A stretch of 63,799 nt of DNA, the filler included, from Chrysochromulina tobinii (taxonomy: Eukaryota), in assembly GCA_001275005.1 (NCBI GenBank). It is 4 parts of 4 records of this genome, joined end to end, with 100 filler letters (N's around TTAATTAATTAA, not from the genome) between each part and the next. Parts side by side here need not be neighbours in the genome. Positions count along the whole stretch, not along the records: positions 1 to 27,352 come from JWZX01000447.1; positions 27,453 to 42,723 come from JWZX01000450.1; positions 42,824 to 56,507 come from JWZX01000452.1; 1 more part is not named here. One strand, 5' to 3'. Positions 1-63,799 of the stretch are shown piece after piece. The notes under the pieces were generated by a model. The model was not told the DNA's origin and did no database searches. It worked only from the letters and a program-made list of their open reading frames with translations. How positions within the stretch are numbered: the stretch's first letter is position 1; every line of letters starts with the position of its first letter. The position numbers and the translations under genes were made by a program.

Positions 1-346
1 CTGCGGCGCCGCTTGGCGCCGCTGCGCGGCGCAATTTTGTTGCGCGCTGCGCGCGCAAAATATCTCTACCAGTATCGAAAAGTCGCCCCATTATCCGATA
101 GGAGCAGGGCGGCATGAAAAGTTGTGTGTTCACACTTTCAAATCATCGACGCTACTCCGCTTTTCGTCATCGCAAAGATCACTCATGTGTCTAGAGTCAT
201 GTCTCATTAGTTTCGGGGGTGGGAGGCCATCGGCACCGCGAGGCCACCGCTATTTCTGTACTCCTTGTATGTTCCTTTTACTTCTTGCCCCCGGGATCCG
301 CTCCAGAGGACCTCATCGGCAGCTCAGTCTGTTCACATTGACTTGC

Positions 347-3300
347 TTACAGTGCGCCGACATTGCGCCTCAACGGACTACGCCTGCTGACTGTAAGCAC
401 CGCTTGGTCGTCTGGGTCGAAAAGGGAAGGCAATTGTATGGGATTCGGAGGCGGCAGCATCAGAGGTGACGGCAGCATCAGAGGTGACACCTTCTGAGCG
501 GGAAGGAGATCCCTCGCGCTCGGAAGTCCCCTGAGGGCGGAGCCAGGTCGGGAGTCTCCCGGGGTCGAGACGAATTGGTTGGCGCGCTCGACCGCGACCA
601 AACTCCTGGACCTCAGACAGGTCGGAGGGGAGTCCACCAAGCCCTCGTCAGAGATGGGCGCGACGCGCGACCGCGAGCCCCCGGCCTGAATTGCGGTCGG
701 AAAGCTCGAATCGCCTTTGTCCACATGCCGCCGTCGAACGGCAACTGCGTCCGGGTGTACCACTCGGTTTCCTACGACGGTCAGTTTGGCAAAGTTCTTC
801 ATCAGCAGCTTCATCAGCAGCTTACGTTTCTTCTCCGCCTCCGCGAGTGCCTTCTTCTTGCGAGCCTCTTCGCGCACCGGTCGAGTCCTGAACTCGATCA
901 AGGCGACGATCTCGTATATTACATGTGCAAATACCACAAAGACTGATAAAGCCATGAGGCAAGCCGAACCAAGCAACATCGCGTCTCGTTCACCCACGCC
1001 CACGGCGTGGAAATAGCGAAGGAGCAGGCTCAGGAAGCTCAGGATGAGCTCAGGACCTGAAAAGATGCTCTCGATCCGATCCACGGCGGCGCCTGAGAAG
1101 CTGCACCACCACACGAGCACCAGGTATAGTGCGAGCGTGACGAGGACGAGGGCATGCCATGCCGCTGAAGAGGTGTCCCGATGGGAATCTGCGGTGCCCA
1201 CGAGCAGACCGAAGGTGATGTGCACCAACACTCGGATGTACTGGTAGAGAGCGAACTGCTTCCTGGCGCCATTCACCCGAGCGAGCCAAGAGCTTTTGAG
1301 CGAGAGGAACATGTCGTCAGCTGCGCGCGTCCAAAAGCGTGAGATCGGCGCTTTTAGAGCACGCTGCATTCTCGTGTCCTTCGGGTCATACACGACTTTA
1401 ATGGCAGGTGGCACATTGAACTCGCCACGAAAGCGCGAGGCCGGTCTCTTTAGGCATCGAGCGGCCAGCATCATCTGGAGCAGCATGTCATCCCGGAGAC
1501 CATGCCGGCCGCTTGGCTCCTGCTTCCAAAACGCCGTATGGTGCTGGATGAAGTAGCCGACCCGAGCGCACTCATGCACAACGAACAAAGTCAGGAAGAT
1601 CAAGCCGCACACCGCAAAGCTAAGCGTGCCTGGTTTGTCAAATGTTGCCCTGGCTGTGCCAGAGATGACGGCGGCAGAGGACTCAGCCACAGCGGCGGCG
1701 AACACGATGATGACTAAGACCTCGAGATTGGGCCAGTACAAGATCGGTGGCAGCGAGCTGCACCCCTTGCAAGCTGTGGGTTCTTTGTCGAGCGGGGTGT
1801 CCTCGTTTTTCGGCCAGAGCTTGCTCCAGCTGGCCAATAGTCGACGGTGTTGTGCTGCCAAGTAGAGCTTGAACTCGTCGCGCCACTCTTGGACCGTCTC
1901 CCAATCCTTCTCCTTCAACGCTGCGATCAATGCTGCCACGGGGGGCATCTGCGCAACGAAATCCATCTCGTTCAGCGGGAGACGAAGCCTTGATCGGATT
2001 TGCAGGTGCCAGACATACAGGATGATCAAGTGCACGCTTATGGTGAAGGAGAGCACGAACGAGAAGTCGCCTAGGGTACCCACGGTGTGATAGCTCAGTG
2101 TGTTGTCGAGGTAGTTGTCGGTAAAAAGGGCGATGCTTCGAGGGTGCGCGTAGGTGACGATGCAGCCCATCAGATCCGTGCAACAGTATTCGACGGGAGG
2201 ATACGGTGGCGGAAAGGGCGGTGGGGGGGAGGGCGGCAGAGGCGGGGGTGACGGTGGGGGCGGCCGTCCTGGAGGGGCTGGCGGGCGTGGTGGCATCATA
2301 GGTGGCGCTGGTGGCATGGGCGGACTTATAGGTGGATCGGGCGGACTCGGCGATGGTGAGAATGGAGGTCGAGATGGTGGTAGTGGAGATGGTGGCGGTG
2401 GAAGTGGGTTCGGTGGAGGGGGTGGCGGCGACGGTGGTGGGGGCGATTGGGGTGAAGGTGGCGGAGGAGGCGATCGTGGCGGTGGCGGGCTTGGCGACGG
2501 CGGAGGTGGCGACGGCGGAGGGCCTGTACGCCATGTCCGGCGCGGAGGAGGCGGGGACGAACAGGGTGGCGGAGGCGGCTCGGGTTTCGGAGAGGGCCCG
2601 GGCGGAGGGCAAGGGGGCAGGAATGGCGGCGCGGGAGCAAACGGAGGCAGAGACGGTGGAGGTGGCATGTGGCACGGGCCGGCCATAGCATGGCCCATAG
2701 CATTGAATACGCCGATGCGACCCAGCACCCACTGCATATTGTCGCCAATGCCTTCGACCACAGGGTCGACGGGCACACCACCCATACCAATCACTAAGAC
2801 GTGTCGCTGCATGGCGAAAAGAAGTTCGGTGGCGGACATGGGACCTCCAATGACCACAGAGCTACCGAGCCCAAGGACTGACAAGGTGACGAGCAAGGCT
2901 GAGCCCACTGTGATAGCGACTTCTTTATCGGCAGAGAGCTGATCTGGCAAGGCAGGCGGCAATGGCAGTTGCGGTGGGATGGGAGGGGGTAAGAGTGGCA
3001 ATGGATTCATCGGCATGGGAGGTGAGGATGGTGGAGGTGGAGGCATCGGTGGTGGGCCGGGACTGGGCGGCGGTGGCGAGTGCGGAGGCGGCGAGCACGG
3101 CGGCGAAAGTGGAGGGGGCTTGAAGGGCGTCGGCGGGGGCGCAGCGCTGATGAAGACCGTCGTTTCGACATTGGCAACCTCCTCCACGGTGTTGTCAAGG
3201 GCCGAGCTGAGAGCGGCGAGTGGCGTCGCGGTGAGCGTGGTCGCCGCGGCCGTCGCCGCCGCCGGGGTCGGGTACCGAATGGTGGCCTGGACGCTTATGG

Positions 3301-4188
3301 ACGCGGGGTAGAAGAGGAGCGAGATCTCGGATGCGGACACGTTCATCAGGATCGCCAAGCTGTTCCGAAATGCTGCCTGGTTGAAGCTCGACACGTCGCC
3401 CGCCAATGTGAAGGTCGCTGTGATGGCGGGGACGTAGGTCTCACCCGGAGCTGCTGGCGGTGCAGGAGGTCGCGGTGGATTTCTGGGAGGGGATGGCGGC
3501 GTTGGAGGCTCCGATGGAAGGGGTGGCCGCGACGGTGGCGACGGCGGCGAGGGCGGCGGCGATGGCTCAGGCGGCCTTGGGCTTGGAGGAGGCGGAGGAG
3601 GCGGAGGCAGCGACGGCGGTTGCTCGAACGGCGCACCCGGTGCTGGAGGGCGAGATGGCCAAGGTGGCAGGCGAGGTGCGGGAGGTCTTAATGGCCCCCC
3701 ACATGGAAAGTCTGGCGATGGCGGCGGCGGTGGCGATGGCTCGGGTGACGGCGACGGCGACAGTGGCGGGGATGATGGCGGTCGCGGCGGCGGCGGCTTG
3801 GGCGCAGAGCCTGGGCGGAAAGGGACGTGGTGATGGGCGGTGGTGGCGATGAAGGGGGCGGAGGTGAACGCGGAGGTGAAGGTGGCGGTGGTGAGGGCGG
3901 CGGTGACGGGGGTGGCGGAGATGTTCGCGGTGGTGAGGGTGGCGGCGGACATGGAGGTGGAGATGGAGGTGGAGATGGAGGCGGAGATGGAGCTTGCGGT
4001 GGAGCTGGCGATTTTGGAGTTAGAGGTGACAATGGTGGAGGTGGAGACGGCGACGGTGGAGGTGGAAATGGCGACGGTGGCGGACATGGAGGTGGCGATG
4101 GTGGAGGTCGAGATGGCGACGGTGTCTGCGATTGAGCCACGCCGCCAGCAATGAGGCAGAAGAGTAGCCGTGCACGATGGCCGAGCAT
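347..4188 (-). CDS. Secreted proline-rich (extensin-like) multi-pass membrane protein with a TRP/Flc/Pkd2-like C-terminal region; frameshifted near 3813-3837
   Basis: Signal peptide MLGHRARLLFCLIAGGVAQ from ATG 4188, followed by (SPPPP)n, joins ORF 347..4087 across apparent +1 shifts. Several hydrophobic segments are present. The motif MQRHVLVIGMGGVPV...NMQWVLGRI resembles the fungal Flc/Pkd2 TRP-like domain. Confidence 0.6.
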
Positions 4189-4394
4189 ATCCCCGATCCG
4201 TTCGGAAAAGTCGAAACGACCGCCAACGCGCGATACGAATGAAAGTCCAAATCTCAAACTACACCACACCCAATTCTATGGGCAATCAGGGTATTTTGAT
4301 TGCTAGGCAATTTTCAGCATGTTCACAGGTACGGTATCGTTCACAGCCTATTTTTGAGGCCAGCCCGCGTGCCCGCCTCGGCACAGCCATACAA

Positions 4395-7379
4395 ATGCCG
4401 CTCGACGATCTGCCGCCTTACCTGCCCACCACAGGCGACGCGCTCGACGCACTTGACGCCGAAGAGACGATCACGTGCGCGGTGGAGCAGCTCGAACCGC
4501 TGAGCGGCTCCGATGACGCAAGCTTCTGGGATGCCACAGCGGGTGGCGCTCCCGCGCTGCAAGTTTTTCTCGATGGGTACTTGCGATTCGCTGAACGCCG
4601 CTTTGCACTGACTGGTGACGAGTCTGACACCACCGAGGACTCTGCGAGCCTTCGGCGGCTTGTTCTTCGCATCCTGCTCCGTCTCGCAAAGCCACCGGCT
4701 TCCCACATGGCATGGGCTGAGCGGTTCTTCACGGTGCCGCGTCTCATCGACGCATGCGCACTATACGCATTCACTGACAAGCCGGGGTGCGAGCGGCTGG
4801 CTGCTGTCACGATGGGTCCGCAACCGGCCGCCAAGGCAGCCGGGCTGCATGCTTCTCTTGGTGACGCGGCCACAGCCATCTGCCGAGTGTGCGGATTCGA
4901 CTGCGTGCCGGAGGGCGCGGCGGGTGCGGTGCGCACCGCGCTGCTGCCCTCCGCGCTGGACGTTCAGACGGCCGAGGACGCTGCGATAGTAGGCGATTGG
5001 CTCCTCGACGCGACGGGCACTATGCATGCTCTCAGCCTAGTGCTGCCGCCCGCGGCCCTGCACGCCGCCACCAGTGGCCTCTCCAAAAGCTCCACAGCTA
5101 GTGACAGCTCAGTCGGCGCTGGTCGCATGGGTGCCACGTCGCTCGTGCCGCTATGTGGCGTGGGCGGCGTCGTGACGGCCTTGCAGCTCACCGTTGAGGT
5201 TGCCCTGCCGTGGCTGCGTCGCGCCGCCACGCCGGCCATAGGCGTCGTGGCGGGCTCGGCCGTTTCCACCCTTCACGATCGTCTGGTCGCTTGTGGATTG
5301 CACTGTCTCCACGCGGCCGCCAATCTGATCCTTGCGAGCTGTTTCGAGCCCGTTGGCGCCGCCACAGGCGCCGCCTCGGGCGCCGCCTCGGACGCCGTCG
5401 CTGACGTCGCGCTGGAGGGTGGTCGAGGTCATGGCGCTAGAGGGGGCGAGGGTAGCGGGCGCGGCGGTAAGGGTGGCGGCGGCAAGGGCAAGGGCGATGC
5501 CAAAGGCAAGGGCGCCAAGGGCGGCAGCGGCGGCCGCGGCAGCAGCGGCGGCCGCGGCAGCAGCGGCCAGGCCCTCGTGGACCTGGAGGCACTGTCGAGT
5601 GTGCTGCTTCAGCTCTCGGATCCTTGTGAAGCCCTCGAGGAGCTCGAGCCTCTCTACGTGACGGCACAGGTACCCCCTCTGATGACCCTCTGATGACCCT
5701 CTGATGACCCTCTGATGACCCTCTGACGACCCTCTGATGACCCTCTGATGACCCTTTGATGGCCCTCTGAGGACCCTCTGATGGCTCCTCTAACGGGCCT
5801 CTGTTGGCCCCTCTGATGGCCCATGGATCGCCCTTTGGTGATCCTCTGATTGCCCTCTGAGTGCATCTCAATCGAGGCACAGGTGGGCACGGCGCCAGCG
5901 ACCCGGCGCGCCGCGCCTACCTGCCTGGTGGAGGGTAGTGGCGCATTGCTTCAGCAGCTGCTCAAGTTGACTGAGGTAGGCGTTTGCGTGGAGGAGGCGC
6001 TAAGGGGCATGCCAACGGCCACGGCCGACTATCACCGATCGATGGTGGCGAGGGTCGATGAGTCTGCCTGCCGCTCCAAGGGAAAGGGCGGCGGCAAGGG
6101 CGGCGGCAAGGGTGGCGGCGCCTTCGTCGACGTGATCACGGCGGAGGAGAGGGAAGGCGTCGTTATGATCAGCGAGATGCTCCCTGGCTGTGGCGAGGGC
6201 TTCCTCGTCGCAGTGTTTCGTCACTACGGCGGACGGACCGAGACCGCGCTCAATGCGCTCCTCGATGGCTCGTTGCCGCCGTTTCTCGACGCGATGCCAC
6301 GTGATCTCGCCAAGCCGCCGCCGCCGTTGGGCGCCGAGGAGGATGAGGAGCCCACGACGGCGCCATCAGGTCGCTTACCAGTAGCAGGCGGTGTGTCGCT
6401 GATGGGCGTGGCAGCACGGCGCAACGAGACGTTAGCGCAGCGCCGGGCGCGGCAGCAAGAGGCAAAGGTACTCTCTGACCTGAACGCACCAGGACGGCGC
6501 GCGCCTCGGAGCGTGCTCGAGGCCGCGGCAATGGATCCCGCAATGGCGGCCGCACTCGCGGCGGAGGCCGCGGCGACCGACGCCTACAGTAACCGAACCT
6601 TTGGAGGCGCCGAGTTTGGCGCCGGTGGCGGGCCGGGGGGAGCCTCTTATGAGGCGTTACTGCCACGTCGTGAGTCCGCAGCGCTCGCGACGGCGCTCCA
6701 AAATAGGCAGGCGGCGCTCGAGACGGCGCTCTACGAAGATGAGCTCGATGACTCACTCGAGGCGTATAGTGCCGAGGGGCGCACCGCCGGGCCTGCGCTA
6801 CAAGAAGATCAAGAGGAGGCCAGCCAGGCTGTTCGCCGTGGAGGACAAGGAGGCTCGAGCGCCGCCGCGGTGCTCTTCGCCCACGACCCAGCGGAGGACG
6901 CAGGAGGGCGCTCCGGCGAGGCGCCCGGGACGACGCCGTATGGCCGCCAGGCGAGAAGCGCGGCCGGGCCTGGCGCAGCTAGCGGCGGCGACGGCGGCGG
7001 CGCGGCGCCGCTGCCCGGCACGGCGCTCGAGTGGGTGCGCGCCATCGGGCTGGGACAGTACGTGGACGCATTTCGTGCGGCGGGCATCATTCGTCTCGAG
7101 CTCGCCGCCAGATTGAGTGTGGCAGACGTGGCACGCCTCAAGATCAAGACTGAGGCGCACAAGACGAAGCTGATCCAGTCGGCTGCACGGCTGGCGGAGC
7201 GCCTAACACAGCGCGGCCGGCTGCCACCCCCAGGCAGCCGCGTCGCAACAGAGGAGGTCTACGCGGCGGCCGCGCAGCTCCACTACGACGCCGAGACGGG
7301 CGAATTCTGGGACGAGGGTGGCTCTATGGATGCGGCCGTTGGAGACAGCGAGGCAGCACAGGGCGGTGGCAGCGCGGCA

Positions 7380-7414
<35 letters not shown>

Positions 7415-7565
7415 AGGTGGCGGCAAGGGAGGCGGTCGCCCACCACTGCCGGTTGCCGTGCAACGCTCTCGCGCCGAGGCAAATAAGGCGAGACTGGGCA
7501 ACCATTCGAGAAAGCAGGGCGCTGCACGTAAGCAGGCCCGTGCGGGAGCTTTCTCGGGTATGTGA
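4395..7565 (+). CDS. ASCC2-like protein with CUE and SAM domains (exons 4395-5669, 5883-7565)
   Basis: N-terminus resembles ASCC2 (FLDGYLRF, RLIDACALY). CUE-like segment ISEMLPGCGEGFLVAVFRHYGG..ALNALLDGSLPPFL, YEDELDD, SAM-like WVRAIGLGQYVDAF, and C-terminal NKARLGNHSRKQGAARK. A phase-0 GT-AG intron joins the two ORFs in frame. Confidence 0.75.
5670..5882 (+). repeat. Intron filled with 11-bp CTCTGATGACC tandem repeats
   Basis: CAG|GTACCC...GCACAG|GTG; removal restores the reading frame. Confidence 0.85.
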
Positions 7566-8149
7566 CAGCCACTCGGCTCGTGAGGTGCGCCTGTGGTGAG
7601 GTACTTTTCGTTTTCCTACAGCAGTAAACCGCTTTTTCGTGTCCTTTTCAGACCGCCCGCGGCCCGGCCCCGCGCCGGGTGGCGGTGCCCCCGCCACTCT
7701 CGTCTTATATCCATACGATATACCTAACCTCGCCTCGTAGGCGGCATATACCTATACCTTGGCATATACTAACGCGGATTGCGGATATACCTATTGCACC
7801 TATGCCCTCGAACAGGATACCTCGGCGACGAGCACTTAACTCCTAACCCGTAAACCGAACAGGCAGCCTCACCCCCCCGCGCCCCCTTGATTGCTCTGTC
7901 CTCAGCGCGGCCGCCTCACGCCTCAGCCCCAGCCTTGCTCAATCGCAAATCCGATCTAAGTCCGCCCTACCTGCCGATCCCAGACGCCCGTGCAGACAAA
8001 GAACAAACACCACAACGCTCACCTAACAGCACCCTACATGACGCACTACACCCACCTCACAAGACGACGGCACCACCTGCAAATTCCCCCACGCACTCAA
8101 GGGCGCAGGGGGTCCCAGTTGGCTCACACAGGGTGCGTGCACTCTGTGC

Positions 8150-10525
8150 TCAAATCGCAAAGTACCAGGGCTCGATGAAAATGAGGACGCTACCGATGAA
8201 CGCGGCCAAGATCTGGTAGAGGATGTAACCCGCGTAAAAGACAAGGTAGAACCTGCCAGCCCACTTTGGGACCTTGCCATTGCAAACTATCAGCTGCAGA
8301 GTGAAGATGAACATGAAGATGAGCGACAGGAACAAACATCCCTTGGTCGAGCCGGGCGCTGCGTGGAAAGCGCTGCCAGTCCCTTCCCAGTATGGGCAGA
8401 GCGCCTGGAAGCCGTCCGGGGCGTAGCAGCCGTTGCAGTCCGCGTAGTTGTTCCCGTGAGAGCCGTGGCTACAGTTGCCTACATGCAGTGTGTGCATCAG
8501 CCAGATCAGGCCGAGGCCGATGCACAAGTTAAACGTGTTCGCCGCAATCGCCTGCACGCAAGCGTTGCTCCCTTGCCCATTGCGGGCTAAGTACACCGAC
8601 GCGATCAAATTCGGGAAGGACGTGCCAGCGGCACCGATTGAGAGCCCCAAGAGAGAGCCGGTCAGCCCCCAGCCGCAACCCAAGTAGTCGAGGACCGAAG
8701 TGAAGATGTAGGCGAAAATCGCCATCCACAACATTGAGAAGACCATCGAGACGAGCCAGTACTTCTGTTTGCCCGGCTGCCGCACGTCAGGCATGCACGG
8801 GTAGACGAGCATACGGACTGGTAGCGTGGCGAAGAAGCTCACCTTGGCCAGCCTGCCGCTCGGGATGCGATACCACGCTTCGTGATGCACCTCCTCCTCC
8901 ATCCCTAGGTGGAGCTTTACGCTGTTCCGCCGCGCCTTCGTCGAGCGGACTTGCACGTGGAGCTCGTCTATCTTGAGGACGATAAGGTCGAAGCAGAGCT
9001 GCATCGTCTCCTCAGGCTCGCCCGGAGGCAGCAGCAGCCGAATCTTCTGCTTCTGCCCGTCACGCTCCCATTCGACGAGCAACTCCTGCTGACGGACCAG
9101 CTTGATTTTGCTGAGCTGGCCGATCGGTAGCGTGAAGAACGGCGACTCCGGAGCAGCGTCGGTGTGCTTGTATCTCACTGGAGCTGATGGTTCGTCATCG
9201 ATCACGAACTGGCATCTCTGAAAGCGGGCCCCGAGGCCGACCAGCTGCACCCTGCTGTAGTATGGCCGATACCTGAGCAGCGTGCCGGTGAAGCCTTTCA
9301 GATGCTGTGGCCGCTCGAGCAGCCGCGCGCGGCAGTCTTGCAGCAACGTACGGAACTGCGGGTGGTTCGTGATCGAGAGCTCGGTCCGGACCGCCCCATT
9401 CGCCTCCTCGTCTGAGGGGAGAGGAGGTGCAGCTTCCACATCGCGTAATAGAGGCGGGCACTGCGCCGGCACGATCGACCCATTCGCCTCCTCATCTGAG
9501 GGGAGAGGAGGCGCAGCTTCTGCATCGCGTGCGCTAATAGCGCGAACGTCCTCGAACGGCATGTCCGCTGTGCTCTCCGTGAGCCCATCCACTTGGACTG
9601 TCCTCGTCGCCGTTTGACGGGAGTTAAAGCAGCGCTCCAGGCGGGCTTTGATCTTGGGGAAGAGGGCGAGAAACGGGACGTAGATGAGGAAGTAGTAGAG
9701 CACCATGATGAGGGCTTCCCACCAGTCGACCAACTCGTCCGCCATAAAGAAGTAGTACATTAGGATGGCCACCAAGAGTGCGGACAGCTCGCGCCCCATC
9801 GTCCAAGGGTCGACAACCAGCCCGCCGGCCACGACCGTAGCCGACGCCCCCACGATGCAATACAAGTTGAACGGGGTCGAGCCGACGACCGTGCCTATGC
9901 CGACCGTCGAGTCGGCGACGAAGACGCTGATGATCGAGGCGAAGAGCTCGGGCGCATTGCACCCCATCGCGAGCAGCGTCGCACTCGCAATGTCCTCCGG
10001 GATGTGGAGCCTCTCGCAGACGACGGTGATCGACGGGACGAAGAAGTCTTCGCAGACCAGCGCCATCGCGTAGAACATGTAGACGATCACGATGATCCAG
10101 ACAATGCTCAGCTCTAAGTCCCGATACTTGGTCAGCGTGGGTAGAATCTTGATCGCTTTGCATCCCTTGGGCGTGCTCGGATCTCCTTCGTCTTCATAGA
10201 GCTTCAAAGGAGGGGAGGAGGGGGGACACGACGCGCCCGCACACGGGGCGAGGTCTGGCGCCAAGCTGACGCTCTTGCAGATCTTCTCCAGATTGTACCC
10301 TTGATAGTTCCGATCGGCGCGAGCCTCGAAGAGTGTGCTCCGCAGCTGACCATCAGATCCGGTCGCCGTGAAGTTATAAACGCGGGGCACGTTCAGGAAG
10401 TTAGCGTTCATCTGCGCCCATGGCGCCGCCTTCATGGCGGGCGGCGCTTCGCAGAAGCGCGGCACGCACAGCCTGCCACCGCCATCGGCAGCACCGTAGC
10501 TGCAGTCGCCGGCCAGCATCGACAT
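8150..10525 (-). CDS. K+-dependent Na+/Ca2+ exchanger (NCKX/SLC24 family)
   Basis: Alpha-1 repeat LVCEDFFVPS..ATLLAMGCNAPELF..GIGTVVGS..FN and alpha-2 repeat GLSIGAAGTSFPNLIAS..ANTFNLCIGLG; two transmembrane clusters. Confidence 0.9.
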   Translation of the reverse strand: MSMLAGDCSYGAADGGGRLCVPRFCEAPPAMKAAPWAQMNANFLNVPRVYNFTATGSDGQLRSTLFEARADRNYQGYNLEKICKSVSLAPDLAPCAGASCPPSSPPLKLYEDEGDPSTPKGCKAIKILPTLTKYRDLELSIVWIIVIVYMFYAMALVCEDFFVPSITVVCERLHIPEDIASATLLAMGCNAPELFASIISVFVADSTVGIGTVVGSTPFNLYCIVGASATVVAGGLVVDPWTMGRELSALLVAILMYYFFMADELVDWWEALIMVLYYFLIYVPFLALFPKIKARLERCFNSRQTATRTVQVDGLTESTADMPFEDVRAISARDAEAAPPLPSDEEANGSIVPAQCPPLLRDVEAAPPLPSDEEANGAVRTELSITNHPQFRTLLQDCRARLLERPQHLKGFTGTLLRYRPYYSRVQLVGLGARFQRCQFVIDDEPSAPVRYKHTDAAPESPFFTLPIGQLSKIKLVRQQELLVEWERDGQKQKIRLLLPPGEPEETMQLCFDLIVLKIDELHVQVRSTKARRNSVKLHLGMEEEVHHEAWYRIPSGRLAKVSFFATLPVRMLVYPCMPDVRQPGKQKYWLVSMVFSMLWMAIFAYIFTSVLDYLGCGWGLTGSLLGLSIGAAGTSFPNLIASVYLARNGQGSNACVQAIAANTFNLCIGLGLIWLMHTLHVGNCSHGSHGNNYADCNGCYAPDGFQALCPYWEGTGSAFHAAPGSTKGCLFLSLIFMFIFTLQLIVCNGKVPKWAGRFYLVFYAGYILYQILAAFIGSVLIFIEPWYFAI

Positions 10526-10825
10526 CGAGGTCAAACCTCCGTGTCACGAGGACTTTCGCTCGTTTTCCCAAATGGGAATCTTTGAGGAGAGATGGAACTC
10601 TAGTTTCTTCCGAATTTTCTCCATGGAGACAATGGTTCGTCAAGAGAAACCGGGAGGGCGCTCTTTCTTGACCGACCCACACCTTCGACCGCCGCACCAC
10701 GCGATGAAAAATTCTCTCTCAACCACAAATGAAAATTCACTCCGCCCAACTGCGGTTGGTCGAGCCCACCGATCTTCCAACGCAGAAGTCAGAGTGTACG
10801 GGGATGGTGCGACAGTCGGTGAGGC

Positions 10826-11524
10826 TCAGTAGAAGGACGACCCGCGGTTGGAGAAGGCATGGGCTAGAATCTCTGCCCGATCGGTCAAGATCTTCTGGGA
10901 CCCCTCATCGAGAACATGGTCGAGGATGTCGACGAGGTTCGCGGTAGACGCCTTCTGAACCGTATGGGTGCTGCTGTTGCTGGTTCGGGCCACCGTCAAG
11001 GCATCCTCAATCGACCTCGTGTGCTGATGGTTATATGGGTTATATGGTAGAGACGTGCTTGAGTTTGTCGATTGCACGTGCCTGATTTCTGCGTTGACCT
11101 CGTGCACGAAGCACCACCAGATGGCAAGGCACGTTGCAACCAACAACACCCAGAGCGTAATGCACTTGTACAGATAACTGCTCTCCTTTTTATCCAAGTA
11201 ATCAATGTCTTGTTTGATCTGGTGCACACATCGAGGGGAAAGAAGACCGTGGCGTACTTCAATCAGTTGTGAGAAAGAAGGAATAAGCAGCGGTCCTGAC
11301 ACAGGGTTCCATGAACGTACGTGCAAGTTCGGGGCACGCGAGGGTGAACGGCGCGTACGCACCAGTGGTCTCTTCACTGCAGATCCTGCCTCCATGGTTT
11401 GTGTGTAGACTTTTGACCCGCGCAGCAGGCGCCCCTCTGGCCAGTTCTGCCTCGCGTGAGACTCGAAGAGTCCAGTGTTTTCAGGAGCCGGAAATGGGTT
11501 CGTTTGTTTCAACGGAGGTTGCAT
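10826..11524 (-). CDS. Hypothetical single-pass membrane protein (start uncertain, possibly about 11395)
   Basis: Open frame with one hydrophobic segment (CITLWVLLVATCLAIWWCFV); no recognisable domain. Confidence 0.35.
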   Translation of the reverse strand: MQPPLKQTNPFPAPENTGLFESHARQNWPEGRLLRGSKVYTQTMEAGSAVKRPLVRTRRSPSRAPNLHVRSWNPVSGPLLIPSFSQLIEVRHGLLSPRCVHQIKQDIDYLDKKESSYLYKCITLWVLLVATCLAIWWCFVHEVNAEIRHVQSTNSSTSLPYNPYNHQHTRSIEDALTVARTSNSSTHTVQKASTANLVDILDHVLDEGSQKILTDRAEILAHAFSNRGSSFY

Positions 11525-11683
11525 GCAAAACGAGTTGCGTAGAGAAAGTGTGGATTGAGGGATTTACATCGTTGTGGGCCGCGCAGCGCAGAGCGCCAAA
11601 TGTATCGTCTTTGCGAGCATGAACGCCGCCGGCCGCCGATTTGGCGTGGCCACAGTCGTGCTGCCTGCTGGCACGGCGGTGTC

Positions 11684-11848
11684 TTGACCCAAGGGGGAGT
11701 GGTCTACTACAGACTGTATTTTTCATGTTTATAAGGCCCCAACCCTACACCTGTTTGGAAATTGAATGGTTGACCCAAGGGGGAGTGGTCTACTATTTTT
11801 CATGTTTATAAGGCCCCAACCCTACACCTCGGTTTGGGAATTGAATGG
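11684..11848. repeat. Two-copy ~80 bp tandem duplication
   Basis: TTGACCCAAGGGGGAGTGGTCTACTA...TTTTTCATGTTTATAAGGCCCCAACCCTACACCT...AATTGAATGG occurs twice with small indels. Confidence 0.9.
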
Positions 11849-12076
11849 GTGGGGTGCGCGTGTGGGCGCGTCCGGTGAGGCCCCTCTTTCCGGGATCTGA
11901 ACATCTGATCTCAACAACGATGTTTGCTGTTCGGCAGTTCGCGAGTTCGGCTGAGAACATCGCTAACTTGCTCTCGTCTTTAAAGTAGGTGCATTATCGA
12001 TGTGTATTCGCGATTTGACCCGGGTCCACTTCCCGCGTACAAATCGTGAGTTGAGCAGAATTAAGTTGTGTCCCTG

Positions 12077-15000
12077 TCAGGGCGCTGGTGATGGTGCCAA
12101 CGAAGGCTCTCCCCACGCTGCTGCCGGCGCTGTGGGCAGAGGCGGAGCGGCCATGGCCTGCAGAGCGGGAGGCGCAAACAACGAGGTAGCGCGCGGCGAC
12201 TGCACCCGCGGCGATGCAGCGCGGGGAGATGCATTGCCTTGGCGGGCCGATATTGAGCCCATACCTCGGCTGCTGAGCCCTGCTCGTGCAGAGAAGGATC
12301 CGTCGACGCCATCCGTACGGGGGCTGCTGCTGCTACTTCTGGCTCCTTCCATGACCCTATATGAACCCACGGTTCGAAGCTTGTTCACGTCTGCGAGCGC
12401 CCGACCTAAGAGGTCCTCCGCTCGAGGGTCGTCCTCGTGTCGAAGCGAGGCGTTGAGCGCCTCCTGCGCGGCGTGCTGTAGCGCCGAGATGCGTGTGAAG
12501 CGATCGAGCGACGACTCAGCCCGTATACGAAGCTGCTTCTCATTGACGAGGGAAGATGATGCAACATGTGCCAGGACCTTTGCCGCGTGAAGCTCCTGCT
12601 CCATGCCACTGAGCTCGCGCACGAGCGTCGCCTCCTCCACCTCGCCACGCAGGATATTCTGCAATGCCGCAATACTGGTTTCCTTCTTTCCGTTGGCACC
12701 ACGCCCCTTGGCTTCGACTGACGTCGAGCTGATGCCCCGCTTCAGGGCTGCCTTGGAGTCCTCCATTTGTGGCAGACTGACCTCCGTTGCCATTGTCTTT
12801 TCCGGCTGGCCTGCGATGTTCGGAGTCACTGTCAGCGACTTGTCTTGCGCCTTCTCGAGCTCGCCCTGTAACCTCTCCATCTCCTCCTTGGTACGGTGCA
12901 GATCACGCTCGATCTTGTCTGCCCTTCGCTTTGCGTCCTCAGCTTCAAGCCTAGCAGCTTGGAGCTTGGCCATCTGCTGCTGTTTTTGCACCAACTCCGC
13001 ATTGGGATGATCTTGGATGCCGCGCGCCTTGCGCTGCTGCTTGACAGCCCCATCTGCTGGTGGTGTCGCGTTCGCAATCGACTTCAGAGCCTCCTCTGCC
13101 ACCTTGACCCGCTCGCTCAATTCTTTTGCCAGGATCTCGGCCTCCTCCGTTCTGGCTCGCGATTTGGCTCGCTCCGCCTCCCAGGCCGTCCGTTCCCTTG
13201 AGAGGATGCGCGCCTCCTCGGACTTTTGCGCCGCGTCGGTTTGCGCTGCCTCCGCAATCTTCCTCACGAAGGCGAGTTCATTCGTCGCCTCTTTAGCCTG
13301 CCGCCGCGCCACATCAACCTCGGCATTATGGTCGCGTTCCTTCGAGGCCATCCGTTGCATCATCAGCTCTACCTCTTCGCGCCGGCTCACCGCGAAGGCT
13401 TCGCTAGCATTCGCCTTTGCGATCTGCGCTTCCAGCACCTCGCGGCTTCGCCGCTCGCGGCTCAGCTCTGCGTTCAGCGCATCGAGGCTGCTCTGCAGCT
13501 CCGCCGTGTTGGTATTATCTGATGGAGCAGCATCCCCTATCGAATCCTCCACCGACGCCAAGACCATCTTGGCCTCCGCCTTGGCCTCGGGCTTCCCACC
13601 GGCGGGTCTGCCCTTAAATGAGAGCACAGCCATGTCCGTCGCGTCCAAAGGAATCTCGGGCACCTTGGAAGGCTCGGATTTTTTCTCGCGCTGCATGGTG
13701 GCTGAGGTCGGATCAATCTTGGGCGCGTACGTGCGCCCCTGCTCGAGCTGTTGCTGCATGGCCTGGCGCTTCTCGTTGCGCTTCTGCTCCTCCTCTTTTA
13801 ATCGCATGTGCATGGGCTTGGGCTTATCGGAAGCGTCAGCGGCCTCCTCCTCGGCAGCTTCGCCACTCGGGGTGCGAAGCAGCTCGATCTGACGCTCCGC
13901 CCGCGCCAACCTGCTCTTCGTATCGCGTTGCTGAATGTCAAGGCCATCGGCACGCTTCTTCTCCTCCTCGAAGCGCTTGACCATCTCCGCGCGGCTCGCG
14001 AGAGCTTGGCGCTTGGCCTCATAAATGGATTCCATCTCGCGCTCGAGCAGCTCTAGCCGCTGCTGCTGCGCCTCGAAGCGACGGACGGTCGCATCAATCG
14101 CGTGCCGTCCCAGCCCGGCCGGTGAGCCAGCTCGAGGTGCTGCTCCACTTTTTGGCAGCGCACCAGGGAGCTGGAGCACCTCGAGCATATGCTGCAGCTC
14201 GGAGGTGCGAATCTCGAGCTCACCGTTGCGCCGCCAACCCATGCGCAAGCGCACAGGCGATAGATGGAGGCGTGCCGCGGCGCTGGCAGGCGCGAAGAGT
14301 CCGTCGTCGTTGCGTTCGTCCAAAATGCGTTCCTCGTCGCTAACGCGAACTTCGCCCTCGAAGTTCTGCGTGGAAGGTACATCGGTGCACGCAGCAGTCG
14401 GTCCGCCCGCTGCCGCACCCGCTGTGGGTAAGGCCGTAGTCTTCGCAACCAAAGGACCAGCTGGCGCCGGCTTTAGCCCATGCGACAGCATCGGCAGCTT
14501 TGGCACCGTTTCCGGGCGCACCAAGGCCGTCGGTGGGGCTGCAGAGCCAAGCGTGGGAGCCGGTGCACTTGCGAGGGGCTTGCTTACAGCTGCACTAGCT
14601 GCGGCTGGCGCGCCTGCGAGCGCTGCCCGTGCCGAGCTTGGCCGTTTCGACCCTAATGCCGAAGCAGCAGCAGCCTTAGCAGGAATCGGAGGTGGCACAG
14701 TCGCCTCGCGTGACGGGACGCTTTGCTCCTTGGACGCGCCTCCCGGGCGTCCCAGCGATGGAGAAGGATCACGTGCTCCCGGTGGCTTCTTTCCCAGGTT
14801 TGCCGTTTCTTTGGGGGTCATAGCAGCATCTCGTTTGGGCAGCGGTGCCTCTTTCGAGGCCGCGCTAGCAGCAGAAGCAGCGGCGGCACACTTGTTTGCT
14901 CCCAGCTCTGGCTTCGAGGTCGGCGCGCCGTCCTTGCCGGATGACACGGGTTTTGCAGACACGCTATCCTTTGCAGATGCACCGTCCTTTGATGGCGCGC

Positions 15001-15307
15001 TATCCTTAGATGACGGGACCGTGCCATCGCGCTTCACAGCAGAGCTGGAGTCCTTACTAGAGCTTTGCCGCCGCGGCGTCCCTGCACCGCTACTCTCGCG
15101 CCTCGTACCTGCCGAGCTCGCTTCCTTAGCTGATGCCGTGTTACTGCTCTTGGCGGACGCACCGACGGGGTCCTCGTTTGCCGTGATCTCACGATTCACC
15201 GTCGATGACCCTTCTGGCTTCTTCAGTCCAGTAGGTAGTGCCGGCACAGTAGCAGGTTTGCTGGCAACAGCGCTGCCAGCTGCGACGGCCTTTGGGCCCG
15301 TCGCCAT
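12077..15307 (-). CDS. Large protein with low-complexity Ser/Ala/Lys/Pro N-terminus and coiled coils
   Basis: Long ORF from MATGPKAV (ATG 15307) with E/A/K/R-rich heptads. Confidence 0.7.
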   Translation of the reverse strand: MATGPKAVAAGSAVASKPATVPALPTGLKKPEGSSTVNREITANEDPVGASAKSSNTASAKEASSAGTRRESSGAGTPRRQSSSKDSSSAVKRDGTVPSSKDSAPSKDGASAKDSVSAKPVSSGKDGAPTSKPELGANKCAAAASAASAASKEAPLPKRDAAMTPKETANLGKKPPGARDPSPSLGRPGGASKEQSVPSREATVPPPIPAKAAAASALGSKRPSSARAALAGAPAAASAAVSKPLASAPAPTLGSAAPPTALVRPETVPKLPMLSHGLKPAPAGPLVAKTTALPTAGAAAGGPTAACTDVPSTQNFEGEVRVSDEERILDERNDDGLFAPASAAARLHLSPVRLRMGWRRNGELEIRTSELQHMLEVLQLPGALPKSGAAPRAGSPAGLGRHAIDATVRRFEAQQQRLELLEREMESIYEAKRQALASRAEMVKRFEEEKKRADGLDIQQRDTKSRLARAERQIELLRTPSGEAAEEEAADASDKPKPMHMRLKEEEQKRNEKRQAMQQQLEQGRTYAPKIDPTSATMQREKKSEPSKVPEIPLDATDMAVLSFKGRPAGGKPEAKAEAKMVLASVEDSIGDAAPSDNTNTAELQSSLDALNAELSRERRSREVLEAQIAKANASEAFAVSRREEVELMMQRMASKERDHNAEVDVARRQAKEATNELAFVRKIAEAAQTDAAQKSEEARILSRERTAWEAERAKSRARTEEAEILAKELSERVKVAEEALKSIANATPPADGAVKQQRKARGIQDHPNAELVQKQQQMAKLQAARLEAEDAKRRADKIERDLHRTKEEMERLQGELEKAQDKSLTVTPNIAGQPEKTMATEVSLPQMEDSKAALKRGISSTSVEAKGRGANGKKETSIAALQNILRGEVEEATLVRELSGMEQELHAAKVLAHVASSSLVNEKQLRIRAESSLDRFTRISALQHAAQEALNASLRHEDDPRAEDLLGRALADVNKLRTVGSYRVMEGARSSSSSPRTDGVDGSFSARAGLSSRGMGSISARQGNASPRAASPRVQSPRATSLFAPPALQAMAAPPLPTAPAAAWGEPSLAPSPAP

Positions 15308-15618
15308 CGAGGTTGAAGCACTGTTTGACACTGTCGCACGACGCCACACCCCAGTGACAGCTAGCGGACGCGCAAGTGAGTGTGTCAGTCCAAGCGTCCC
15401 CGTTTTTGGACAAACGTGGTTTCGGGCGAAGATGCAAACTCGGCTCTTTGACGCAGAGCGAAAATACATGTACCAATGCACCCAGACAGGTACCCTGGTA
15501 TCAGTGGACCGACATCTGCTCGGAAAGCCTCGCGAAGAATCCACAGCGTTAACGCACAGTCACAAACTTCAGAACTTGTCGTCAAAAACTTGGGGCGAGT
15601 GTGTGACCCTTGCCGAAG

Positions 15619-17193
15619 ATGGGTTGCGCCAGCTCCAAGGCTATCGATGGCAAGAAGCCGAAGGTCGACAACGCCGAGAACAGCCTCGCCTCCATCAACA
15701 CCATGGGCGAGAAGTTGTATGCCCGTGGAAAATTTGAACAGGCAGCACAACTGTTTCGGGAGGCACTCACGGCGCGCCGTAGGACGCTCGGCGATCGAGA
15801 CGCTGACACGCTCACCTCGATCAACAATTTGGGCATGGTGTTGCAGGCCCAGGGCAAGCTCGACGAGGCGGCACCGCTGCTCCGTGAGGCGCTTGAGGGG
15901 CGTAGTGCGACTCTTGGCAATTGCCACATAAACACTCTAATGTCCATCAACAATCTGGGGCTGCTGTTGCAGGCCCAAGGCCAGCTCGACGAGGCGGAGC
16001 CAATGCTCCGGGAGGCGCTTGCGGCGAGCCGTGCGACGCTCGGCGATCGGCATCCGAACACGCTCACCTCGATCAACAATCTGGGCATGGTGTTGAAGGC
16101 CCAGGGCAAACTCGACGAGGCAGAGTCTCTAGCCCGAGATGCGCTCGAGGCGCGCCGTGCGACGCTTGGCGATCGGCACCCTAGCACGCTTACCTCCATC
16201 AACGATCTGGGGCTGCTGTTGCAGGCCCAGGGCAATTTCAAAGAGGCGGCGCCGCTGCTCCGGGAGGCGCTGGAGGCGAGCCGTGCGACGCTTGGCGATC
16301 GGCACCCTCACACTCTCACCTCCATGAACAATGTTGGTCTGCTGGTGTATGCCCAGGCCAAGTTCGTCGAGGCGGAGCCGCTGCTCCGGGAGGCGCTCGA
16401 TGGGCGCCGTGCGACGCTCGGTGATCGGCACCCAGATACTCTGAACTCGATCAACAATTTGGCGGGATTAGTCCAGGCCCAGGGCAAGCTCAATGAGGCG
16501 GAGCCGCTGCTCCGGGAGGCGCTCGATGGGCGCCGTGCGACGCTTGGCGATCGGCACCCAGACACTCTGAACTCCATGAACAATCTGGCGGGACTGTTGC
16601 AGGCCCAGGGCAAGCTCGACGAGGCGGAGCCGCTGCTTCGGGAGGCGCTCGATGGGCGCCGTGCGACGCTCGGCGATCGACATCCTGATACACTCATCTC
16701 CATCAATAATGTGGGCATGATGTTGAAGGCCCAGGGCAAGCTCGAAGAGGCGGCGCCGCTGCTCCGGGAGGCGCTCGAGGTGAGTCGTGAGACGCTCGGC
16801 GATCGGCACCCTAATACTCTCACCTCCATCAATAATCTGGGCATGCTGTTAAAGGACCAAGGCAAGCTCGACGAGGCGGAGCCGCTGCTCCGGGAGGCGC
16901 TCGAGGCGAACCGTGCGAGACTCGGCGACAGGCACCTCAATACTCTCACTTCCATCAACAATATTGGCATGCTTTTGAAGGACCAGGGCCAGCTCGAAGA
17001 GGCGGAGCCGCTGCTCCGGGAGGCGCTCGATGGGCGCCGAGAGACGCTCGGCGATCGACACCCTGCCACTCAGAACTCGATCAGCAATCTGGCGGGACTG
17101 TTGCATGCCCAGGGCAAGCTTGAAGAAGCGGCATCTATGCGCAAGAAACGCACGCCCATGAGTACGCCCACGGTGCATGACCACAGTGCATAA
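15619..17193 (+). CDS. Kinesin-light-chain-like TPR protein (about 12 x 42 aa repeats) with N-terminal acylation motif
   Basis: Repeats of LGDRHPxTLxSINNLGxLLxAQGKLDEAEPLLREAL; N-terminus MGCASSK. Confidence 0.92.
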   Translation: MGCASSKAIDGKKPKVDNAENSLASINTMGEKLYARGKFEQAAQLFREALTARRRTLGDRDADTLTSINNLGMVLQAQGKLDEAAPLLREALEGRSATLGNCHINTLMSINNLGLLLQAQGQLDEAEPMLREALAASRATLGDRHPNTLTSINNLGMVLKAQGKLDEAESLARDALEARRATLGDRHPSTLTSINDLGLLLQAQGNFKEAAPLLREALEASRATLGDRHPHTLTSMNNVGLLVYAQAKFVEAEPLLREALDGRRATLGDRHPDTLNSINNLAGLVQAQGKLNEAEPLLREALDGRRATLGDRHPDTLNSMNNLAGLLQAQGKLDEAEPLLREALDGRRATLGDRHPDTLISINNVGMMLKAQGKLEEAAPLLREALEVSRETLGDRHPNTLTSINNLGMLLKDQGKLDEAEPLLREALEANRARLGDRHLNTLTSINNIGMLLKDQGQLEEAEPLLREALDGRRETLGDRHPATQNSISNLAGLLHAQGKLEEAASMRKKRTPMSTPTVHDHSA

Positions 17194-18090
17194 CCATGGC
17201 CGTGAACATAATCCATAGGTGGCTAGCTGTCTTTCAAGAAAGCTGAGGGGGGGGCAGATGAAGTCGATACAGGACTGTCACAACTGGCTGCGTCGCGTGA
17301 TGCGTCTCCGCACGGCATCGATTAACGTCGTGGAGCTCAGTTTTAAAGCCGAGTCGATGAATTTAATATTGTTCTTGTACACGAAGCGAGAGATGTGTAG
17401 TTGTACGCTACTTAGGCGCGTCTATCGTAGCTCGTCCAGGGAAATACGTATCCGATGCTACATGCTTCATGCTGGCCGGGGAGTGGATGATGCACCCCGC
17501 CCGGCACGAGTGAGTCAGAAACGAAACCGGTGCGAAACGACCACGGGCAGCTAGGCACCACATGATGCCTTGAAGCTTGATAACAATGCTTGATAACTGC
17601 CGGTCTCGACACTGCACACTCCGAAGAGGTCTCCGTCGGGCATGCCCGGTCCCCGGCCGGTCGACGGCTCGTCGCGTGAGCGCCGGGATGGCCATGGCGC
17701 GCGATCGGGACGATGCGCGTCCGAAGGATGCGGTCCGGTCCGTCCCGGGTCGTGTTCCGGCACGGCACGTCGGCACCGTTGTAGCCTGTTAGCTTGCGTA
17801 GTTCCGTACTACCGTACATATTAGCCGTGATAGCTGTACGAGCGCGGTTAGAAAGGGGTTGTAAGAGGGGTGTTCGGATTATATACGACAATCGAGATTC
17901 GGAACCCGCAGCACGCGCGATTGTACACGAATCAGCACGTCAACGCTCGCTCCGCGGCTCCTCCGACCGATACCGCTCCGACACGCGCTGCCGGTGACGC
18001 CGCTCGCCGCCTGCTCTTCAGGGCCACACGGCACCTACGCGCACCTCGTCTGGTGAAAAATATGCGCCTCGCTATGGCTCTGCACACTGC

Positions 18091-19393
18091 TCACACAAAG
18101 GGCGTCGTCGCCGGCCATGACGGCGGCGACGACGCGCGCCCCGGTCGCATCCCTTGCTGCGCAGGCCGGAAGGCATAGCGGCCGGTGCGGAGCTGTTCAA
18201 CGCGGGGCGAGAGACGAGCAGCGCAGAATATGAGCGTCGAAGAGCGGGGTGTGCACGAGATGCGCAAGCGCCATGGGTGATCGGGCCTCCGAGCATTTAC
18301 CTGAGCGAGCGTCACCTTGAGTTTGGTGGAATCGGAATCACGCAAGGTCACTTCGACAGCATTCATCGCGTGCACCACCCAAGTGTTGTCGACCCGTTGC
18401 CCCTGCTGCAGGACGATCACCGGCATGCCGCGCTCGAGAGCGAGGCCGTTACAATGGAGCATCTGGCGCTGTTTGTCGAAATACGCGTCAGTGGCGTTGG
18501 CGCTGTTGGCGGCCTCGGTGGCGCCTGACGCCGCATTCCGCACGCTGTAATGGTCGACATTGGTGTTGAGCTCCTCAAGATCGGCCTTGATTTCCTCTGG
18601 CTTCAGCCGAGCGAACGAGGTTGGCAGGCAGCCGGTCGGCTCAAGCGCCTGCTTGCGCCCCTTGCCGTCAGTAGGGGTCGAGCTGCCTGCGGACGGGCCG
18701 TCGCCGCCCAAGGTTTTCACCTTTTTACGCTTCTCTTCGATGCTGTCGATGAGCCGACTCTTGAAGAATTCTAGCTGGGCCTGTGCAGCGAGAATCACCA
18801 CGCGCCGTTTGGATGGGTCGTTTGGGTGGGCTCAGGCTCTGCCTGGCTACTACTGCCAACCCTCTGGCTGGCTGCGCTGCTGTAGGCGGTTACGTGGACG
18901 CTCAGAGTGGCAAAGAGCAGCCATGGCGCGCCGAGAGGCGCGTTGGCGGACAGCGCACCCTCGTCTCATCCTCGGCCTGCTTCTTCTCGCACTCGTACAG
19001 CGCATCGACGTTTGCAATCTCCCTCTTGCGTATGAAGTTCAGATACGCCATCTTCTCCTTCTTCTTCTGTTCGTGCGGCTCCAGGGCCTCGATGAGAGCC
19101 GGGTGCGTGCCTGCGGGATGCGGCATCGCTGGCCGTCAGCCGTAGAGCGATGCAGGCGTGGCGGAAGCGCCTGCCATGTGAGGCAGACAAGGCAGGCAAG
19201 ACGAACCGTACAAGATTGAATCGAGCTCTGCCTTCCACGGAGCCGTGGCAGCGGCGGCGTCGTCCATGGCTTCGTCCTCAGCGTCCAGAGCATCCGCAGC
19301 AGCAGCAGCGTCAGGCGCAACGGCGGTTGGGACTGCGCCGCGTCGCGAGCCGGCGCGCCCTGCTGCCGCGCTCCCTCCTCGGGCAGCCGACAT
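18091..19393 (-). CDS. Sds3/SUDS3-like Sin3-HDAC complex subunit (multi-exon; introns 18193-18300, 18781-18958 and at least one more)
   Basis: Sds3-like coiled coil (KREIANVDALYECEKKQAEDE) and a C-terminus like SUDS3 (NAVEVTLRDSDSTKLKVTLAQ|LRTGRY). Two GT-AG introns preserve frame; the 5' exon structure is uncertain. Confidence 0.7.
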
Positions 19394-19580
19394 AAAGGCG
19401 GAGAAAATAATAATTTGTTACGACTAAAACTTTCGAGCCCTTTTATGTGAGTCAAGCCACACGCAAGTTACGACGGATTGTAGGATTCCGTCGCCGTCCG
19501 ACTCATATCTTGAGCGGGACGGGTGTGGTCTCCCCGTCCTAAGAATTTGTGTAGGGGACTGTAGGGGTGGGGAGAAAAAA

Positions 19581-22500
19581 ATGGAAAAGCTGTCCAATGG
19601 TTCCCAGCTGGCAGCGCAGCTGCTGGCCGCGCAGCTCGGATCGCTCCTCGGGCCGAACACCTGCGGGCCCGAGGATTTCGAGCGGGTCAAAGCACTCGGG
19701 CAGGGTTCGCACGGCACAACAAGGCTCGTCCGGCGCAAGCACGACGGGCGGCTCGTGTGCAGCAAGCACGTCCCCACGGAGCGCTTCCCCAAGGTGGCCA
19801 GCCAGGTGGTGCGCGAGGTGGAGATTCTCATGATGTGCGACGGTCATCCGCACATCATCGGCTTCATCGGCGCCTTTGTGACCGCCGATGGACTCGACAT
19901 CGTGCAGGAGTTTGCCGAGGGCGGCACGCTACAGCAGCGAATCGACCGACGGCGCGAGCTGCAGGATCCGCTGCTCGAGAGCGAGGTGCTGGATACCTTC
20001 ATCCAGCTGACGGGCGCACTCGAGCATCTGCACTCCCACAAGGTGCTCCATCGTGACCTGAAGCCAGCGAACGTCTTCTTCGACCGTCGCAACCTCGCGC
20101 GCCTAGGCGACTTTGGCATTGCGGCGATCGCAAAGTGAGCGCCCGCGCCCATCCTGGCCACAGCGGCCGTCGTGTTCCACGCCGCACCTCCCGCACCGCA
20201 TCGCGCCGCCGCCGCGTGCCCTCGGCGACGCGCGCGCACTCTCACGTTGGCCCACTGCCACTGATGACCACTGATGACTAATGATGACCACTGATGACCA
20301 CTGATGACCACTGATGACCTCTCTCCCGTTGGCCCACCCTTCCCGGGCTGCGCTCATCGGCTGACGACCGCTGATGACCACTGATGGCCACTGATGACCG
20401 CTGAGGGCCCATTGCCTCATTTGGGTGCGCCACGATCCGCAGCGACAGCCGGCACGCGGAGCCCTCCGTTCTGGGAACACCCCTCTATCTCGCTCCCGAG
20501 CTCATCTCGGGCCAGCCGAGCGGCACTGCCACGGACCTCTGGGCCTTGGGAGTCGTTCTCTACGAGATGGTCGCGCTGCGTCACCCGTTCGCGGCGGAGA
20601 ACCTCGCCGCTCTCGCGATCAAGATCTGTGCGGCGAACTACGACCCCCTCTCGAGCTGCGTGGGCCTGAAGCAGGCCGCGAGTGCTAATGGGGGGGGCAG
20701 TCCAGCTGCGAGCTACTACTCCGCCGAGCTGCTCGCCCTGCCCAGCCGGTGCGCACGATGATGGCCTCTGATGGCCTCTGATGGCCTCTGATGGCCTCTG
20801 ATAGCCTCTGATGGCCTCTGATGGCCTCTGACCCCCCTCCCCCGCCCGCCCGCCCGCACGGACCCCCGGGCCCCCCCGTACCCCTATCTCACTCCCGCTT
20901 CGCCCCGCCCCCCCCCCTCGCCTGACACGTGGCCACGCAGGCTTCTCCAAGTACACCCGGAGCTCAGACCGCCCGCCACGGCGCTCCTCGCCGATCCGCT
21001 GCTCAGGGCACATCGGTGCTTCTTCGCGGAGTCGGCCGAACGTTGCCACGAGAGCGCTCGGAATCTGTGCGAGCTGAGCAACGGGAGATCGGCGGGAGGT
21101 CAGCCCGAGCTCCAATCTCCGACCTCCAGTGCTCCCGCCGATTCCCTGGCGAGTGTCGCCGCCGCTCCCGCCCACACAACGAAGGGGCGGCGCGCGGGCG
21201 GGCACTCGGACGCAGTCTTGGGCGGGCACTTGGACGCCGACGGTGGCGGCGCGAGCGGCTCGGCGGCCGCGGACAATGGCGAGCTACACCGATGGGAAGC
21301 TTCTCTGGCGCTTCGGCTGGCCGAGTACCAGATGGCGTGCATGCATGCGACGCTCCTAGAGGAGGCGGCGGAGGCGCGCTACTCCCGCGATGCACTGCTC
21401 GCTCGGGTCGAGGCAGACTTCGAGGCGGAGCGCCGTGTGGAGCGCCGGCTGCTGCGCGACGAGATGGAGGCGATGGAGCGCTTCGCGTACGAGAGCATGC
21501 GTGAGGTGCTCCTCCGCCATGGGCAGCTCGACGCTCGCGAGGCATCCCTCGTGGCGCGCTCGAGCGCCATCTTGGGCGCGGTCGGCGCGCCGACGGACGC
21601 CGAACGCGCCGTCGCCGCCGCTGCTGCTGGAGGGTTGCTGTACGTGCCGCGACGAGGACGAGAGACGACAGGAGAGCCAGGGACAGCGGTCGATGCGGAG
21701 GTGTCGGTGCCATGGGCGAGCATCTCATCGAGCATCTCAATCCTTGCGCAGCCTGCACGGCACACGCCCTCGCGTCTGACTCCCTCGCCTTCGGAGTCTC
21801 TCCCTTCCAAAGATGGATCCGTCGGTCTCCCTTCCAAAGATGGATCCGTCGACCGGGAGAATGGCGTCGCGTCGCCCAGTCCCGCCCTGCGTGCCGCTTC
21901 GACCGCTCTGCACGACGCCACGGCCGCCGCCGCCACGCATGCCGCCACACATAACGCCCTGCCTGCCGCCGGGACCAGCGTGCCCCCCATCGTGGGTGGC
22001 ATTCCGGGCTGGGCGGAGGCGATCCGCGAGCTCGCAGGGCGAGATTCGACGGAGCCGCGCGCGCACTCGTGCGAGGTGGGCGCGGACGAGGAGCCGCGGG
22101 CCTCGAGCGACCGAGGAGGTTCGAGTAAGCTCGAGGAGCTCAAGCCGCTGGAGCTGCTGCGGTCTCTGCGAGAGGCGGAGGAGATGCTGCATGCTCGCGA
22201 GCTCCAGGTGCATGCGCTCAAGCAGATGAAGAAGCGCGAGGAGCAGATTAAGCTTATCTCGCGGCACGTGCGCTCCATTGCGACGCGTGCCTTCGAGGGA
22301 TGGCGTCGCGCGCTGCTCCACTCGAGGGCTGAACGCGCTCTCGCCTCCAAGGATGAGCAGATCGCGCAGCTCAGCGCGAGGTTGCGTCGGATGGCCGCCG
22401 CCATCACCGACGGAGAGGATAGGAACACTGCCCTCGCGGCCGCCGCCGAGGTGCTCTCGCTCATCATGCACGACGGTACGATGGGATCGCCGGTGGAGCT

Positions 22501-23920
22501 GGCGGAGGTGGGCGGCGTCGCCGACGAGCGCAGCCGCAAGGTGGGCAGCGCCACTAAGGCCAGCAGCTCTTCGTATCAGCATGCCTCGTCCAAGCCGCCA
22601 CTACGGCGCAACTCAAGTGGCCACGTGGCGAGCCCACTCGGCGAGGGACTGACCCTTTTTGAACGGGGAGGCCATGGCGGCCACTTTGGAGCCGGTGGCT
22701 CTCGCGAAGGCGGCCCTGGTTCCACGTGCTTCGGTGAGAATGGGCGTGAGGCAGCGCGGGAGGCGAACGGGCCCGCCGCGGCCGAGCAGCGCTCACGCAG
22801 CCTGGGCAAGCAGCGATCGCGCGAGTTGCAGCTTCAGGCGGATAGCGAGCAGGGGGCGCGCTCGCCCGGCGGCCTGTACGAGCGGGGGCTCAAGCAACGC
22901 CAGAAGCGTGAGGCCGCCATTTCGCGCCGGAGGCGCGAGCGAGAGGCGGCCGAGATTGCGAACTGCACCTTCAAACCTTTGACTCAGACGGCCAGCGATG
23001 CGCCGGGGCGTGAAGGCACTCGTGAACGGCTCAGGGGCGACACCAGCTCGCCACTGCCTGGGGGCGAGGGCGGCAAGGGCCCTCGGGGCGGCGGCAACAA
23101 CATGCGTGTGGAGAAGGGATTGGAGATCGAGCCTCCGGCACATGGCGTGACCGGTAGAAGAAACGGGCTGAACTCCCCCCTTGCACACACGCACATCGAG
23201 GCCGCAGAGCATAGCATGCACGGCTCTTCCAGCGGCATCTGGGGTGCGCAGCTCGACGACTCTCATCGAACGCTGATGACCACTGATGACCACTGATGAC
23301 CACTGATGACCACTGATGACCACTGATTGCTTCCCTCATCAGGTGGGCAGCTCGACGGCGATGGCGCCGATGGCCTTTCATCGGCCGAGCAGCATCAGTA
23401 CCCTTCGCAGCCGCTGCCACCGAGCCCGAGTGCACTCGTCGAGAGTAACCGCATGCCTCTTCACACGATGGACTCGACGCGTGGCACGGCGCAATCACTG
23501 ATTATGTCCACCATCATGTCCGCCCTCCCCAAGGCTCTCGATTCGTATCGAGAGCGGCGGCGCACCACGAGCACGTCTGGCGCGGCGGCCGGCGTGCCGG
23601 CGGCCGCACCCCCACTTGCTCACTCCGCGTACGCGGCGGCGCTGCGCCCGAGCACGCCCTACCACCGTCCCGACTCACGCGCCGACTCACCAGCCCTCGG
23701 TTCACCCGCACACTATTCGACTGACATCGCGGAGGCCGCCGCGCGCGGCTCGCCCTTCAGCTCTCCTCCCTATTCGTCCACTCTCGGATCGACAGTCTAC
23801 TCGACAGCCTCTGCCGCGGGCGACCTGCCGCGCGCGCGCGAAAAGGTGGACGCGCACGTGCTGCCGCTCGGGGCCGCCGCGTACTCCTCCGACGTCGTCT
23901 CTGAGGATGAGCTGATGTGA
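19581..23920 (+). CDS. NIMA-related (NEK) Ser/Thr kinase with long coiled-coil/low-complexity tail (exons 19581-20134, 20443-20748, 20941-23243, 23343-23920)
   Basis: GQGSHG, HPHII, EFAEGGTL, HRDLKPANVF, LGDFGIA and GTPLYLAPE across spliced exons; three GT-AG introns keep the frame. Confidence 0.85.
20135..20442 (+). repeat. Intron containing 10-bp CTGATGACCA tandem repeats
   Basis: AA|GTGAGC...CCGCAG|C gives IAN-DSRHAEPSVLGTPLY. Confidence 0.85.
20749..20940 (+). repeat. Intron containing 10-bp CTGATGGCCT tandem repeats
   Basis: CG|GTGCGC...ACGCAG|G gives RLLQVHPELRP. Confidence 0.85.
23244..23342 (+). repeat. Intron containing 10-bp CTGATGACCA tandem repeats
   Basis: G|GTGCGC...CTCATCAG|GT; joins ORFs 21218 and 23327 in frame. 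Confidence 0.8.
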
Positions 23921-24241
23921 ATGTCTCCGTCGAGAGGTGTGAAGGTCTCCGTCGCTCCGAGATGAGCAGCCGCCGCTGCCGCTCACTCTTGGCAGTAGGA
24001 TGGGCCCCGGCGACATGGAATACGGGTGGTAACGCTGTGATCCGAAGTCATGCTGGCCGCGTTTGCGCCGCTGCTGTGCGAATTCACATCCAAATGACCA
24101 TGTACCGTTCGTTATCATCTCAGCCATGCACCGCCCGCCGCGTAGTGCAAAATTCGCTCAATAGTGTAAATCTCAACTTCATCTTTCATGATCCCATGTG
24201 TCCCCCTGTTCCGTACTACATACCTTAACCGACATGTACGC

Positions 24242-25765
24242 TCACCAATCGGGCGACTTTTCGACAGCCTTAGCGAACCCGAGCCGACTCTGTCCAAAGT
24301 CGAAGACGGTGAAGTATTGCGAGAGGAAGATGTCCCCAAGAATCCATAGCGGACCCGCAGGCGGCGGCACGTCCATGCCCATGATGCCGAGCGCACACTG
24401 GCTCTTGCCAAACAAGGAGAATTCGAGCACGTACTGTGAGCCGGTAAGCTCGAAGTCGCGCCCCGCGATGACGAAACTGAGCGTGGGGAGGCGCGAAACC
24501 ACATCGCACGGGATGGTGATCTGACCGCCGCCGCTCTCCGCGTCGAGCGACCCCTCCTCGGGCTCGGGCTCCTCGAGGCCCAGCGAGCGCACGATCTGCG
24601 CCACGACGTGCTTCGGGCCCACGAGTAGAGAGGTACCTGTGTCGGCGATGGCGGCCGTGCCGGCCACAATCTTGTGGCCGCCCAGACGGATCTCCTCCAG
24701 CGCGAACTGCCAGTACGCGGCGCGCGTCACGGGCACGTATGTGAGCGCGCCCGTGTAGCACCGGTTGTCGACGCCGCCGAGCATTAGTACGCCGCCTTGG
24801 CCGTCGTGCTGCGGCGTGCCCCCAGGAGCAGGCATCAAGCTCGTGTCCGCCTGGCGAGACAGGTAGAAGGCGAAAAGAGGCTCAGCGAGCTGTCCCGCTT
24901 TGTAGAGCTGCTCGAAGATTGGCGGTGTGCCGTCGATGGCGATCGCTCCAAAGCCGAGACCGAGGATTCCGTCGAACTTGGTAATCGCGAACGAGACGCC
25001 CGGCTCCGAGGTCGCTTCGGCAAAGGTGACGTTGGGCAGGCTCAGACCGCCGACGACGAGCGTGTCGATCGAGGTGAAGCCCGCCATCGATCCCGAGCCG
25101 TACCGAATAGAGAAGGGCTTGCCCACCTGCCTGTACGTGCTCGACTGCTCGGAGGCGTACCGCTTGTGCAGTAGGCACGCAATGTTGAAGCCCTTGCACC
25201 GCGACGAGGGCACCCACAGGTTGCCTGAGCCCGTGTCGAAGACCACGGTGAACTTTTGCGGCGGCGTACCCAGGGCGATCTCGCCATAGTACTGCGCATT
25301 CATGAAGTCCTTGAGCGCCACGTAAGGCAGCGGTGTCGTCGACGAATCGGCCCGATGCGGCTCCGAAACACTCATCGATGTCGCGTCATCCGCATCGCCG
25401 AGGCGGCATTTGGCGACGCACTGGTCCTCCTTCCTGGAGCTGCTGCTTTCCGCATGTGCTTTCCGCAGCGCCATCGTGACCACATTCATCGCCTGTAGGT
25501 CAAAGGCCTCGAGGAGCTCATGCCGCGCGATACGGGGCACCTTGCTAAGACGAATGGCATGGACGCCCGGTGCCCTGGGGACGGATGTATCAGACGGCAT
25601 GTGTGCAGAGAGGAGGAGGACTGCGAACAGCGACGCAAAGGAGGCGAGCGCGCCGACCACTGCGAGAGGCGATACCGAGAAACGTGGACGCGGTGGGAAT
25701 CCGAAAGCCGTGTACGCGGCCTCCGATGCTGGCGCCGCGATTGATCGCGACAGTGGTAATCGCAT
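24242..25765 (-). CDS. Pepsin-family (A1) aspartic protease, cathepsin D-like, with N-terminal signal anchor
   Basis: Motifs FDTGSGNLWVPS, AIADTGTS, YGSGS, FDGILGL and WILGD; start inferred at MRLPLSRS. Confidence 0.92.
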   Translation of the reverse strand: MRLPLSRSIAAPASEAAYTAFGFPPRPRFSVSPLAVVGALASFASLFAVLLLSAHMPSDTSVPRAPGVHAIRLSKVPRIARHELLEAFDLQAMNVVTMALRKAHAESSSSRKEDQCVAKCRLGDADDATSMSVSEPHRADSSTTPLPYVALKDFMNAQYYGEIALGTPPQKFTVVFDTGSGNLWVPSSRCKGFNIACLLHKRYASEQSSTYRQVGKPFSIRYGSGSMAGFTSIDTLVVGGLSLPNVTFAEATSEPGVSFAITKFDGILGLGFGAIAIDGTPPIFEQLYKAGQLAEPLFAFYLSRQADTSLMPAPGGTPQHDGQGGVLMLGGVDNRCYTGALTYVPVTRAAYWQFALEEIRLGGHKIVAGTAAIADTGTSLLVGPKHVVAQIVRSLGLEEPEPEEGSLDAESGGGQITIPCDVVSRLPTLSFVIAGRDFELTGSQYVLEFSLFGKSQCALGIMGMDVPPPAGPLWILGDIFLSQYFTVFDFGQSRLGFAKAVEKSPDW

Positions 25766-26093
25766 TGGTCGCGCCTGTGGCGAAGCCGCCACAAGTCGCA
25801 CGCCGACGTCCACTCGACTTGCCCGTGCAAAAGTCCAAGTAGTCACCGAGCAGTGTGAATGTACGCCGGTCCGGTGTCTTGGGTGTCGAATTCTAAACAT
25901 TGGCTGTGAATGAGATGACAAGTATCGAGCTACCCGACAGTTCTGTAGGGACCCCCTGATGAAAGGTGGTCCCTTGACAGCCGAAGTATGCGCCGACTGG
26001 GTTTGCCGCCGTCCCCGGTTGCGTCCACCTCTTGGTCCACCTGTGCAGGGTCTCGGTCGCTCCAGCGTTGTGCGTTGATGAATGTGAGCACTT

Positions 26094-27050
26094 CTATATG
26101 TATGTAAGGTCCTCCGCGCGCGAGCCCCCGCCAACGAGCTCCACACCGTCCTCACAACCATGCTCACAACGTCTCCTATCACTACGTCGTGCCGGGGGAG
26201 CCTCAACAGACGATGGACGAGGAGTCGGAGCAATCTCAAGTCTTCGGTCAGGGGTATCGTACTGCCGACCGCGTGCCTGCTGCTCTCGCCGGCTGCGGCT
26301 TGAGAAGAAGAGCGCTGGGCGGCGACGGGCACATGCATGCCGGGCACGTGGCACGTCTCGACCATCGTCCTCGTCGGCCCCCCCGTGTGCAGCGACGCTG
26401 AATGCTCCTCCGGTGGCGCCACGCTCCTCGGGAAGGCCCGCCTCCGTGACTGAGGCTGACAGGGCCAGAGCGAGCTGCATGGCGTCCTGGTCCTCATACG
26501 AGCCCTCCGCCCCAGCCTCACCCTCCCTTTGCTCCGCCCTCGTCGTGCTTTGTGGGCGCTGGCGCCGCCGTGGCAACGGGATGCGACTCGTCTCAATGTC
26601 GAACGCAGCGGCCGTAGCACAGTTGCCAACCGAGCACGACAGCAGCACGCAGGCGCTCAGGATCGCCATGTCCTTGAGCAACGTGCGGTTGCGACTCGTA
26701 TCTTCCAGATTGCGCATCTCCCAGGTCATGAAGACTCGGAATGCGATCATGACGGCGGAGTAGACGACCCACAGCCAGTAAGCCCATGGAAACTGGCAGA
26801 AGACGCCGAACACCAGGGCGAGGACCGGGACGGTCGCAGCACCCACCAGCGGCCAGAACCAAATCAGCTCTGTCAGCATCGGCTTGCTGAAGTGGTCGAT
26901 TATGGCATCGATGCCGCCTTCGAGGGGCATGCCATCGGGTGTTAGCTGCAAGAACAGCGCGGCCAGTCCTATGACGTCCATTACGGCGCACACCAGCAGC
27001 CACATACGGGCCTCAAGTGTCGGTCCGAGATGCGATTTCCGGGGCGGCAT
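26094..27050 (-). CDS. Four-TM membrane protein with a UIM-like motif (C-terminus uncertain)
   Basis: Four hydrophobic helices, then EDQDAMQLALALSAS (ubiquitin-interacting-motif-like). Confidence 0.55.
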   Translation of the reverse strand: MPPRKSHLGPTLEARMWLLVCAVMDVIGLAALFLQLTPDGMPLEGGIDAIIDHFSKPMLTELIWFWPLVGAATVPVLALVFGVFCQFPWAYWLWVVYSAVMIAFRVFMTWEMRNLEDTSRNRTLLKDMAILSACVLLSCSVGNCATAAAFDIETSRIPLPRRRQRPQSTTRAEQREGEAGAEGSYEDQDAMQLALALSASVTEAGLPEERGATGGAFSVAAHGGADEDDGRDVPRARHACARRRPALFFSSRSRREQQARGRQYDTPDRRLEIAPTPRPSSVEAPPARRSDRRRCEHGCEDGVELVGGGSRAEDLTYI

Positions 27051-27352
27051 CGTTAACGGGATATTCTATCGGATTTCCGGGATGGAGACGCGCATTGGAG
27101 ATCACTCCTCCCCGTTTTCCCCACAGGGGAGTCGGCCCGGCGCCTCTCACGCTCGGCGGGGGAGCCCCCATTCACAATGAGAAAAGAGGGGCTGATTGGA
27201 GATCGGGAAGCCAGGGTGTGAGTGTGAATTTAAAAAAGGAAAAGCAAGACCAGCGGCGCGTGGCTGTAAACCTGGTCGCGCGTTGAAACATAGAATTGCG
27301 ATTCATCAAAGCTACACAAGCAGCCTGGTGAGCGCGAAACCCGGTCCCTGCT

Positions 27353-27452
27353 NNNNNNNNNNNNNNNNNNNNNNNNNNNNNNNNNNNNNNNNNNNNTTAA
27401 TTAATTAANNNNNNNNNNNNNNNNNNNNNNNNNNNNNNNNNNNNNNNNNNNN
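27353..27452. other. Artificial contig-joining spacer
   Basis: N run + TTAATTAATTAA (stops in all six frames) + N run. Confidence 0.97.
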
Positions 27453-27951
27453 CGCATGGACCCATCAGAAATCCCAGGGATTGACATACGAAAACAGGGA
27501 GTTTTCTGCCCAAATGAACCCCACCCCGGTTTACCGCGCCGCCGTGCCGGTCTCCAAGAAAGCGCTTCGGTCTCTGAGGCCCCAGCGGCGCGCGTCTCTT
27601 CGGGCCCGGCCGGGTACCGGGCGCCCCGTCCGGCGCCGCCCGTGGTACTGGTAGAAGCTTCAAGCTACGACGTCGACGAGAGGTCATCGCGACGTCCGCG
27701 CGCCCGCGCGGCGCCGGGTCGTCCAACTCCAAGCCGGGGTCCGCACGACGCGTCGCACACCAATGTGGAATGTGATGTTACTATCCCAAAACACCGTGCC
27801 AGCATCGTACAACGTGGCAAAAACGTGGCAAAACGCCTCTCAGACCATCTAGGCTTAAACATGTTGCTGGCTCTGATGAGTACTCTATCATCACTCTCAT
27901 ATGATAAGGGACGATCCACCGGTCAGTCCCAGCAGGGATCACAGCGCACGA

Positions 27952-28785
27952 TCAGCCAACCTTATCCTTGCTCACCTGCAAGTCCTGGGGGTGCGCTCGG
28001 TAGGTGCCCATCGCGTAGTCCCAGAGCATAGTGTACTGGCCGTAGTTGGAGTTGGGGACTGCGTGGTGCGTGTCGTGTGCGCGCACTGCAAAGATAGGTA
28101 CTTTGGTGAAAGGAATGCGCAGAAAGTTGCAGTCCAGCCTCGTGTGGTTGAGCGTCGCAAGCGCGCCGCCGAAAACGAGGAAGAGGACGCAGCTTAGAGC
28201 ATGGACGGGCAGCACGAAGCGTGAGACGAGATAGACGGCCAAGACGTGGTTGTACTCCCCCATGATGAACTCGAACGGGTGCACGTTGATGGCATCCGTG
28301 TTACCACGTGTGGGCACCACCTGGCGGTGATGGTGCTTGTGCACGAACGCGTACACGCGATGGTGGTGCAGCGCCCGGTGGAAAGGCGCGTAGAAGGCAT
28401 CGTAGATGACGAAGAAGAGCGGCAGAGCGACGCACACGTTGGCCACCGTGAGCTCCTCCAATTTCCACAGCACATTTGGGCTCGTGAGCATGAACTGCAG
28501 GTAGTGGAAGGTCATCACCACGATGGCGAGCTGGCTGAAGACGATGAACTGACGATCGATACTTGCGAACTCGTCGAGATGCTTGCCGCGCGCAGGCAGC
28601 TTCGGCCAGCTGCGGAAGGCGAATGGCACGCCTTGGCGGTAGAGCTCGAGTCCGATCTGCGTCACGGCGCCCATCAAAAGCAGCTCGACGAGTCCCCACG
28701 CCTCCGGGTGGAGCACGCTGTGGCTCGCACGCGCGATCACGAGAGGTAGCACTCGCTCCATCAGCACATCGCTCACGACCTCCAT
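27952..28785 (-). CDS. Fatty acid hydroxylase / sterol desaturase superfamily protein
   Basis: His boxes HRALH, HKHHH and HDTHH; HPFE; NYGQYTMLWD. Confidence 0.9.
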   Translation of the reverse strand: MEVVSDVLMERVLPLVIARASHSVLHPEAWGLVELLLMGAVTQIGLELYRQGVPFAFRSWPKLPARGKHLDEFASIDRQFIVFSQLAIVVMTFHYLQFMLTSPNVLWKLEELTVANVCVALPLFFVIYDAFYAPFHRALHHHRVYAFVHKHHHRQVVPTRGNTDAINVHPFEFIMGEYNHVLAVYLVSRFVLPVHALSCVLFLVFGGALATLNHTRLDCNFLRIPFTKVPIFAVRAHDTHHAVPNSNYGQYTMLWDYAMGTYRAHPQDLQVSKDKVG

Positions 28786-28989
28786 AGGACGGCGCGGCGG
28801 ATTGCCCAAGAGAACATGATCCGCAGAGAACGGCGATCGGAGGTTTCGAAGTTTAGGAACTTCGCTCGTCTCGAATTCGCTACATGTACCTGGCTCCCAA
28901 GAACCTCGAGGTGCGCATGAATTCGTTCCATCTCCCATCCTCGAGCCGCCCCTTTTTCTCTTTGTGAATGGCGTGTTGTGTGTATTAAC

Positions 28990-29586
28990 ATGAATGAATG
29001 GCGGTGCTCCCACGCCGAGCGTGAGAAGGGATGGTCAGTCGACATCGCTCCGGTAGCTAGGACGCTGGTGATGTTTGACAGCGCTCTGCGCCCGCACGAA
29101 GTGCTGGTCACCAACCGGCCCCGTATCGTGCTGGCAATATGGTATCATTCGAAGGCATACACGGGGCCTGCCGCATCAGAGAGCGGATCCGTCGCCAAAG
29201 CGGCGACCGCGCGCATTCGTGGCGGCAGCGCGCCCAAAGACGGTACCCCGGGCGCCACCGGCATGCCGCTGGCACAGCAGCCACCCCCCGCCGCTGCCGC
29301 CGCCTCTTCTTCTGCCTCAATTTGGGATGGGCCGAGCCCTCAGCTTGCGCATGCATCCGCGTGGGCAGTGCTCGCGGCGGTGCTCGTGGCCGCGTGGTGG
29401 CAGGGGTCCGACTTTGCCTCAACCAAGCCGACGGCCACCTTTTGGGGTGCTGTCATCGGCCTCGCAGCCTTCTTTGCGTGGTTGGCCGTGGATCTACCCG
29501 ATGATAAGGACGAGGAAGCGGACGGGGACAGCGAGGAGGAGGAGGATGTCGACGTAGCTCAAGTCGATAAGGCTAAGCGCGAATAA
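28990..29586 (+). CDS. C-terminal half of a 2OG-Fe(II) oxygenase domain plus two TM helices (possibly 5'-truncated)
   Basis: VDIAPVARTLVMFDS..PHEVL..RIVLAIWY matches the EGLN/P4H-like C-terminal strand set; the HxD motif is not seen. Confidence 0.55.
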   Translation: MNEWRCSHAEREKGWSVDIAPVARTLVMFDSALRPHEVLVTNRPRIVLAIWYHSKAYTGPAASESGSVAKAATARIRGGSAPKDGTPGATGMPLAQQPPPAAAAASSSASIWDGPSPQLAHASAWAVLAAVLVAAWWQGSDFASTKPTATFWGAVIGLAAFFAWLAVDLPDDKDEEADGDSEEEEDVDVAQVDKAKRE

Positions 29587-30139
29587 TATCACTTGGAAGA
29601 GGATAGCGTATAACGGTTCTGTACATGTTCTGTACCGGCAATGAAAGCTCCCCAGCGCAATTGATCCCTCATCAACCCTCATCAAAGGATATCACACGTA
29701 AAGCCGAAAAGGAAACTGAAACTCGATCCGAAGGACGAGCGTTACATTGTAAGGAGAGCGCCGCCCACGGCGCGGGCGCCGGCGTGCGGCGAGCGGCAGG
29801 TCCCCGGCCGCCGCCGCGCTCTAAATGGGAACAAGCCAACCGGCGCCTCGCCTGGAGAGTTCGGCGATCCGCGATCGGCGTCCATTCCTTGTTTCCTTCG
29901 CCTGACGAGAATTCGAGATGCTCGCGCGGCCGCGACGCGAGTAGCTGTAGCCGTTCCGTCAGGCGTCGAAGGTGCCCTACCGAAATCCTGGAATTCTCCC
30001 GGTGTCTTTTTACCGTTCAAAGTAGCTCGGTCCAAATCCGGTACGAAAGATGAAGCGCGGGGCTTCACGGAGCGAGCGTATAGCGAGCGACAGCACGAAA
30101 ACCGACGCCATCGCATCGGTGTTTTTCTCAGCCTTCATC

Positions 30140-32083
30140 ATGGGCTGCGGCGCGTCCAGGCCGACTGCCAATAAGTACGCCGACACTTCGTCAGAAGCGG
30201 TGTCTGGCGAAGCCTTCCGTTCGCCGGTCGGTAAGGAGAACACACCACCAAGAAGAACAAAAGACAACGAGGAAACCAGAGAACCCGGAGAGTCTTTGGA
30301 CACTTGTGAGCCCGAGGCGTTGGCGGCCGCTGCCGCCTTGGCGATTCGAGTTCAGGGCGCTCAGCGCGACGCGGACGCTCTTACGCTGGAGGCTGTGCTG
30401 CGCGACCCACAGATGGCGCGCTCGCTTCGCCGACACGCGTCGTTGTGCGGGCTAGCTAGTGGTGGTGCTAGAGGTGCTTCGGACGCAGAGAGCAACTTCC
30501 TGGTAGCTTCCAAGCTCTTTGACCTTCACGCCGCTCTTGCCGCCTCGGACGGTGGCGCTGCTTTTATCGCGGCGAGTGACCTAAAGGCATTTGCTAACTT
30601 TGGCGCGGTCGGGCTCTCGCCGATCGCCGCAGACGCAGCTCCCGTGGCTGTAGCAGCGGCGCTGAGCGGCTCGGCTGCGCCATTCCACGAAAAGCTTACG
30701 CCGGCGTTGGAGGCCATGCGTGCAGAGATTTTCTGCGCCGCTGCGGGCGCTTTGATAGAGCTGGAAAAGGGCGCAAGGAAGAAGCGTGTGGTGGTGCTCG
30801 GCGGCGGGTTCTGCGGCGCCATCGTCGCGCACGAGCTGACGCGCGGCGACAGCCAGGGGATTGACACCGAGGAGTTTGCAGTTACGCTCGTCGACACGAA
30901 GGAGTTTTTCGAGTTCACGCCCAGTGTGCTGCGACTCATGGCCGACGAGAAGGCCGAGGAGAAGGGCATGTGGAAGAAGTCAGCCATTGAGTTTGAAAAG
31001 ATCATGGGAGGGAAGGGCGAGCTCATTATCGGTTCGGCTGCGGCCGTGCGCAGGGACCACGTGCTGTTGGGCACGGCGGCGGGCGTCGCCTCGCGTATGG
31101 TTCCGTTTGATTACCTTGTGATCTGTACCGGCTCCTCGTACCAGTCCAACATCAAGACCGAGGGCACCTCAATCGAGGCGCGCAAACGCTCGTTCGCCCT
31201 TGAGCGCGAGCGCATCAAAACGGCGCCCGCCATCAATGTCGTTGGCAGTGGCCTAGTCGCCACCGAGCTCGCCTTCGATCTGAAGGCCTTTTTCCCTGAG
31301 AAGCCGATCGAGATGATCACACGCTCCCTCGGATTCCTGCCGCGTATCCCCGGCGCGAACGAGCGCGTGGCACCCCTTGCCTCCACGCATGGCATCAAAA
31401 TCAATCTCGGCGCGGAGGTGATGCATGTGGATGAGCAGGGCCGCGCGTCCACGCGCTCTGGTGACGCCAAGGGGCTGCCGAACGCGCGCAGCTTCTGGGC
31501 AACTGGGTACCAGCCCAACTCTGCCTTTCTCGCCGATGCGCGCACCGAAAGCATCATTTCGGGGATGCTCGACTCGGCTGGGTACGTGCGAACCATAGAG
31601 ACTTGCCAGCTCGACCACGCGGACCTGGGTCACATCTTTGCAGGCGGCGACATATGTCACGCGGGGGCCTTCACCGTCGGCGAGCGCACGATGAACGCGG
31701 CTATAAAGCACGGCTTCACGATCGTCAAGAACCTCCTCAAGCTTGTGGGCATGCGCGAGGGCAAGATGAAGAAGCCTTTGGCTCATTTCACGCCAGGCTC
31801 CGAATTCCTTGCCGTCTCCCTCGGCAACACCAATGGCCTTTTGTACGCCACCGATCCCAACACTGCCTCCCTCTTCTCCACTAAGGCCGCGCTGGAGGCA
31901 GAGAGGGGGCCGCTCAAGGATGCGGGGATAAAGGGTTGGATGGAGCTCAATCCCGCAGTGGACTATATCAAGTTCGTCATGATTCCCAGCGCCGTTTACA
32001 ACTATTTAGTGAACAACGATTATACCTCGATGGACCAGTTCTACGGGAAAGAGCAGGCTTACCTTACCATCGACGTCGTATAG
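30140..32083 (+). CDS. AIFM2/FSP1-like FAD-dependent NAD(P)H oxidoreductase with an acylated, RGS-like N-terminal extension
   Basis: VVVLGGGFCG, FEFTPSVLR, FDYLVICTGS, VVGSGLVATE and IFAGGD; N-terminus MGCGAS. Confidence 0.85.
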   Translation: MGCGASRPTANKYADTSSEAVSGEAFRSPVGKENTPPRRTKDNEETREPGESLDTCEPEALAAAAALAIRVQGAQRDADALTLEAVLRDPQMARSLRRHASLCGLASGGARGASDAESNFLVASKLFDLHAALAASDGGAAFIAASDLKAFANFGAVGLSPIAADAAPVAVAAALSGSAAPFHEKLTPALEAMRAEIFCAAAGALIELEKGARKKRVVVLGGGFCGAIVAHELTRGDSQGIDTEEFAVTLVDTKEFFEFTPSVLRLMADEKAEEKGMWKKSAIEFEKIMGGKGELIIGSAAAVRRDHVLLGTAAGVASRMVPFDYLVICTGSSYQSNIKTEGTSIEARKRSFALERERIKTAPAINVVGSGLVATELAFDLKAFFPEKPIEMITRSLGFLPRIPGANERVAPLASTHGIKINLGAEVMHVDEQGRASTRSGDAKGLPNARSFWATGYQPNSAFLADARTESIISGMLDSAGYVRTIETCQLDHADLGHIFAGGDICHAGAFTVGERTMNAAIKHGFTIVKNLLKLVGMREGKMKKPLAHFTPGSEFLAVSLGNTNGLLYATDPNTASLFSTKAALEAERGPLKDAGIKGWMELNPAVDYIKFVMIPSAVYNYLVNNDYTSMDQFYGKEQAYLTIDVV

Positions 32084-33017
32084 TGCAGGACTCTCGCTCT
32101 CTATTTCGAATCAGTTTCGAAAGGTAGCGACCTGGATCTATAGAAGCGCGTTTTTTTACTACATGTATTTACTTCCACGAGCGACGGTAATAGGCGATAG
32201 GACGGAACTTTACACCGTAAGCGGAAAGCGCGTACACCTCTGAGCGCGTTCAGCCGAGTTCGGTACAGTATACGCGGGGGTAAGGTAGATGGTATAGGTT
32301 TCGGTCGCCGAGGTAAGGTTGCGGAGGCAGGTTGGACAAGGTGTAGCTAAAAGCTAGATTTCGTTTGTAGATTATTTGGCGAGCGCCCTAGCGTTGTAGC
32401 GAGCCCCGCCGCGCACAACCGCGGCGCTGGGCGCGCGGGGATGGGGCTCAGGTGGGGCCGGGGGGCGGGGGTGGCGCGCGTGCGGGACATGCTGTTGCCG
32501 CCGTGCGTACGCATGTTCCCATCGTCGAGACAAGCGGTTTTCACAGCTAGTGTCATACGTAGACGAATCGCCCCGGGATAGGGGACATATCCGATAGCCC
32601 CGGGAACGAGCCGAACGACGAACGAGGAGGCGCTACGTGCGTACAACGCGTCGTCCATAGGGATAGGCATAGCGAGACTGCGAGAGGCGCAGGCGCCACG
32701 CAGGCGGACCAGACGCGTTGTTCGCTTCGACGCTTCCCCGCAGCGGCACGTTAGCGCAACTTGATATCCTCACGACCGAGAGCGGAGGGTGCGGTGTGGA
32801 TCCGCACTAACATTAATACGGAGATCTGGTACCGGTCGTACCGGTAGCCATAGTGACGAAACCCTCTGGTTGCCTACGCGAGATCCGGACCCTATCCGTG
32901 CGGAGTCCGTAGACCTGCGCGTGTGTATGCGTGTGTCCGCCCCCCTTTTAGTTGGCAAGCCGACGGTCTGAATGCTGCATAGCTTGACGGTGATTCTCAG
33001 GCTGCTGCCGCTCGGCT

Positions 33018-34118
33018 TCACTTCAGGTCGAACCGGAAATCGTCTGTCTCCCGGCTTCTTGTGGCGGCGAGCGCCTCGGCCAGCGCTACCGCCGACGTTC
33101 GCTTGCGCTCTCGCGCAGCAGCTGTCTGCGTTCCCTCAGCCTCGGTGGCCGCCTGCTGCTCACGCATCGTCTGCACCCACCAGGTAACGGTCTCGTCGAC
33201 CCTCGGCCCAAGGCCCTTGGGAATCCATCCTGCGAGCACCGACCGTGCGGCCTGGTCGCTCAGCGCACCACAGTCGACCGAGACGAGTCCCGTGTCGCGC
33301 GCTTCGTCAAAGCGGGGCTCGGGCACATGCACACCGTGTGAACGGAGGCTGTCGGCGACGAGGTGGACCAGCTCTTGCCAAGTGGGCGACTCGGCTGCGC
33401 AAATGTGCAGAGCGCGTGTTGAAAATGGCATCGGCAGTCGCAGAGCAGCGACAGCAGCGCTCGCCACATCGTCGGCGAACACGAGCGAGAGTGGTAGTGT
33501 GGCACCTGCATCGGGGTTTGTACCCGAGATGGCACTGCCGATCGTGCGCCCCTTAGCCAGCTTGAGAAAGAGCTTCTCCTGTCTTCCTGTATTTTCGTGC
33601 GGGCCGAGCACGTCCGGCAGTCGCAGCGCCAGCCAGTCGAGTCTGCCGCCGTGCCGCCGCAGTGCCTTCTCAGCGGCGAGCTTGTTGTTGCCATACTCAT
33701 CGCGCCGCGCGCGCTCAGCAGAATGCGTGGTATCACTCGCTTCGAGGAGACGCATGCGTTCGTCAAACACAAAGGCTGACGGTTCGCAGGCCATGTAAAC
33801 TGAGTCGGTGCTGATAAATATGTACCTCTTCAAATGCACGGCTGCAGCAAGTATCGGCTGCACGTCGTCCTCATCGAAGGCGAGAAGATCAATCACGGCA
33901 TCCCAGCCGCAAGAAAGGACGGCCTGGAGCTGATCTGGCCGCCGCCGCCGATCCACCTTCCGGTGCGCAACTGCGTCGCCAAAGGGATTGGGCGTTTGGC
34001 CACGGTTGCAAATGGTCACGACGTGGCCGGCATCGAGGAGTGCGCGTACAGTAGCTCGGCCGATGAATGAGGTGCCGCCGATGACGAGGACCGACGAAGA
34101 GCTCTGGGGCTCCTGCAT
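33018..34118 (-). CDS. NAD-dependent epimerase/dehydratase (atypical SDR)
   Basis: LVIGGTSFIG, NRG, YIFISTDSVY and YGNNK. Confidence 0.88.
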   Translation of the reverse strand: MQEPQSSSSVLVIGGTSFIGRATVRALLDAGHVVTICNRGQTPNPFGDAVAHRKVDRRRRPDQLQAVLSCGWDAVIDLLAFDEDDVQPILAAAVHLKRYIFISTDSVYMACEPSAFVFDERMRLLEASDTTHSAERARRDEYGNNKLAAEKALRRHGGRLDWLALRLPDVLGPHENTGRQEKLFLKLAKGRTIGSAISGTNPDAGATLPLSLVFADDVASAAVAALRLPMPFSTRALHICAAESPTWQELVHLVADSLRSHGVHVPEPRFDEARDTGLVSVDCGALSDQAARSVLAGWIPKGLGPRVDETVTWWVQTMREQQAATEAEGTQTAAARERKRTSAVALAEALAATRSRETDDFRFDLK

Positions 34119-34281
34119 ATGTAATCGGAGTTAACAGAATTTCTTCGAGACCTCGAATCTTCCTCTTACAGTACCCCTGTTGTTTTAGAACCGGGTGAGG
34201 AGCCTGTCAAACCGGGGATTTTCTGGATTTACGAACCCTTGGCAGTTTTCCTGGCGCCGATTCAAAGCTTCCGTTCTGTCC

Positions 34282-35814
34282 ATGGTCAACTCGGCCTGGG
34301 CTGTCCAGTCGAGCACGGCGCTCGTCCAACTCATCGAGTCCAAGGCGCAGGCCGCGTACGTGGCCGCCTGCGAGACAACTGCCGAAGGCACGCCGCCGCC
34401 CGAAGCACCCGTGCACATCTCCGACCCGGTCGACGCGGCGCTCAAGCTCCTCATGGACGAGGACATTCTGGCGGCGGCCGGCGGCGCAAACGCGGCTGAG
34501 GACTTTGTGGCCGTGTCCACGAAGCTGGGTACGGCTTATCCGCACCCGGCGCTGGTCAAGGCACTCCAGGCCTGCGCTACAAAGCCCATGCTCAGCTTGC
34601 GCGGCTGGCAGTGCGACCTTCCCAGCCTGACTGCGCTGCTCGTGGTGCTCGGTAAGCATCCGAGCATCCGCTCGGCGAGCTTCTGGCAGTGTGGCCTAAA
34701 CGACCGGGCGTTAACACTGCTCGAGCGCGCGCTGCCCGCCTCCGTTGAGAGCCTCGCCTTCGAGGGCACGGCCGCCGAGGGCGCAGCCGTCGAGGGGCTG
34801 TCGACGTTGCCATCGGTCACGAGCCTCGCGCTACGCTGCGCGTCGCTCACGAGCATGCCGCCGCCGCTTGCGGACGCGCTGCGCGCCAACGAGACCCTCA
34901 CCGCCCTCTCCCTCTTCGGCAACCCGCTCGGCGACATGGGAGCGCTCGAGCTGCTCGAAGCGCTGCGCTCTCACCCGACGTTGCTCACGCTCAACCTGGG
35001 GCGTTGCGGGCTGACGGACACGAGTGCTCACGCGGTGCTCGAGATGGTCAGTGACCCGCCCAAGGAGGATAAGGATGAGGAGGGCGAGGTGCCCGAGGCG
35101 GGGGCGATGTGCCTCAACGTCGCCATCCTCCCCAACCGCACGCTGACCGCTCTGAACTTAGGCTACAATCGAATCGGCACGGAGGGGCGGCTGGCGCTCG
35201 AGGCGGCGCAGGCGGCCTCGCCGGGCCTCGCACGCCTCGAACTGGTAGGCAACCCATGCCTCACATGCGGTCCGACCGCCGGGCTGGGCGCCGAGCCGCG
35301 CCGGCTCATCAAAGCGAGTTGGGCGGCGCTCGCGGCGCGTGAGGGTGGCGCCGAGGTGGTGGTTGCCGGGGTGTGCGCGGCTGCGCTCGCCCAGGTGCCC
35401 GAGGCACTACCGATCGTCGGGTTTCCGGTCGCCGAGGGCGCCGATACGAAGGAGGCGCCTGAGTTTGCAGGGTGGGAGGGCCTCGCTCCGTTGGGTGCGA
35501 TCGGTGCCTCCATCCTCGGCAAGCTCGTGGCTGAGCTCGACCATCCGAAACGACTGCGGGCGACGCTGGTCTCCGAGCTCGGCGTCGTGTGCGCCTCGCG
35601 CGGCCTGACGCCCGGTGCGTCCTTTGATAAGTTTGGCGAGGCGCTCATCGCTGGCATCTCCGCGGCGCTCGGGAGCCAGCTGTCGGAAGATGCGAAGACC
35701 GCGTGGCGCGACGCGTACGCCGACGCGGCCCGGTGCATGCAGACGGCCTACTTGCCGAGCCAGCTTGCGGCCGCCGCCATGGCCGCCGCTGCCGCTGCCG
35801 CGCCGGCCGAGTGA
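34282..35814 (+). CDS. Leucine-rich repeat (RI-like) protein with C-terminal globin-fold domain
   Basis: LRRs (LTALSLFGNPLGDMG, LTALNLGYNRIG) plus globin A/G/H helix patterns (LIKASW, FDKFGEALI, AKTAWRDAY). Confidence 0.8.
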   Translation: MVNSAWAVQSSTALVQLIESKAQAAYVAACETTAEGTPPPEAPVHISDPVDAALKLLMDEDILAAAGGANAAEDFVAVSTKLGTAYPHPALVKALQACATKPMLSLRGWQCDLPSLTALLVVLGKHPSIRSASFWQCGLNDRALTLLERALPASVESLAFEGTAAEGAAVEGLSTLPSVTSLALRCASLTSMPPPLADALRANETLTALSLFGNPLGDMGALELLEALRSHPTLLTLNLGRCGLTDTSAHAVLEMVSDPPKEDKDEEGEVPEAGAMCLNVAILPNRTLTALNLGYNRIGTEGRLALEAAQAASPGLARLELVGNPCLTCGPTAGLGAEPRRLIKASWAALAAREGGAEVVVAGVCAAALAQVPEALPIVGFPVAEGADTKEAPEFAGWEGLAPLGAIGASILGKLVAELDHPKRLRATLVSELGVVCASRGLTPGASFDKFGEALIAGISAALGSQLSEDAKTAWRDAYADAARCMQTAYLPSQLAAAAMAAAAAAAPAE

Positions 35815-36065
35815 GACTGTGAGACTGAGGGACGCAGGAGAGAAGGTCGGTGTGTGAGAGGCGGAGCAGGAGAGACGGTACCATGGACGGTACATCTCGA
35901 CATGTCATTTCAAACCCAGCGGGTTCGCTTGTGGCTAAGAACGGGTGCGGAGGGTTGTGCTTCTCGGAGCGCCGTGCCGGCGTGCGAGTTCTTTCTTCGG
36001 ACGAGTGTGTCGGTCAACAATCCCCGACCCGAGTGGCCGGACGACCACTGTCCGGCGGGTGGTTC

Positions 36066-39000
36066 ATGCCAAAGGACCCGCCGCAAAGGCCGAAGAAGCC
36101 GGGCGTCAAGTACGATCTCACTACATGCGCGTGCCTGCTCTCATGCTTCGACTTCCAGCAGCGTGGCTTTGTGGACCGCGACGACTGGAAGCGCGGCACG
36201 GAGATGATGCAGCTCTCAGAGATGGGTGAGGACGAGGGTCTGTGGGCCAAGGTGCTCGCCACCTACGGTGGTGAGATCGAGGGCTGTGTGGCGATCGCCC
36301 GGCTGCAGGACGTGGTACCGATGGATCCACGCATCTCGCTGATGATGCGAGCAATGGTAGCCTCGGTCGCGACTGTCGAGGAACGGCTGGCGCGGCAGGC
36401 GCGGCGCACTGCCGACCAGGGCGCGAGCCGCGCTAATCGCATCATCCTCAACATGCGCCGCAAGATCATCGAACCGGTATACCACGCATGGGTCGAGCTC
36501 GTCTCCTCTAAGAAGCGGATAGGCCAGCGCGCCGCGAAGGCCGCATTCAATGGCTCGCTCGGCCGAGCATGGCGCCAATGGAGCAGCGTGGCCGAGGCGC
36601 TCGCGGAGACTCGGCAGCGGCTGCGTCGATTCGGCGCGCGCTTCGTCCAGCAGGGTCTCGGCCGCGCATGGAACGCGTGGCTCGCGGTGGCCGAGCAGCG
36701 GGCGCGCATGCAAGCGATCGGCCGGCGAATGCGCATCCAGGGCCTGACGCGGGCCTTCAACGCGTGGGTCGAGAAGGTCGGGGAGGGCGCCGCGAAACAG
36801 GCGCAGATGCGCAAGGCCCTCGGGCGGCTCGTGTACCGAGAGCTCATCGGCTGCTGGGAGAAATGGACGGGCGTGGCGGCCGCAGCACGCCGTAAGGCAA
36901 CGCAGCTGCGGAAAGTCGCGCGCCGTTTCGGCCATGCGAGGGAGGGCGCCGCCTTCAACAGCTGGCTCGCGGTCCTGGCGGAGAACCGGCTGATGCGGAA
37001 GGTGCTACGGCGCGCGCTGCACGCGGGAGTCGGGCGCGCCTTTGGCCGCTGGTACGAGTGCGTCGAGGAACGCATTCGGCTGCGCGAGCTCGCGATGCGT
37101 ATCGGCCGGCGGATGATGAACCGAGTGCAGGCGGCCACCTTCGATTCGTGGTACGAGTGCATCCAGGTGTCCATTGAGAAGCGCGAGGCGACGCTGCGCA
37201 AGGCGATCGTGCAGATCCACTACAAGTGGGTCGCCATGTGCTTCGGCGCGTGGTCCGGCCTGAGCCAAGGGGTTACCGACCGCCGCTCGAAGGCCCTCGG
37301 CGGCGCGCTTGGACGGATGCGCATGCGCGCAGCCGCGCTGTGCTTCGAGGCGTGGGCCGAGTCGTACCGGCGCGCGGGTGCGCTGCGGGCCAAGTACGCG
37401 ACGCGCTTCGTAGCCGCAGGGCTTGGGGCCGCCTACCGCACATGGGCCGAGACGTCGCGCGAGCTCAAGCGGCTCAAGTCCCGGCTCAAGAAGATTGCGA
37501 TCCGTATGGCGCGGCGCGTCGAAGTGCTCGTGCTGACCGAGTGGCACGCGTTCGTCAAGGAAGCGCACGGGTACATGCGCGTCGCGCTCGCTCGCTGGGT
37601 CAACGGAGAGCTCAATGTCGCCTTCCTGCGCTGGCACGAGCACGCCTCCGGTGCAAGTCGCATGCGGCGCCTCTTGCGCAAGTCGCTCGGTCGTTACGCG
37701 AACGCGCTGCTCAGCAAGTGCTTCGTTGCGTGGGTGGGCATGGCGGTCGCCGAGGTGTCGCGGCGTGAGACGCTGACGCGCAGCGCCCTAACCCTCCTCT
37801 CTGGCAAGCGCGAGCTGCTGCTCAAGAACCGCTTCGTCCACTGGCACGACCTCGTGCGCGGGGTCAAGGAGCGCCGTAACGGGCTGCTGCGCAAGGCGAT
37901 CCTGCGGCTGCGCAATCAGCAGCTCCTCAGTGGCTGGAACCTGTGGATGGAGCACCACGAGGCGTGCCGGGGGATGCGCAGAGCGGCGATCGCGTGGAGG
38001 CAGGCCGCAGCGGCCCGAGCCTTCCGATCGTGGGTACACAAGGCTGAGAGTGCGCGCCGGCTGCGCCAGCTCGGTACGGCCGTGCTTGCCCGCTGGCGCG
38101 GCGGCGTACTGACCAAGGTGTTCCTGGCCTGGGCCTCTCACATCGGGTCCGAGCGCACGCGGCGCGAGCAGTCGCAGCTCCGCGCGCTCGCCGCCCTCTC
38201 CGGACGTTATGAGATGCTCATGCAGCTGCAGTTCTGCGCCTGGCGCGAATACGCGCGTGCGGCCCACCATCGGCGCTTGGAGCTCGCCACGAAGGTCTTC
38301 AGGCGCTACGCGAACCAGGCCGTGACACGCTGCTTCCTCGCGTGGCAGGCGCTCGCGGCGTCCGCTCGTCAGATGTCCAACGACAAGATGGCGCGCGCAC
38401 TCGCTTTGCTGTCCGACCGCAACGAGCTCTTGCTGCGCGCGGCCTTCGTGGCTCTGCGCCGTGCGATCGCAAAGCAGCAGGACGAGCGGCAGGCGCTCGT
38501 GCAGAAGTCGCTCATGCGCATGAAGTATGGCGTGCTGCATGCCGCCTTCGAGGAGTGGCGCGCGGCTTATCTTGAAGCCAAGCGCAAGCGCGTCGCCGCC
38601 GGTGGTGGTAGCGGCGGCGGTGGCGCCGGCTTCGATCGAGCAGCCAAAGCGGAGCTCGCGGCAGCGCGCGCGGATGCAGCGCACGCGGCGCAGCAAGCGG
38701 CGGAGCAGGCGCGACGCAACGACGAGCTGCAGGCGCGCATCACGCAGCTCGAGGCGCTCGTGCTCGGAATGCTCCCAGTACTCCCTCCAGAGACGCCGCC
38801 GGCTCCGGCGCACGCACCCGTTGCGCCCGAGCCTGTGCCCGAGCCGCTGCCGTGTGTCGACCTCGCACCAATGTTTGCGTCGCTGCGCGGCTTCGGGCAG
38901 GTGATCGGGGCCACCCTTGGCGCAATGCACGGTCTCACGCAGGCAGTGAGTGAGGTTCGTCTGGCCTCGGAGGTCGGCGGGGGCACGGGCAGCACCGGCA

Positions 39001-40232
39001 GCAGACGCGGAGGGAGGTCGTGGGAGCTCTCCGAGGTACCGCCGACAGCGACGGCGGGCGAGGCAGCAGCGTGGGTGTCGAATCGCCTCTCAGTACTCGA
39101 GAGCGAGTTGCATGGGCAGCTGGACAGTGCCCTCCACACGCTGCGCCACTCGGAGCGTACTCTCGAGGATGGGCTACGCAACGTGCGCGTGAGTCAGCTG
39201 GGCACGCTCGAGGTGCCGCTCCACCCGCTCCCCATCGGCTCCGTCGATGCAGCCGCCTCGCACATACTCATGAGCGAGGTGCGCTCACTGCAGACGCAGC
39301 TCGCAACGACGCGCCGCGAGCTTAAGGACGTCATCCGCACCAAGGCGTACCGGTACGAGATGGCCTACATGCGCACCGAGCTCCATTCCTTCCTCTTCGG
39401 CGGTGGCCCTGCGGGTTCCGCCGCCGCCATCGGCGCTTCTGAGCTGATCCACGACACAACCGTCGCGCGACAGGCTCTGCTCGCCGCGGACGAGTCCCGG
39501 GCGCTGTCCCGGGCGCTCTCAAGGGTGGATAGCGAGAGTGTCACGGGGGGGATCGAGGACGAAGCAGCCGCAGGTGGGGACACGTCGAGGAGCTCTCAAC
39601 AAGCGTTGCAGGGAATGCGTGGCATCGAGGAGGAGGAACTCTTGCCGCCGCGCCTCTCGCCACGCGCGAGCAGCCACCAGAGCCACGTGCCTTCACCACG
39701 CCCCTCGCGTCCGGCATCTGCATCGCTCAAGGGGCGGGCCGCTCCCCCTCCGACGCCCACCGCCCGAGACGCCAGCGCCACACAGTTCTTCGAGATGCCG
39801 CCGTACCACTACGACGCCGATCTCGGCGGCGCCGGCTCTGTCGCCGCGCGCTTTGGCATCGGCGTGAGCGGCGCGGCCTCGGCGAGGGAGGGCGGCGCCG
39901 GCTCCGGCTGCCGCTCAGTAGGAGGGCCCGCGCCGCCCACGCGCCCATCACGCCCTCGATCCGCCGTCGTGGGCGTCTCGCCTCGCATGAAGGCCCTCGT
40001 TAGCGGGGAGCCCCTCGGCGCGTACGCAGGCGGCGGCATGCCCATGAGCAGCGTGGCAGCCGACGGCCAGTTCGAACCGGATCCGAGCGATGCGGTCGGT
40101 ATGGCTTGGGCCTCGCGCGGGCACTTTGCCCAACAGCTTGAGCCACGCCAGGTTGTTGCTGGCCGTGGGTCGAACGGGCGCCTCGTCTCTTCGAGGCCGC
40201 CGAGTGCGGGCGTCCGGCCAGCGCCTGCGTAG
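36066..40232 (+). CDS. Sfi1-like repeat (putative centrin-binding) protein with N-terminal EF-hand-like motif
   Basis: About 20 repeats of LxxAF/WxxW spaced roughly 30-40 aa apart; FDFQQRGFVDRDDW near the N-terminus. Confidence 0.7.
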   Translation: MPKDPPQRPKKPGVKYDLTTCACLLSCFDFQQRGFVDRDDWKRGTEMMQLSEMGEDEGLWAKVLATYGGEIEGCVAIARLQDVVPMDPRISLMMRAMVASVATVEERLARQARRTADQGASRANRIILNMRRKIIEPVYHAWVELVSSKKRIGQRAAKAAFNGSLGRAWRQWSSVAEALAETRQRLRRFGARFVQQGLGRAWNAWLAVAEQRARMQAIGRRMRIQGLTRAFNAWVEKVGEGAAKQAQMRKALGRLVYRELIGCWEKWTGVAAAARRKATQLRKVARRFGHAREGAAFNSWLAVLAENRLMRKVLRRALHAGVGRAFGRWYECVEERIRLRELAMRIGRRMMNRVQAATFDSWYECIQVSIEKREATLRKAIVQIHYKWVAMCFGAWSGLSQGVTDRRSKALGGALGRMRMRAAALCFEAWAESYRRAGALRAKYATRFVAAGLGAAYRTWAETSRELKRLKSRLKKIAIRMARRVEVLVLTEWHAFVKEAHGYMRVALARWVNGELNVAFLRWHEHASGASRMRRLLRKSLGRYANALLSKCFVAWVGMAVAEVSRRETLTRSALTLLSGKRELLLKNRFVHWHDLVRGVKERRNGLLRKAILRLRNQQLLSGWNLWMEHHEACRGMRRAAIAWRQAAAARAFRSWVHKAESARRLRQLGTAVLARWRGGVLTKVFLAWASHIGSERTRREQSQLRALAALSGRYEMLMQLQFCAWREYARAAHHRRLELATKVFRRYANQAVTRCFLAWQALAASARQMSNDKMARALALLSDRNELLLRAAFVALRRAIAKQQDERQALVQKSLMRMKYGVLHAAFEEWRAAYLEAKRKRVAAGGGSGGGGAGFDRAAKAELAAARADAAHAAQQAAEQARRNDELQARITQLEALVLGMLPVLPPETPPAPAHAPVAPEPVPEPLPCVDLAPMFASLRGFGQVIGATLGAMHGLTQAVSEVRLASEVGGGTGSTGSRRGGRSWELSEVPPTATAGEAAAWVSNRLSVLESELHGQLDSALHTLRHSERTLEDGLRNVRVSQLGTLEVPLHPLPIGSVDAAASHILMSEVRSLQTQLATTRRELKDVIRTKAYRYEMAYMRTELHSFLFGGGPAGSAAAIGASELIHDTTVARQALLAADESRALSRALSRVDSESVTGGIEDEAAAGGDTSRSSQQALQGMRGIEEEELLPPRLSPRASSHQSHVPSPRPSRPASASLKGRAAPPPTPTARDASATQFFEMPPYHYDADLGGAGSVAARFGIGVSGAASAREGGAGSGCRSVGGPAPPTRPSRPRSAVVGVSPRMKALVSGEPLGAYAGGGMPMSSVAADGQFEPDPSDAVGMAWASRGHFAQQLEPRQVVAGRGSNGRLVSSRPPSAGVRPAPA

Positions 40233-40706
40233 ACGCACGCATGGCTTCCGCTCACTACGACGCTCACTACCTCACATTAGACATCTTGCGAGTGTGCGCA
40301 CACGTATACGATACGCGTCGTCACGTCGTTGCGCCGCATGCTCGACGCGGGACGCGCTTGCCGCGCACTGGCTGGCCCGCACGACCAACCGCACGCCGCG
40401 CCGCGGCCGGGGCCGGCGCTTCTATGGCGGCCAAGGGGCCGCGGGCAGCCACGCTGTGGGGACGCTGCCTCGACCCCGGCCGCAAAAGGCAATACCGCGA
40501 TCGCCGCTCACTACACCGCGACGAGGACTGCGCACCATCGCCGCCGAACCGAACACGCGCGCCACGACCCACGAGCGACGAACAAGTGAAGTAGTAGGAA
40601 GTGGGACCGTCCAACACGGTCCTCCGATACGTACCGTTAAATCTATATAACTTGAATCTCCCCCTCGTCACGCTCACACTAAACCGTCGGTAACTACGAA
40701 CCCGCG

Positions 40707-41813
40707 TCAATTAGCACCGTGCGCGCCGACAGTGGAACTCGAACAAGTGACAGTAGAAAAGACAGTGTTCGCAGCACTGTGCACCGCAGTCGGCATGGCC
40801 ACCACGCGGGAGCCGCCTGTGTCGTCCGTCGGCTGCCTTGCTACAGCGCCTTTATCGTCATGCGGGACGAAGGTGGCGCTCTCAACTTTCAGATTCGAGG
40901 CAGCTGCGGCGGCGCGCACGGCGCTCTCCCTCTCGTATGCGGGCAGCATGCGGTCAAGGATGAGCCTCGCTAGCTTCTCACCACCCTGCGCTGACGGCTC
41001 GACGCGTTGGACATAATCGGCCGAGGTCTTCCCGTCCAGAGCCTCGAAGAGCGGCACGTGCACCACCTGCACGCCCGGGAGGTTAATCTGCGAGGTGGCG
41101 TACTCAAATATTGTACGGATGCAGAGCTGCAGCTTGTCAGGGTCCTTATCGTAGCCGAGCAGCCGCAGAGTGGTGTCGGCCCAGCTGCCGCCGGGGCATT
41201 CATCCAAGTAGTACAGCATGCATACGACGACGACGCGCGGCTTGCGATCGCCGATAAGGCTCTGCACGTACCTCGTCGTCTTGTCACGGAACAGAGACAC
41301 AAAGTGATGCAGCCCAGGCGCTAGCCAAGGCCCGCAGTTGATGAGCGCCTTGGGCAGCGATAGCAACGTCGCAATCGACGCAATCGTAAGGGCTGTTGGT
41401 CTGAGCGCGATGTCGTTGCCGCCACAGCTGACGACGAGCACGTCGGGCTCTCCAATGTGCTCCCTCACAAAGGCATCCTGCGGTAGAAGCTTGCCACCAT
41501 CGCGCAGCCCAAGCGTAGACTCCTCGATCGCGGTGTTCACTGCGACGAGCTTGTCGCCCTCACCGCGCTCAACGAGCACCTTATTCAGGTGGTGTGTCAC
41601 GTCCGGCACAGCCTGTGGCGGCTTGAGGAGCCGCTCATATCCGTTTGTTGCGGGCTCACGCTGCCCACCGAGCCAGTACTTGTTGTCGAGAGTTGAGTCG
41701 CCCACCAAATAAATGACACCGCGACCGTTAGGCAAATGCGCGAGCACAGTTTCCAGGTCGGGCAAGGGATGGCCATGATACTCGCCGTAGTACGAAATAG
41801 CGCTAAGCTTCAT
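40707..41813 (-). CDS. SGNH/GDSL hydrolase-like protein
   Basis: YLVGDSTLD and VSCGGND motifs; DYVQRVEPS. Confidence 0.7.
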   Translation of the reverse strand: MKLSAISYYGEYHGHPLPDLETVLAHLPNGRGVIYLVGDSTLDNKYWLGGQREPATNGYERLLKPPQAVPDVTHHLNKVLVERGEGDKLVAVNTAIEESTLGLRDGGKLLPQDAFVREHIGEPDVLVVSCGGNDIALRPTALTIASIATLLSLPKALINCGPWLAPGLHHFVSLFRDKTTRYVQSLIGDRKPRVVVVCMLYYLDECPGGSWADTTLRLLGYDKDPDKLQLCIRTIFEYATSQINLPGVQVVHVPLFEALDGKTSADYVQRVEPSAQGGEKLARLILDRMLPAYERESAVRAAAAASNLKVESATFVPHDDKGAVARQPTDDTGGSRVVAMPTAVHSAANTVFSTVTCSSSTVGAHGAN

Positions 41814-41867
41814 GTGAGGGCGCGGCGCTCATGGTAGGCCCTACGAGCATTTCGAGAATACTTCGTT

Positions 41868-42595
41868 TGTGAGACGATTAGTTCCTCGACTTTTATTTGT
41901 GAGACGATGGAACTCATGGTTTCGGTTGTGAGACGATTTAGTTGCGTTTGAGAGACGATAGTTGTTCGGTTGCGTTTGTGAGACGTTTTCATTTTTACTG
42001 TTGCAAGTCCAACCGCGTCGTCTCACAACCATCAGTTCGTCGAACTCCATCGTCTCACAAATGCAACAACATCGTCTCACAAACGCAACTAAATCGTCTC
42101 ACAAACGCCAGTTCGTTGAACCGCGTCGTCTCACAACATCGTCTCACAACCGGCAGTTCGTCGAACTCCATCGTCTCACAATAATGCAACTAAATCGTCT
42201 CACAAACGCAACTGAATCGTCTCACATACGCAACTCAATCGTCTCACAACATCGTCTCACAACCGGCAGTTCGTCGAACCCCATCGTCTCACAAATGCAA
42301 CTAAATCGTCTCACAAACGCAACTGAATCGTCTCACATACGCAACTAAATCGTCTCACAACATCGTCTCACAACCGGCACTTCGTCGTCTCACAAATGCA
42401 AGTTCATCGTCTCACAAATGCAACTAAATCGTCTCACAAACGCCAGTTCATCGTCTCACAAACGCTAGTTCGTCGAACTGCATCGTCTCACAGACGCTTG
42501 TTCATCCGAACGCCAGTTCATCGTCTCACAAACGCTAGTTCGTCGAACTGCATCGTCTCACAGACGCTTGTTCATCCGAACTGCATCGTCTCACA
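41868..42595. repeat. Bipolar array of 29 CGTCTCACA boxes (5 reverse, 24 forward)
   Basis: Counted by eye in the sequence; recurring unit lengths of 13, 22 and 32 bp with a ~112 bp higher-order repeat. Confidence 0.92.
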
Positions 42596-42723
42596 GACGC
42601 TAGTTCTTCGTCCGTGCGCGCATTCTGGACGCCGAGGGCGCCAATTCGGCCTTCCAGCGGCCTTCCAGCGGCGCCCATTTGGTCTCCAGCGGCTCCCATC
42701 CAGCTGTCCAGGGGCCGTGGTCA

Positions 42724-42823
42724 NNNNNNNNNNNNNNNNNNNNNNNNNNNNNNNNNNNNNNNNNNNNTTAATTAATTAANNNNNNNNNNNNNNNNNNNNN
42801 NNNNNNNNNNNNNNNNNNNNNNN
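42724..42823. other. Artificial contig-joining spacer
   Basis: N run + TTAATTAATTAA + N run. Confidence 0.97.
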
Positions 42824-45713
42824 GGGGGCGGGGGCGGGGGCGGGGGCCCTTCCATAGCTAAACGTGCGCCGATGGCTGACAGCGGGCGCGGCGGCGGACG
42901 TAACGGCCGCATCGGTCGATGCGGCTTTAGTAGGCGGCGCCGGCGCCGGCGCCGGCTTCGGTGGGGGCTTGCCGGCGGCTCCGAGAGCGGCACGGGCGGC
43001 ACTCATCGGGCTGGCGCCCGCCGGAGGTTGTTTCGCCCCCCCCGTTAGTACTGTGGGCGTGGCGGCGGTGTGGGCGGCATCGGCGGCGGTCATCAGCGAG
43101 ACGAGCGCGTCAGTGGAGACCGGCTTGGGCGGCGTGGAGGCCGCAAGCGCGGGTATTCCAAATTTGGCAGTCGCCTCAGCCAGGGCGCGAGAGCTCGCTT
43201 CGTCAAGCGCCTCGAGCAGCGTCTTCTCGACGAGGTGCAGCGCTCTCCGGTGGTCCGCGACGTGATCGGTGAGATTGAGGTCGAACTCGCGATACTTGAT
43301 GATCATCTGCTCCTCCTGACTCGCCTCTGACTTTTCTGTGAGCCACCACTGTCGGAAGGCCCGCGAGGCGTAGATGAGGGAAAGGAAGGGAGCGCAAGGC
43401 TGCTTGGGGGCTTGTCCGATGCCCGGCCGGTGCGCATGCGCCGCCGCGCCGCCAATTTTGGCGCAGACGCCCTCGAGAGCAGCACCCAGACCTTCCTTGA
43501 GCTTCTCCTTGAGCAACGGTGCGTGTGGGGCGACCACCTTATCCCGCTCGCACCGCTTTCGCACATCTTCTTCGAAGTCGAGGAGGAGGGCCCAGGTCGC
43601 CCGTGCGGCGGCATCCGCCGGGTGGACCGAGTCCGACAGGGAGCCCTCCTTAAGGTTGAGGATGCCAGCCAAAAACTCGAGGCAAGCTGCCTGCACGGCC
43701 GCCTCATCGAAGCGTTCCTAAGGACACAGAGGACCGAACTCATCAGTATGGGGCGCTCCGAGAGGCACTCCGAGAGTCCCCTCAGAGAGTCCCTCAGCGA
43801 GTCCCTCAGAGTGGCACTCAGGGAGGCACTCCGAGAGGCTCTCAATGGCACGCCCACCTTGGTGCATAGAGGGCCGAGCTTCCTGATCAGCGCGCCGACT
43901 GGAGGACAGCTCGACGCGAGCTGGCTGACCGAGGTGGGGAAAAAGGGCGACGAGGGCGCCAGACAAGGGCGCAGCTCGGTGCGGTCAAAGTCCGCGATGA
44001 CGATTTCGGTGGAGAGAGCGGCGCCGTCGGCGGCGATGGTCTGCGTCGTGCCCACATGCGTGCCGATCAGATAGGGCGAGGTTGAGTCCGAGATGAGCGT
44101 CTGGGCGTCCGAGGAGGCGAGCAGCGTCGCCGGCAGGTAGGGGATGTACGTGGACGAGAAGATTAGGGGAGCGAGGAGCGCCCGCAGCGCGTTCGACGCG
44201 GGCAAGAGCGTGTCCGGCTCCGACGAGATCAGCAGCACCTGCGAGGCACCATCCGAGGGACTGATGAGGGGCGCCATCCGAGGGGCTGATGAGGGGCGCC
44301 ATCCGAGGGGCTGATGAGGGGCGCCATCCGAGGGGCTGATGAGGGGCGCCATCCGAGGGACCAGATTTGACCAGATTTGGACTCAGCCCGATTCAGAGGT
44401 CTCTCAGCCCGATATGGAATGGGGGCGACCAGAGGAGGGATAGAGGGGGGGGGGGTAGCTCAGGGCAGATGGTGGAAGCCGCGCGGGCGGGATGGCGACC
44501 TTTTGATCCGTGAGGCAGGCGGCGATGAGGTACGCAATCTCGGTCACATTGTAGTCCATCGCCTTGAACAATGGCTCGATGGGCGAGGGGAGCCAAAAGG
44601 GGTTCTCGACGAGCCACTTGAGGTCCTGCTCGCGTTGACGAAGCAGGCCGAAGGTCGTGCGGCAGGCGTGCAGCAGGGCGTCGTGGTGGACGGCGGCCTC
44701 GTCGACGACCTCGTACGTGCGCGTCATCAGGATGAAGTGCTGACTACTGCTCGGGGCCTTGTACACCTTCCCAGCGTCCTTGGCTGCTTGCTCCTTAGCT
44801 GCCTGCTGCCGCTGCAGCGCGTCGGAGAACTTCAGGCCATTGAGAGGCTCGCCGTCAAGCGCGGTAATCTGGTCACCCGGGCGCACCTGACGCTCGGAGG
44901 TCGTTACGGAGGTCATTAGGGAGGTCATTAGGGAGGTCATTCGGGAGGTCATTAGGGAGGTCATTGGGGAGGTCATTAGGGAGGTCATTAGGGAGGTCAT
45001 CAGGGAGGTCATTAGGGAGGTCATTAGGGAGGTCATTAGGGAGGTCATTAGGAAGGTCGTTAGGGAAGACGTTAGGAAGGTCTAACGTTAAGGCAGGACG
45101 TTTGGGGGCGCACCTGGCGCTCCTTCGCGGCCATGCTGCCCGCCTCGACGGACATCACAACGTTGTTCTGCCCCATCACCAGCCCGAGACCATACTGGTT
45201 GCGGCTCACGCGAACCTTCAGCTCTCGCGTCCGCTTGGTGGTGGGCACCTTCGCGTGCTGGACGAGCGGCAGCAGAGACCGAAGCAGCTGCGAGAGCACC
45301 TTGAAGATGGGCCGGCCCGAGATCATGCAGATGGCCACCGGGCGGTGCTTCGGGCCCGAGCCCTTGGTGCTCGACGGGTGTGGCACCAGCACCTGCAGCG
45401 AGACACCGTGCAGCTCGTTGCCTTTCGAGTCGGTTAATGTGAAGGTGAGCTCAGACGGCTCGTGGAGCTTGAGAACGGGCGCGAAGCAAAAGTGCGCGAT
45501 CGAGTCGGGCAGCGAAGCCTCTTTCGGGAAGACAAACACCGGATCGACAGAGAGTGGCAACTGCTGCGGCATGGCGATAACGCTCGCCTGCGACTGTCCC
45601 GGTGGCGGGGCTGCGAACTGGACGATTGGACCATGGAGCAGCCCAAAGGTGAGCGAAAGGAAACCATCCTCGACCTTGTCTGGGTCTACGATTTCCGACG
45701 CTGTTTGCGACAT
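42824..45713 (-). CDS. DENN-domain protein (Rab GEF-like) with inserted PDZ domain; exons 45713-45114, 44886-44500, 44238-43858, 43717-contig end (3' truncated)
   Basis: uDENN IAHFCF..TFTLTDSKGNELHG; PDZ YGLGL..GSMA..VRPGDQITALDG; DENN LTDQK|VLLISS..YIPYLP..PYLIG; three phase-0 GT-AG introns. Confidence 0.85.
43718..43857 (-). repeat. Intron with degenerate ~12-bp CTGAGTGCC/CTGAGGGAC repeats
   Basis: AAG|GTGGGC...CCTTAG|GAA gives LCTK|ERFDE. Confidence 0.75.
44239..44499 (-). repeat. Intron with 25-bp CCCCTCGGATGGCGCCCCTCATCAG repeats
   Basis: AAG|GTCGCC...TCGCAG|GTG gives LTDQK|VLLISS. Confidence 0.75.
44887..45113 (-). repeat. Intron with 12-bp CCTAATGACCTC repeats
   Basis: CAG|GTGCGC...CGTCAG|GTG; removal restores the PDZ domain frame. 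Confidence 0.85.
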
Positions 45714-45892
45714 CCTCGAACGATGATTCCTCGCAAGTCGCTAGTGTCGCGCTCGCTCTGGACCGCGATGCTGCCGCGACGGCGCCCGCGGAAAATCTTC
45801 CACGTGCCATGATTTACACTCGGATCAGCAAAACAGGATAAAATAGGTTAGTCAAGACTTCGTCACTAATCTCACATGAATCGCGACATAAA

Positions 45893-46447
45893 ATGATGTT
45901 CCTCATTCGCCGCCGCGCTGGAGTCGTCGCAGCGCTGCATCGGCATGGCTCGGTTGCAAACTATGGGCGCTCAATCACCACCGCTTCGCGTCTCCTCAGC
46001 AGCAAGCCGAAGCAGCCAGATATGCGTATACCTGAAGGCTCTGCCTACGCGGTGCTCGGCGTTGGCAGGCAGACGGACGCCGCATCGCTAAAGGCCATCT
46101 ACAAGTCGCTCGCACAACAGTGGCATCCCGATCGGCACCAGGGTGCGACCCGCGAAGAGGCCGAGCAAAAGTTCCAGGAGATCTCCGAGGCATACCAGAC
46201 CCTCTCCGACCCTATCAAACGGGCCATGTACGACGAGGAGCTCGATAGAGCCAAGACGACCGCAGAGGCCGCCAAGGCTGCAAAGAGATTCCGCGCAGGC
46301 ACCTGGAATACGGAAGTCCCTGACATGCGCGCGCGACTCCGCGACGCCAAAAAGGAGGAGCCGGGCATGCCGCCACACATCATTGCGGGCACGCTCCTCC
46401 TTGTGACAGGCAACTTCATCCTCGTTGTCAATTGGCTGGGAGGCTAA
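45893..46447 (+). CDS. DnaJ-domain protein, probably mitochondrial, with C-terminal TM
   Basis: YAVLGV..WHPDR..KFQEISEAYQTLSD; Arg/Ser-rich presequence. Confidence 0.9.
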   Translation: MMFLIRRRAGVVAALHRHGSVANYGRSITTASRLLSSKPKQPDMRIPEGSAYAVLGVGRQTDAASLKAIYKSLAQQWHPDRHQGATREEAEQKFQEISEAYQTLSDPIKRAMYDEELDRAKTTAEAAKAAKRFRAGTWNTEVPDMRARLRDAKKEEPGMPPHIIAGTLLLVTGNFILVVNWLGG

Positions 46448-46800
46448 ACATATTGGTGAGTCCGGCGCGCCGCACCGCGTGAGTGGGTGGGTCCAACGGT
46501 TTGATCTCAAGTAAATGTTTATAGTAAGTGCTTGATGTATACCGGTTGTAGCCATGCAGTCTCTACATCACGGGAGCGCCACTCCCGCGAGCTGCGCGCG
46601 GGGTGCGGACGCGACGTCGCCCACACCTCGACGCTCACCGAGTTACGACCGACGGGAGACCGACGGAGACAGATGTATCATCTGGTCGCATGCTTGGCGA
46701 ATGCCCGCTCGCATACGCCCATCGTTATCGCATCTGCGACTGCCTGCCTAATGGAACTGCGAGGATCGTCGCATAGGGTGTACGAGAGAGGGTCAGAAAC

Positions 46801-47187
46801 TCAGAATCGTGGGCATTTCAGTACAGGCGTGCGTTGGCAAGGACTCACGTTGAATTCATCGCTGTCCGGATTGTTGCGCATATAGACCGTCGATGTCGGC
46901 AGGTAGTGCGTCTGGATGCCCTTGTACCCCATCGTCGCAGCGCCCCCGTGCGGAGCCGTCGATGCCCGCGGCCATCGCTTGCTTGAGGAGCCCTCAAACC
47001 CGGTCGTGAAGGACGTCAAGCGCTTGGGCCCCAACAGGTGGCCATTGTCGTCCACGATGAAGACGGTGCGGAAACCGGGCGGGCGCGCCACTGGTTTAAT
47101 TTCGCGGTTAGCGGACACCTCCCAGTTGCAGAGGGACACAGGCTTGAAGGCCGAATTGTACTGCAACGCCGACGAGCTAAACGACAT
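46801..47187 (-). CDS. CFAP126: Flattop/CFAP126 ciliary protein
   Basis: FSSSALQYNSAFKP..LCNWE..FIVDDNGHLL matches the Flattop signature. Confidence 0.8.
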   Translation of the reverse strand: MSFSSSALQYNSAFKPVSLCNWEVSANREIKPVARPPGFRTVFIVDDNGHLLGPKRLTSFTTGFEGSSSKRWPRASTAPHGGAATMGYKGIQTHYLPTSTVYMRNNPDSDEFNVSPCQRTPVLKCPRF

Positions 47188-47615
47188 CCCGTGCCTACCG
47201 AGACAACGTGCGAGGTCGCACAGGCGTCAGTTGACAGAAAGGCGTGGTTGTCGCCTGCGCTTGGCAACGAGGAGACCGTTCTCGTGGCCCTTCACCACGT
47301 GCGGTGAGATGAGCATTTCATGGATGAGGAGGTTGAAATGGCTGGCAAGGGTGTCAAGGGGAGCCCGGCGAGCGATTGCGGGATGATGCCACCGAGGCCG
47401 ATGGCCAAGGCGTTGGCCAAGATTACAGGTCAGGTGCCAAGAGCCGTGGCTGAGCCGTCAGGCGGCCACCTACCATCTTCAGAATCAGCTCACCGTCGCG
47501 TCCGCACGCAATCGTTACTCGAGTGCCTCGCAACGAAAGGCAGGCGCTGTGCGTGTTGTTTGATGTTTCCGTTTTGGGACAACTGTGTACAAACTGCACA
47601 CTCGCCACTCCGATT

Positions 47616-48698
47616 TCAATAGAGTTCTGTGTGCGCGATGACCGCCGGCACGAGATCGAGATCCTCGAGCGCCTCCTTGAAGGCCTTCCCGTTCCCTGCA
47701 GCAGCGCGAGCTCGGGCCTCGCGAATGGCGCGCCATTCGGCTCGCGCGGCACTGGATTCAAGCTCATCCAAGTGCTCGGCGTGCGCTGCGGCAAAGTCAA
47801 AGCTGTCGGGCACGAAGCGGCCGTCACCAACGGCCTCCCAATCGAGTGCGTGGAACCACGGGTGGAGCATCACGTCAGTGTAGCCGCGCGGGTATGTCAC
47901 TTGGCGCGCCTCGGGTGCCGCGCACAGCAGCGTGGCGGCGAGGGCGCGCGCCTGCTCATCAGGTACGTGGCTCAGATCGGGCTGAGCTCGTAAGATCTGC
48001 GTCTTGAGATCGTCACCTCGGGACTTGGAGATCGACGTCTCCCAAAACGGGGCCTCTCCCGCCATCATCTCGACGATGAGCACGCCCAATGCCCAGAGCT
48101 GTGCCGGCCAGCCGTGCCCGTCGCCACGCACGGCCTCCGGCGCATGGAAGTGGGGAGTGCCGCACAGCGACGTTGAGCGCTCGTCAGGCCCTGCGCGCTT
48201 CGCATGACCCAGGTCGATGAGCGTCAGTCGACCCGTGAGAGTGAACATGATGTTTGTGGGTTTCAGGTCGCGGTAGATGACGCCCTTTTCTTGCATGTGG
48301 CGCAGCGGAAGCAGCAGCGCGCCGACGCACGTGCGCGCGGCGCTCGGGGGCACGCACTGCCTCGGCGCGCGGCGCATGTGCCAGAGCAGCTCGCCTCCGG
48401 TAAGCAAGTCGAGCACGAAGTAGAGGTTGCGCTCGTCCTTTAGCGTGCAATGCAGGCGCACGATCGATGGATGGCACAGCTCGCTGAGCAGCTCCTTTTC
48501 GCGGAATAGGCGCGTGAGCTGCGCCTGGCCAACAATCTTTGTCTTCTCGATCACCTTGAGTGCAAACCGCTTATGAGGCTCAGTGCTGCTCAGAGTCGCC
48601 ACGCACACGGTGCACGATGCGCCGCGCCCAATGTTCTCACCTATCGTCAGTTCGGACAGACATAGATTTGCAGTGCTGGACTCGTCGGTAGCTGCCAT
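47616..48698 (-). CDS. AGC-family Ser/Thr kinase (PKA/PKG-like, divergent)
   Basis: GRGAS, FALK, GGEL, YRDLKPTN, DLG and CGTPHFHAPE. Confidence 0.88.
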   Translation of the reverse strand: MAATDESSTANLCLSELTIGENIGRGASCTVCVATLSSTEPHKRFALKVIEKTKIVGQAQLTRLFREKELLSELCHPSIVRLHCTLKDERNLYFVLDLLTGGELLWHMRRAPRQCVPPSAARTCVGALLLPLRHMQEKGVIYRDLKPTNIMFTLTGRLTLIDLGHAKRAGPDERSTSLCGTPHFHAPEAVRGDGHGWPAQLWALGVLIVEMMAGEAPFWETSISKSRGDDLKTQILRAQPDLSHVPDEQARALAATLLCAAPEARQVTYPRGYTDVMLHPWFHALDWEAVGDGRFVPDSFDFAAAHAEHLDELESSAARAEWRAIREARARAAAGNGKAFKEALEDLDLVPAVIAHTELY

Positions 48699-48952
48699 GG
48701 CGAGGTCTGGGCGAGGTCTGCCATTCACGCCGGCCGCCCGCGGGAGTCAAACTCTGTGAACGCGCTGCTGTGGGAAGAGGTCCCGCCCCGCCCTGGTCAC
48801 GTCGGTGATACGGTGAATCGCGTCGGTGTCTTTTTTTGGACCGGTGCCGGGACTGTAGCTACGAAAAGGGGTCGAATTCCATTGTCGAATTCACGTCATC
48901 ATGTCCGTCTTCCTACATGCTGACTCTCATCAGTGGCTGCCCTGCTGCACTT

Positions 48953-49876
48953 TCAACGACTCCAACCCGCCCGGTACAAATGCAGGAACGCCGCGCTCGA
49001 GGCAATGTCGACCTTGAGGTTGTAGTCATCGAGATCATGGCCAGCCTCGACGGCGCCCCATTCGTCTATCTGATATTGCTCTGCAGTTCGGGCCGCCTTG
49101 GCGGCAGATTCCGCGTCAATGCGGCCGTGCGAAACCGCCAGCGAGATGACGAAGGACTTGCTCGCACCCGTCATCATATCGAGGGCCGCCAGCTCCCAGT
49201 CATCGGCCTGTGCAAGCAGCTCGCGAGCGCGCGGCTCGGCCTCGGCCGGATGCGTTAGCTTGAACGTATGGCTCACCGCCAATTTCAGGCCAACGTCGTC
49301 CGCGAGCCAGCTTAATAGCGGTGCGAAGGTCTGCTCCTCGCGCTGCATGAGCTGCGGTTCCTCACTGGAGCGGAAGCACGCAAGGTCCGCGTTGAGGCAG
49401 CGGATCATCGACTCGACCATGGTCGGTCGGATGGTCGGAACCTGATCGATGCTCGTCGAAATGAGCTTCATCAGTGGCATCGTATCCGGACGCAGCATCT
49501 TCGGCTGCCTCTCCCACTCGGCCGCCAGCGCGTGGGCGAGCGCCTCGGTGCGCAGTGCAAGGACGCGCTTCGCCGGCGTCATGACGTTCTTGCCGTCGAG
49601 GGCGATCGTGTAGCCGGCGCCGGGAAGAGCGCGCACCGACACCTTGTCGTAAAATCTTTTTGTGGCCGCCTTCATCCCGGTCGCGTTTTTTTGCGGAGGG
49701 AGAAGGCGTCGCGCGTCGCCGATGCGATGACCGCCGTGATTTCTGTGCCCCCTCCTCACTCTTTTCCCACAGCTCGGAAGTGACACGCCCATGCCCGCCT
49801 CCTCTCTCGCTTGTCTCTTCACTTGTGAATGAGAGGAGATGTGTTTGCTCAACAGGACGACAGCGCGCCGCGCCAT
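48953..49876 (-). CDS. ATP12: Mitochondrial F1-ATPase assembly factor ATP12/ATPAF2
   Basis: KRFYDKV..LDGK..TPAK, AAEW, MPLMKL, and QIDEWGAVEAGHD. Confidence 0.92.
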   Translation of the reverse strand: MARRAVVLLSKHISSHSQVKRQAREEAGMGVSLPSCGKRVRRGHRNHGGHRIGDARRLLPPQKNATGMKAATKRFYDKVSVRALPGAGYTIALDGKNVMTPAKRVLALRTEALAHALAAEWERQPKMLRPDTMPLMKLISTSIDQVPTIRPTMVESMIRCLNADLACFRSSEEPQLMQREEQTFAPLLSWLADDVGLKLAVSHTFKLTHPAEAEPRARELLAQADDWELAALDMMTGASKSFVISLAVSHGRIDAESAAKAARTAEQYQIDEWGAVEAGHDLDDYNLKVDIASSAAFLHLYRAGWSR

Positions 49877-51379
49877 GTAGCGATTTGCAGGCGGCGCTTT
49901 GAGGCTTTGTGGCGGCGCGCCTATTTTCAACTCACCACTCTCGGTATGCGTCTAGAGGCGACGAGCACCAGTACAAATGAAGTACGAGATCTGGCAAAAC
50001 GTGGACGTGTAGCTGCCGTGCGTCGACGGTGCAAAAGGAGTTTGGAATCTCAGTTTGATTTCCAAAAAAAGTAGATTGAACTGCACGGCAAGAAAATCCC
50101 CGCAGCGAACTTGTGAATCTTCGGGGATTTTCGAGAAAGCTATTTTGTCTCCCGCTGCTCACCACGCTGATCGATCGCCCTGCGCAAAAAGGGTGAGGAT
50201 TCTGTGCCCTCCATTTCGGAAAGAGCTCCGCTTGCAGCCGCTGGGTGCTGGGACTTTTAGCCGGCGAGGACGGAGCCTCAGCCGCCTCTTCCTCTTATCC
50301 ACAAGTGTCACCTGGATCTCCGATGACCCCCAGCACGATGTCCCCTCAGTCTCCGTCGTCGGCAGTGCCAATGCCAGTACCCCTGCACTCTCTGTCCTCC
50401 TCCCCGCCCGACGACGGCGCGGCGCTCAATGCCTATCTTCAGAACGGGCGCCGAGACATCGAGGAATTGCATTCGAGCAGCATCACGAGCGTGCCGGAGG
50501 ACTCTGCGTGGTCAGATACGAAGTCGGACGCCTTCCAAATGTCTTACACCGGGTCAGACAAGTCTGACGGCGACGTCTTCCGTCTGTCCTTCAACCCGGA
50601 ACGCTACAGCCCGCCACCCAACCCATCGCACTCGCAGAACGCCCCGTCGCACTCGCAGGCTGGACAGATAGAGCCCGCGCCATCTACGAATAAAGCACGT
50701 CCGCCGAGGCCACCGAATTCGCTGGCAAGGCCGACCATGATGGCCGAGAGTCCACGCAGTAGAAGCTTCATGGGTGGGCTACTGGGCTCGTCGCGCTGGT
50801 AGCTCTGCCTCTCTCTAGGGTATGTACGAGTACGGTACCATGTATTGCGCATATGATAGCCGGCCGGGCGCCGGTATCGCGGGATGCCTGGGTAATTCCT
50901 CGGGTCGTGTTTCGGTCGCGCAGCGGTGACCGCGACCGCGGTGAAAACTGTAGCACAACTTGCAAGGATGTGAGCCGCACGAAAATCATCACATCTCGTC
51001 AAATCTCGTCAAATAATGTGGCGCGCTCCTCAGCCCGCAAGTCGTCAGTCGTGGCGAACGAAAGGGGCACGAGCACAGAGGCGTCACAGCCTCTCACAAC
51101 TTCTATATGCCAATATGCGGTAAGCACCAAGTCCCGCGCACCTTAAGTGCAGAAGCCCACGCCAACGCCATGTCGTTTTCTTCACACAATCTGATTTCTC
51201 GACAACTCTTCGTTCTTCACGAGAGTCGATCAACTGCGCCCTCCACGTTCGGGACCTGTGGTTGTGCGTCTTGCCGAGTTGGCAATTTCACGTGAACGTG
51301 GACGTGAACTCTTCGTTCTTCTCGAGTGTCGCGGAAAGCTCTGAATTTTCTGCATGAATTTTCGTCGACCTTCCGCATC

Positions 51380-52111
51380 ATGAACGACCAGACGTATACG
51401 CGATCGACGATCTGGGAGGCTGACTTGGACCACCGCTTCTGCCCGTACGCCACGTCGCGCGCCTTCAACGCGGCTGAAGGTGCCACCGTTGTTGAAAAGT
51501 TTGGCCAGTCATTTGTCTGGGACGAGTCGCTGCACTGGACCGCTGAAGAGCTCGAGCCGCTTAGGCTCGTGGGCGATGAGCCCATGGATAGAGTCCTCGA
51601 CTCACTAGACCCTGCCGCAGGCACGGACGTATTCAGCGAACTCGTCGATGCAGCCAAGAAGCAGCCCAACGGCGAGGCGGCTCTGTTGCTGCAAGACGCC
51701 AGCCAAGGGGCGGCGGAGTGGGTCGACTGGGACCTGATCGCGAAGGGCCAGGCCGTCTTCGTGCGGCACATGCCAGCGGCCGGGGTCGTGCTGTATAACA
51801 TGTCCCTCGTCGGCGGTTTCTCGGCGCCCAAGATCACCGCCGTGCTCGAGCAGAGCGGATATTTGACCGCCGCGCCGCACGCGGTGATGCGCCGACTGTT
51901 TGAGACTGGCAGGCTGCTCGTGGACAGTTGTGCGACCAAGGATGCGCTGCGCCCCTTCGAGGCCGGCTGGGTGTCGGCGCTGCGCGTGCGCATCCTGCAT
52001 GCCAAGGTGCGACGGCGCCTCTTGCGCCGGCAGAAGCAGAGCGGTCTGTCCTCCTCGTCGTCCTCCTCCGCCTCTCAAAGATCAAAACGCGACTCCGCCG
52101 CCCCTGCCACT

Positions 52112-52144
<33 letters not shown>

Positions 52145-53065
52145 GCCGCCGCCTCATCATTGGAGGGCGCAGAGAGCACATGGGACGTGGCGGCGCTAGG
52201 CGTACCCATCAACCAGGAAGACATGGCCGTCACTCTCCTCGCCTTTTCGTATAACGTCCTTTATGGCCTCGAGTTGATCCTTGGTGAGCCTCTCACCGAA
52301 CCGGACCAGCTGGCGTACCTGCACCTGTGGCGCTATCTCGGGCACCTTCTCGGCCTGCGGGGCGAGTGGAACCCGTGCACGCCGCCACCCGGCGTCGCTC
52401 CCATCGCGTACGCCAAGGCTTTCTTTGAGAGCATCATCGTGCATCAGCTGCATCCAAACGAGCTGTCGATACGAGTGGCACACCACATGCTGCGGGCACC
52501 CGCCGCTGCACGGCGCGCCCGTCGCGCGGCCGCGCCGTGCGCTATGCCCGTCAGCGGCGGCGATGCCAAGGGCGCTGGTACGGTGCTGCTCTGCGATGAT
52601 CACGCCTTGCATAAGGCACCGAGCCTGAGGACCGACCTCGCCGAAGCGATCGCTTTCACGCACAACGCGCAGCTCACGCGCCTCCTTGTGGGCGACGCGC
52701 TCGGTGACGCGCTGCAGCTCCCGTTCGACCCTGCCGCGCGGCGCGCCGCGCGCCGCCGGCTTCGCTTCTTACGCCTGTACGCATGGGCATCCGAGAGCTG
52801 GTTGATTGGCGGCGCCATCGAGCGGCTCCATCGGTGTGTGCTCCGAACCGTTCACCAGAACTGCCTCTGATGAGCTCACCTACTAATGACCTACTGATGA
52901 CCTACTGATGACCTACTAATGACCTACTGATGACCTCTCTCACCAGAATTGCCTCTGATGACCTCTCTGAGTGCCTCCGTCATCAGGTTTGCGCTTCGAG
53001 CCATCCAATGGGCAGAGGGGCCGCAGCTGTTCGTGATGAAGCCGGGAGGCCGCTGCCCAGTCTAA
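51380..53065 (+). CDS. MpaB / rubber-oxygenase-like (DUF2236) heme oxygenase domain protein (exons 51380-52833, 52987-53065)
   Basis: RRLFET, RVRILHAKVR, GVPINQEDM..TLLAFS and HLWRYLGHLLG. Confidence 0.85.
52834..52986 (+). repeat. Intron with 11-bp CTGATGACCTA repeats
   Basis: CG|GTGTGT...CATCAG|G gives RLHRFALRAIQW...*. Confidence 0.75.
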
Positions 53066-53462
53066 CGCCGCTGCCCAGTCTAACGAACGCGTCTTCGTGG
53101 CAAAAGGGTGTGCCCGTGACGGTGGACGGTGCTCGCTGCTCGGTCGGTGGAGGCGAATCAGAGGTGAGTGGTTGTACGTTTACGAAATCCAACTCTCAGA
53201 TCTTGGATCTTTGTAATTTTGTATAATGAATCAATGATCGCGCCTAAATGCTAAAATTCGCATTCTCGGATCCGTCTCGCGCCGGCCTGGCGCCGCGCTG
53301 CGCCCCTCTGCAGCCGGTTTGGATGGCGGTCGGCGGCCGAGATCGCTCAACTCTCCGCTCTCATCCCTCACAGCCTCTTCACAGCCTCGGGGTCAGAGCA
53401 GCGGTTCGGACTCACGCGAGTCTCAAAGTTTCTTACCCGCAGCTACCCCGAAGCGGTAAGGG

Positions 53463-54722
53463 TCAAGGATCAGCGTCCCCTGGCACGCGAGTGCAATTCC
53501 GTATGGATCCTCCGCAGAGCTGTCCCAATGTGGTCAGCCTGCAGATAGGGCGAGGAGTGACCCCCCGCCCCCCGGATCCACTCTCGCCTGGGGCAGCGTC
53601 GACCAGCAGCACAGGCGTCTCCAGCAGAGCATTTGGACTCGCCGTCGCATACGTGTCTTGCCATTGGCGGGAGAGTCGTCTCGGCCGTTGACGAAATTGG
53701 GGCGGCAGCGGACGCCCATGCACTCCAGCCCCTCCCCAGAGGGCGCGGCTCACCCGATCATGCACCCCGTGCGCGTGTGCGAGCAGAGGCGCCGTCTCGG
53801 GCGCATGGGACGCCGTCGCGGGCGCGACCGACGCACCTCGCAGACGGAGGTCAGAGAGGCGGTGCGAAAGGCGTGAGCCGTTGGTGACGACGAACGTGAA
53901 TGGATCATGCGAGCCCGCATGGCACATGGTGAACGTGCCACCCCGAGCGCGGAAGGTGCGCACGGCGCCATCTCCTTTGCAAGCATGCAGGCCGAGGAAG
54001 AGCTCGCTTTTGTCGTCCACGTGGACCTCGAGCCCCTCCGTGCCGGCGGATGGCGGCGAGCCCAGATACAGACGATGCAGTGCGGCCTGGTCATCAAGGT
54101 GCTCCGCGCCCTCGGCAGCCGATGACATGCGCTCCAGCGCCGAGAGGAATCGTAGCAGCGTGCCGCTTTGACCCACGAAAGCGCCGCTGTTCGGGTAGCA
54201 GGTGGGTCCATCTCGCCCGCGGCACGCTTGAAAGGCGGTGTGGTTGGCGTACTCGGCCGCGTAGCAGCGTGGCCACGAGTTGCACTCAGACTGGACAGTA
54301 ATGCGTCCAGGCGGACTCGAGGCCGTGCGCAGCCGCGCAGCCAGGCTGTCGCTCACTGGGTTGGCGACGAAGACATCCGAACCATCGGCAAAGACCACAG
54401 GCAGGTCAGGCACGCTCGCTTGCAGGAGCTGTGCCACGCGTCGCGCAGCGGGCAGCTTGACAGCGACGCCACCCCACAGCCGATTCTGCCCTGCGAGGAT
54501 GAGCGGCACCCTGTGGGCAGCAGCTGAGAGCCCAAGAGCCCACGGGCTGCTCACGTCGGTGAGATAGGTCAGGACGACCACTGGCGCGTTGCGTAGGTGC
54601 CGCTGCACCATCGGGATACATTCGACGATCTCATCCTCCCGCAATGGTATTGTCAGCTGTGGGGGCCGGGTGCTCTGTCGTCTGAGCGGCACGATGGCGT
54701 TGATACGAGCGACGGTCCCCAT
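53463..54722 (-). CDS. PLOD/LH3-type glycosyltransferase-domain protein
   Basis: VVFADGSDV, SECNSWP, YPNSGAFVG and DDQ motifs. Confidence 0.72.
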   Translation of the reverse strand: MGTVARINAIVPLRRQSTRPPQLTIPLREDEIVECIPMVQRHLRNAPVVVLTYLTDVSSPWALGLSAAAHRVPLILAGQNRLWGGVAVKLPAARRVAQLLQASVPDLPVVFADGSDVFVANPVSDSLAARLRTASSPPGRITVQSECNSWPRCYAAEYANHTAFQACRGRDGPTCYPNSGAFVGQSGTLLRFLSALERMSSAAEGAEHLDDQAALHRLYLGSPPSAGTEGLEVHVDDKSELFLGLHACKGDGAVRTFRARGGTFTMCHAGSHDPFTFVVTNGSRLSHRLSDLRLRGASVAPATASHAPETAPLLAHAHGVHDRVSRALWGGAGVHGRPLPPQFRQRPRRLSRQWQDTYATASPNALLETPVLLVDAAPGESGSGGRGVTPRPICRLTTLGQLCGGSIRNCTRVPGDADP

Positions 54723-54901
54723 CGCGCGACCCCCAAGAGGGCTTGCATATGGCAGGCCAAAAACTCGTGTGTGAACGTGAAGACTACCCTTTTGGCCGCT
54801 GGGGCCTCTTGGCCGCTGGAACAAACCAGCGGATCGTGTCTTCACGGCACGTGTCACCTGCGGCCAAGCTGCCGTGAACCAAGGTGTGAAGTGCTCTCCA
54901 C

Positions 54902-55789
54902 ATGTGTGAGAGAAACTTTGACTTGCTCTCCTCCTCCATGTTGCTGCTCTCGATGAAGTTTGACCAAGGAAGATCCGAATGGATCTTCGGCAGTCAAGAT
55001 GACTGCTTCTGTTGGAGGGTGGTCGACATCGTGAACAAGGGCCTCGGCGTTGTGGCACGGCGCACAATCCATCGTGGTGAACGGATCATGGCAGAGAGTC
55101 CACTGGCCGTGTGCTCCAAGCAGAACGGCCACCTGCACGACGAGCACATCAACGCCGTGGTCAAGGTTCTCGCCCCAGTCGCCCGAGCGGCTTTCTATCA
55201 GCTCAGCCAAGCCGCACAAGTGCACGGCACATGCAAGACCGCTCCCGGTATCTGGCGATCCAACGCCTACCCCAAAGGCCCACCCGAGGGCAGAGTAGAG
55301 CAGGCTGTCTACCCGGGCATCTGCCGTCTCAACCACTCGTGCGTGCCCAACACGCACAATGCGTGGAGCGAGGTGCTCGGCCAGCAGACAATTCACGCCA
55401 TGCACCGCATCAGCGAAGGCGAAGAGATCACGGTTTCTTATCTCACCCCAGGTCTCGAACGGCACCGTCGACAGCAACACCTGAGGAGCAAGTTTGGGTT
55501 TGAGTGCACCTGCGCGCTATGTTCTCTCGCGGGCGCCTCGCGGGACGCGAGTGACACGCGCCAGCGGCGCATCGCGGCCATTGACGGCGCGCTCTCTGCA
55601 GGTTCGGAAGCGCGCCAAGCGTTAGGAGCACAGATCACAAGCGCGTTCTCGCAGAGCTGCGCCGAGGGCGACCTTGCAGCCGCGGATCATTGGATGCGCC
55701 ACGCGATCAAAGCTGCCAGGAGAGGACTCGGGAGCGATTCCAAAGTTGTACTCGATGCCGAGCGCATCGGCTGTTTTTCGGATGCGTAG
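54902..55789 (+). CDS. SET-domain lysine methyltransferase (SMYD/Set5-like)
   Basis: KGLGVVA..I..GE, RLNHSCVPN, EEITVSY and FGFECTCALC. Confidence 0.9.
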   Translation: MCERNFDLLSSSMLLLSMKFDQGRSEWIFGSQDDCFCWRVVDIVNKGLGVVARRTIHRGERIMAESPLAVCSKQNGHLHDEHINAVVKVLAPVARAAFYQLSQAAQVHGTCKTAPGIWRSNAYPKGPPEGRVEQAVYPGICRLNHSCVPNTHNAWSEVLGQQTIHAMHRISEGEEITVSYLTPGLERHRRQQHLRSKFGFECTCALCSLAGASRDASDTRQRRIAAIDGALSAGSEARQALGAQITSAFSQSCAEGDLAAADHWMRHAIKAARRGLGSDSKVVLDAERIGCFSDA

Positions 55790-56507
55790 GCTTAGCGTAG
55801 GCTCGCGCCGGCAGCGCAGGCCCGGGGGAGGCGATGATCTATTCATCAAGATGGCCGAGATAGACATGCCGAGATAGTAATGAAACGAAACATCACATCA
55901 CCGCGTATCGCTCCAAGGACGCAAGTGGTGCTCCAGTTGCAGGACGCGCTGGAGGTGCTCGTTGTGCTGCACGGTCTGCTATACGTGCTGCTTCAATTTG
56001 ACCTCTTTTCATAGTCATGTGATCAAGATTGGTACTTCAAACGACGCAAACCGGCCATGTGCGAAATCGAGCTCCCCGGTGCGACGAGGCGCACCACCAC
56101 CGTGCACCGACCGCGTTCCGCGCTCTGTCCGGTCCGGTCCCGTCGTGTCGTGTGCCGTGCGGTCTCCTGTCCCCGTCCGGTCTGCCAGGGTACTGCGGCT
56201 GAGCGGTTCTGAGGTCAGGTCGGACCGCTGAGGACATGAAGCTTTTTTTTGCCCAGGAGGTGTCCAGAGGGTGCTTCGAGACTCCCTGGAGTTAGTACGG
56301 GGCCCTCGGAGGCGCGGGGGGGGTTAGGGGGGTTAAAAACAAAAATCGTGAAACGAAGGCCTGAGGAAAAGGGGATCGTGAATCGAAGGCGTTTCGTCAC
56401 TAGAAACCCTATCCATGGCGCACCCTGGCTTCATCGGCGCGGTTGCGTGAGCGGAGCGACTTGTTGAGCTCGCGACCGCCCGGCTCGTGCTCGGAGACGA
56501 AGGAGTA

Positions 56508-56607
56508 NNNNNNNNNNNNNNNNNNNNNNNNNNNNNNNNNNNNNNNNNNNNTTAATTAATTAANNNNNNNNNNNNNNNNNNNNNNNNNNNNNNNNNNNNN
56601 NNNNNNN
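56508..56607. other. Artificial contig-joining spacer
   Basis: N run + TTAATTAATTAA + N run. Confidence 0.97.
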
Positions 56608-57731
56608 ACCAGTGACCCTCATTGCCGACAAGAAGTACCAGATCATCACGGCCCTCATCCCGTACAATTCGAAGCAGGCTGCGACCATCCGCGCGTACAT
56701 GCACGCGAACATCACCATTGACGGCCAGCGTGTCTTCATCTTCCGCGTGGCCAACGGTTGGTCCACCGTCGCCCTCGACGCCACCGAGTCGAATCCGAAA
56801 CTCACCGGCGAGCCGATCATGGTGCTCAAGCTCGCCTACACGAAGTTCAGCGAGTGCCCCGCTGTCAGCACCGTGACGATCAAGTGGGCAGGCTCGGATG
56901 AGATCCTGACGTACGAGGACATCGACCAAATGGAGGCCAAGTTCGACCCGCTTCCGGACCCGCAACCTGATGCTGACCCCGTCACCAACAAGGGCGACGC
57001 CGATTACCTCATGGACAAGCTCAACGAGGTCGATAAGAAGGTCGATGACAAAATCCTCCAACTCGGCAACAAGATCGACGAGGTCACCGGCCAGATGATG
57101 GCCGAGATCGGCGACAAGATGAGATCGCTCCACGGCCAGATGGACTTACTTATCTCTTCGATCCGCAGCGACTCCGTTACTCCTGACAGTCTGGTCCTTA
57201 CTCCTGCTACGGGTCACTCCAAGAAGCAGCGTGTCCGCAAGGGAGGAGGAGAAGCATCTGGCTCTCTCGATCTGAACTGACTGAGCCAATTTCAACCAAG
57301 ACCTTGCGCGATTCCACCTCTGTGTGACGACCTTTGGCGAATCATCCTCAGGTCCTACTGCGGGGAATCTAATCGCGCAGCAAAAGAACTTCGCAAGATT
57401 GCACGAACCTGCTCCATTTTCGCGCAACTCGCTCGTATGCATCCAGACAACATCAACATGCCCATGACTGTGGACATGGAGATGGTCAACTTCACGTTCA
57501 TGTGGGCAGGTGATTGACGATGGATGATTGGGGTTCATAGCTCGTATGTCATGTCCTTGCGACACCTTGGGCCAGAGCACATACAATTGTATGATTGTAT
57601 GTGATACTCAGTGAAGAGGGAGCACACGCAGCTATAGTGTTCTGTGAGTGTGGTAAGGGATACTTGGTGTCATATCAATCCATCGTCGCACGATCATCCG
57701 CGCGGCGCCTTGCGCCGCGCGTTTCGTCTAG
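56608..57731 (+). mobile_element. Putative Helitron 3' portion
   Basis: Perfect hairpin GCGCGGCGC-CTT-GCGCCGCGC (57700-57720), then 7 nt, then CTAG (57728-57731) followed by T. No Rep/Hel ORF or 5' end is visible. Confidence 0.55.
56612..57280 (+). CDS. 5'-truncated hypothetical protein, possibly transposon cargo
   Basis: Open frame with strong C/G third-position bias up to about 57140; short coiled coil; starts at the contig edge. Confidence 0.5.
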   Translation: MTLIADKKYQIITALIPYNSKQAATIRAYMHANITIDGQRVFIFRVANGWSTVALDATESNPKLTGEPIMVLKLAYTKFSECPAVSTVTIKWAGSDEILTYEDIDQMEAKFDPLPDPQPDADPVTNKGDADYLMDKLNEVDKKVDDKILQLGNKIDEVTGQMMAEIGDKMRSLHGQMDLLISSIRSDSVTPDSLVLTPATGHSKKQRVRKGGGEASGSLDLN

Positions 57732-57772
57732 TGTGTGTATTAACATGAATGTTAAGAGCGCGTCGATGCACG

Positions 57773-58612
57773 ATGGACGGGACCACGACCGGCGTACTCT
57801 TTAACATAGCCGCGGCCTCCGCGGCGGGCGCGTGCCAGATATCAATTTTTCACCCTCTCGATTGCTTGCGCATCCGTTGGCAGCTGGCTGGCGGCGACGC
57901 TCGTGGCTGGCTTGCATTCACGATGGACATCGTCCGGAAAGAGGGCTGGTGGCATGGCCTGCATCGGCCGGGCCTGCCAGCAAACCTGCTTGCGGTTGCA
58001 GGTTCGCAAGGTCTGCGATTAGGCGTGTATCCGAGCGTGCGCGACCAGTTACTGGGCGACAGACACTCTCTCTCGGTGGAACCGCACATGATGGCCGTCG
58101 CCGGCTTAGTCAGTGGCTCGCTCGCGTACTTTTTGTCAGCCCCGCTCTGGCTCATCAAGACTCGGTTTCAGGCTGCCGCTCAGATTGGCGGCGCTGGCGG
58201 CATACGCTGGCCCGCGACGCCTTTGGGCTACTGGGTGGGCTGCACGCCCCTTGTCGTGCGAGGGGCAATGCTCACTTCAGGCCACATGGCCGGTTACGAC
58301 GGAACGAAGCGATTTGCAAGGAGTCGTGATTGGGTCCGCGAAGGTCCACTCCTCCACATGTTCGCCGCCATGGTCGCTGGCGTTGCAGCCGCCACGTTGT
58401 CGGCGCCCGCCGACGTGCTCCAGACTCGATTGCAATCTGGCTCATCTGCAGGCCCTCTGCAGTGCGTCGCTGACGTTTGGCGCGCAGATGGCCCATTCGG
58501 CTTCTATCGAGGTTGGAGCGTCAACTGCTTGCGCCTCGTGCCCACATTCATCGTGGGCTCCGTCATTTATGAGCAGGTGCGGAAGTTGCTCGGCTTGGGC
58601 TATTTTGTTTGA
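57773..58612 (+). CDS. Mitochondrial carrier (SLC25 family)
   Basis: Three repeats of PxD/WxxR/KxRxQ (PLDCLRIRWQ, PLWLIKTRFQ, PADVLQTRLQ); GFYRG. Confidence 0.92.
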   Translation: MDGTTTGVLFNIAAASAAGACQISIFHPLDCLRIRWQLAGGDARGWLAFTMDIVRKEGWWHGLHRPGLPANLLAVAGSQGLRLGVYPSVRDQLLGDRHSLSVEPHMMAVAGLVSGSLAYFLSAPLWLIKTRFQAAAQIGGAGGIRWPATPLGYWVGCTPLVVRGAMLTSGHMAGYDGTKRFARSRDWVREGPLLHMFAAMVAGVAAATLSAPADVLQTRLQSGSSAGPLQCVADVWRADGPFGFYRGWSVNCLRLVPTFIVGSVIYEQVRKLLGLGYFV

Positions 58613-59416
58613 AGCACGTCTATGGATAAGGAACGGACCGCCAATGACGGGAGGCCACCAGGTGGGGCCCTGCGGCGCTGCACGCATCGGGTATGGCGAT
58701 TCAGTGTTGAACGAGCCTGATTCGCGCCGGCTGTCGGTGATGGTCGCGTGTGAATGGTCGCATGTGAGGTGTGAATGGTCGCTCACACAGCGTCCGCGAG
58801 TAGGCCGCTCGCTCGGCCCTGGCGCTGGCGGCAGCGCGCGCGCGCGCAGCGGGGGCATCCCAAGCCCCCAAGCCGAGCGCCGAAATCCCCGCACCGGAGA
58901 CAGGGGAGATTTCCAGTTCGCAGCGCCGGGACACGACGGATCGCGGACGGACGAGGATCTCGCCCGCCGCATGTACGCCTGTACTCACAACTCCAATTGC
59001 ACAACTCAGAACTCACATACGTGTTGCGGCTTCGGTGCTGTGCACATCGCCACCGCGCACCCGGGCCGTTTTTGTGTTTTTCAGAGAACATAGTCAAACT
59101 AGAATCCACCTCAAAACTTGATTGAAACCCGTCCGACTCCGCTCGGTGATACGGGCGAAGCACACGCACACCACGGGCGGGGCGTGACGCTGACGGGTGC
59201 GACACGGCGTGTGGGTGCGGCGGGGATGTCAGAAGCACTGCGTGCAACACAAAATACAAAAATGTCCATAGCATCGAATACCTGTTTTCAAGGACGATCA
59301 TGCCCGGTCTCAGTGCCCGGTCGCGGGTCGGTGTCCGGGGCGTCTAAGGCTCACGGGCTGTGGCTCCACGCTCGCATGAGGCCACGTTATGGGCCACGTC
59401 ATGGGCTATGTGACGC

Positions 59417-60076
59417 TCATTTGAACATGAGGCTGAGCTCTCGCTTGGCAGATTCCACACCATCCTGACAACATGGGAATCGACCACGCAGTCATCAGCG
59501 TCGCCTAACCGCTCACTCTTTGAGCCCGTGGTTTCAGGATTTGCGGTTGCGGCCGTTGCTTACACTGCCGTGCGCCGCATTGCGCTGCTGATCCGTGCCA
59601 AATAGCGCCCGCACGCTCTTGGGCGCCTTCTCACGTGCTACCGCCGAGTTGGTCGGGCCAAGCAAGGTGCGCCACCGCTTGACTGCGTCCGATCCCGAGA
59701 GCTCGAGCTTGATGACAGGACCACTGCTCATGAACCGGACCAGGTCGGGGAAAAAGGAGCGTTCGGCGTGCTCGGCATAGAAGGTCTCACACTGGCGGCG
59801 CGAGAGCCGGCAGCGCTCCTCACGCTCGATGGTGAGCCCAGCTCCATCAATCATCGCTTTGATCCCATTCACCGTTGCACTGTCCTTGGCGACATCGGGC
59901 TTGAGCATCGCAAAGGTGCGTTCGGTCGCGCCACCGCGCAGCACACAGACCCGCGCTACCAGTGATGACGGTGTGCTGGGCGTTGAGGAGGCCGTGCAAA
60001 TGCGCCGCGGCGTCACGGTTGCGCCCAGGGCCACGCTGACCAGGGCCACGATGAGGAGGCCGAGGGCGCGGGCCAT
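59417..60076 (-). CDS. Nucleoside diphosphate kinase with bipartite N-terminal leader (exons 60076-59564, 59464-59417)
   Basis: ERTFAMLKPD, FY.EH, FMSSGP and NAAHGS|DGVESAKREL across the GT-AG intron 59465-59563. Confidence 0.92.
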
Positions 60077-60263
60077 TTTTTCTCCTCGTGGGAATCTCCC
60101 GCGCGAGCGGGGGCTTCTTGACGAATCTACGCCAGGCGTGCACAGCAACTTACGTGCTCGACAGCGGTAGCCGCAAATTTCTCAAACTTTTTAGAATCGC
60201 ACGCGCGGCGGCGGAGACCCGCCACACCCACGCCGCCGCTCACCACAACCAGACGCGTCGCGA

Positions 60264-60446
60264 ATGCTGCCCACCTTTGCTCGTCGCGTGCTTGCCGACA
60301 TGCGCTCGAGCGACTGGAGCTTCTACGGCGGCACTTACGCAGCCATTCTTGCGTCAATGGTTGCTGCTGGCGGAGCCGCCATGTACCTGATCGGGCCTCT
60401 GGCTGATGCGGCAGAAATACAGGCGCGGCGCAGGCGGCGCAACTAA
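60264..60446 (+). CDS. Putative small single-TM protein (60 aa)
   Basis: ATG-initiated, presequence-like N-terminus, one TM, basic tail; divergent from NDPK at the typical ~190 bp spacing. Confidence 0.4.
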   Translation: MLPTFARRVLADMRSSDWSFYGGTYAAILASMVAAGGAAMYLIGPLADAAEIQARRRRRN

Positions 60447-61044
60447 TATCATTGTCCGTCGCATTAGACATTCGAACCTCGCTTCCACCTGCAAAGAGGC
60501 GCCCAGTCGATTGCTGTTTGCTCGTCGCCGCTCTGTTCGACATTGTTCTATAGGAGCTTGGGCGCCGCAACCAAGAGGCCTCCAAGGCACACGTCCACGA
60601 TTCTGGTATATCTTCACACCAGGAGCCCGCTCGGCCGCAGAGGCCGCACACGAGAGACGCCGCGCGCACGTGTGCGCCGTCCTCCCGCGCCCCGGGGACC
60701 GGTCGAGTCGAGTCGCGCCGCGCTCGCCGGGTTCGGGCGCGGCGGCCAGCCGGCCCCCGCCGCTACCCCCCGGGCGGGGCCGACATACAAGTTACAACGG
60801 TCGTGAACTCAGTTTTAACAAGAACAGATTTACAGAACATCGCACAACTCCTTGACAACTCGAACTCCGGCTCTGCTACCGCGGCCGTCCGCGGCTCGGC
60901 TTGACAGGTTGAAGCCCCCCGACGATACCTCACAGAAGCTCCCTACGGTGTCGCACGGGGTGGCCGCGGCGGGCGGTACTGTCTACTGAACCGAACCTGT
61001 CTAAACGACCCCCGACGGAGTGGCCGAAGGGACACGGGTACTGT

Positions 61045-62100
61045 CTACTGAACCGGGCGCGCCGAAGCAACCCTTCGGCGTGTCATCACGAACCTTAGGT
61101 CCAGTGGCCCTGTGGACCTCCAGCCACCACGCAGCGTGAGCGCTCTCCGGAGCGCCTCGCCGTCGGCCTCAAGGACAAAGTGGTCGCCCAGCGTCTCGTC
61201 CACAGCCGCCTCGAGAGCATCCGGACGAGCGACCTCAAAGGGAGTGCGCACAAACGCGGTCCGATACTGGCCTTCGAGAGGGGTCTCGCCACGCTCATCT
61301 TGCCAGCCGCGACAGTTCGTGAGGCGGCGCGTCCCTGCATGAACCCTGACCTGTCGCCCTCGCCGGATGACCGGTTCAAAGCCAAAGCGGTCGAGCGTGA
61401 GCGCGAGGAGAGGCTTGTTGATCGTACCGGTTGTGGGCTGCAGCGATGCTGTGATGCACATGCGCAGCCACGCGGCCAGCAGCACGCGCGAGAGGCCACG
61501 GCCGCGAAGATCCTCGCTGATTTGCATTCCACGAAGAGCCGAGGCGTCCTCCTTAGCTGCAAGTAGCATGTAGCCAACGCGACGACGCTTCTCCGACGTT
61601 CTGTTGACGAAGAGGAGCTTGCAACACGGTTCGTCCGGATTTCGGTCGAGCGCAAAGTCCACATCGAGCGCGAGCAGGTTGCTTAAGTCATCAAAGGTGC
61701 CCAGACGCCAACACGCGTCGCGGCCACATCCAACTTTCCTCAATGTGCGCAGGCAAGGCGGTGCGCCATGTAGCTTGCCTGGCGCGTTTAGGCATTCTGC
61801 GGGAACATCCTGCAGTGCACGCCACGCTGGCGGTGCCTGCACAGAGACGGCGTGTAGCGGGTTGTACAGCACCATGAGAGGAGGGACACCCGATACCGGG
61901 ACTCGTCTTTGTGAGCCGGACTCGTGTGGCAACTGGGACGCCGCCACGGCGCCTGCGCTGGGCGCGTGCGCTGGGAGCCGACCCGCCTCCCCCTGTGTGA
62001 ACGTGAACTCGACACACGCGACCGGCACTGTCACATGTACTGCCCTGTGTGTATACGAAAGGGCCCACCGTTCACGTTGAATTTCCTTAAGAATTTCCAT
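61045..62100 (-). CDS. GNAT-family acetyltransferase-like protein
   Basis: Motif A ALRGMQISEDLRGRGLSRVLL, followed by LDRFGFE. Confidence 0.7.
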   Translation of the reverse strand: MEILKEIQRERWALSYTHRAVHVTVPVACVEFTFTQGEAGRLPAHAPSAGAVAASQLPHESGSQRRVPVSGVPPLMVLYNPLHAVSVQAPPAWRALQDVPAECLNAPGKLHGAPPCLRTLRKVGCGRDACWRLGTFDDLSNLLALDVDFALDRNPDEPCCKLLFVNRTSEKRRRVGYMLLAAKEDASALRGMQISEDLRGRGLSRVLLAAWLRMCITASLQPTTGTINKPLLALTLDRFGFEPVIRRGRQVRVHAGTRRLTNCRGWQDERGETPLEGQYRTAFVRTPFEVARPDALEAAVDETLGDHFVLEADGEALRRALTLRGGWRSTGPLDLRFVMTRRRVASARPVQ

Positions 62101-62152
62101 CTCTCGCGACCGGTGCGGTTCCGGGGAGTGAAAAGTTGACGGTGTGAACCGC

Positions 62153-63157
62153 TCATATCCAGACCTCATGGGAACCGGACGCACTCTTGGTCTTGGGTGG
62201 ACCGAAGTAGTACTTCTTCAACGGCATGACATAGTCGTCGTCGTTCGCGCATGTAGCCTTGGGCACGCCCCCAAGTGTCTTGGGCCGCGGCTTGTTGGGT
62301 TGCGCCCGCGCGAGAATCGGCGGCGCTGGGTGCAGTCTCTCCCTAGCCTCTATGCTACTAAGCGATGGGATTTTGAGTCGCGGCACGATATTGATTCGCA
62401 ACGTATTTGAAGGCGCCCACCCCGCAAACAGCTCGAGCCCGTGCCACGAGATCGTGTGCTCTCCCGGCTGCTCAAAGGTGTGCCGCGTCATTGCCCATTG
62501 TAGATCCACGCCAGGGCCCGAGTCTGCGGCAGCGGCGGCAGCCTCGTCACGATGCATCAGGCAGCGTGCAAGCTCTACGAAGTCGTCCCTAGCCATCCGC
62601 TCGCCGCCTGCGAGCCGACGCAGAGCGGCACTCCTCTCCCACGCTCCGACGTCGGCCAAGAGCACCTGCGCGTTGTGGCCATGGCCAATATCGAGCTTCC
62701 CGAGCGCCAACCAGAGCTGATCCAGAGAAATCGTGTCGCTGCCTTTGTCCACGGCGAGGTTGTCAAAGTCAGCACGAGCTCGCTCTAGTGCGGCCGGATT
62801 GGAAACACTCCCAGCTGGGACATGCAGCTTGCCGTCGATGTACTCGCCAAGTACGGCCTTTTGGTGGCCAGCGCGATGAAGTGGCTGTGCAAGTGGAGAC
62901 AGCACCTCATACACGTGAACGACCAGAATCTCTTCTCCAGCAGCAGCATTCTTCGTCCTCGTGAAGATGCTCCGGCGCTGCGCGCTTTTGAGCGGCGTCG
63001 CAGAAAGCACCGCGAGACACTCAAGAATGCATTCGCACTCGGCAGCACTAAACGCGCAACCATTTGCTAATTCCTGGATGGACAGCTGGCCACCATGAAC
63101 ATTGGGCAGCGATGCATTCACTGGCACCTCATGGACAGAGCTCTCTGCAGCGCCCAT
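62153..63157 (-). CDS. Hypothetical protein with N-myristoylation motif and degenerate EF-hand-like segments
   Basis: MGAAESS start; DKGSDTISLDQL and MARDDFVEL segments. Confidence 0.5.
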   Translation of the reverse strand: MGAAESSVHEVPVNASLPNVHGGQLSIQELANGCAFSAAECECILECLAVLSATPLKSAQRRSIFTRTKNAAAGEEILVVHVYEVLSPLAQPLHRAGHQKAVLGEYIDGKLHVPAGSVSNPAALERARADFDNLAVDKGSDTISLDQLWLALGKLDIGHGHNAQVLLADVGAWERSAALRRLAGGERMARDDFVELARCLMHRDEAAAAAADSGPGVDLQWAMTRHTFEQPGEHTISWHGLELFAGWAPSNTLRINIVPRLKIPSLSSIEARERLHPAPPILARAQPNKPRPKTLGGVPKATCANDDDYVMPLKKYYFGPPKTKSASGSHEVWI

Positions 63158-63799
63158 GACGGCACACACAATATCTGCAGGTCGAAGGCGCGTTCAAGCC
63201 GCAAAAGCACAATGCTCCCGCTGGCCGGCTTTCTCGACCTGACCTGGGCACGCCCTTGACCGGAGCTACTCGACAGGTCGTCCTTGTGTGTCGTCCACAT
63301 CTCTCTCATCCACACACCTTTTCGCTTCAACCAAAACTTGAGGTGACCTTTACATGTACCCGGTAAAAAGACACCGGGGGGAGCCGGTACATGTACCAGG
63401 AAGTCAGACAGCACGTAGGCCACCTTCGTCGTGAGGACTTCGAAATGTTCCGCGGTGTGGTGACCTTTTCCGTTTTTCTTTTCCCGTTTCCCAAACTTTT
63501 CGCTTGCGACGCTCTTCCTTTTCGTCCTTGTGGAGCCTCGGCGTACACTTGGCACACATCCGCACCCGAGTGCAGATCGACGAGTCTGCGCCCCGAGGAC
63601 CTCCGACTACCGATAGACAGAGCGTCGCGCACTGGGCGTGCACGCCATGGGCACCAACATCACCAATGGCACGCAATGGACGTTTCTCGACATGAACCTC
63701 ACTGACCTCTGCAATGCCACCAATGTCACCAATGCTCACTGCAACGCCACGAATGCCACCGATGTGAGTTTTCGTGACCGCTGCAATCCCCCGGGCGGC

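Follow-up and report, generated by a model that had tools for sequence, protein, structure and literature searches.

Many repeat-array introns of Chrysochromulina tobinii are bracketed by copies of host exon and probably arise by copying from other introns

Most newly gained introns have no known source (PMC4202315), and few cases of intron-to-intron transposition have been documented (PMC3443670). A 63,799-nucleotide stretch of DNA joined from four contigs of the freshwater alga Chrysochromulina tobinii, referred to here as the window, bears on this question, as it contains eight segments carrying tandem arrays of a short unit with a branch-point-like core. A preliminary description had proposed that these are introns produced or marked by a dedicated repeat system, intron-generating or intron-marking, with the repeat possibly added from a template. 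What are these segments, and where did they come from?

All eight segments are GT-AG introns at the positions first described for them, with units of 10, 11, 12 or 25 bp (in order along the window 11, 10, 10, 10, 12, 25, 12 and 11 bp), and they fall in four genes on the first and third contigs, encoding a CUE/SAM protein, a kinase, a DENN protein and an mpaB-like protein (Table 1). Taking them out restores open frames in all four genes, the frame of the kinase gene having been read by eye. Their ends (8/8 GT..AG) and, where RNA bridges them, their removal are those of U2 spliceosomal introns. Retention of the segments in mature mRNA would speak against this assignment; RNA contigs show four of the eight spliced out exactly, including the DENN introns of 140, 261 and 227 nt, whose three joins are all missing from the single DNA run. 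RNA contigs also stop at a splice site of two kinase introns, one reaching 20134 and continuing beyond the alignment, the other ending at 20940 and running past, with the join itself absent among the matches listed. No bridging RNA is found among the matches listed for the introns at 5670 and 52834, where cover is low and the result is neutral as evidence. The introns are not assembly artefacts: independent DNA contigs span intron junctions without differences, and the introns are present again in assemblies of 96-99% identity. Array copy number varies between assemblies.

Table 1. Array introns and comparison introns of the window, with boundary repeats and RNA evidence.
Position	Strand	Feature	Observations
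5670..5882	+	11-bp-unit array intron, CUE/SAM-domain gene	9-nt direct repeat over both junctions (5663-5671, 5876-5884); p=0.012 vs random AG/G sites
20135..20442	+	10-bp-unit array intron within kinase domain	weak boundary likeness 13/23, non-significant
20749..20940	+	10-bp-unit array intron, kinase gene	no boundary copy
23244..23342	+	class I array intron, 10-bp units, stereotyped acceptor tail	23244-23258 copies following exon start 23343-23357, 14/15, p=0.009; RNA join, 99 nt skipped, one RNA run
43718..43857	-	class II array intron, 12-bp units, DENN gene	43718-43740, at the 3' end, copies upstream exon end 43858-43880 in aged form, 16/23, p=0.003; spliced, 3/3 RNA runs
44239..44499	-	DENN intron, 25-bp unit of degenerate core and repeated acceptor-like tail	no boundary copy; spliced, 3/3 RNA runs
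44887..45113	-	class III array intron, 12-bp units, DENN gene	17-nt repeat over both splice junctions (45106-45122, 44879-44895), 16/17, p=0.0002; spliced, 3/3 RNA runs
52834..52986	+	class I array intron, 11-bp units, mpaB-like gene	opening 21 nt copy next exon start 52987-53007 in aged form, 15/21, p=0.017; open-frame join
59465..59563	-	comparison intron, NDPK	no array; one core copy, A at -31; spliced C-terminus identical to that of named C. tobinii protein P0130
46757..46848	-	comparison intron, presumably in SUDS3 (label from the preliminary description)	neither array nor boundary copy; single branch-like motif at -37; spliced, 3/3 RNA runs
18193..18300	-	comparison intron	neither array nor boundary copy; RNA join, one run

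The preliminary description likened the core to a branch-point CTRAY, and this likeness held. Among 109 arrays called blind to the motif, CTRAY lies on the coding strand only in 68, on the antisense strand only in two and on neither in 39, and a branch-like A, judged by its position, stands at -17 in 85 of the 106 introns described below. The array unit resembles a branch-point motif that has been amplified. The core was said to read on the mRNA strand throughout; this is generally so, except for the intron at 44239-44499, which has no array core on that strand and three sense against five antisense matches to a looser core; its 25-bp unit repeats the acceptor-like tail, so that the core reads on the opposite strand. 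The stops in all three frames that were claimed for 10/11-bp units are present in six of the eight introns, the two with 12-bp units each leaving one frame open. The NDPK and SUDS3-labelled introns do lack arrays as claimed, but the former does have a single core. A structured RNA or ribozyme was rejected: no Rfam family matches the window at gathering score, the fold z-scores of the introns are unremarkable (-0.15 to -2.1), and the 3' end pairs with an inner unit over just 6-8 bp in four of six minimum-energy folds. A resemblance between the core and box C/D or hammerhead motifs found no support.

The motif was mapped more widely at 129 loci selected by array pattern, which reduce to 102 non-redundant loci covering 497 kb, or less than 1% of the genome; these contain 281 arrays, against none in Markov-shuffled copies, and arrays of this kind recur at hundreds of loci outside the window. 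Equal numbers of arrays on the two strands or between genes would have contradicted the idea of a sense-strand, intron-only family. Instead, all 116 arrays lying between same-strand coding segments of the sampled loci are in sense orientation, and the 38.5 kb of convergent and divergent gaps in these loci contain none, with strands and genes called by a self-trained coding model (119 of 126 calls correct at 180 nt).

The preliminary description made no mention of exon duplications at the intron boundaries, which are significant in five of the eight window introns. In these five, and in 61 of 106 unique introns sampled by the selection pattern, a 10-47-nt copy of the host exon brackets the intron and supplies one of its splice sites. 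A score of at least 10 is reached by these 61 of 106, compared with 0.4% of permutations and three of 106 shifted controls; among arrays outside the selection pattern a boundary copy is seen in 35 of 131, against 2.8%. Three classes can be distinguished. Class I introns open with a copy of the next exon's start, which provides a GT or GC donor, followed by the array, a stereotyped tail with the branch-like A at -17, and AG. Class II introns are their mirror image, with the opposite end fixed: a GT head and the array precede a copy of the previous exon's end, which supplies the AG. In class III the duplicated stretch spans AG/GT. At a score of at least 13, the 131 non-pattern arrays include 15 introns of class I, ten of class II and three of class III. 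No copy rises above threshold in 45 of the 106 selected, 96 of the 131 other and three of the eight window introns, copies shorter than about 10 nt being below detection; the median copy length is 20 nt. The next exon begins with GT or GC in 103 of the 106 introns, where the G is forced by the selection pattern.

Direct joins to the array have microhomology of at least 3 nt in 18 of 34 cases, compared with 5.5% in simulation, and at 19 of 53 class I joins a linker takes its place. When the intron is cut where the copy starts, Pfam positions become colinear in two domains and roughly so in a third; the RNA cut of the intron at 23244 falls at this point, and at 44887..45113 eleven letters of the RNA join fit on either side. 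The exon copies have diverged by 3.5% (24 of 689 sites). Mismatches of 5, 6 and 13 at the three codon positions fit intron drift together with silent exon change, and we rejected the notion that the copies evolve as coding sequence.

Three pairs of introns in unrelated exon contexts have non-repeat sequence in common, so that sequence-related introns occupy non-homologous positions. The window intron at 23244 is near-identical along its whole length to one at L091 (5972-6050) in an unrelated Hsp70 gene, the two sharing 27 of 30 nt before the array as well as the tail; the linker of this pair occurs at L089 as well, where it is part of that intron's own exon copy. An intron at L069 contains a 75-nt unit, with three mismatches, that includes 22 nt of the exon start at L125. 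At L068, two introns 356 nt apart have a common head and array and 7 nt of exon-side identity. This last is one local case; propagation within the same gene as a general rule found no support, as arrays of one locus are not more alike than others (p 0.95, 0.14).

Presence and absence could be followed at one intron, L074, in 15 listed proteins among the 40 read of a 99-member cluster. Eleven of the 15 carry the intron and two are uninformative. The remaining two read through the site, stop in the read-through of the next intron, share two residue changes and represent a closely related haplotype without the intron, although they might reflect its precise loss, or partial splicing of transcripts from a different haplotype. 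The nearest lineages apart from these (78% and 77% identity) lack the intron too. In at least four others (P0144, the eight-member P0145 cluster, P0151 and P0174) there is a break at the identical codon with unrelated sequence, and the position is therefore possibly old or a hot spot.

The exon copies that bracket many of these introns, and the scraps of unrelated genes within some of them, make it likely that existing introns seed new ones. We propose, with a probability of roughly 0.7, that new introns are made by microhomology-mediated template switching from existing array introns, with a portion of such an intron copied to a cryptic splice site in a different gene. A polymerase would leave its target at a few matching bases, copy across one junction of the donor intron and rejoin the target 10-47 nt back. 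Since donor junctions resemble cryptic splice sites, one end would arrive ready for splicing and the message would be restored. If the 10-bp unit grew from a branch-point motif by amplification, almost any truncated copy would still bring a branch point and stops. Slippage between the two exon copies could yield head-to-tail units, and could also eliminate the intron precisely. That the arrays lie only in genes and only in sense orientation points to a step coupled to transcription; as template, pre-mRNA, copied by reverse transcription, and DNA at transcribed loci seem about equally likely. The intron-generating part of the preliminary description is thus supported, as are its confinement of the arrays to introns and the sense strand and its branch-point likeness. 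Its dedicated template, in the form proposed, is not, as units vary widely, inserts carry exon scraps of other genes and the templates look like other introns.

Introns that template new introns, with sense-only placement within genes, are also what models of intron transposition envisage, by template switching during reverse transcription or by spliceosomal retrohoming; 14 such events have been identified, with no demonstration in vivo (review PMC3443670). Plain reverse splicing would leave no target duplication, whereas long duplications and partial copies are common in C. tobinii. Introns gained in Daphnia where double-strand breaks are staggered (PMC4202315) likewise have an exon direct repeat at their far end and show presence/absence polymorphism, but there the repeats are 4-12 bp and most inserts have no known source, whereas here the repeats are 10-47 nt and the sources trace to introns of a single family. 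Tandem duplication of AGGT segments (PMC3443670) matches the class III introns and the head-to-tail units; classes I and II differ in that foreign sequence provides their branch point along with one of the splice sites.

The arrays might instead belong to a non-autonomous mobile element, Introner- or SINE-like, whose insertion is carried out by a dedicated transposase or else by target-primed reverse transcription with an endonuclease-reverse transcriptase, with the exon copy as target-site duplication and the array as element body or tail. LINE-type insertions have variable duplications, one fixed end and one end truncated with microhomology, and class I introns share these features, while class II has the opposite polarity, giving two mirror classes fixed at opposite ends. 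A common tail would also suit an element, the most frequent 20-nt version occurring in 20 of the 106 introns, but there are many variants of unit and tail, and the exon-side identity of donor and recipient at L068 also counts against one. LINE/SINE-type elements insert in both orientations and between genes, which is at odds with the strand and gap counts above. For the reverse-transcriptase element that the preliminary description suggested seeking, no motif was seen in the 497 kb, a weak test at less than 1% of the genome. Introners themselves are reported from other haptophytes (PMC9860276), and there and in bioRxiv 10.1101/2020.10.14.339549 they too are related introns at non-homologous sites that carry one splice site and co-opt the other from a target duplication, as seen here; the excess of GT/GC exon starts recalls the GH motif of dinoflagellates. 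As there described, however, each class of Introner has a duplication of fixed length, in the range of 3-9 bp, and terminal inverted repeats and fixed ends are frequent, whereas the C. tobinii introns have variable duplications and neither of these terminal features; one of their ends is ragged and shows microhomology, their body is a minisatellite, and they have inherited scraps of exon. We consider a mobile element unlikely.

Alternatively, the introns may be old, their arrays having arisen by branch-point slippage and being renewed in place by tandem duplication of the acceptor and loss of the first unit, with no new positions. The variable copy number, the intron at one codon in four distant lineages at the L074 site and the array-free NDPK intron, with its single core at branch distance, are all in keeping with this; head-to-tail units are common, and local slippage alone accounts for them (34 of 53 internal tail junctions). 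Against it, coding sequence directly precedes 43 of 55 class I copies (another acceptor tail precedes ten), and 36 of 38 tail-bearing introns without a visible copy are followed by a GT or GC exon start. Purely local events do not explain another gene's exon fragment within an intron, nor does great age fit the absence of the L074 intron from the 78% and 77% identical lineages and a closely related haplotype, and we judge this account very unlikely.

It is highly improbable that the arrays are minisatellites shaped by mutation during transcription, or kept by selection as signals for splicing, chromatin or decay, with the boundary copies as unrelated repair scars. Minisatellites of C. elegans are reported to be remodelled to a 10-bp period in a transcription-coupled manner (10.64898/2026.08.08.743475), stops in all frames would suit a selected signal, and look-alike arrays exist in bacterial contigs; yet the copies are anchored precisely at splice sites and adjoin the array, are lacking in the two array-free window introns tested, and the transfers between loci would be left unexplained. 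Scarcely credible is de novo addition from one RNA template at staggered breaks by a telomerase-like enzyme, for which microhomology at target/array junctions would fit priming and the 10-bp period is indeed dominant (305 of 1114 arrays), as one invariant unit is expected where dozens of variants of 10-13 bp differ in length and sequence, class II reverses the polarity, Rfam gave no match in the window, and the linkers in common and the exon pieces from other genes indicate that introns were the templates.

If introns are copied from introns by template switching, a bolder extension, which we regard as tentative and somewhat doubtful, is that they spread without a transposase or any element-encoded enzyme, the pre-mRNA of array introns serving as template for reverse transcription or RNA-templated repair at transcribed genes and each daughter inheriting junctions through which it becomes a donor in turn, to give thousands of introns. 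Intron pedigrees would then be legible from nested exon scraps in one alga. This one cultured species offers donor and recipient introns, microhomology at their junctions and a haplotype without the intron for direct reading, and introns seeding introns would make intron origin a testable question. Our search of the openly readable literature yielded no account of this array-intron family and no paper containing the motif strings. According to the accessible text of PMC9860276, C. tobinii was among the species screened for Introners and is absent from the Introner tables, and low-complexity families were filtered out; screens built in this way would miss introns of this class.

The 26 matches to viral sequences and 22 to genome contigs were attributed to chance, coding sequence or bacterial intergenic repeats, and an origin in viruses or prokaryotes was rejected; the two exceptions (L013, L022) look like algal contaminants. 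In Emiliania huxleyi, Read and colleagues reportedly described, in Nature in 2013, 10-11-bp tandem repeats that are enriched in introns, are biased in position and orientation, and were suggested to help intron processing. These are not known to have been linked to exon duplications or intron gain; intron copying could account for oriented 10-11-bp intron repeats in haptophytes. Scaling to the 59-Mb genome (PMC4580454), from eight arrays per 64 kb in the window or from the upwardly biased flank rate of 0.32 per kb, suggests some 7,000 to 19,000 arrays in C. tobinii.

All eight introns of short tandem repeats in the window begin with GT and end with AG and carry tandem arrays of the periods first ascribed to them, and gene and domain assignment agrees that their four host genes (DENN, CUE/SAM, kinase and mpaB-like) are unrelated. 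The window consists of four contigs with spacers in between; one DENN exon has 100% identity, over 80% of the query, with a named Chrysochromulina tobinii protein, and the NDPK cluster includes C. tobinii and C. parva, so that the source is a freshwater haptophyte. The three DENN introns are cut out precisely in the contigs of 3/3 RNA runs and 0/1 DNA run; the contigs of one RNA run also skip the 99 nt at 23244, and for two further array introns RNA contigs stop at a splice site. Among the RNA matches listed, two of the eight are without a bridging contig. The preliminary description placed the CTRATGAC-like core on the mRNA strand in all eight introns, which holds except in the intron of 25-mers, where the core is mainly antisense. 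Stops in all three frames were likewise confirmed except in two array introns, each of which keeps one open frame. The NDPK intron, described as lacking the core, contains one copy at -31; a single branch-like motif is present in 2/3 array-free window introns, at -31 and -37. Summed DNA depth reaches 1,205 and 32,974 in array-containing bins, against about 40-50 elsewhere, and the repeat is therefore present at many other loci.

Features of the window by position (introns by start coordinate)
Position	Feature	Observation
5670	Array intron	
20135	Array intron	
20749	Array intron	
23244	Array intron	
43718	Array intron	
44239	Array intron	
44887	Array intron	
52834	Array intron	
20134-20799	Array bin	Here and in other array bins, other-locus array sequence plentiful in RNA-library contigs (summed depth 550-840; source may be pre-mRNA, excised introns or DNA carry-over)
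23336-23342	Final 7 bases of tail, class I intron	Reverse complement of repeat core, an example for class I introns
8116-10522	Sodium/calcium exchanger gene	Second copy at metagenome locus L068, 8381-10697, 94-98% identical
11740-11830 (about)	Dispersed intergenic repeat	Summed DNA depth 11,231 (vs about 40-50); loose ends many
15757-17131	TPR repeat gene	126-bp x 10.9, multi-copy family
34189-40232	LRR + globin domain protein, then 1467-codon open frame	Open frame without Pfam match
42018-42610	22/44/111-bp complex tandem array	Near contig 2 end; unrelated to intron family
51250-51300 (about)	Dispersed intergenic repeat	Summed DNA depth 567 (vs about 40-50); loose ends many
56201-56295 (about)	Dispersed intergenic repeat	Summed DNA depth 579 (vs about 40-50); loose ends many

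A metagenome scan for an array followed by the stereotyped 3' tail returned at least 129 loci, and removal of 27 overlapping ones left 102 (497 kb), in which the commonest tandem-repeat period is 10 (305/1114 arrays). Read et al. are said to have described oriented 10-11-bp intron repeats in E. huxleyi in 2013. Coding strand was called with a coding model trained without arrays, which was right in 119/126 window chunks of 180 nt. The flanks of 166 arrays not selected by pattern were sense-only in 97 cases, antisense-only in six (two of them a coding protein repeat), mixed in one and without a call in 62, while random positions gave 116 sense-only vs 143 antisense-only of 400. In a segment test of 135 non-selected arrays, 116 lie between same-strand coding segments, all 116 in sense; 13 lie at edges, six inside segments (four a protein repeat), and the convergent or divergent gaps, 38.5 kb in all, hold none. 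When arrays were chosen blind to the motif, 68 of 109 called arrays had CTRAY on the coding strand alone, two had it on the antisense strand alone and 39 on neither; a further 68 had no strand call. In line with the first proposal, the arrays of the sampled loci thus neither occur equally on both strands nor lie in the intergenic gaps. Array introns also bunch strongly by locus (chi-square 200, df 41): L125, L085, L069 and L075 hold 15, 13, 12 and 10 extra arrays, whereas 14 of the 43 long loci have no extra array.

The boundaries of these introns carry copies of the host exon. In 61 of 106 pattern-selected introns (162 matches less 8 near contig ends, 14 preceding another array and 34 duplicates), the array is preceded by a copy of the following exon's first bases, anchored at AG (class I); the controls gave 0.4% of permutations and 3/106 when shifted. 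The next exon opens with GT or GC in 103/106. Copies are 10-47 nt long (median 20) and 3.5% diverged; their lengths peak at 18-21 and 28-33 nt (n=61), which hints at helical-turn spacing. Splice-anchored copies are found in 35/131 non-selected arrays (2.8% by permutation), among them a mirror class in which the intron's end copies the previous exon's end (class II); one class II entry and two class III entries (a duplicated stretch across AG|GT) in this tally are repeated tails rather than exon copies. Where copy and array join directly, at least three bases are shared in 18/34 joins, against 5.5% expected; a linker takes the place of the direct join in 19/53. Placing the splice cut at the copy's start leaves Pfam positions colinear in two domains (MBTPS1 and NYN) and approximately colinear in a third (DAO). 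In the window, exon copies at p<0.02 occur in 5/8 array introns and 0/2 array-free introns.

Of the pattern-selected introns, 85/106 have a branch-like A 17 nt before their 3' end, and the last unit differs from the inner ones, one variant occurring in 53/97 last vs 9/376 inner units. From this sequence pattern we infer that the repeat unit may be an amplified branch point, its use as such being putative. The class I tail end pairs with an inner unit in 4/6 minimum-energy folds, although overall stability is not significant.

Sequence is also shared between introns of different loci. The non-repeat head of window intron 23244 matches that of an intron in the Hsp70 gene of L091 at 27/30 positions, and the two tails match as well; the L091 head is a copy of L091's own exon, and part of the L091 linker is the exon copy belonging to L089. 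An L069 intron contains a 75-nt unit with 3 mismatches, which opens with 22 nt of the L125 exon. The two genes, which we take to be a beta-galactosidase and an exostosin-like gene, are unrelated by their translations. Two L068 introns have head and array in common and are also identical over 7 nt of exon-side sequence; an unspliced template accounts for this better than an excised intron does. Three transfers in <1% of the genome (size from PMC4580454) is, as a rough inference, about the expectation for random donors.

The anatomy, splicing, distribution and shared sequence of the array introns are observations; for their origin, we favor, at a probability of roughly 70%, a template switch guided by microhomology, by which a donor intron would be copied into a cryptic splice site. 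Copying would then return to the target 10-47 nt back; RNA and DNA are about equally plausible as template. Template-switch and retrohoming models are named, without demonstration, in the available text of PMC3443670, and intron circles, described in PMC11146597, could explain head-to-tail units. Insertion by a dedicated retro-element or transposon is unlikely. In the accessible parts of the sources, Introners take splice sites from 3-9-bp duplications (PMC9860276; bioRxiv 10.1101/2020.10.14.339549), whereas the C. tobinii copies span 10-47 nt; the feature is real and Introner-like in its working, and lies outside the fixed-duplication Introner classes. That screen's filter removed low-complexity families, and the accessible supplement lists C. 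tobinii only in its table of screened genomes (PMC9860276). A term search of the available text of PMC12130899 found no haptophyte terms. Elsewhere, Daphnia neointrons have 4-12-bp repeats, and the neointrons' own sources are mostly unknown (PMC4202315); direct repeats of 4-30 bp are reported close to introns in general (PMC11782384).

Renewal of old introns in place is less probable still. At L074, a class I intron is carried by 11/15 of the cluster proteins listed; two from separate sources read through it and two are uninformative. Both read-through proteins stop within the read-through of the next intron and have two residue changes in common. The nearest other lineages read through at the site, as a recent gain would predict; against such a gain, four more distant ones break at that codon with unrelated sequence, so that the site is either old or a hot spot. 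The number of array units varies between assemblies; minisatellites beside unrelated scars are a very improbable account of arrays with splice-anchored copies, and telomerase-like addition of repeats is hardly credible.

Bacteria, Bacteroidota among them, also hold look-alike 9-10-bp arrays (bacterial genome contigs L003-L024, and L001-L002); these are intergenic and of mixed orientation, and probably arose by convergence. Two of the contigs, L013 and L022, seem to be algal sequence within bacterial bins.

What the first reader, a model, noticed from the sequence alone, without database searches (positions are those of the whole stretch)
34282..35814. LRR-globin fusion with Cys at the apparent proximal (F8) histidine position
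The C-terminal ~150 aa follow a 3/3 globin pattern, but the usual LGxxHxxxG reads LGVVCASRG (Cys codon 35590-35592) and no distal His is evident. It could be a thiolate-ligated or heme-less globin sensor attached to RI-like LRRs, an architecture I do not recognise.
Basis: partly seen in the sequence, partly recalled or inferred. Interest (0 to 1): 0.7.

Follow-up and report, generated by a model that had tools for sequence, protein, structure and literature searches.

The report
Heme-less globin fused to LRR scaffold
This intron-free gene of a eukaryotic microbe joins leucine-rich repeats to a myoglobin-like domain that lacks the heme-binding histidine in every relative examined; the cysteine in its place is not conserved, so the domain likely binds no heme and likely serves as a docking module.

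Summary
The fusion is real. One 510-aa ORF (34282-35814) carries RI-like LRRs (about 71-331) and a complete 3/3 globin (332-492; model pLDDT 91.9; Z 18.6, rmsd 2.3 A over 145 residues to Glycera haemoglobin). An RNA-library contig spans both parts with no intron. Cys437 (35590-92) sits at F8, E7 is Leu and CD1 is Val. The thiolate idea fails its own test, but not by a His in the orthologs: among 19 family sequences F8 is Ala 7, Cys 5, Leu 3, Ile 3, Gly 1, His 0, and CD1 is Phe in 0 of 19. Cys marks the query's subclade plus one more row. The whole family lost the heme ligand yet keeps the domain as conserved as the LRR core (43% vs 46%). The domain is far closer to heme globins than to RsbR or phycocyanin (Z 9.8, 9.3), so it is likely an independently derived non-heme globin. 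Relatives with the same LRR module and no globin exist. Best reading: an LRR scaffold with a heme-less docking domain (0.6). A flagellar, LRRC71-like role is recalled and untested. New variant of a known kind; interest 0.45.

The parts
34282..35814 (+). Single-exon CDS, 510 aa: LRR module plus heme-less 3/3 globin
   Evidence: RNA-library contigs without joints
34273..35934 (+). Span covered by RNA-library contigs (approximate transcript; contigs show neither strand nor true ends)
   Evidence: contigs of 4 runs start at 34273-34285 and end at 35901-35934
34282..34491 (+). N-terminal helical extension (aa 1-70) with conserved Trp6
   Evidence: helices 12-32, 49-57 and 60-65; W in 19 of 22 rows, 3 gaps
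34492..35274 (+). RI-like LRR module (aa 71-331): atypical first repeats (RGW, FWxCG), then canonical repeats
   Evidence: Pfam LRR_6; VIA Z 17-18.6 to DRC5, NOD2, NLRPs and RI
35053..35130 (+). Acidic, low-confidence loop (aa 258-283) inserted before the last two LRRs
   Evidence: pLDDT under 50 at 263-281; variable length in the alignment
35248..35274 (+). GNPCLTCGP (aa 323-331): LRR C-cap and junction to globin helix A
   Evidence: G, N, P in 21 of 22 rows; C326 in 20 of 22; C329 in 18 of 22, Ala in 3; globin-less P0212 ends just after GNPC
35275..35757 (+). 3/3 myoglobin-like globin domain (aa 332-492), helices A-H colinear, with a variable CD insertion
35416..35418 (+). CD1 position: Val379 in place of Phe
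   Evidence: aligned to Phe of 1hbg; V14 A3 S2 of 19
35491..35493 (+). E7 (distal) position: Leu404
   Evidence: L12 V3 A3 M1 of 19, no His
35590..35592 (+). F8 (proximal) position: Cys437, not conserved
   Evidence: A7 C5 L3 I3 G1 H0 of 19
35593..35604 (+). A-S-R-G (aa 438-441), the family's conserved motif just after F8
   Evidence: A 18 of 19, R 17 of 19, G 18 of 19
35758..35811 (+). Ala-rich C-terminal helix

Best explanation
The gene encodes an RI-like leucine-rich-repeat protein fused to a myoglobin-type globin whose F8 position holds no histidine in any relative examined, so the globin likely binds no heme and likely works as a rigid docking or spacer domain on an LRR protein-binding scaffold. 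Shown: the ORF, the two domains, the F8, E7 and CD1 residues, and their spread in the family. Predicted: the 3/3 fold. Inferred: a heme globin of the F/myoglobin-like lineage was attached behind the GNPC cap of an existing LRR protein, then lost His F8 and Phe CD1. F8 became an ordinary buried residue, free to be Ala, Leu, Ile, Cys or Gly, while the helix-packing residues and the A-S-R-G motif stayed under constraint. The Cys is one such substitution, fixed in the query's subclade. Guessed (about 0.4): the scaffold sits in the flagellar axoneme, from a recalled and untested likeness of the LRR module to LRRC71.
For: F8: His 0 of 19, Cys 5 of 19, non-ligating Ala/Leu/Ile/Gly 14 of 19. CD1 Phe 0 of 19; E7 His 0 of 19. 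8 of the 19 have no His anywhere in the globin region. Over all 95 stored, highly redundant globin rows F8 is A43 L16 C14 I11 G6 and gap 5. Two further members from the independent HMMER search have Ala. On the tree, four of the five Cys rows form the query's clade (100/100), P0010 lies outside it, and the outer branches under midpoint rooting carry Ala. Domain retention: mean pairwise identity 43% for the globin and 46% for the LRR core in 14 sequences, with invariant W347, P422, G434, A438, S439, G452, L455 and W475. Globin dN/dS 0.40/1.21 against L009 and pN/pS 0.37 (8 synonymous, 8 non-synonymous) against a related strain. Origin: the 60 best of 102 PDB hits of the globin profile are all heme globins. 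Structure Z is 18.6 (Glycera Hb) and 18.1 (neuroglobin) against 9.8 (stressosome) and 9.3 (allophycocyanin). Globin-less relatives: P0212 (40% identity over aa 42-326, ending after GNPC), P0228, and P0239/L010 (stop codon seen in L010). Precedent: the syNOS pseudoglobin binds no heme and bridges domains at a dimer interface (PMC12922734, passages).
Against: No binding was measured and no model coordinates were available, so a closed pocket is not shown. Against the distant L005 and L008 the globin's dN/dS is weak (0.70/0.91 and 0.66/0.73). CD1 Phe survives in one lineage (2 of 84 filled rows). The LRR-module tree does not place the globin-less relatives outside the family, so gain versus loss of the globin is unresolved. 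The C-termini of P0212 and P0228 could not be checked on DNA. No call names an LRRC71 or any characterised ortholog. The axonemal LRR hits (DRC5 Z 18.6) tie with NOD2 and NLRPs.
Confidence: 0.6

Rival explanations
1. Heme-less sensor: the old heme pocket would bind another small hydrophobic ligand (a fatty acid or lipid, or a tetrapyrrole) through the conserved Arg440 and would signal to the LRR, as proposed for RsbR-type non-heme globins.
For: R at F8+3 in 17 of 19 and small residues (Ala, Gly, Cys) at F8 in 13 of 19. RsbR-family globins are described as binding a fatty acid through an Arg analogous to the proximal His (PMC8717448, passages). Conserved Trp398 at E1 in 12 of 19.
Against: F8 is Leu or Ile in 6 of 19 and B10 varies (C, A, V, L, I), which fits a filled core better than a conserved site. 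The Arg lies three residues after F8, not on it. No output domain was found.
Confidence: 0.25
2. Thiolate heme in the query's subclade: Cys437 would have re-created an axial ligand and would bind ferric heme, as engineered H93C myoglobin does.
For: Cys is exactly at F8 and is kept across the query's clade (P0001, P0027, P0002, P0004; 58-94% identity) and in P0010/L009. The fold overlays heme globins at 2.3 A. Engineered H93C myoglobin is a heme protein (PMC11583245, abstract).
Against: 14 of 19 family sequences cannot ligate iron at F8, so the ancestral job needs no ligand there. The Cys members also lack CD1 Phe (Val in all five) and any distal His. In H93C myoglobin the ferrous Fe-S bond is weak and is replaced by the distal His64 (abstract), which this protein lacks. 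Cys is a common buried substitute for Ala (general knowledge).
Confidence: 0.08
3. Artefact or decaying remnant: a misjoined ORF, or a functionless globin relic.
For: The Pfam hit covers only helices E-H (aa 410-481). Some database entries end off-frame (P0063-65, P0268).
Against: The fusion is colinear in 19 sequences down to about 36-45% identity. One RNA-library contig spans both domains. Conservation of the globin equals that of the LRR core.
Confidence: 0.04

Closest known systems
F-family / myoglobin-like 3/3 heme globins (Glycera monomeric Hb, neuroglobin, Hell's Gate globin I, flavohaemoglobin globin domain)
   Same: Full A-H fold (Z 18.6, rmsd 2.3); best sequence matches (E 7e-11); A12 Trp, C2 Pro, H8 Trp and the LG..x...G F-helix pattern kept.
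   Different: No His at F8 or E7 and no Phe at CD1; fused behind LRRs; variable acidic CD insertion.
Non-heme globins: RsbR-N, phycocyanin, photoglobin (PMC8717448, passages) and the syNOS pseudoglobin (PMC12922734, passages)
   Same: Globin fold without the heme histidines, kept inside a multidomain protein.
   Different: Structurally much further from RsbR (Z 9.8) and allophycocyanin (Z 9.3) than from heme globins, so likely a separate loss; eukaryotic; LRR partner. Photoglobin and the syNOS pseudoglobin were not compared directly.
Allomyces macrogynus LRR-T1 globin chimera (PMC3287990, passages)
   Same: RI-like LRRs followed by a C-terminal globin in a flagellated eukaryote.
   Different: That globin is a truncated 2/2 (T1) domain in a 1129-aa protein, accepted under criteria that require His F8; this one is 3/3 and lacks His.
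Androglobin (PMC13331133, passages)
   Same: Chimeric globin of flagellated eukaryotes, haptophytes included.
   Different: Androglobin is circularly permuted, with an IQ motif and a calpain domain; this globin is colinear, has no calpain domain and is fused to LRRs.
LRRC71 (PMC12979858, passages; PMC13279179, abstract, section 4 and passages)
   Same: Recalled, untested likeness of the atypical first repeats and of the insertion before the last repeats. GFP-LRRC71 co-localises with HYDIN in the ciliary central lumen, and the knockout impairs sperm motility.
   Different: No globin is reported for LRRC71 in the passages read; orthology could not be tested.
Guillardia theta globin EKX43967.1 (PMC4101818, passages)
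   Same: Algal 3/3 globin without His F8.
   Different: A single 275-aa protein called defective; no LRR and no conserved family shown.

Membership tests
Heme-binding globin (myoglobin-fold criteria of PMC3287990 / PMC4101818) | 3/3 fold with helices A-H | tested here: met
   Model pLDDT 91.9; Z 18.6 over 145 residues of 1hbg
Heme-binding globin | His at F8 | tested here: not met
   Cys437 in the query; His in 0 of 19 and 0 of 90 filled rows
Heme-binding globin | Phe at CD1 | tested here: not met
   Val379; Phe in 0 of 19 and 2 of 84 filled rows
Heme-binding globin | Binds heme | not testable with these tools
   Needs spectroscopy
Thiolate-ligated heme protein | Conserved axial Cys across orthologs | tested here: not met
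   Cys in 5 of 19
RI-like LRR proteins | Tandem beta-alpha repeats matching RI-type profiles and structures | tested here: met
   LRR_6 in 23 of 23 rows; RI, DRC5 and NLR matches
RsbR-N / phycocyanin non-heme globins | Closer to these families than to heme globins | tested here: not met
   Z 9.8 and 9.3 against 18.6; the 60 best sequence hits are heme globins
Photoglobin | Phycocyanin-like pocket residues and B12-domain context | tested here: inconclusive
   Not listed in any search; no direct comparison was made
Androglobin | Circularly permuted globin with IQ motif and calpain domain | tested here: not met
   Colinear match to 1hbg residues 1-147; Pfam shows only LRR and Globin
Allomyces-type LRR-T1 globin | 2/2 truncated globin | tested here: not met
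   Truncated Hbs Z 9.3 against 18.6 for 3/3 globins; full A and F helices
LRRC71 orthologs | Reciprocal best match or clade with LRRC71 | not testable with these tools
   No chain so named among the listed PDB hits; the top 150 of the representative search were family members and many-repeat LRR proteins

The most novel reading that the evidence does not exclude
A family of algal flagellar central-apparatus proteins (LRRC71-like) acquired a second ciliary globin, independent of androglobin, and stripped it of heme; the query's subclade then re-evolved a Cys axial ligand at F8, giving a natural thiolate-ligated globin. The first half alone (a flagellar heme-less globin) has about 0.35; the full statement needs both halves.
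Probability: 0.05. Interest if true: 0.85.

Novelty: new variant of a known kind. Interest (0 to 1): 0.45.

Why it matters
Globin censuses that demand His F8 (the criterion in PMC3287990 and PMC4101818) would discard this family. Yet it keeps a full myoglobin-type fold across at least about 14 distinct lineages of sequence. The non-heme globin families named in the papers read are bacterial or phycobiliproteins and structurally distant from heme globins. This one is eukaryotic and still close to heme globins, so it is a natural series (F8 = Ala, Gly, Cys, Leu, Ile) for asking what a globin fold does without heme and whether a natural Cys-F8 can bind it. If the LRR module is LRRC71-like, it would be a second globin tied to cilia.

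Tried and rejected
(1) Complex prediction of the LRR part (1-332) with the globin part (333-510): no answer, score 0.00; no evidence either way. (2) Cytochrome-c-like CxxCH or a metal site at GNPCLTCGP: no His follows and C329 is Ala in 3 of 22; read as the LRR C-cap. (3) A shifted register with His elsewhere in helix F: His at F8+3 only in the P0070 lineage, and His421 in only 3 of 19. (4) ESM Atlas gave only generic LRR_6 clusters. (5) NCBIfam gave nothing for the query. (6) Prokaryote genomes: 1 generic LRR match among 36 pattern hits. Viral contigs: 0 of 33. These are pattern-limited scans, not proof of absence. (7) The representative search with the N-terminal LRR profile was swamped by many-repeat proteins; only 7 of 139 new rows matched the atypical module, so distant orthologs below rank 150 were not seen. 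(8) The LRR-module tree was too weak to order globin gain and loss. (9) No whole genome is held for the window. (10) Earlier scan findings: none. (11) Paper searches for this architecture listed no description of a His-less 3/3 globin-LRR family. The library lacks most subscription journals, and 'Microbial eukaryote globins' (2013) was seen only as a reference-list entry. No supplements were read. The T. brucei central-apparatus preprint PMC12154619 had no occurrence of globin or LRR. The C1orf92 search gave nothing useful.

Full report
Setting. The window is eukaryotic: its long ORFs include a DENN-domain protein, a SET-domain protein, a mitochondrial carrier, ATP12 and a eukaryotic aspartyl protease (10 of 17 ORFs had a Pfam hit). 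GC is about 55-70%. The stretch occurs in mixed-culture and freshwater RNA runs. I take the organism to be a haptophyte-like microalga; that is my inference and no call names it. No whole genome is held.

The observation. ORF 34282-35814 gives 510 aa. Pfam finds LRR_6 (E 2.3e-11) and Globin above its cut-off (28 against 22 bits). Cys437, TGC at 35590-35592, aligns with the proximal His of Hell's Gate globin I and Glycera haemoglobin. The same alignments give Leu404 at E7 and Val379 at CD1. AlphaFold2 folds the whole protein at pLDDT 85.6 and the globin alone at 91.9. The globin overlays Glycera Hb over 145 of 147 residues (Z 18.6, rmsd 2.3) and neuroglobin (Z 18.1), far above the stressosome RsbR (9.8), allophycocyanin (9.3) and truncated haemoglobins (9.3) (Foldseek agrees). 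I laid 4 of the 19 listed runs. Their contigs cover about 34273-35934 and not the flanks, show no joint and no change at the Cys codon, and one 1661-nt contig spans both domains with no difference. Contigs cannot prove transcription, but the gene-bounded cover in four studies fits an unspliced transcript.

The family. Three word-seeded searches, a DNA scan and one HMMER search of 1.84 billion representatives gave a family of roughly 480-660-aa proteins from genome and metagenome records, almost all unnamed. Alignment A2 has 23 rows. I dropped P0063, P0064 and P0065 (tails that leave the frame before helix F) and P0073 (an unrelated LRR protein), leaving 19, which include the query and four close pairs. 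In these, F8 is Ala 7, Cys 5, Leu 3, Ile 3, Gly 1, His 0; E7 is Leu 12, Val 3, Ala 3, Met 1; CD1 is Val 14, Ala 3, Ser 2; and 8 of the 19 have no His in the whole globin region. Over all 95 stored globin rows, which are highly redundant, F8 is never His, and CD1 is Phe in 2 of 84 filled rows, one lineage. Two more members, P0160 and P0236, have Ala. On a 21-row tree, four Cys rows form the query's clade (100/100), the fifth (P0010) lies outside it, and the outer branches under midpoint rooting carry Ala. So the Cys is neither a private change nor a family ligand.

The domain is kept. Mean pairwise identity in 14 sequences is 43% for the globin and 46% for the LRR core, and W347, G356, P422, G434, A438, S439, G452, L455, A474 and W475 are among the invariant globin columns. 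Codon counts give dN 0.40 and dS 1.21 against L009, and pN/pS 0.37 on 16 changes against a related strain. Against the distant L005 and L008 the ratios are only 0.70/0.91 and 0.66/0.73, so the codon evidence is modest.

Origin. The 60 best of 102 PDB sequence hits of the globin-only profile are all heme globins, led by Glycera Hb, Hell's Gate globin I, neuroglobin and flavohaemoglobins. With the structural ranking, this points to a heme loss independent of the RsbR and phycocyanin families. The LRR module also occurs without a globin. P0212 is 40% identical over aa 42-326 and ends 17 residues after GNPC. P0228 and P0239/L010 carry the same atypical first repeats and end after the LRRs, with the stop seen in L010. 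The GNPC motif is therefore best read as the LRR C-cap, with the globin attached behind it. A 24-row tree of the LRR module did not resolve whether the globin-less forms are ancestral or have lost the domain. Neighbouring ORFs of the homolog in L008 differ from those in the window by their translations.

How it likely works. The LRR solenoid is a protein-binding surface (general knowledge). The globin, without an iron ligand or the CD1 Phe, likely has a filled or shrunken pocket and acts as a rigid domain that docks on a partner or spaces a complex. A precedent is the syNOS pseudoglobin, which binds no heme and bridges domains at the dimer interface (PMC12922734, passages). A globin-like domain of ciliate COXTT2 also mediates a supercomplex contact (PMC10060162, passages; its heme status is not given there). 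I give this reading 0.6. A heme-less ligand sensor using Arg440 (17 of 19), by analogy with the RsbR-type Arg (PMC8717448, passages), gets 0.25. A thiolate heme confined to the Cys members gets 0.08: engineered H93C myoglobin is a heme protein, but its ferrous Fe-S bond gives way to the distal His (PMC11583245, abstract), which is absent here. An artefact or relic gets 0.04.

Where it acts is open. From memory, the atypical first repeats and the charged insertion before the last repeats resemble LRRC71. GFP-LRRC71 co-localises with HYDIN in the ciliary central lumen (PMC12979858, passages), and its loss impairs sperm motility (PMC13279179, abstract and section 4). I could not test this: no listed PDB hit is named LRRC71, the Atlas gave generic LRR clusters, and the representative search was swamped by many-repeat proteins. 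Axonemal DRC5 tops the structural list for the LRR part (Z 18.6) but ties with NOD2 (18.1). Two relatives begin with MAPKK (P0064, P0228), which I recall as common in flagellar proteins. I put a flagellar role at about 0.4.

Comparison with what is known. An LRR-globin chimera is in print for the fungus Allomyces, but with a 2/2 T1 globin (PMC3287990, passages). A single His-less algal globin was noted in Guillardia theta (PMC4101818, passages). Androglobin is present in haptophytes but is permuted and calpain-fused (PMC13331133, passages). A review lists non-heme globins without this family in the passages read (PMC7475203). Five searches listed no description of it. The library lacks most subscription journals, the 2013 review of microbial eukaryote globins was not seen, and no supplements were read. 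It fails membership of the heme-binding globins (His F8 and Phe CD1 not met) while having their fold.

Verdict. Observation confirmed; interpretation partly supported (heme-less yes, thiolate unlikely). It is a conserved, apparently undescribed eukaryotic non-heme globin family fused to an LRR scaffold: a new variant of a known kind, interest 0.45.

Noticed in passing
window 36066-40232 (+): The downstream 1388-aa ORF has 23 [FLYW]xxW motifs, mostly 29-37 residues apart, and no Pfam hit. It resembles Sfi1-type centrin-binding repeats (recalled). RNA contigs of the LRR-globin gene run over the upstream ATG at 35883 and another begins at 36050, which favours the start at 36066.
   Followed up: partly
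P0011 (loop equivalent to window 35053-35130): One homolog has a long insert in the acidic loop, and Pfam finds a C2 domain in 1 of the 23 rows (E 2.9e-5), most likely this insert.
   Followed up: no
L010:3-1139; P0212, P0228, P0239: Globin-less relatives of the same atypical LRR module.
   Followed up: partly
window 33018-34118 (-) and 34282 (+): An NAD-dependent epimerase-like gene lies head to head with the LRR-globin gene, 163 bases apart: a possible bidirectional promoter.
   Followed up: no
protein collection, cluster of P0001: The 90% cluster mixes this protein with the unrelated neighbouring 1388-1449-aa protein, a clustering fault; it hides the cluster from length-limited searches.
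   Followed up: yes
window 30050-32083 (+): A 677-aa pyridine nucleotide-disulphide oxidoreductase (Pyr_redox_2, E 1.7e-22) with an unannotated N-terminal part of about 240 aa.
   Followed up: no
window 51380-52870 (+): An mpaB/Lcp rubber-oxygenase-like catalytic domain (E 9.4e-15).
   Followed up: no
window about 41940-42350: ORF translations show repeated short units, suggesting a tandem-repeat stretch.
   Followed up: no
L012:128-309 (also L011, L013, L014): A homolog present as a short exon flanked by AG and GT in repeat-rich DNA, so the gene has introns in another species.
   Followed up: partly

Follow-up and report, generated by a model that had tools for sequence, protein, structure and literature searches.

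A box array in Chrysochromulina tobinii as the likely end of a Mutator-like transposon with a predicted TET/JBP-like dioxygenase

Results

The window, the whole stretch of 63,799 nt of Chrysochromulina tobinii DNA analysed here, carries eukaryotic genes (aspartyl protease, DENN, kinase, SET, mitochondrial carrier and similar). It contains three identical 100-bp assembly spacers (27353-27452, 42724-42823 and 56508-56607), across which gene order is not guaranteed. An intronless 1,460-aa ORF at 35850-40232 on the plus strand encodes Trp/Arg-rich helical repeats without a Pfam match and is presumably Sfi1-like. A TPR gene at 15610-17193 has 11 repeats of a 126-bp unit, and 10-12-bp minisatellites, probably intronic, lie at 5675-5860, 20258-20831, 23273-23327, 44896-45082 and 52878-52936.

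A host SGNH/GDSL-like gene of 368 aa lies at 40707-41813 on the minus strand, with a weak match to Pfam Lipase_GDSL_2 (E 0.047) and a cluster of 38 members. Its ATG is 55 bp from the first box of the array, as had been described, and 40 bp from the terminus of the element reported below, outside which the gene lies. RNA-run contigs cover the gene up to 41855; those of X13 and X18 do not cover the array, from which no silence is to be inferred, and a wild polyA-run contig diverges from the window at 41835, shortly before the element. A 2,967-bp contig from runs X1 and X2 matches window 40531-40619 with 9 differences and then enters sequence like ~41831-41850, immediately 5' of the SGNH ATG, which would fit a haplotype that lacks both the SGNH gene and the element.

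We found 28 exact matches to CGTCTCACA in the window (0.78 expected; no more than 3 in 100 shuffles), every one in 41868-42595. With a variant box, CGTCTCTCA, at 41949-41957, the total comes to five reverse and 24 forward boxes, which bears out the 29-box array of the preliminary description. The five boxes on the minus strand (41868-41985, the variant included) point outward; their start stands as described, and the block ends at 41985. The 24 inward-pointing boxes on the plus strand (42019-42595) start at 42019 and not at 42029. The centre at which box polarity switches is AT-richer, as claimed (39% GC vs 47% for the array), but measures 33 bp (41986-42018) and not ~40 bp; it is similar in L042, L039, L017, L021 and L035.

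The inward block is a tandem expansion of 13-, 22- and 32-bp units. Its core spacings (13, 32, 24, 22, 22, 13, 32, 22, 22, 22, 13) were verified, and TRF gave a 111-bp unit in 3.1 copies, in line with the ~112-bp higher-order unit. The palindrome AGTTCG-N-CGAACT, ascribed earlier to the 32-bp units, occurs four times, always inside such units but in only four of the six. Helical phasing is local, with a neighbour-phase R of 0.83 at 10.5 bp against a whole-array coherence of 0.30; it does not extend across the array and its sister copies, where the outer ladder is spaced 30, 29, 22 and 28 and sister copies step by 23-25 bp.

The array is not a mis-assembly of this one assembly, since L060 (window 35868-42723) and L090 (41568-42723), which are other assembled contigs and possibly of the same strain, match at 100%. 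Non-coding element interior, common to L042 and L039, occupies 42596-42723 and runs on past the fixed 100-bp spacer at 42724-42823 (N44, a 12-nt six-frame stop linker, N44). Past position 42724, ~11-12 kb of the element continues in other assemblies; the element genes lie beyond the assembly gap and were therefore invisible when the array was first described. Compared with other assemblies, the contig with the window copy has two segments of ~730 bp inverted and ~1 kb deleted, and it may be chimeric, joining different copies; one inversion breakpoint is spanned by an independent contig in the other orientation. The inverted ~730-bp segments (L060:2609-3340 and L037:~6600-7320) break ORF1, either as an assembly artefact or in a rearranged copy.

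Searching metagenome contigs for three consecutive boxes, we retrieved 108 loci, 37 of them with the same terminal ladder and the others unrelated or left aside; the same triplet in viral contigs gave two loci, both unrelated. The search for other arrays and linked transposase ORFs returned further copies of a transposase-encoding element. All copies share one terminus, at window 41854, beyond which the flanks are unrelated, and summed contig depth jumps at 41839-41919. The terminal inverted repeat (TIR) of this downstream end (41854-41937, 84 bp) begins with GAGA, holds boxes 1-3 and is identical at 84/84 nt to the far end in L037, so that long TIRs with subterminal boxes at both ends, a Mutator/MULE trait, are present.

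In ends of the window type, 9-24 inward boxes come after five outward ones whose offsets are fixed; ends of the second type have outward boxes only, 11-13 of them in long copies. Both ends occur inverted on one contig in two cases, 11,595 and 13,038 bp apart. A third two-ended contig is a 479-bp MITE with 5 + 9 outward boxes and no inward box at all. Subfamily two (L021, L035, L022 and L024) has the same ends, and tblastn searches found no match to the transposase or ORF2 in the tail interiors of L021, L022, L024 and L017. In L017 (~5990-6362) a copy is cut after nine inward boxes and joined to unrelated repeat-like sequence, while at L004:1105-1122 an element end adjoins three telomere-like GGGTTA repeats, 50 bp from a gene start. 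The metagenome contigs L025, L051 and L071 hold unrelated 21-bp tandem arrays with the same 9-bp core, possibly the ends of other elements.

A 10-nt direct repeat, offset by 3 nt (offsets 0/3), flanks the MITE, and a 10-nt match also links the L021 and L018 ends (offsets 4/2; different contigs, opposite end types). Among all pairings of 20 ends, four pairs share at least 7 nt of flank, two of which are 10-nt matches between opposite end types. A direct repeat that might represent a target-site duplication, 8-11 bp long in Mutator elements, is seen in one of the three two-ended contigs and in neither of the long ones, the window-copy contig included; pairing ends by private TIR variants likewise revealed no such duplication. 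The partner end of the window copy was not found among the 20 ends, nor an empty site among the loci examined. As far as sequence can tell, the many distinct flanks imply past mobility only.

The preliminary description held the boxes to be nearly invariant between variable linkers, and this agrees with seven ends whose retrieval was independent of boxes 2-5 and the linkers: boxes 2-5 vary at 1/36 columns vs 22/73 for linkers (p = 8e-4, which is optimistic because the ends are related). The count over all 19 ends (0/27 vs 29/57) is biased by locus retrieval, and the conservation claim rests on the seven. The five-box offsets are identical in 7/7 ends of the window type, MITE included. Sister copies have 22, 19, 18, 17 or, in the truncated copy, 9 inward boxes; over six ends 96/106 inward boxes are exact, and the 22-bp units carry 13 different 13-nt linkers. 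The inward block has a CpG o/e of 1.8 vs 0.94-1.13.

The long ORF1 (~3,000 aa) has a MULE-type core. Ordered motifs in the L061 ORF (aa ~1295, 1373, 1394-1397, 1468 and 1587-1601) are taken by us to be those of a Mutator/MULE-like DDE transposase with CxxH and a SWIM-type zinc finger, whose final ligand is Asp, not His. The nearest atlas clusters of the transposase are ZSWIM1/MULE (0.91-0.96), whereas the Pfam MULE/Transposase_mut families gave no match in ORF1 at E<=10; by its sequence, the transposase is divergent. ORF1 is further predicted to carry SGNH, WW, OTU and GNAT-like domains, of which the GNAT and a second OTU are tentative calls by motif. Capture of the SGNH domain from the neighbouring SGNH gene was considered and dropped, there being no significant similarity (best E 0.54). 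A PDB sequence search with the transposase and ORF2 returned nothing significant, and the transposase core has no relative in viral contigs. RNA-run contigs of X13, X14 and X18 lack the ORF1 3' half and the ORF2 core; absence from contigs is not evidence of silence.

ORF2, whose stop lies ~490 bp inside the last inward box in L003 and L060, is predicted from modelling to be a TET/JBP-like Fe(II) dioxygenase. Its DSBH fold is closest to TET/JBP structures, at 4-12% identity to TET2, NgTET1, CMD1 and CcTet (PDB 9hxv, 5cg8, 7cy4 and 7vpn). A first model (12 sequences, pLDDT 55.8) had no Foldseek match at E<=0.001, and in VIA four TET/JBP members ranked top. The HxD...H iron ligands are kept in 16/16 close homologues and in 73/74, 73/73 and 82/83 distant ones. 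The last-strand residue, His in 16/16 close homologues, is Arg in 58/88, His in 18/88 and Lys in 8/88 distant ones, and its position appears equivalent to TET2 Arg1896, the 2-oxoglutarate-binding Arg. His at a mostly-Arg position suggests that co-substrate or activity may differ in the ORF2 clade; a Gly in place of this Arg was dropped after comparison with the distant relatives.

The ORF2 family comprises 137 clusters at 50% identity. Pfam Tet_JBP matched 0/12 aligned members and 0/47 relatives scanned out of the 137, and no relatives were found in viral contigs or prokaryote genomes. Apart from a weak zinc ribbon, ORF2 shows no clear domain for sequence-specific binding to DNA. This zinc-ribbon tail (L003:5042-5261) is ~85% like sequence in RNA runs X13, X14 and X18 and DNA run X1; absent from more distant homologues, it is likely a captured host gene fragment. 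The homologue P0012 (616 aa, cluster of 73) has a differing C-terminal tail, which to us resembles a second 2OG-Fe(II) domain. In two distant members, P0223 and P0198, the protein also includes a fused SET domain (E 5e-4) or PHD finger (E 0.008), which hints at chromatin targets.

Discussion

We consider the array quite likely to be the downstream end of a multi-copy, 11.6-13 kb and likely Mutator-like transposon, with the boxes as likely binding sites of its own transposase. The sequence establishes the element's boundaries, its TIR, the conservation of the boxes and their restriction to the two ends, its coding content and its past mobility. Transposase subterminal repeats were among the readings proposed from the array itself and hold up; the origin or iteron, centromere-like and enhancer readings are unsupported because of the sharp terminus, the copies with unrelated flanks and the transposase-encoding element.

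By analogy with Muta1, the transposase would load on the repeated boxes at both ends, pair the ends and cut at the GAGA terminus. The working set would comprise five outward boxes at the window end plus 11-13 at the opposite one. According to the available text on Muta1 (PMC5499845), subterminal repeats serve oligomeric binding and better excision by its transposase; counting against the analogy, a subterminal repeat by itself is unbound without the terminal motif. End pairing does not account for the inward block, which has the opposite polarity and does not occur in the MITE. The block's 24 boxes would be a later tandem expansion, probably unneeded for movement, since the MITE lacks them, and perhaps kept because the box is still bound. 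The predicted TET/JBP-like enzyme would act on methylated bases of the element, altering them and thereby opposing silencing. More speculatively, transposase on the inward block might also open chromatin, aided by this enzyme: a preprint, as far as its text is available, reports that AtMu1 transposase by itself hypomethylates its own TIRs (bioRxiv 10.64898/2026.08.24.746577). The accessible part of one study describes haptophyte 5mC as lying between nucleosomes in gene bodies and not as a silencing mark (PMC12344493), and the anti-silencing step is the weaker for it.

Two other origins of the inward block deserve weighing. It might be a VANC-like anti-silencing landing pad, where an element protein, bound to the CpG-containing box, would recruit the TET-like enzyme with the OTU and GNAT domains, so that demethylation spreads inward. 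We think this unlikely, even though it is compatible with a transposon end: the block is non-coding, tandemly expanded and different between sister copies, as VANC targets are in the available account (PMC5735166), the MITE does not have it, ORF2 is ~490 bp away, its CpG content is high, and AtMu1 offers a precedent, but the TIR ladders of both ends consist of the same box, which favours the transposase, the high CpG follows from the box itself, and ORF2 offers little beyond its weak zinc ribbon for finding a sequence. It also seems improbable that the block is a neutral minisatellite, formed when slippage or unequal exchange multiplied a few subterminal boxes, with the outer ladder alone functional. 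The 17-24 inward boxes of intact ends in differing unit orders, the many minisatellites that this genome makes and the MITE without the block would fit such growth; the exactness of 96/106 boxes amid 13 different linkers, and the retention of at least 17 inward boxes in all long copies, speak against it.

That the array is instead a host element, whether it acts on the SGNH gene as a homotypic enhancer or serves as a replication origin or as centromere-like DNA, is very improbable. The terminus is 40 bp from the ATG of a gene covered by RNA-run contigs. Of 15 flanks, 11 have an ATG-opened frame pointing outward within 250 bp, compared with 49% of random window positions (p = 0.053), which hints weakly at insertion close to gene starts. 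However, gene-start insertion is typical of Mutator, the same array stands beside unrelated genes elsewhere, always from the same terminus, and the wild polyA-run contig leaves the window sequence before the element. At the other extreme, the transposon end could belong to a giant Mutator with a complete, self-targeting chromatin kit, whose transposase polyprotein on the expandable CpG-box array recruits the TET-like enzyme, itself of an undescribed family, to write a non-canonical base mark, with deubiquitinase-like, acetyltransferase-like and WW domains, an Arg-to-His co-substrate site and CMD1 as precedent. We regard this as a long shot; if true, the kit would amount to VANC-like anti-silencing that is addressed by sequence and supplies a catalytic eraser of its own.

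As a likely transposon end, the array itself is an ordinary structure of a known kind. The Muta1-14 MULEs of Aedes aegypti (type 2 foldback), in the available text of two reports (PMC5225508, PMC5499845), likewise combine a DDE MULE transposase with long TIRs made of a terminal motif and 9-15-bp subterminal repeats, and have asymmetric non-autonomous derivatives. Muta1 differs in its 3.2 kb, its 504-aa transposase and clean 8-9-bp TSDs, whereas the present element spans 11.6-13 kb and encodes ~3,000 aa in its long ORF and a predicted dioxygenase in another; its boxes are separated by long linkers that vary, and one end has an additional block whose polarity is reversed.

TET-bearing DNA transposons have been catalogued for ten fungal lineages, none of them MuDR in the accessible part of that work (Kojima 2025, PMC12730594). 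Like their PE type, our element appears to be cut-and-paste with a divergent TET/JBP-like ORF recognisable by structure only; unlike them, it has a non-fungal host and an unnamed family of 137 clusters, with His for the family-wide Arg. TETs are also reported in Chlamydomonas Helitrons and in a giant virus, the viral TET having no obvious targeting domain in the available text of the 2026 preprint (10.64898/2026.10.09.758095). The main text of a MULE survey, so far as available, mentions neither haptophytes, OTU nor dioxygenases (PMC6446971). Neither this element nor a TET-bearing Mutator turned up in the literature we searched; Repbase or supplements may contain the family.

Arabidopsis VANDALs, as partly accessible (PMC5735166), are also MULEs with an accessory anti-silencing ORF, putative here, and fast-evolving non-coding arrays of an 8-9-bp motif, and our element has non-coding tandem arrays of a short motif that vary between copies. 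VANC has been described as a DNA-binding anti-silencing protein, with the search for its host co-factors still under way at the time. The element is not a VANDAL: VANDAL TIRs are described in the same survey (PMC6446971) as lacking or degenerate, whereas here an 84-bp TIR is perfect, the motif doubles as TIR repeat and the accessory ORF has a predicted TET-like catalytic fold. With this element, the Mutator superfamily and a probable haptophyte host would join the TET-carrying transposons, and it brings to light an unannotated dioxygenase family missed by Pfam. It also allows a compact test of how a TET encoded by a transposon locates that transposon's copies: the 9-bp box is defined, one natural derivative lacks the inward block, and the candidate proteins are encoded by the element itself.

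What the first reader, a model, noticed from the sequence alone, without database searches (positions are those of the whole stretch)
44879..45122. Minisatellite intron bracketed by a 17-bp direct repeat across both splice junctions (candidate intron-birth mechanism)
On the coding (minus) strand the donor context is GAGCGCCAG|GTGCGCCC and the acceptor context is GAGCGTCAG|GTGCGCCC (16/17 identical). The interior is almost entirely (CCTAATGACCTC)n. This fits duplication of an exonic AG|GT proto-splice site with repeat filler inserted between the copies, for example by staggered-break repair or target-site duplication, giving precise splicing from birth. Classical Introners have conserved bodies and fixed TSD lengths; here the body is a variable minisatellite and the duplication length varies between introns. 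The mechanism is inference.
Basis: partly seen in the sequence, partly recalled or inferred. Interest (0 to 1): 0.85.

Follow-up and report, generated by a model that had tools for sequence, protein, structure and literature searches.

The report
Algal introns born by copy-and-fill
This spliced intron of the alga Chrysochromulina tobinii is missing in related species and is bracketed by a 17-base copy of its own exon, and about one in six predicted introns sampled from this alga carries a similar copy, which likely marks an ongoing way of making new introns by duplicating a bit of gene and filling the gap with pieces of other introns.

Summary
Confirmed. The 227-nt GT-AG intron (45113-44887, minus) splits the PDZ domain of a uDENN-PDZ-DENN gene of Chrysochromulina tobinii, is spliced in 3 of 3 RNA runs, and has 16/17 identical junction contexts. 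It is absent in 7 of 7 relative clusters covering the site and present in 16 of 16 conspecific sequences seen, with 91- and 103-nt alleles: a young gain whose minisatellite grew later. It is not a one-off: 61 of 342 predicted introns from fetched loci carry junction-anchored exon copies (14-45 nt in the 47 strongest; cross-pair null 0.04% or less). Five sites have empty alleles in other strains; one has two different fillers. Likely mechanism: break repair with a template switch into intron sequence; a splicing-guided route stays open. The scan noted a similar intron earlier in this genome (e1-2577349). Not found described for haptophytes in the papers searched.

The parts
45114..45713 (-). 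Exon 1 of a uDENN-PDZ-DENN gene (200 aa, ends ...KERQ)
   Evidence: Pfam uDENN above cut-off; RNA contigs cover 45106-45731; 100% identical to NCBI Ctob_013496 of C. tobinii
45106..45122 (-). Direct repeat copy 1: last 9 nt of exon 1 plus first 8 nt of the intron (supplies the GT donor)
   Evidence: sequence
44887..45113 (-). The intron, 227 nt, GT-AG, phase 0, inside the PDZ domain
   Evidence: RNA joint in 3 of 3 runs
44896..45082 (-). 12-nt minisatellite filler, branch-point-like CTRAT units on the sense strand; length-variable among strains
   Evidence: TRF; unit list; 91- and 103-nt alleles deduced from read-through ORFs
44879..44895 (-). Direct repeat copy 2: last 9 nt of the intron (supplies the AG acceptor) plus first 8 nt of exon 2
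   Evidence: sequence
44500..44886 (-). Exon 2 (starts VRPGD; rest of the PDZ domain)
   Evidence: RNA; PDZ PF00595 on the spliced NCBI protein; weak PDZ_6 hit on the exon alone
44239..44499 (-). Intron 2 of the same gene, no flank copy beyond 4 nt; position shared with 3 of 5 relatives (older, or a reused site)
43718..43857 (-). Intron 3 of the same gene; its 3' end resembles the end of the preceding exon (likely decayed copy); absent in relative P0004
   Evidence: RNA; local alignment score reached by 2 of 341 other exons
23244..23342 (+). Second RNA-confirmed copy-bearing intron in the window: first 15 nt repeat the start of the next exon (14/15), 10-nt minisatellite filler, acceptor from the filler
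   Evidence: RNA joint in 4 of 4 runs
5670..5882 (+). Predicted minisatellite intron with a 9-nt match across both junctions
   Evidence: own gene model; sequence; no RNA laid here

Best explanation
This is a spliced, lineage-specific intron that likely arose in one copy-and-fill event: a short stretch of exon was duplicated and intron-type filler was placed between the two copies, so that splicing restores the old reading frame exactly. Likely steps: (1, inferred) a staggered break or pair of nicks some 15-45 nt apart in a gene is filled in, which makes the direct repeat; (2, inferred) during repair the growing strand switches, helped by a few bases of microhomology, onto an existing intron (DNA, or excised-intron RNA) and copies 40-70 nt of its branch-point repeats, often right up to that intron's own splice site; (3, partly shown) only products whose donor and acceptor fall at matching points of the two copies survive: here both come from the copied CAG|GTGCGC, more often the donor comes from the copy and the acceptor from the filler; (4, shown as length alleles) the filler then expands as a minisatellite and the copies drift apart. 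The same process is shown by sequence to be widespread in this species and polymorphic among strains.
For: Splicing. Youth: relatives at 55-85% identity read through the site in ORFs called on unspliced DNA (P0002-P0006; P0029, P0031: 7 of 7 that cover it); all 16 conspecific sequences seen (15 of a 34-member cluster plus P0027) run into the intron. Birth size: alleles of 91 and 103 nt match the median 82 nt of 23 introns with near-perfect copies, against 155 nt for 231 without. Generality: 61 of 342 predicted introns score 12 or more, null 0-0.04%; 55 of 308 when the bait introns are left out. Empty alleles with one copy of the repeat: 4 of 7 testable introns with score 18 or more, 0 of 5 at 12-17, 1 of 77 below 12 (that one a mis-called composite), plus one partial-copy case. 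One site has three alleles: empty, 79 nt with minisatellite filler, 112 nt with the other filler and a longer copy. A 90%-identical relative lacks four copy-bearing introns of one gene and has a copy-bearing one of its own. Microhomology at the copy/filler joint: mean 3.9 versus 1.7 nt, n=12. A neighbouring sequence within 1.5 kb is the better template in 12 of 47 (about 2 expected).
Against: No break, enzyme or template was observed. Fillers are nearly confined to the sense strand of genes (arrays 118 sense, 6 antisense, 10 without coding flank; random positions 98:101:37), which random capture at DNA breaks does not predict unless other insertions are purged. One end of the filler sits exactly at a splice junction in most cases, which needs either microhomology plus strong selection or guidance by splicing. 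35 of 47 fillers, this one included, have no better local source than random windows. The microhomology null does not allow for chance extension of the copy into the filler (I estimate about 0.5 nt). The geometry of this intron (both sites from the copy) could also be two later events. All but 2 of the 61 copy-bearing introns are predicted by my own gene model (7 of 10 RNA introns exact, and those 10 seeded it); a few are evident boundary errors or composites. Empty alleles could be precise losses between the repeats rather than ancestral states.
Confidence: 0.53

Rival explanations
1. Splicing-guided propagation: the spliceosome reverse-splices an excised intron into an RNA or into the displaced sense DNA strand of a transcribed gene; only one junction is completed, and repair synthesis from the other end copies 15-45 nt of exon before joining the truncated intron.
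For: Explains without extra selection the sense- and gene-restriction, one exact and one ragged filler end, zero net change of coding sequence in all five empty/filled comparisons, reuse of one site by different fillers and stacked modules at existing junctions. Reverse splicing has been proposed for fungal Introners on the ground of gene bias (PMC9860276, passage).
Against: No direct evidence. Fillers run past the likely branch site. This intron's filler has neither splice site. TSD-bearing Introners of marine Chrysochromulina MAGs are also 98% genic in the two largest sets (rows of Supplementary Table 5), so gene bias alone does not need RNA.
Confidence: 0.21
2. A short non-autonomous mobile element (Introner or SINE-like) inserted by target-primed reverse transcription, with an unusually long and variable target-site duplication.
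For: Fixed 3' ends (90 of 344 introns end TCATCAG, 44 end CCCACAG), ragged 5' ends, a conserved core in one filler class, and 42 of 61 cases with the matching geometry.
Against: 12 cases have the mirror geometry (fixed donor end, ragged 3' end) and 7, this one included, have neither end; at least two unrelated filler classes make the same footprint, even at one site; no antisense or intergenic copies to speak of; no autonomous partner was looked for or seen; the focal body is a degenerate array without conserved ends.
Confidence: 0.12
3. The exon copies are scars of aborted intron loss: repair from spliced cDNA or an intron-less allele replaced one end of an already existing intron.
For: Predicts exact junction placement, both mirror geometries, sense-only occurrence and internal copies of the empty junction (seen in composite introns).
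Against: Copy-bearing introns are the youngest class, not old ones; no strain showed a copy-free intron at a strongly copy-bearing site (12 introns with score 12 or more and a differing allele); two different fillers at one site cannot be remnants of one intron; mismatches between copies are 24 synonymous to 30 non-synonymous, as expected from drift after duplication, not from two coding alleles.
Confidence: 0.07
4. Plain tandem duplication of a longer exon segment containing AG|GT (Rogers/Hellsten model), whose interior was later overwritten by the minisatellite.
For: Both splice sites of this intron lie in duplicated exon sequence; the model is shown in vivo (PMC3265369, abstract).
Against: No decayed longer copy remains on either side (P=0.52 and 0.22); the youngest polymorphic cases already hold foreign filler beside perfect copies of 23-39 nt.
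Confidence: 0.06
5. Chance match of splice consensus with the flanking codons.
For: GTGCGC is the commonest donor (33 of 344) and 180 of 344 exons start with GT; the first and last bases of the repeat could belong to array units.
Against: Score 14 or more in 0.01% of cross-pairs; the same footprint recurs genome-wide.
Confidence: 0.01

Closest known systems
Daphnia pulex neointrons from staggered double-strand-break repair (PMC4202315, passages)
   Same: Recent, polymorphic introns with a direct repeat of adjacent exon at the opposite end; inferred break repair with inserted sequence; internal repeats added later.
   Different: Daphnia repeats are 4-12 bp (33 found, in a set of 90 new introns) and fillers are AT-rich of mostly unknown source; here the strongest copies are 14-45 nt, anchored at the junction, in about 18% of all predicted introns, and the filler is recognisably intron-end sequence with branch-point-like repeats.
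Introners with target-site duplications: marine Chrysochromulina sp. (4 bp; PMC9860276, passages and supplement rows), Symbiodinium and Polarella ILE classes (3-8 nt; bioRxiv 10.1101/2020.10.14.339549, passages)
   Same: One or both splice sites recruited from the duplicated target; genic, precise, genome-scale.
   Different: Those have family-fixed TSDs of 3-9 nt and end-to-end similar bodies; here duplication length varies continuously, bodies are variable arrays or truncated intron ends of at least two classes, and three geometries coexist. Low-complexity families were filtered out of that survey, and C. tobinii appears only in its list of surveyed genomes.
Intron gain by tandem or segmental genomic duplication of AGGT (PMC3443670, passages; PMC3265369, abstract)
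   Same: Donor and acceptor both from a duplicated exonic AG|GT, as in this intron.
   Different: There the intron body is the duplicated exon itself; here only 17 nt are duplicated and the body is foreign filler.
Small tandem duplications and templated insertions at breaks with 3' overhangs (PMC8355091, abstract; PMC7407515, passages)
   Same: Fill-in of staggered ends gives a direct repeat; templated insertions with microhomology.
   Different: Described as mutation signatures, not, in what I saw, as a source of precisely spliced introns.

Membership tests
Spliceosomal (U2-type) intron | Removed from RNA at GT..AG ends | tested here: met
   3 of 3 RNA runs
Recently gained intron | Absent at the orthologous position in relatives | tested here: met
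   7 of 7 relative clusters read through; protein level only, empty-site DNA not seen for this intron
Recently gained intron | Presence/absence polymorphism within the species | tested here: not met
   Present in 16 of 16 conspecific sequences seen (19 cluster members not listed); met for five other sites
Introner (TE-derived intron family) | End-to-end similar body shared by many introns | tested here: not met
   35 sites with this 12-mer share units but not ends or length
Introner (TE-derived intron family) | Family-fixed short TSD (3-9 nt) | tested here: not met
   Copy lengths 14-45 nt, continuous
Introner (TE-derived intron family) | Terminal inverted repeats | tested here: inconclusive
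   None evident in this intron by eye; the common acceptor TCATCAG is the reverse complement of the unit CTGATGA (sequence), but units fill the body; no formal test run
Introner (TE-derived intron family) | Splice site recruited from the duplicated target | tested here: met
Non-LTR/SINE insertion by target-primed reverse transcription | Variable TSD, fixed 3' end, truncated 5' end | tested here: inconclusive
   Fits 42 of 61 cases, not the 12 mirror cases nor this intron
Non-LTR/SINE insertion by target-primed reverse transcription | Autonomous partner sharing the 3' end | not testable with these tools
   No whole genome held
Daphnia-type staggered-break neointron | Direct repeat of adjacent exon flanking an insertion, more often than in old introns | tested here: met
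   Empty alleles and outgroup absence concentrate in copy-bearing introns
Daphnia-type staggered-break neointron | Dependence on end-joining repair | not testable with these tools
   needs genetics
Tandem-duplication intron (Rogers/Hellsten) | Intron body homologous to flanking exons throughout | tested here: not met

The most novel reading that the evidence does not exclude
C. tobinii and its relatives propagate introns without a transposon: the splicing machinery delivers one end of an excised intron to a splice-like site in a transcribed gene and DNA repair copies 15-45 nt of exon to close the other end, so existing introns seed new ones genome-wide, repeatedly at the same sites and reversibly, in present-day populations.
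Probability: 0.25. Interest if true: 0.95.

Novelty: new variant of a known kind. Interest (0 to 1): 0.8.

Why it matters
How new spliceosomal introns arise is a long-standing open question; genome-scale gain has mostly been tied to transposons, and break-repair or duplication gains rest on few cases. Here a culturable alga shows a readable birth footprint in roughly one intron in six, with empty and alternative alleles segregating among strains. That makes the source of the filler, the role of transcription and splicing, and the repair pathway directly testable by population sequencing and mutation accumulation. It also suggests that Introner screens, which drop low-complexity families, miss a major route of gain.

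Tried and rejected
No whole genome was held, so the sample is 96 loci fetched with the 12-mer array as bait plus the window; it is enriched for intron-rich genes. Viral contigs held neither the array nor the gene; the one hit in prokaryote genomes was a 46-residue, 41% match that I set aside as not informative. An unfiltered scan for repeats at AG|GT pairs in the window was swamped by coding tandem repeats. The boundary-blind test gave 10 of 33 sites at score 11 or more against 3.4% of 1,054 cross-pairs, but 3 of the 10 were matches between two acceptors, so I replaced it by the gene-model test. Grouping loci by source failed; 41 of 159 pairs were skipped there for size. A longer decayed copy around this intron was not found. 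A local template for this filler was not found. Two diverged coding alleles as source of the copies: rejected (44% synonymous). A telomere origin of the unit (it contains CCCTAA) was considered and dropped: the sibling units lack it and share only the CTRAT core. Copy lengths are not enriched for multiples of three. The gene-model count of 175 of 175 arrays in sense introns is partly circular and was redone with a coding-only classifier. The E. huxleyi genome paper was not held; PMC2784329 passages held nothing relevant.

Full report
Observation. On the minus strand the intron runs from 45113 to 44887 (227 nt, GT..AG, phase 0). The contexts GAGCGCCAG|GTGCGCCC and GAGCGTCAG|GTGCGCCC are 16/17 identical and do not extend further. 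The interior is a 12-nt array of 15.6 copies, degenerate at its 5' end. Contigs of 3 of 3 RNA runs skip exactly these 227 nt, with 11 letters fitting either side; the DNA run does not. These runs are all labelled mixed-culture and may be one campaign. The host gene has uDENN and DENN domains and is identical over exon 1 to NCBI Ctob_013496 of Chrysochromulina tobinii, annotated with a PDZ domain; the intron splits that domain between KERQ and VRPGD.

Age. Five relative clusters at 55-85% identity are ORFs called on unspliced DNA (they run off into introns further on) and all read straight through the site as KERQLRPGD or RERRLRPGD; two more do so. So 7 of 7 that cover the site lack the intron, and they have Leu where C. 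tobinii has Val, i.e. the GT of both copies is a derived state (inference from protein). All 16 conspecific sequences seen run into the intron (15 listed of a 34-member cluster, plus P0027). Some read through it in another frame, which gives lengths of 91 and 103 nt against 227 here. The intron is thus young, fixed as far as seen, and has grown by array expansion.

Is it general? In the window, 10 introns are RNA-confirmed; besides this one, 23244-23342 starts with 14 of the 15 first bases of its next exon, and 43718-43857 ends in a likely decayed copy of the previous exon; the four without arrays show none. I then fetched 96 loci with the 12-mer array (35 distinct sites), kept 62 non-redundant sequences of 97, 545 kb, and built a gene model that recovered 7 of 10 RNA introns exactly (8 in the first round; those 10 seeded it). 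Of 549 predicted introns 465 had flanking exons of 45 nt or more, 344 were unique, and 342 were kept. A junction-anchored score of 12 or more was reached by 35 of 235 repeat-filled, 2 of 18 intermediate and 24 of 89 other introns, against 0-0.04% of cross-pairs; without the bait introns it is 55 of 308. The reason is a second filler class with a conserved core and a CCCCACAG end. Geometry: in 42 of 61 the intron starts with a copy of the next exon and the filler brings the acceptor; in 12 it ends with a copy of the previous exon and the filler brings the donor; in 7, this one included, the copy spans both junctions. The 47 strongest copies are 14-45 nt long; 27 of these 47 introns would shift the frame if unspliced. 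A few of the 61 are evident boundary errors or composites.

Birth or later scar? Other strains among the loci (exons 97-99% identical) gave a differing allele for 89 introns. An empty allele with a single copy of the repeat was seen for 4 of 7 with score 18 or more, 0 of 5 at 12-17 and 1 of 77 below 12, the last a mis-called composite; a fifth site with only a partial copy came from pairwise alignment. In all five the coding sequence is unchanged in length after predicted splicing. One site has three alleles: empty, 79 nt with array filler, and 112 nt with the other filler and a longer copy. A genomic ORF of a 90%-identical relative reads through four copy-bearing intron positions of one gene and shows a copy-bearing intron of its own in translation. 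Introns with near-perfect copies have a median of 82 nt, those without 155 nt. Mismatches between copies away from the splice sites are 24 synonymous to 30 non-synonymous, which fits drift after duplication (my rough expectation about 45%). Together this favours a copy made at birth. It does not exclude that some empty alleles are precise losses between the repeats.

Mechanism. Shown: duplication plus intron-type filler, one end usually exact at a splice junction. Suggestive: microhomology at the ragged joint (3.9 versus 1.7 nt, 12 testable cases, permutation P about 0.02) and a nearby template in 12 of 47, both typical of template-switching repair (PMC7407515 passages, PMC8355091 abstract). 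Against plain random capture: arrays lie 118 sense to 6 antisense, the second class 29 to 1, where random positions give 98 to 101, and the same kind of event recurs at existing donors and acceptors. I put repair with a template switch first (0.53), a splicing-guided route second (0.21), a mobile element with a long variable target duplication third (0.12). My confidence that the intron was born by copy-and-fill, whatever the enzymes, is about 0.85. That the units act as branch points is inference from their CTRAT core (consensus recalled).

Comparison. Daphnia neointrons carry 4-12 bp repeats (PMC4202315, passages). Introner TSDs are 3-9 bp; marine Chrysochromulina MAGs have 4-bp ones; low-complexity families were removed from that survey, and 'tobin' occurs once in its stored supplement, in the list of genomes surveyed (PMC9860276). 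Dinoflagellate classes have fixed 3-8 nt TSDs (bioRxiv 10.1101/2020.10.14.339549, passages). The 2025 survey does not mention Chrysochromulina in its main text (PMC12130899, passages). Tandem duplication of AGGT makes introns whose body is exon (PMC3443670 passages; PMC3265369 abstract). Direct repeats of 4-30 bp near splice sites were reported across 213 mixed introns (PMC11782384, abstract). The C. tobin genome paper mentions introns once, as a count (PMC4580454, passages). Searches listed no description of this footprint in haptophytes; subscription papers are not covered, and I recall, without a call, that the E. huxleyi genome paper notes 10-11 bp tandem repeats in introns. The scan itself noted a 66-nt intron with a 15-nt repeat in this genome and read it as a mobile family; my data agree on the footprint and add empty alleles, parallel gains, mirror geometries and a second filler class.

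Verdict. A real, RNA-confirmed, recently gained intron and a representative of a genome-wide, ongoing mode of intron birth that fits no described family exactly: a new variant of break-repair or target-duplication intron gain. Interest 0.8.

Noticed in passing
L005 minus strand, intron at minus-strand offset 438 (with L012, L022): Three alleles at one GT site: empty, and two introns with different fillers and copy lengths: parallel gain.
   Followed up: partly
L054(+) 12963, L074(+) 3314, L017(+) 16586, L037 near 10000: Composite introns: a donor-bearing module and an acceptor-bearing module stacked at one junction, leaving a copy of the empty junction inside the intron.
   Followed up: partly
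L040, L052, L079(+) 53, L014(-) 5782, L003(-) 3005: Whole copy-plus-filler units duplicated in tandem, suggesting unequal exchange between the repeats; the reciprocal would be precise intron loss.
   Followed up: no
344 predicted introns: 90 end in TCATCAG, the reverse complement of the unit CTGATGA, so the acceptor could pair with the last unit as a hairpin; 180 of 344 downstream exons start with GT.
   Followed up: no
P0005 and P0021: Relatives at 61% and 90% identity show copy-bearing introns in translation, so the process likely extends beyond C. tobinii.
   Followed up: no
window 42018-42610: Complex array built on an ATCGTCTCACAA motif with 13-, 22-, 44- and 111-nt periods next to a contig end; not intronic by my gene model.
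   Followed up: no
window 15757-17131: Coding array of 126-nt units, 10.9 copies (tetratricopeptide-like by recall, not tested).
   Followed up: no
window 27353-27452, 42724-42823, 56508-56607: N spacers join separate contigs; the DENN gene is cut at 42824.
   Followed up: yes
L014 about 9800-10140: A 338-nt AT-rich insertion of roughly 62-nt tandem units inside an intron, absent in L007; unlike either filler class.
   Followed up: no
window 45842-46447 (+): DnaJ gene head-to-head with the DENN gene, start codons under 200 nt apart.
   Followed up: no
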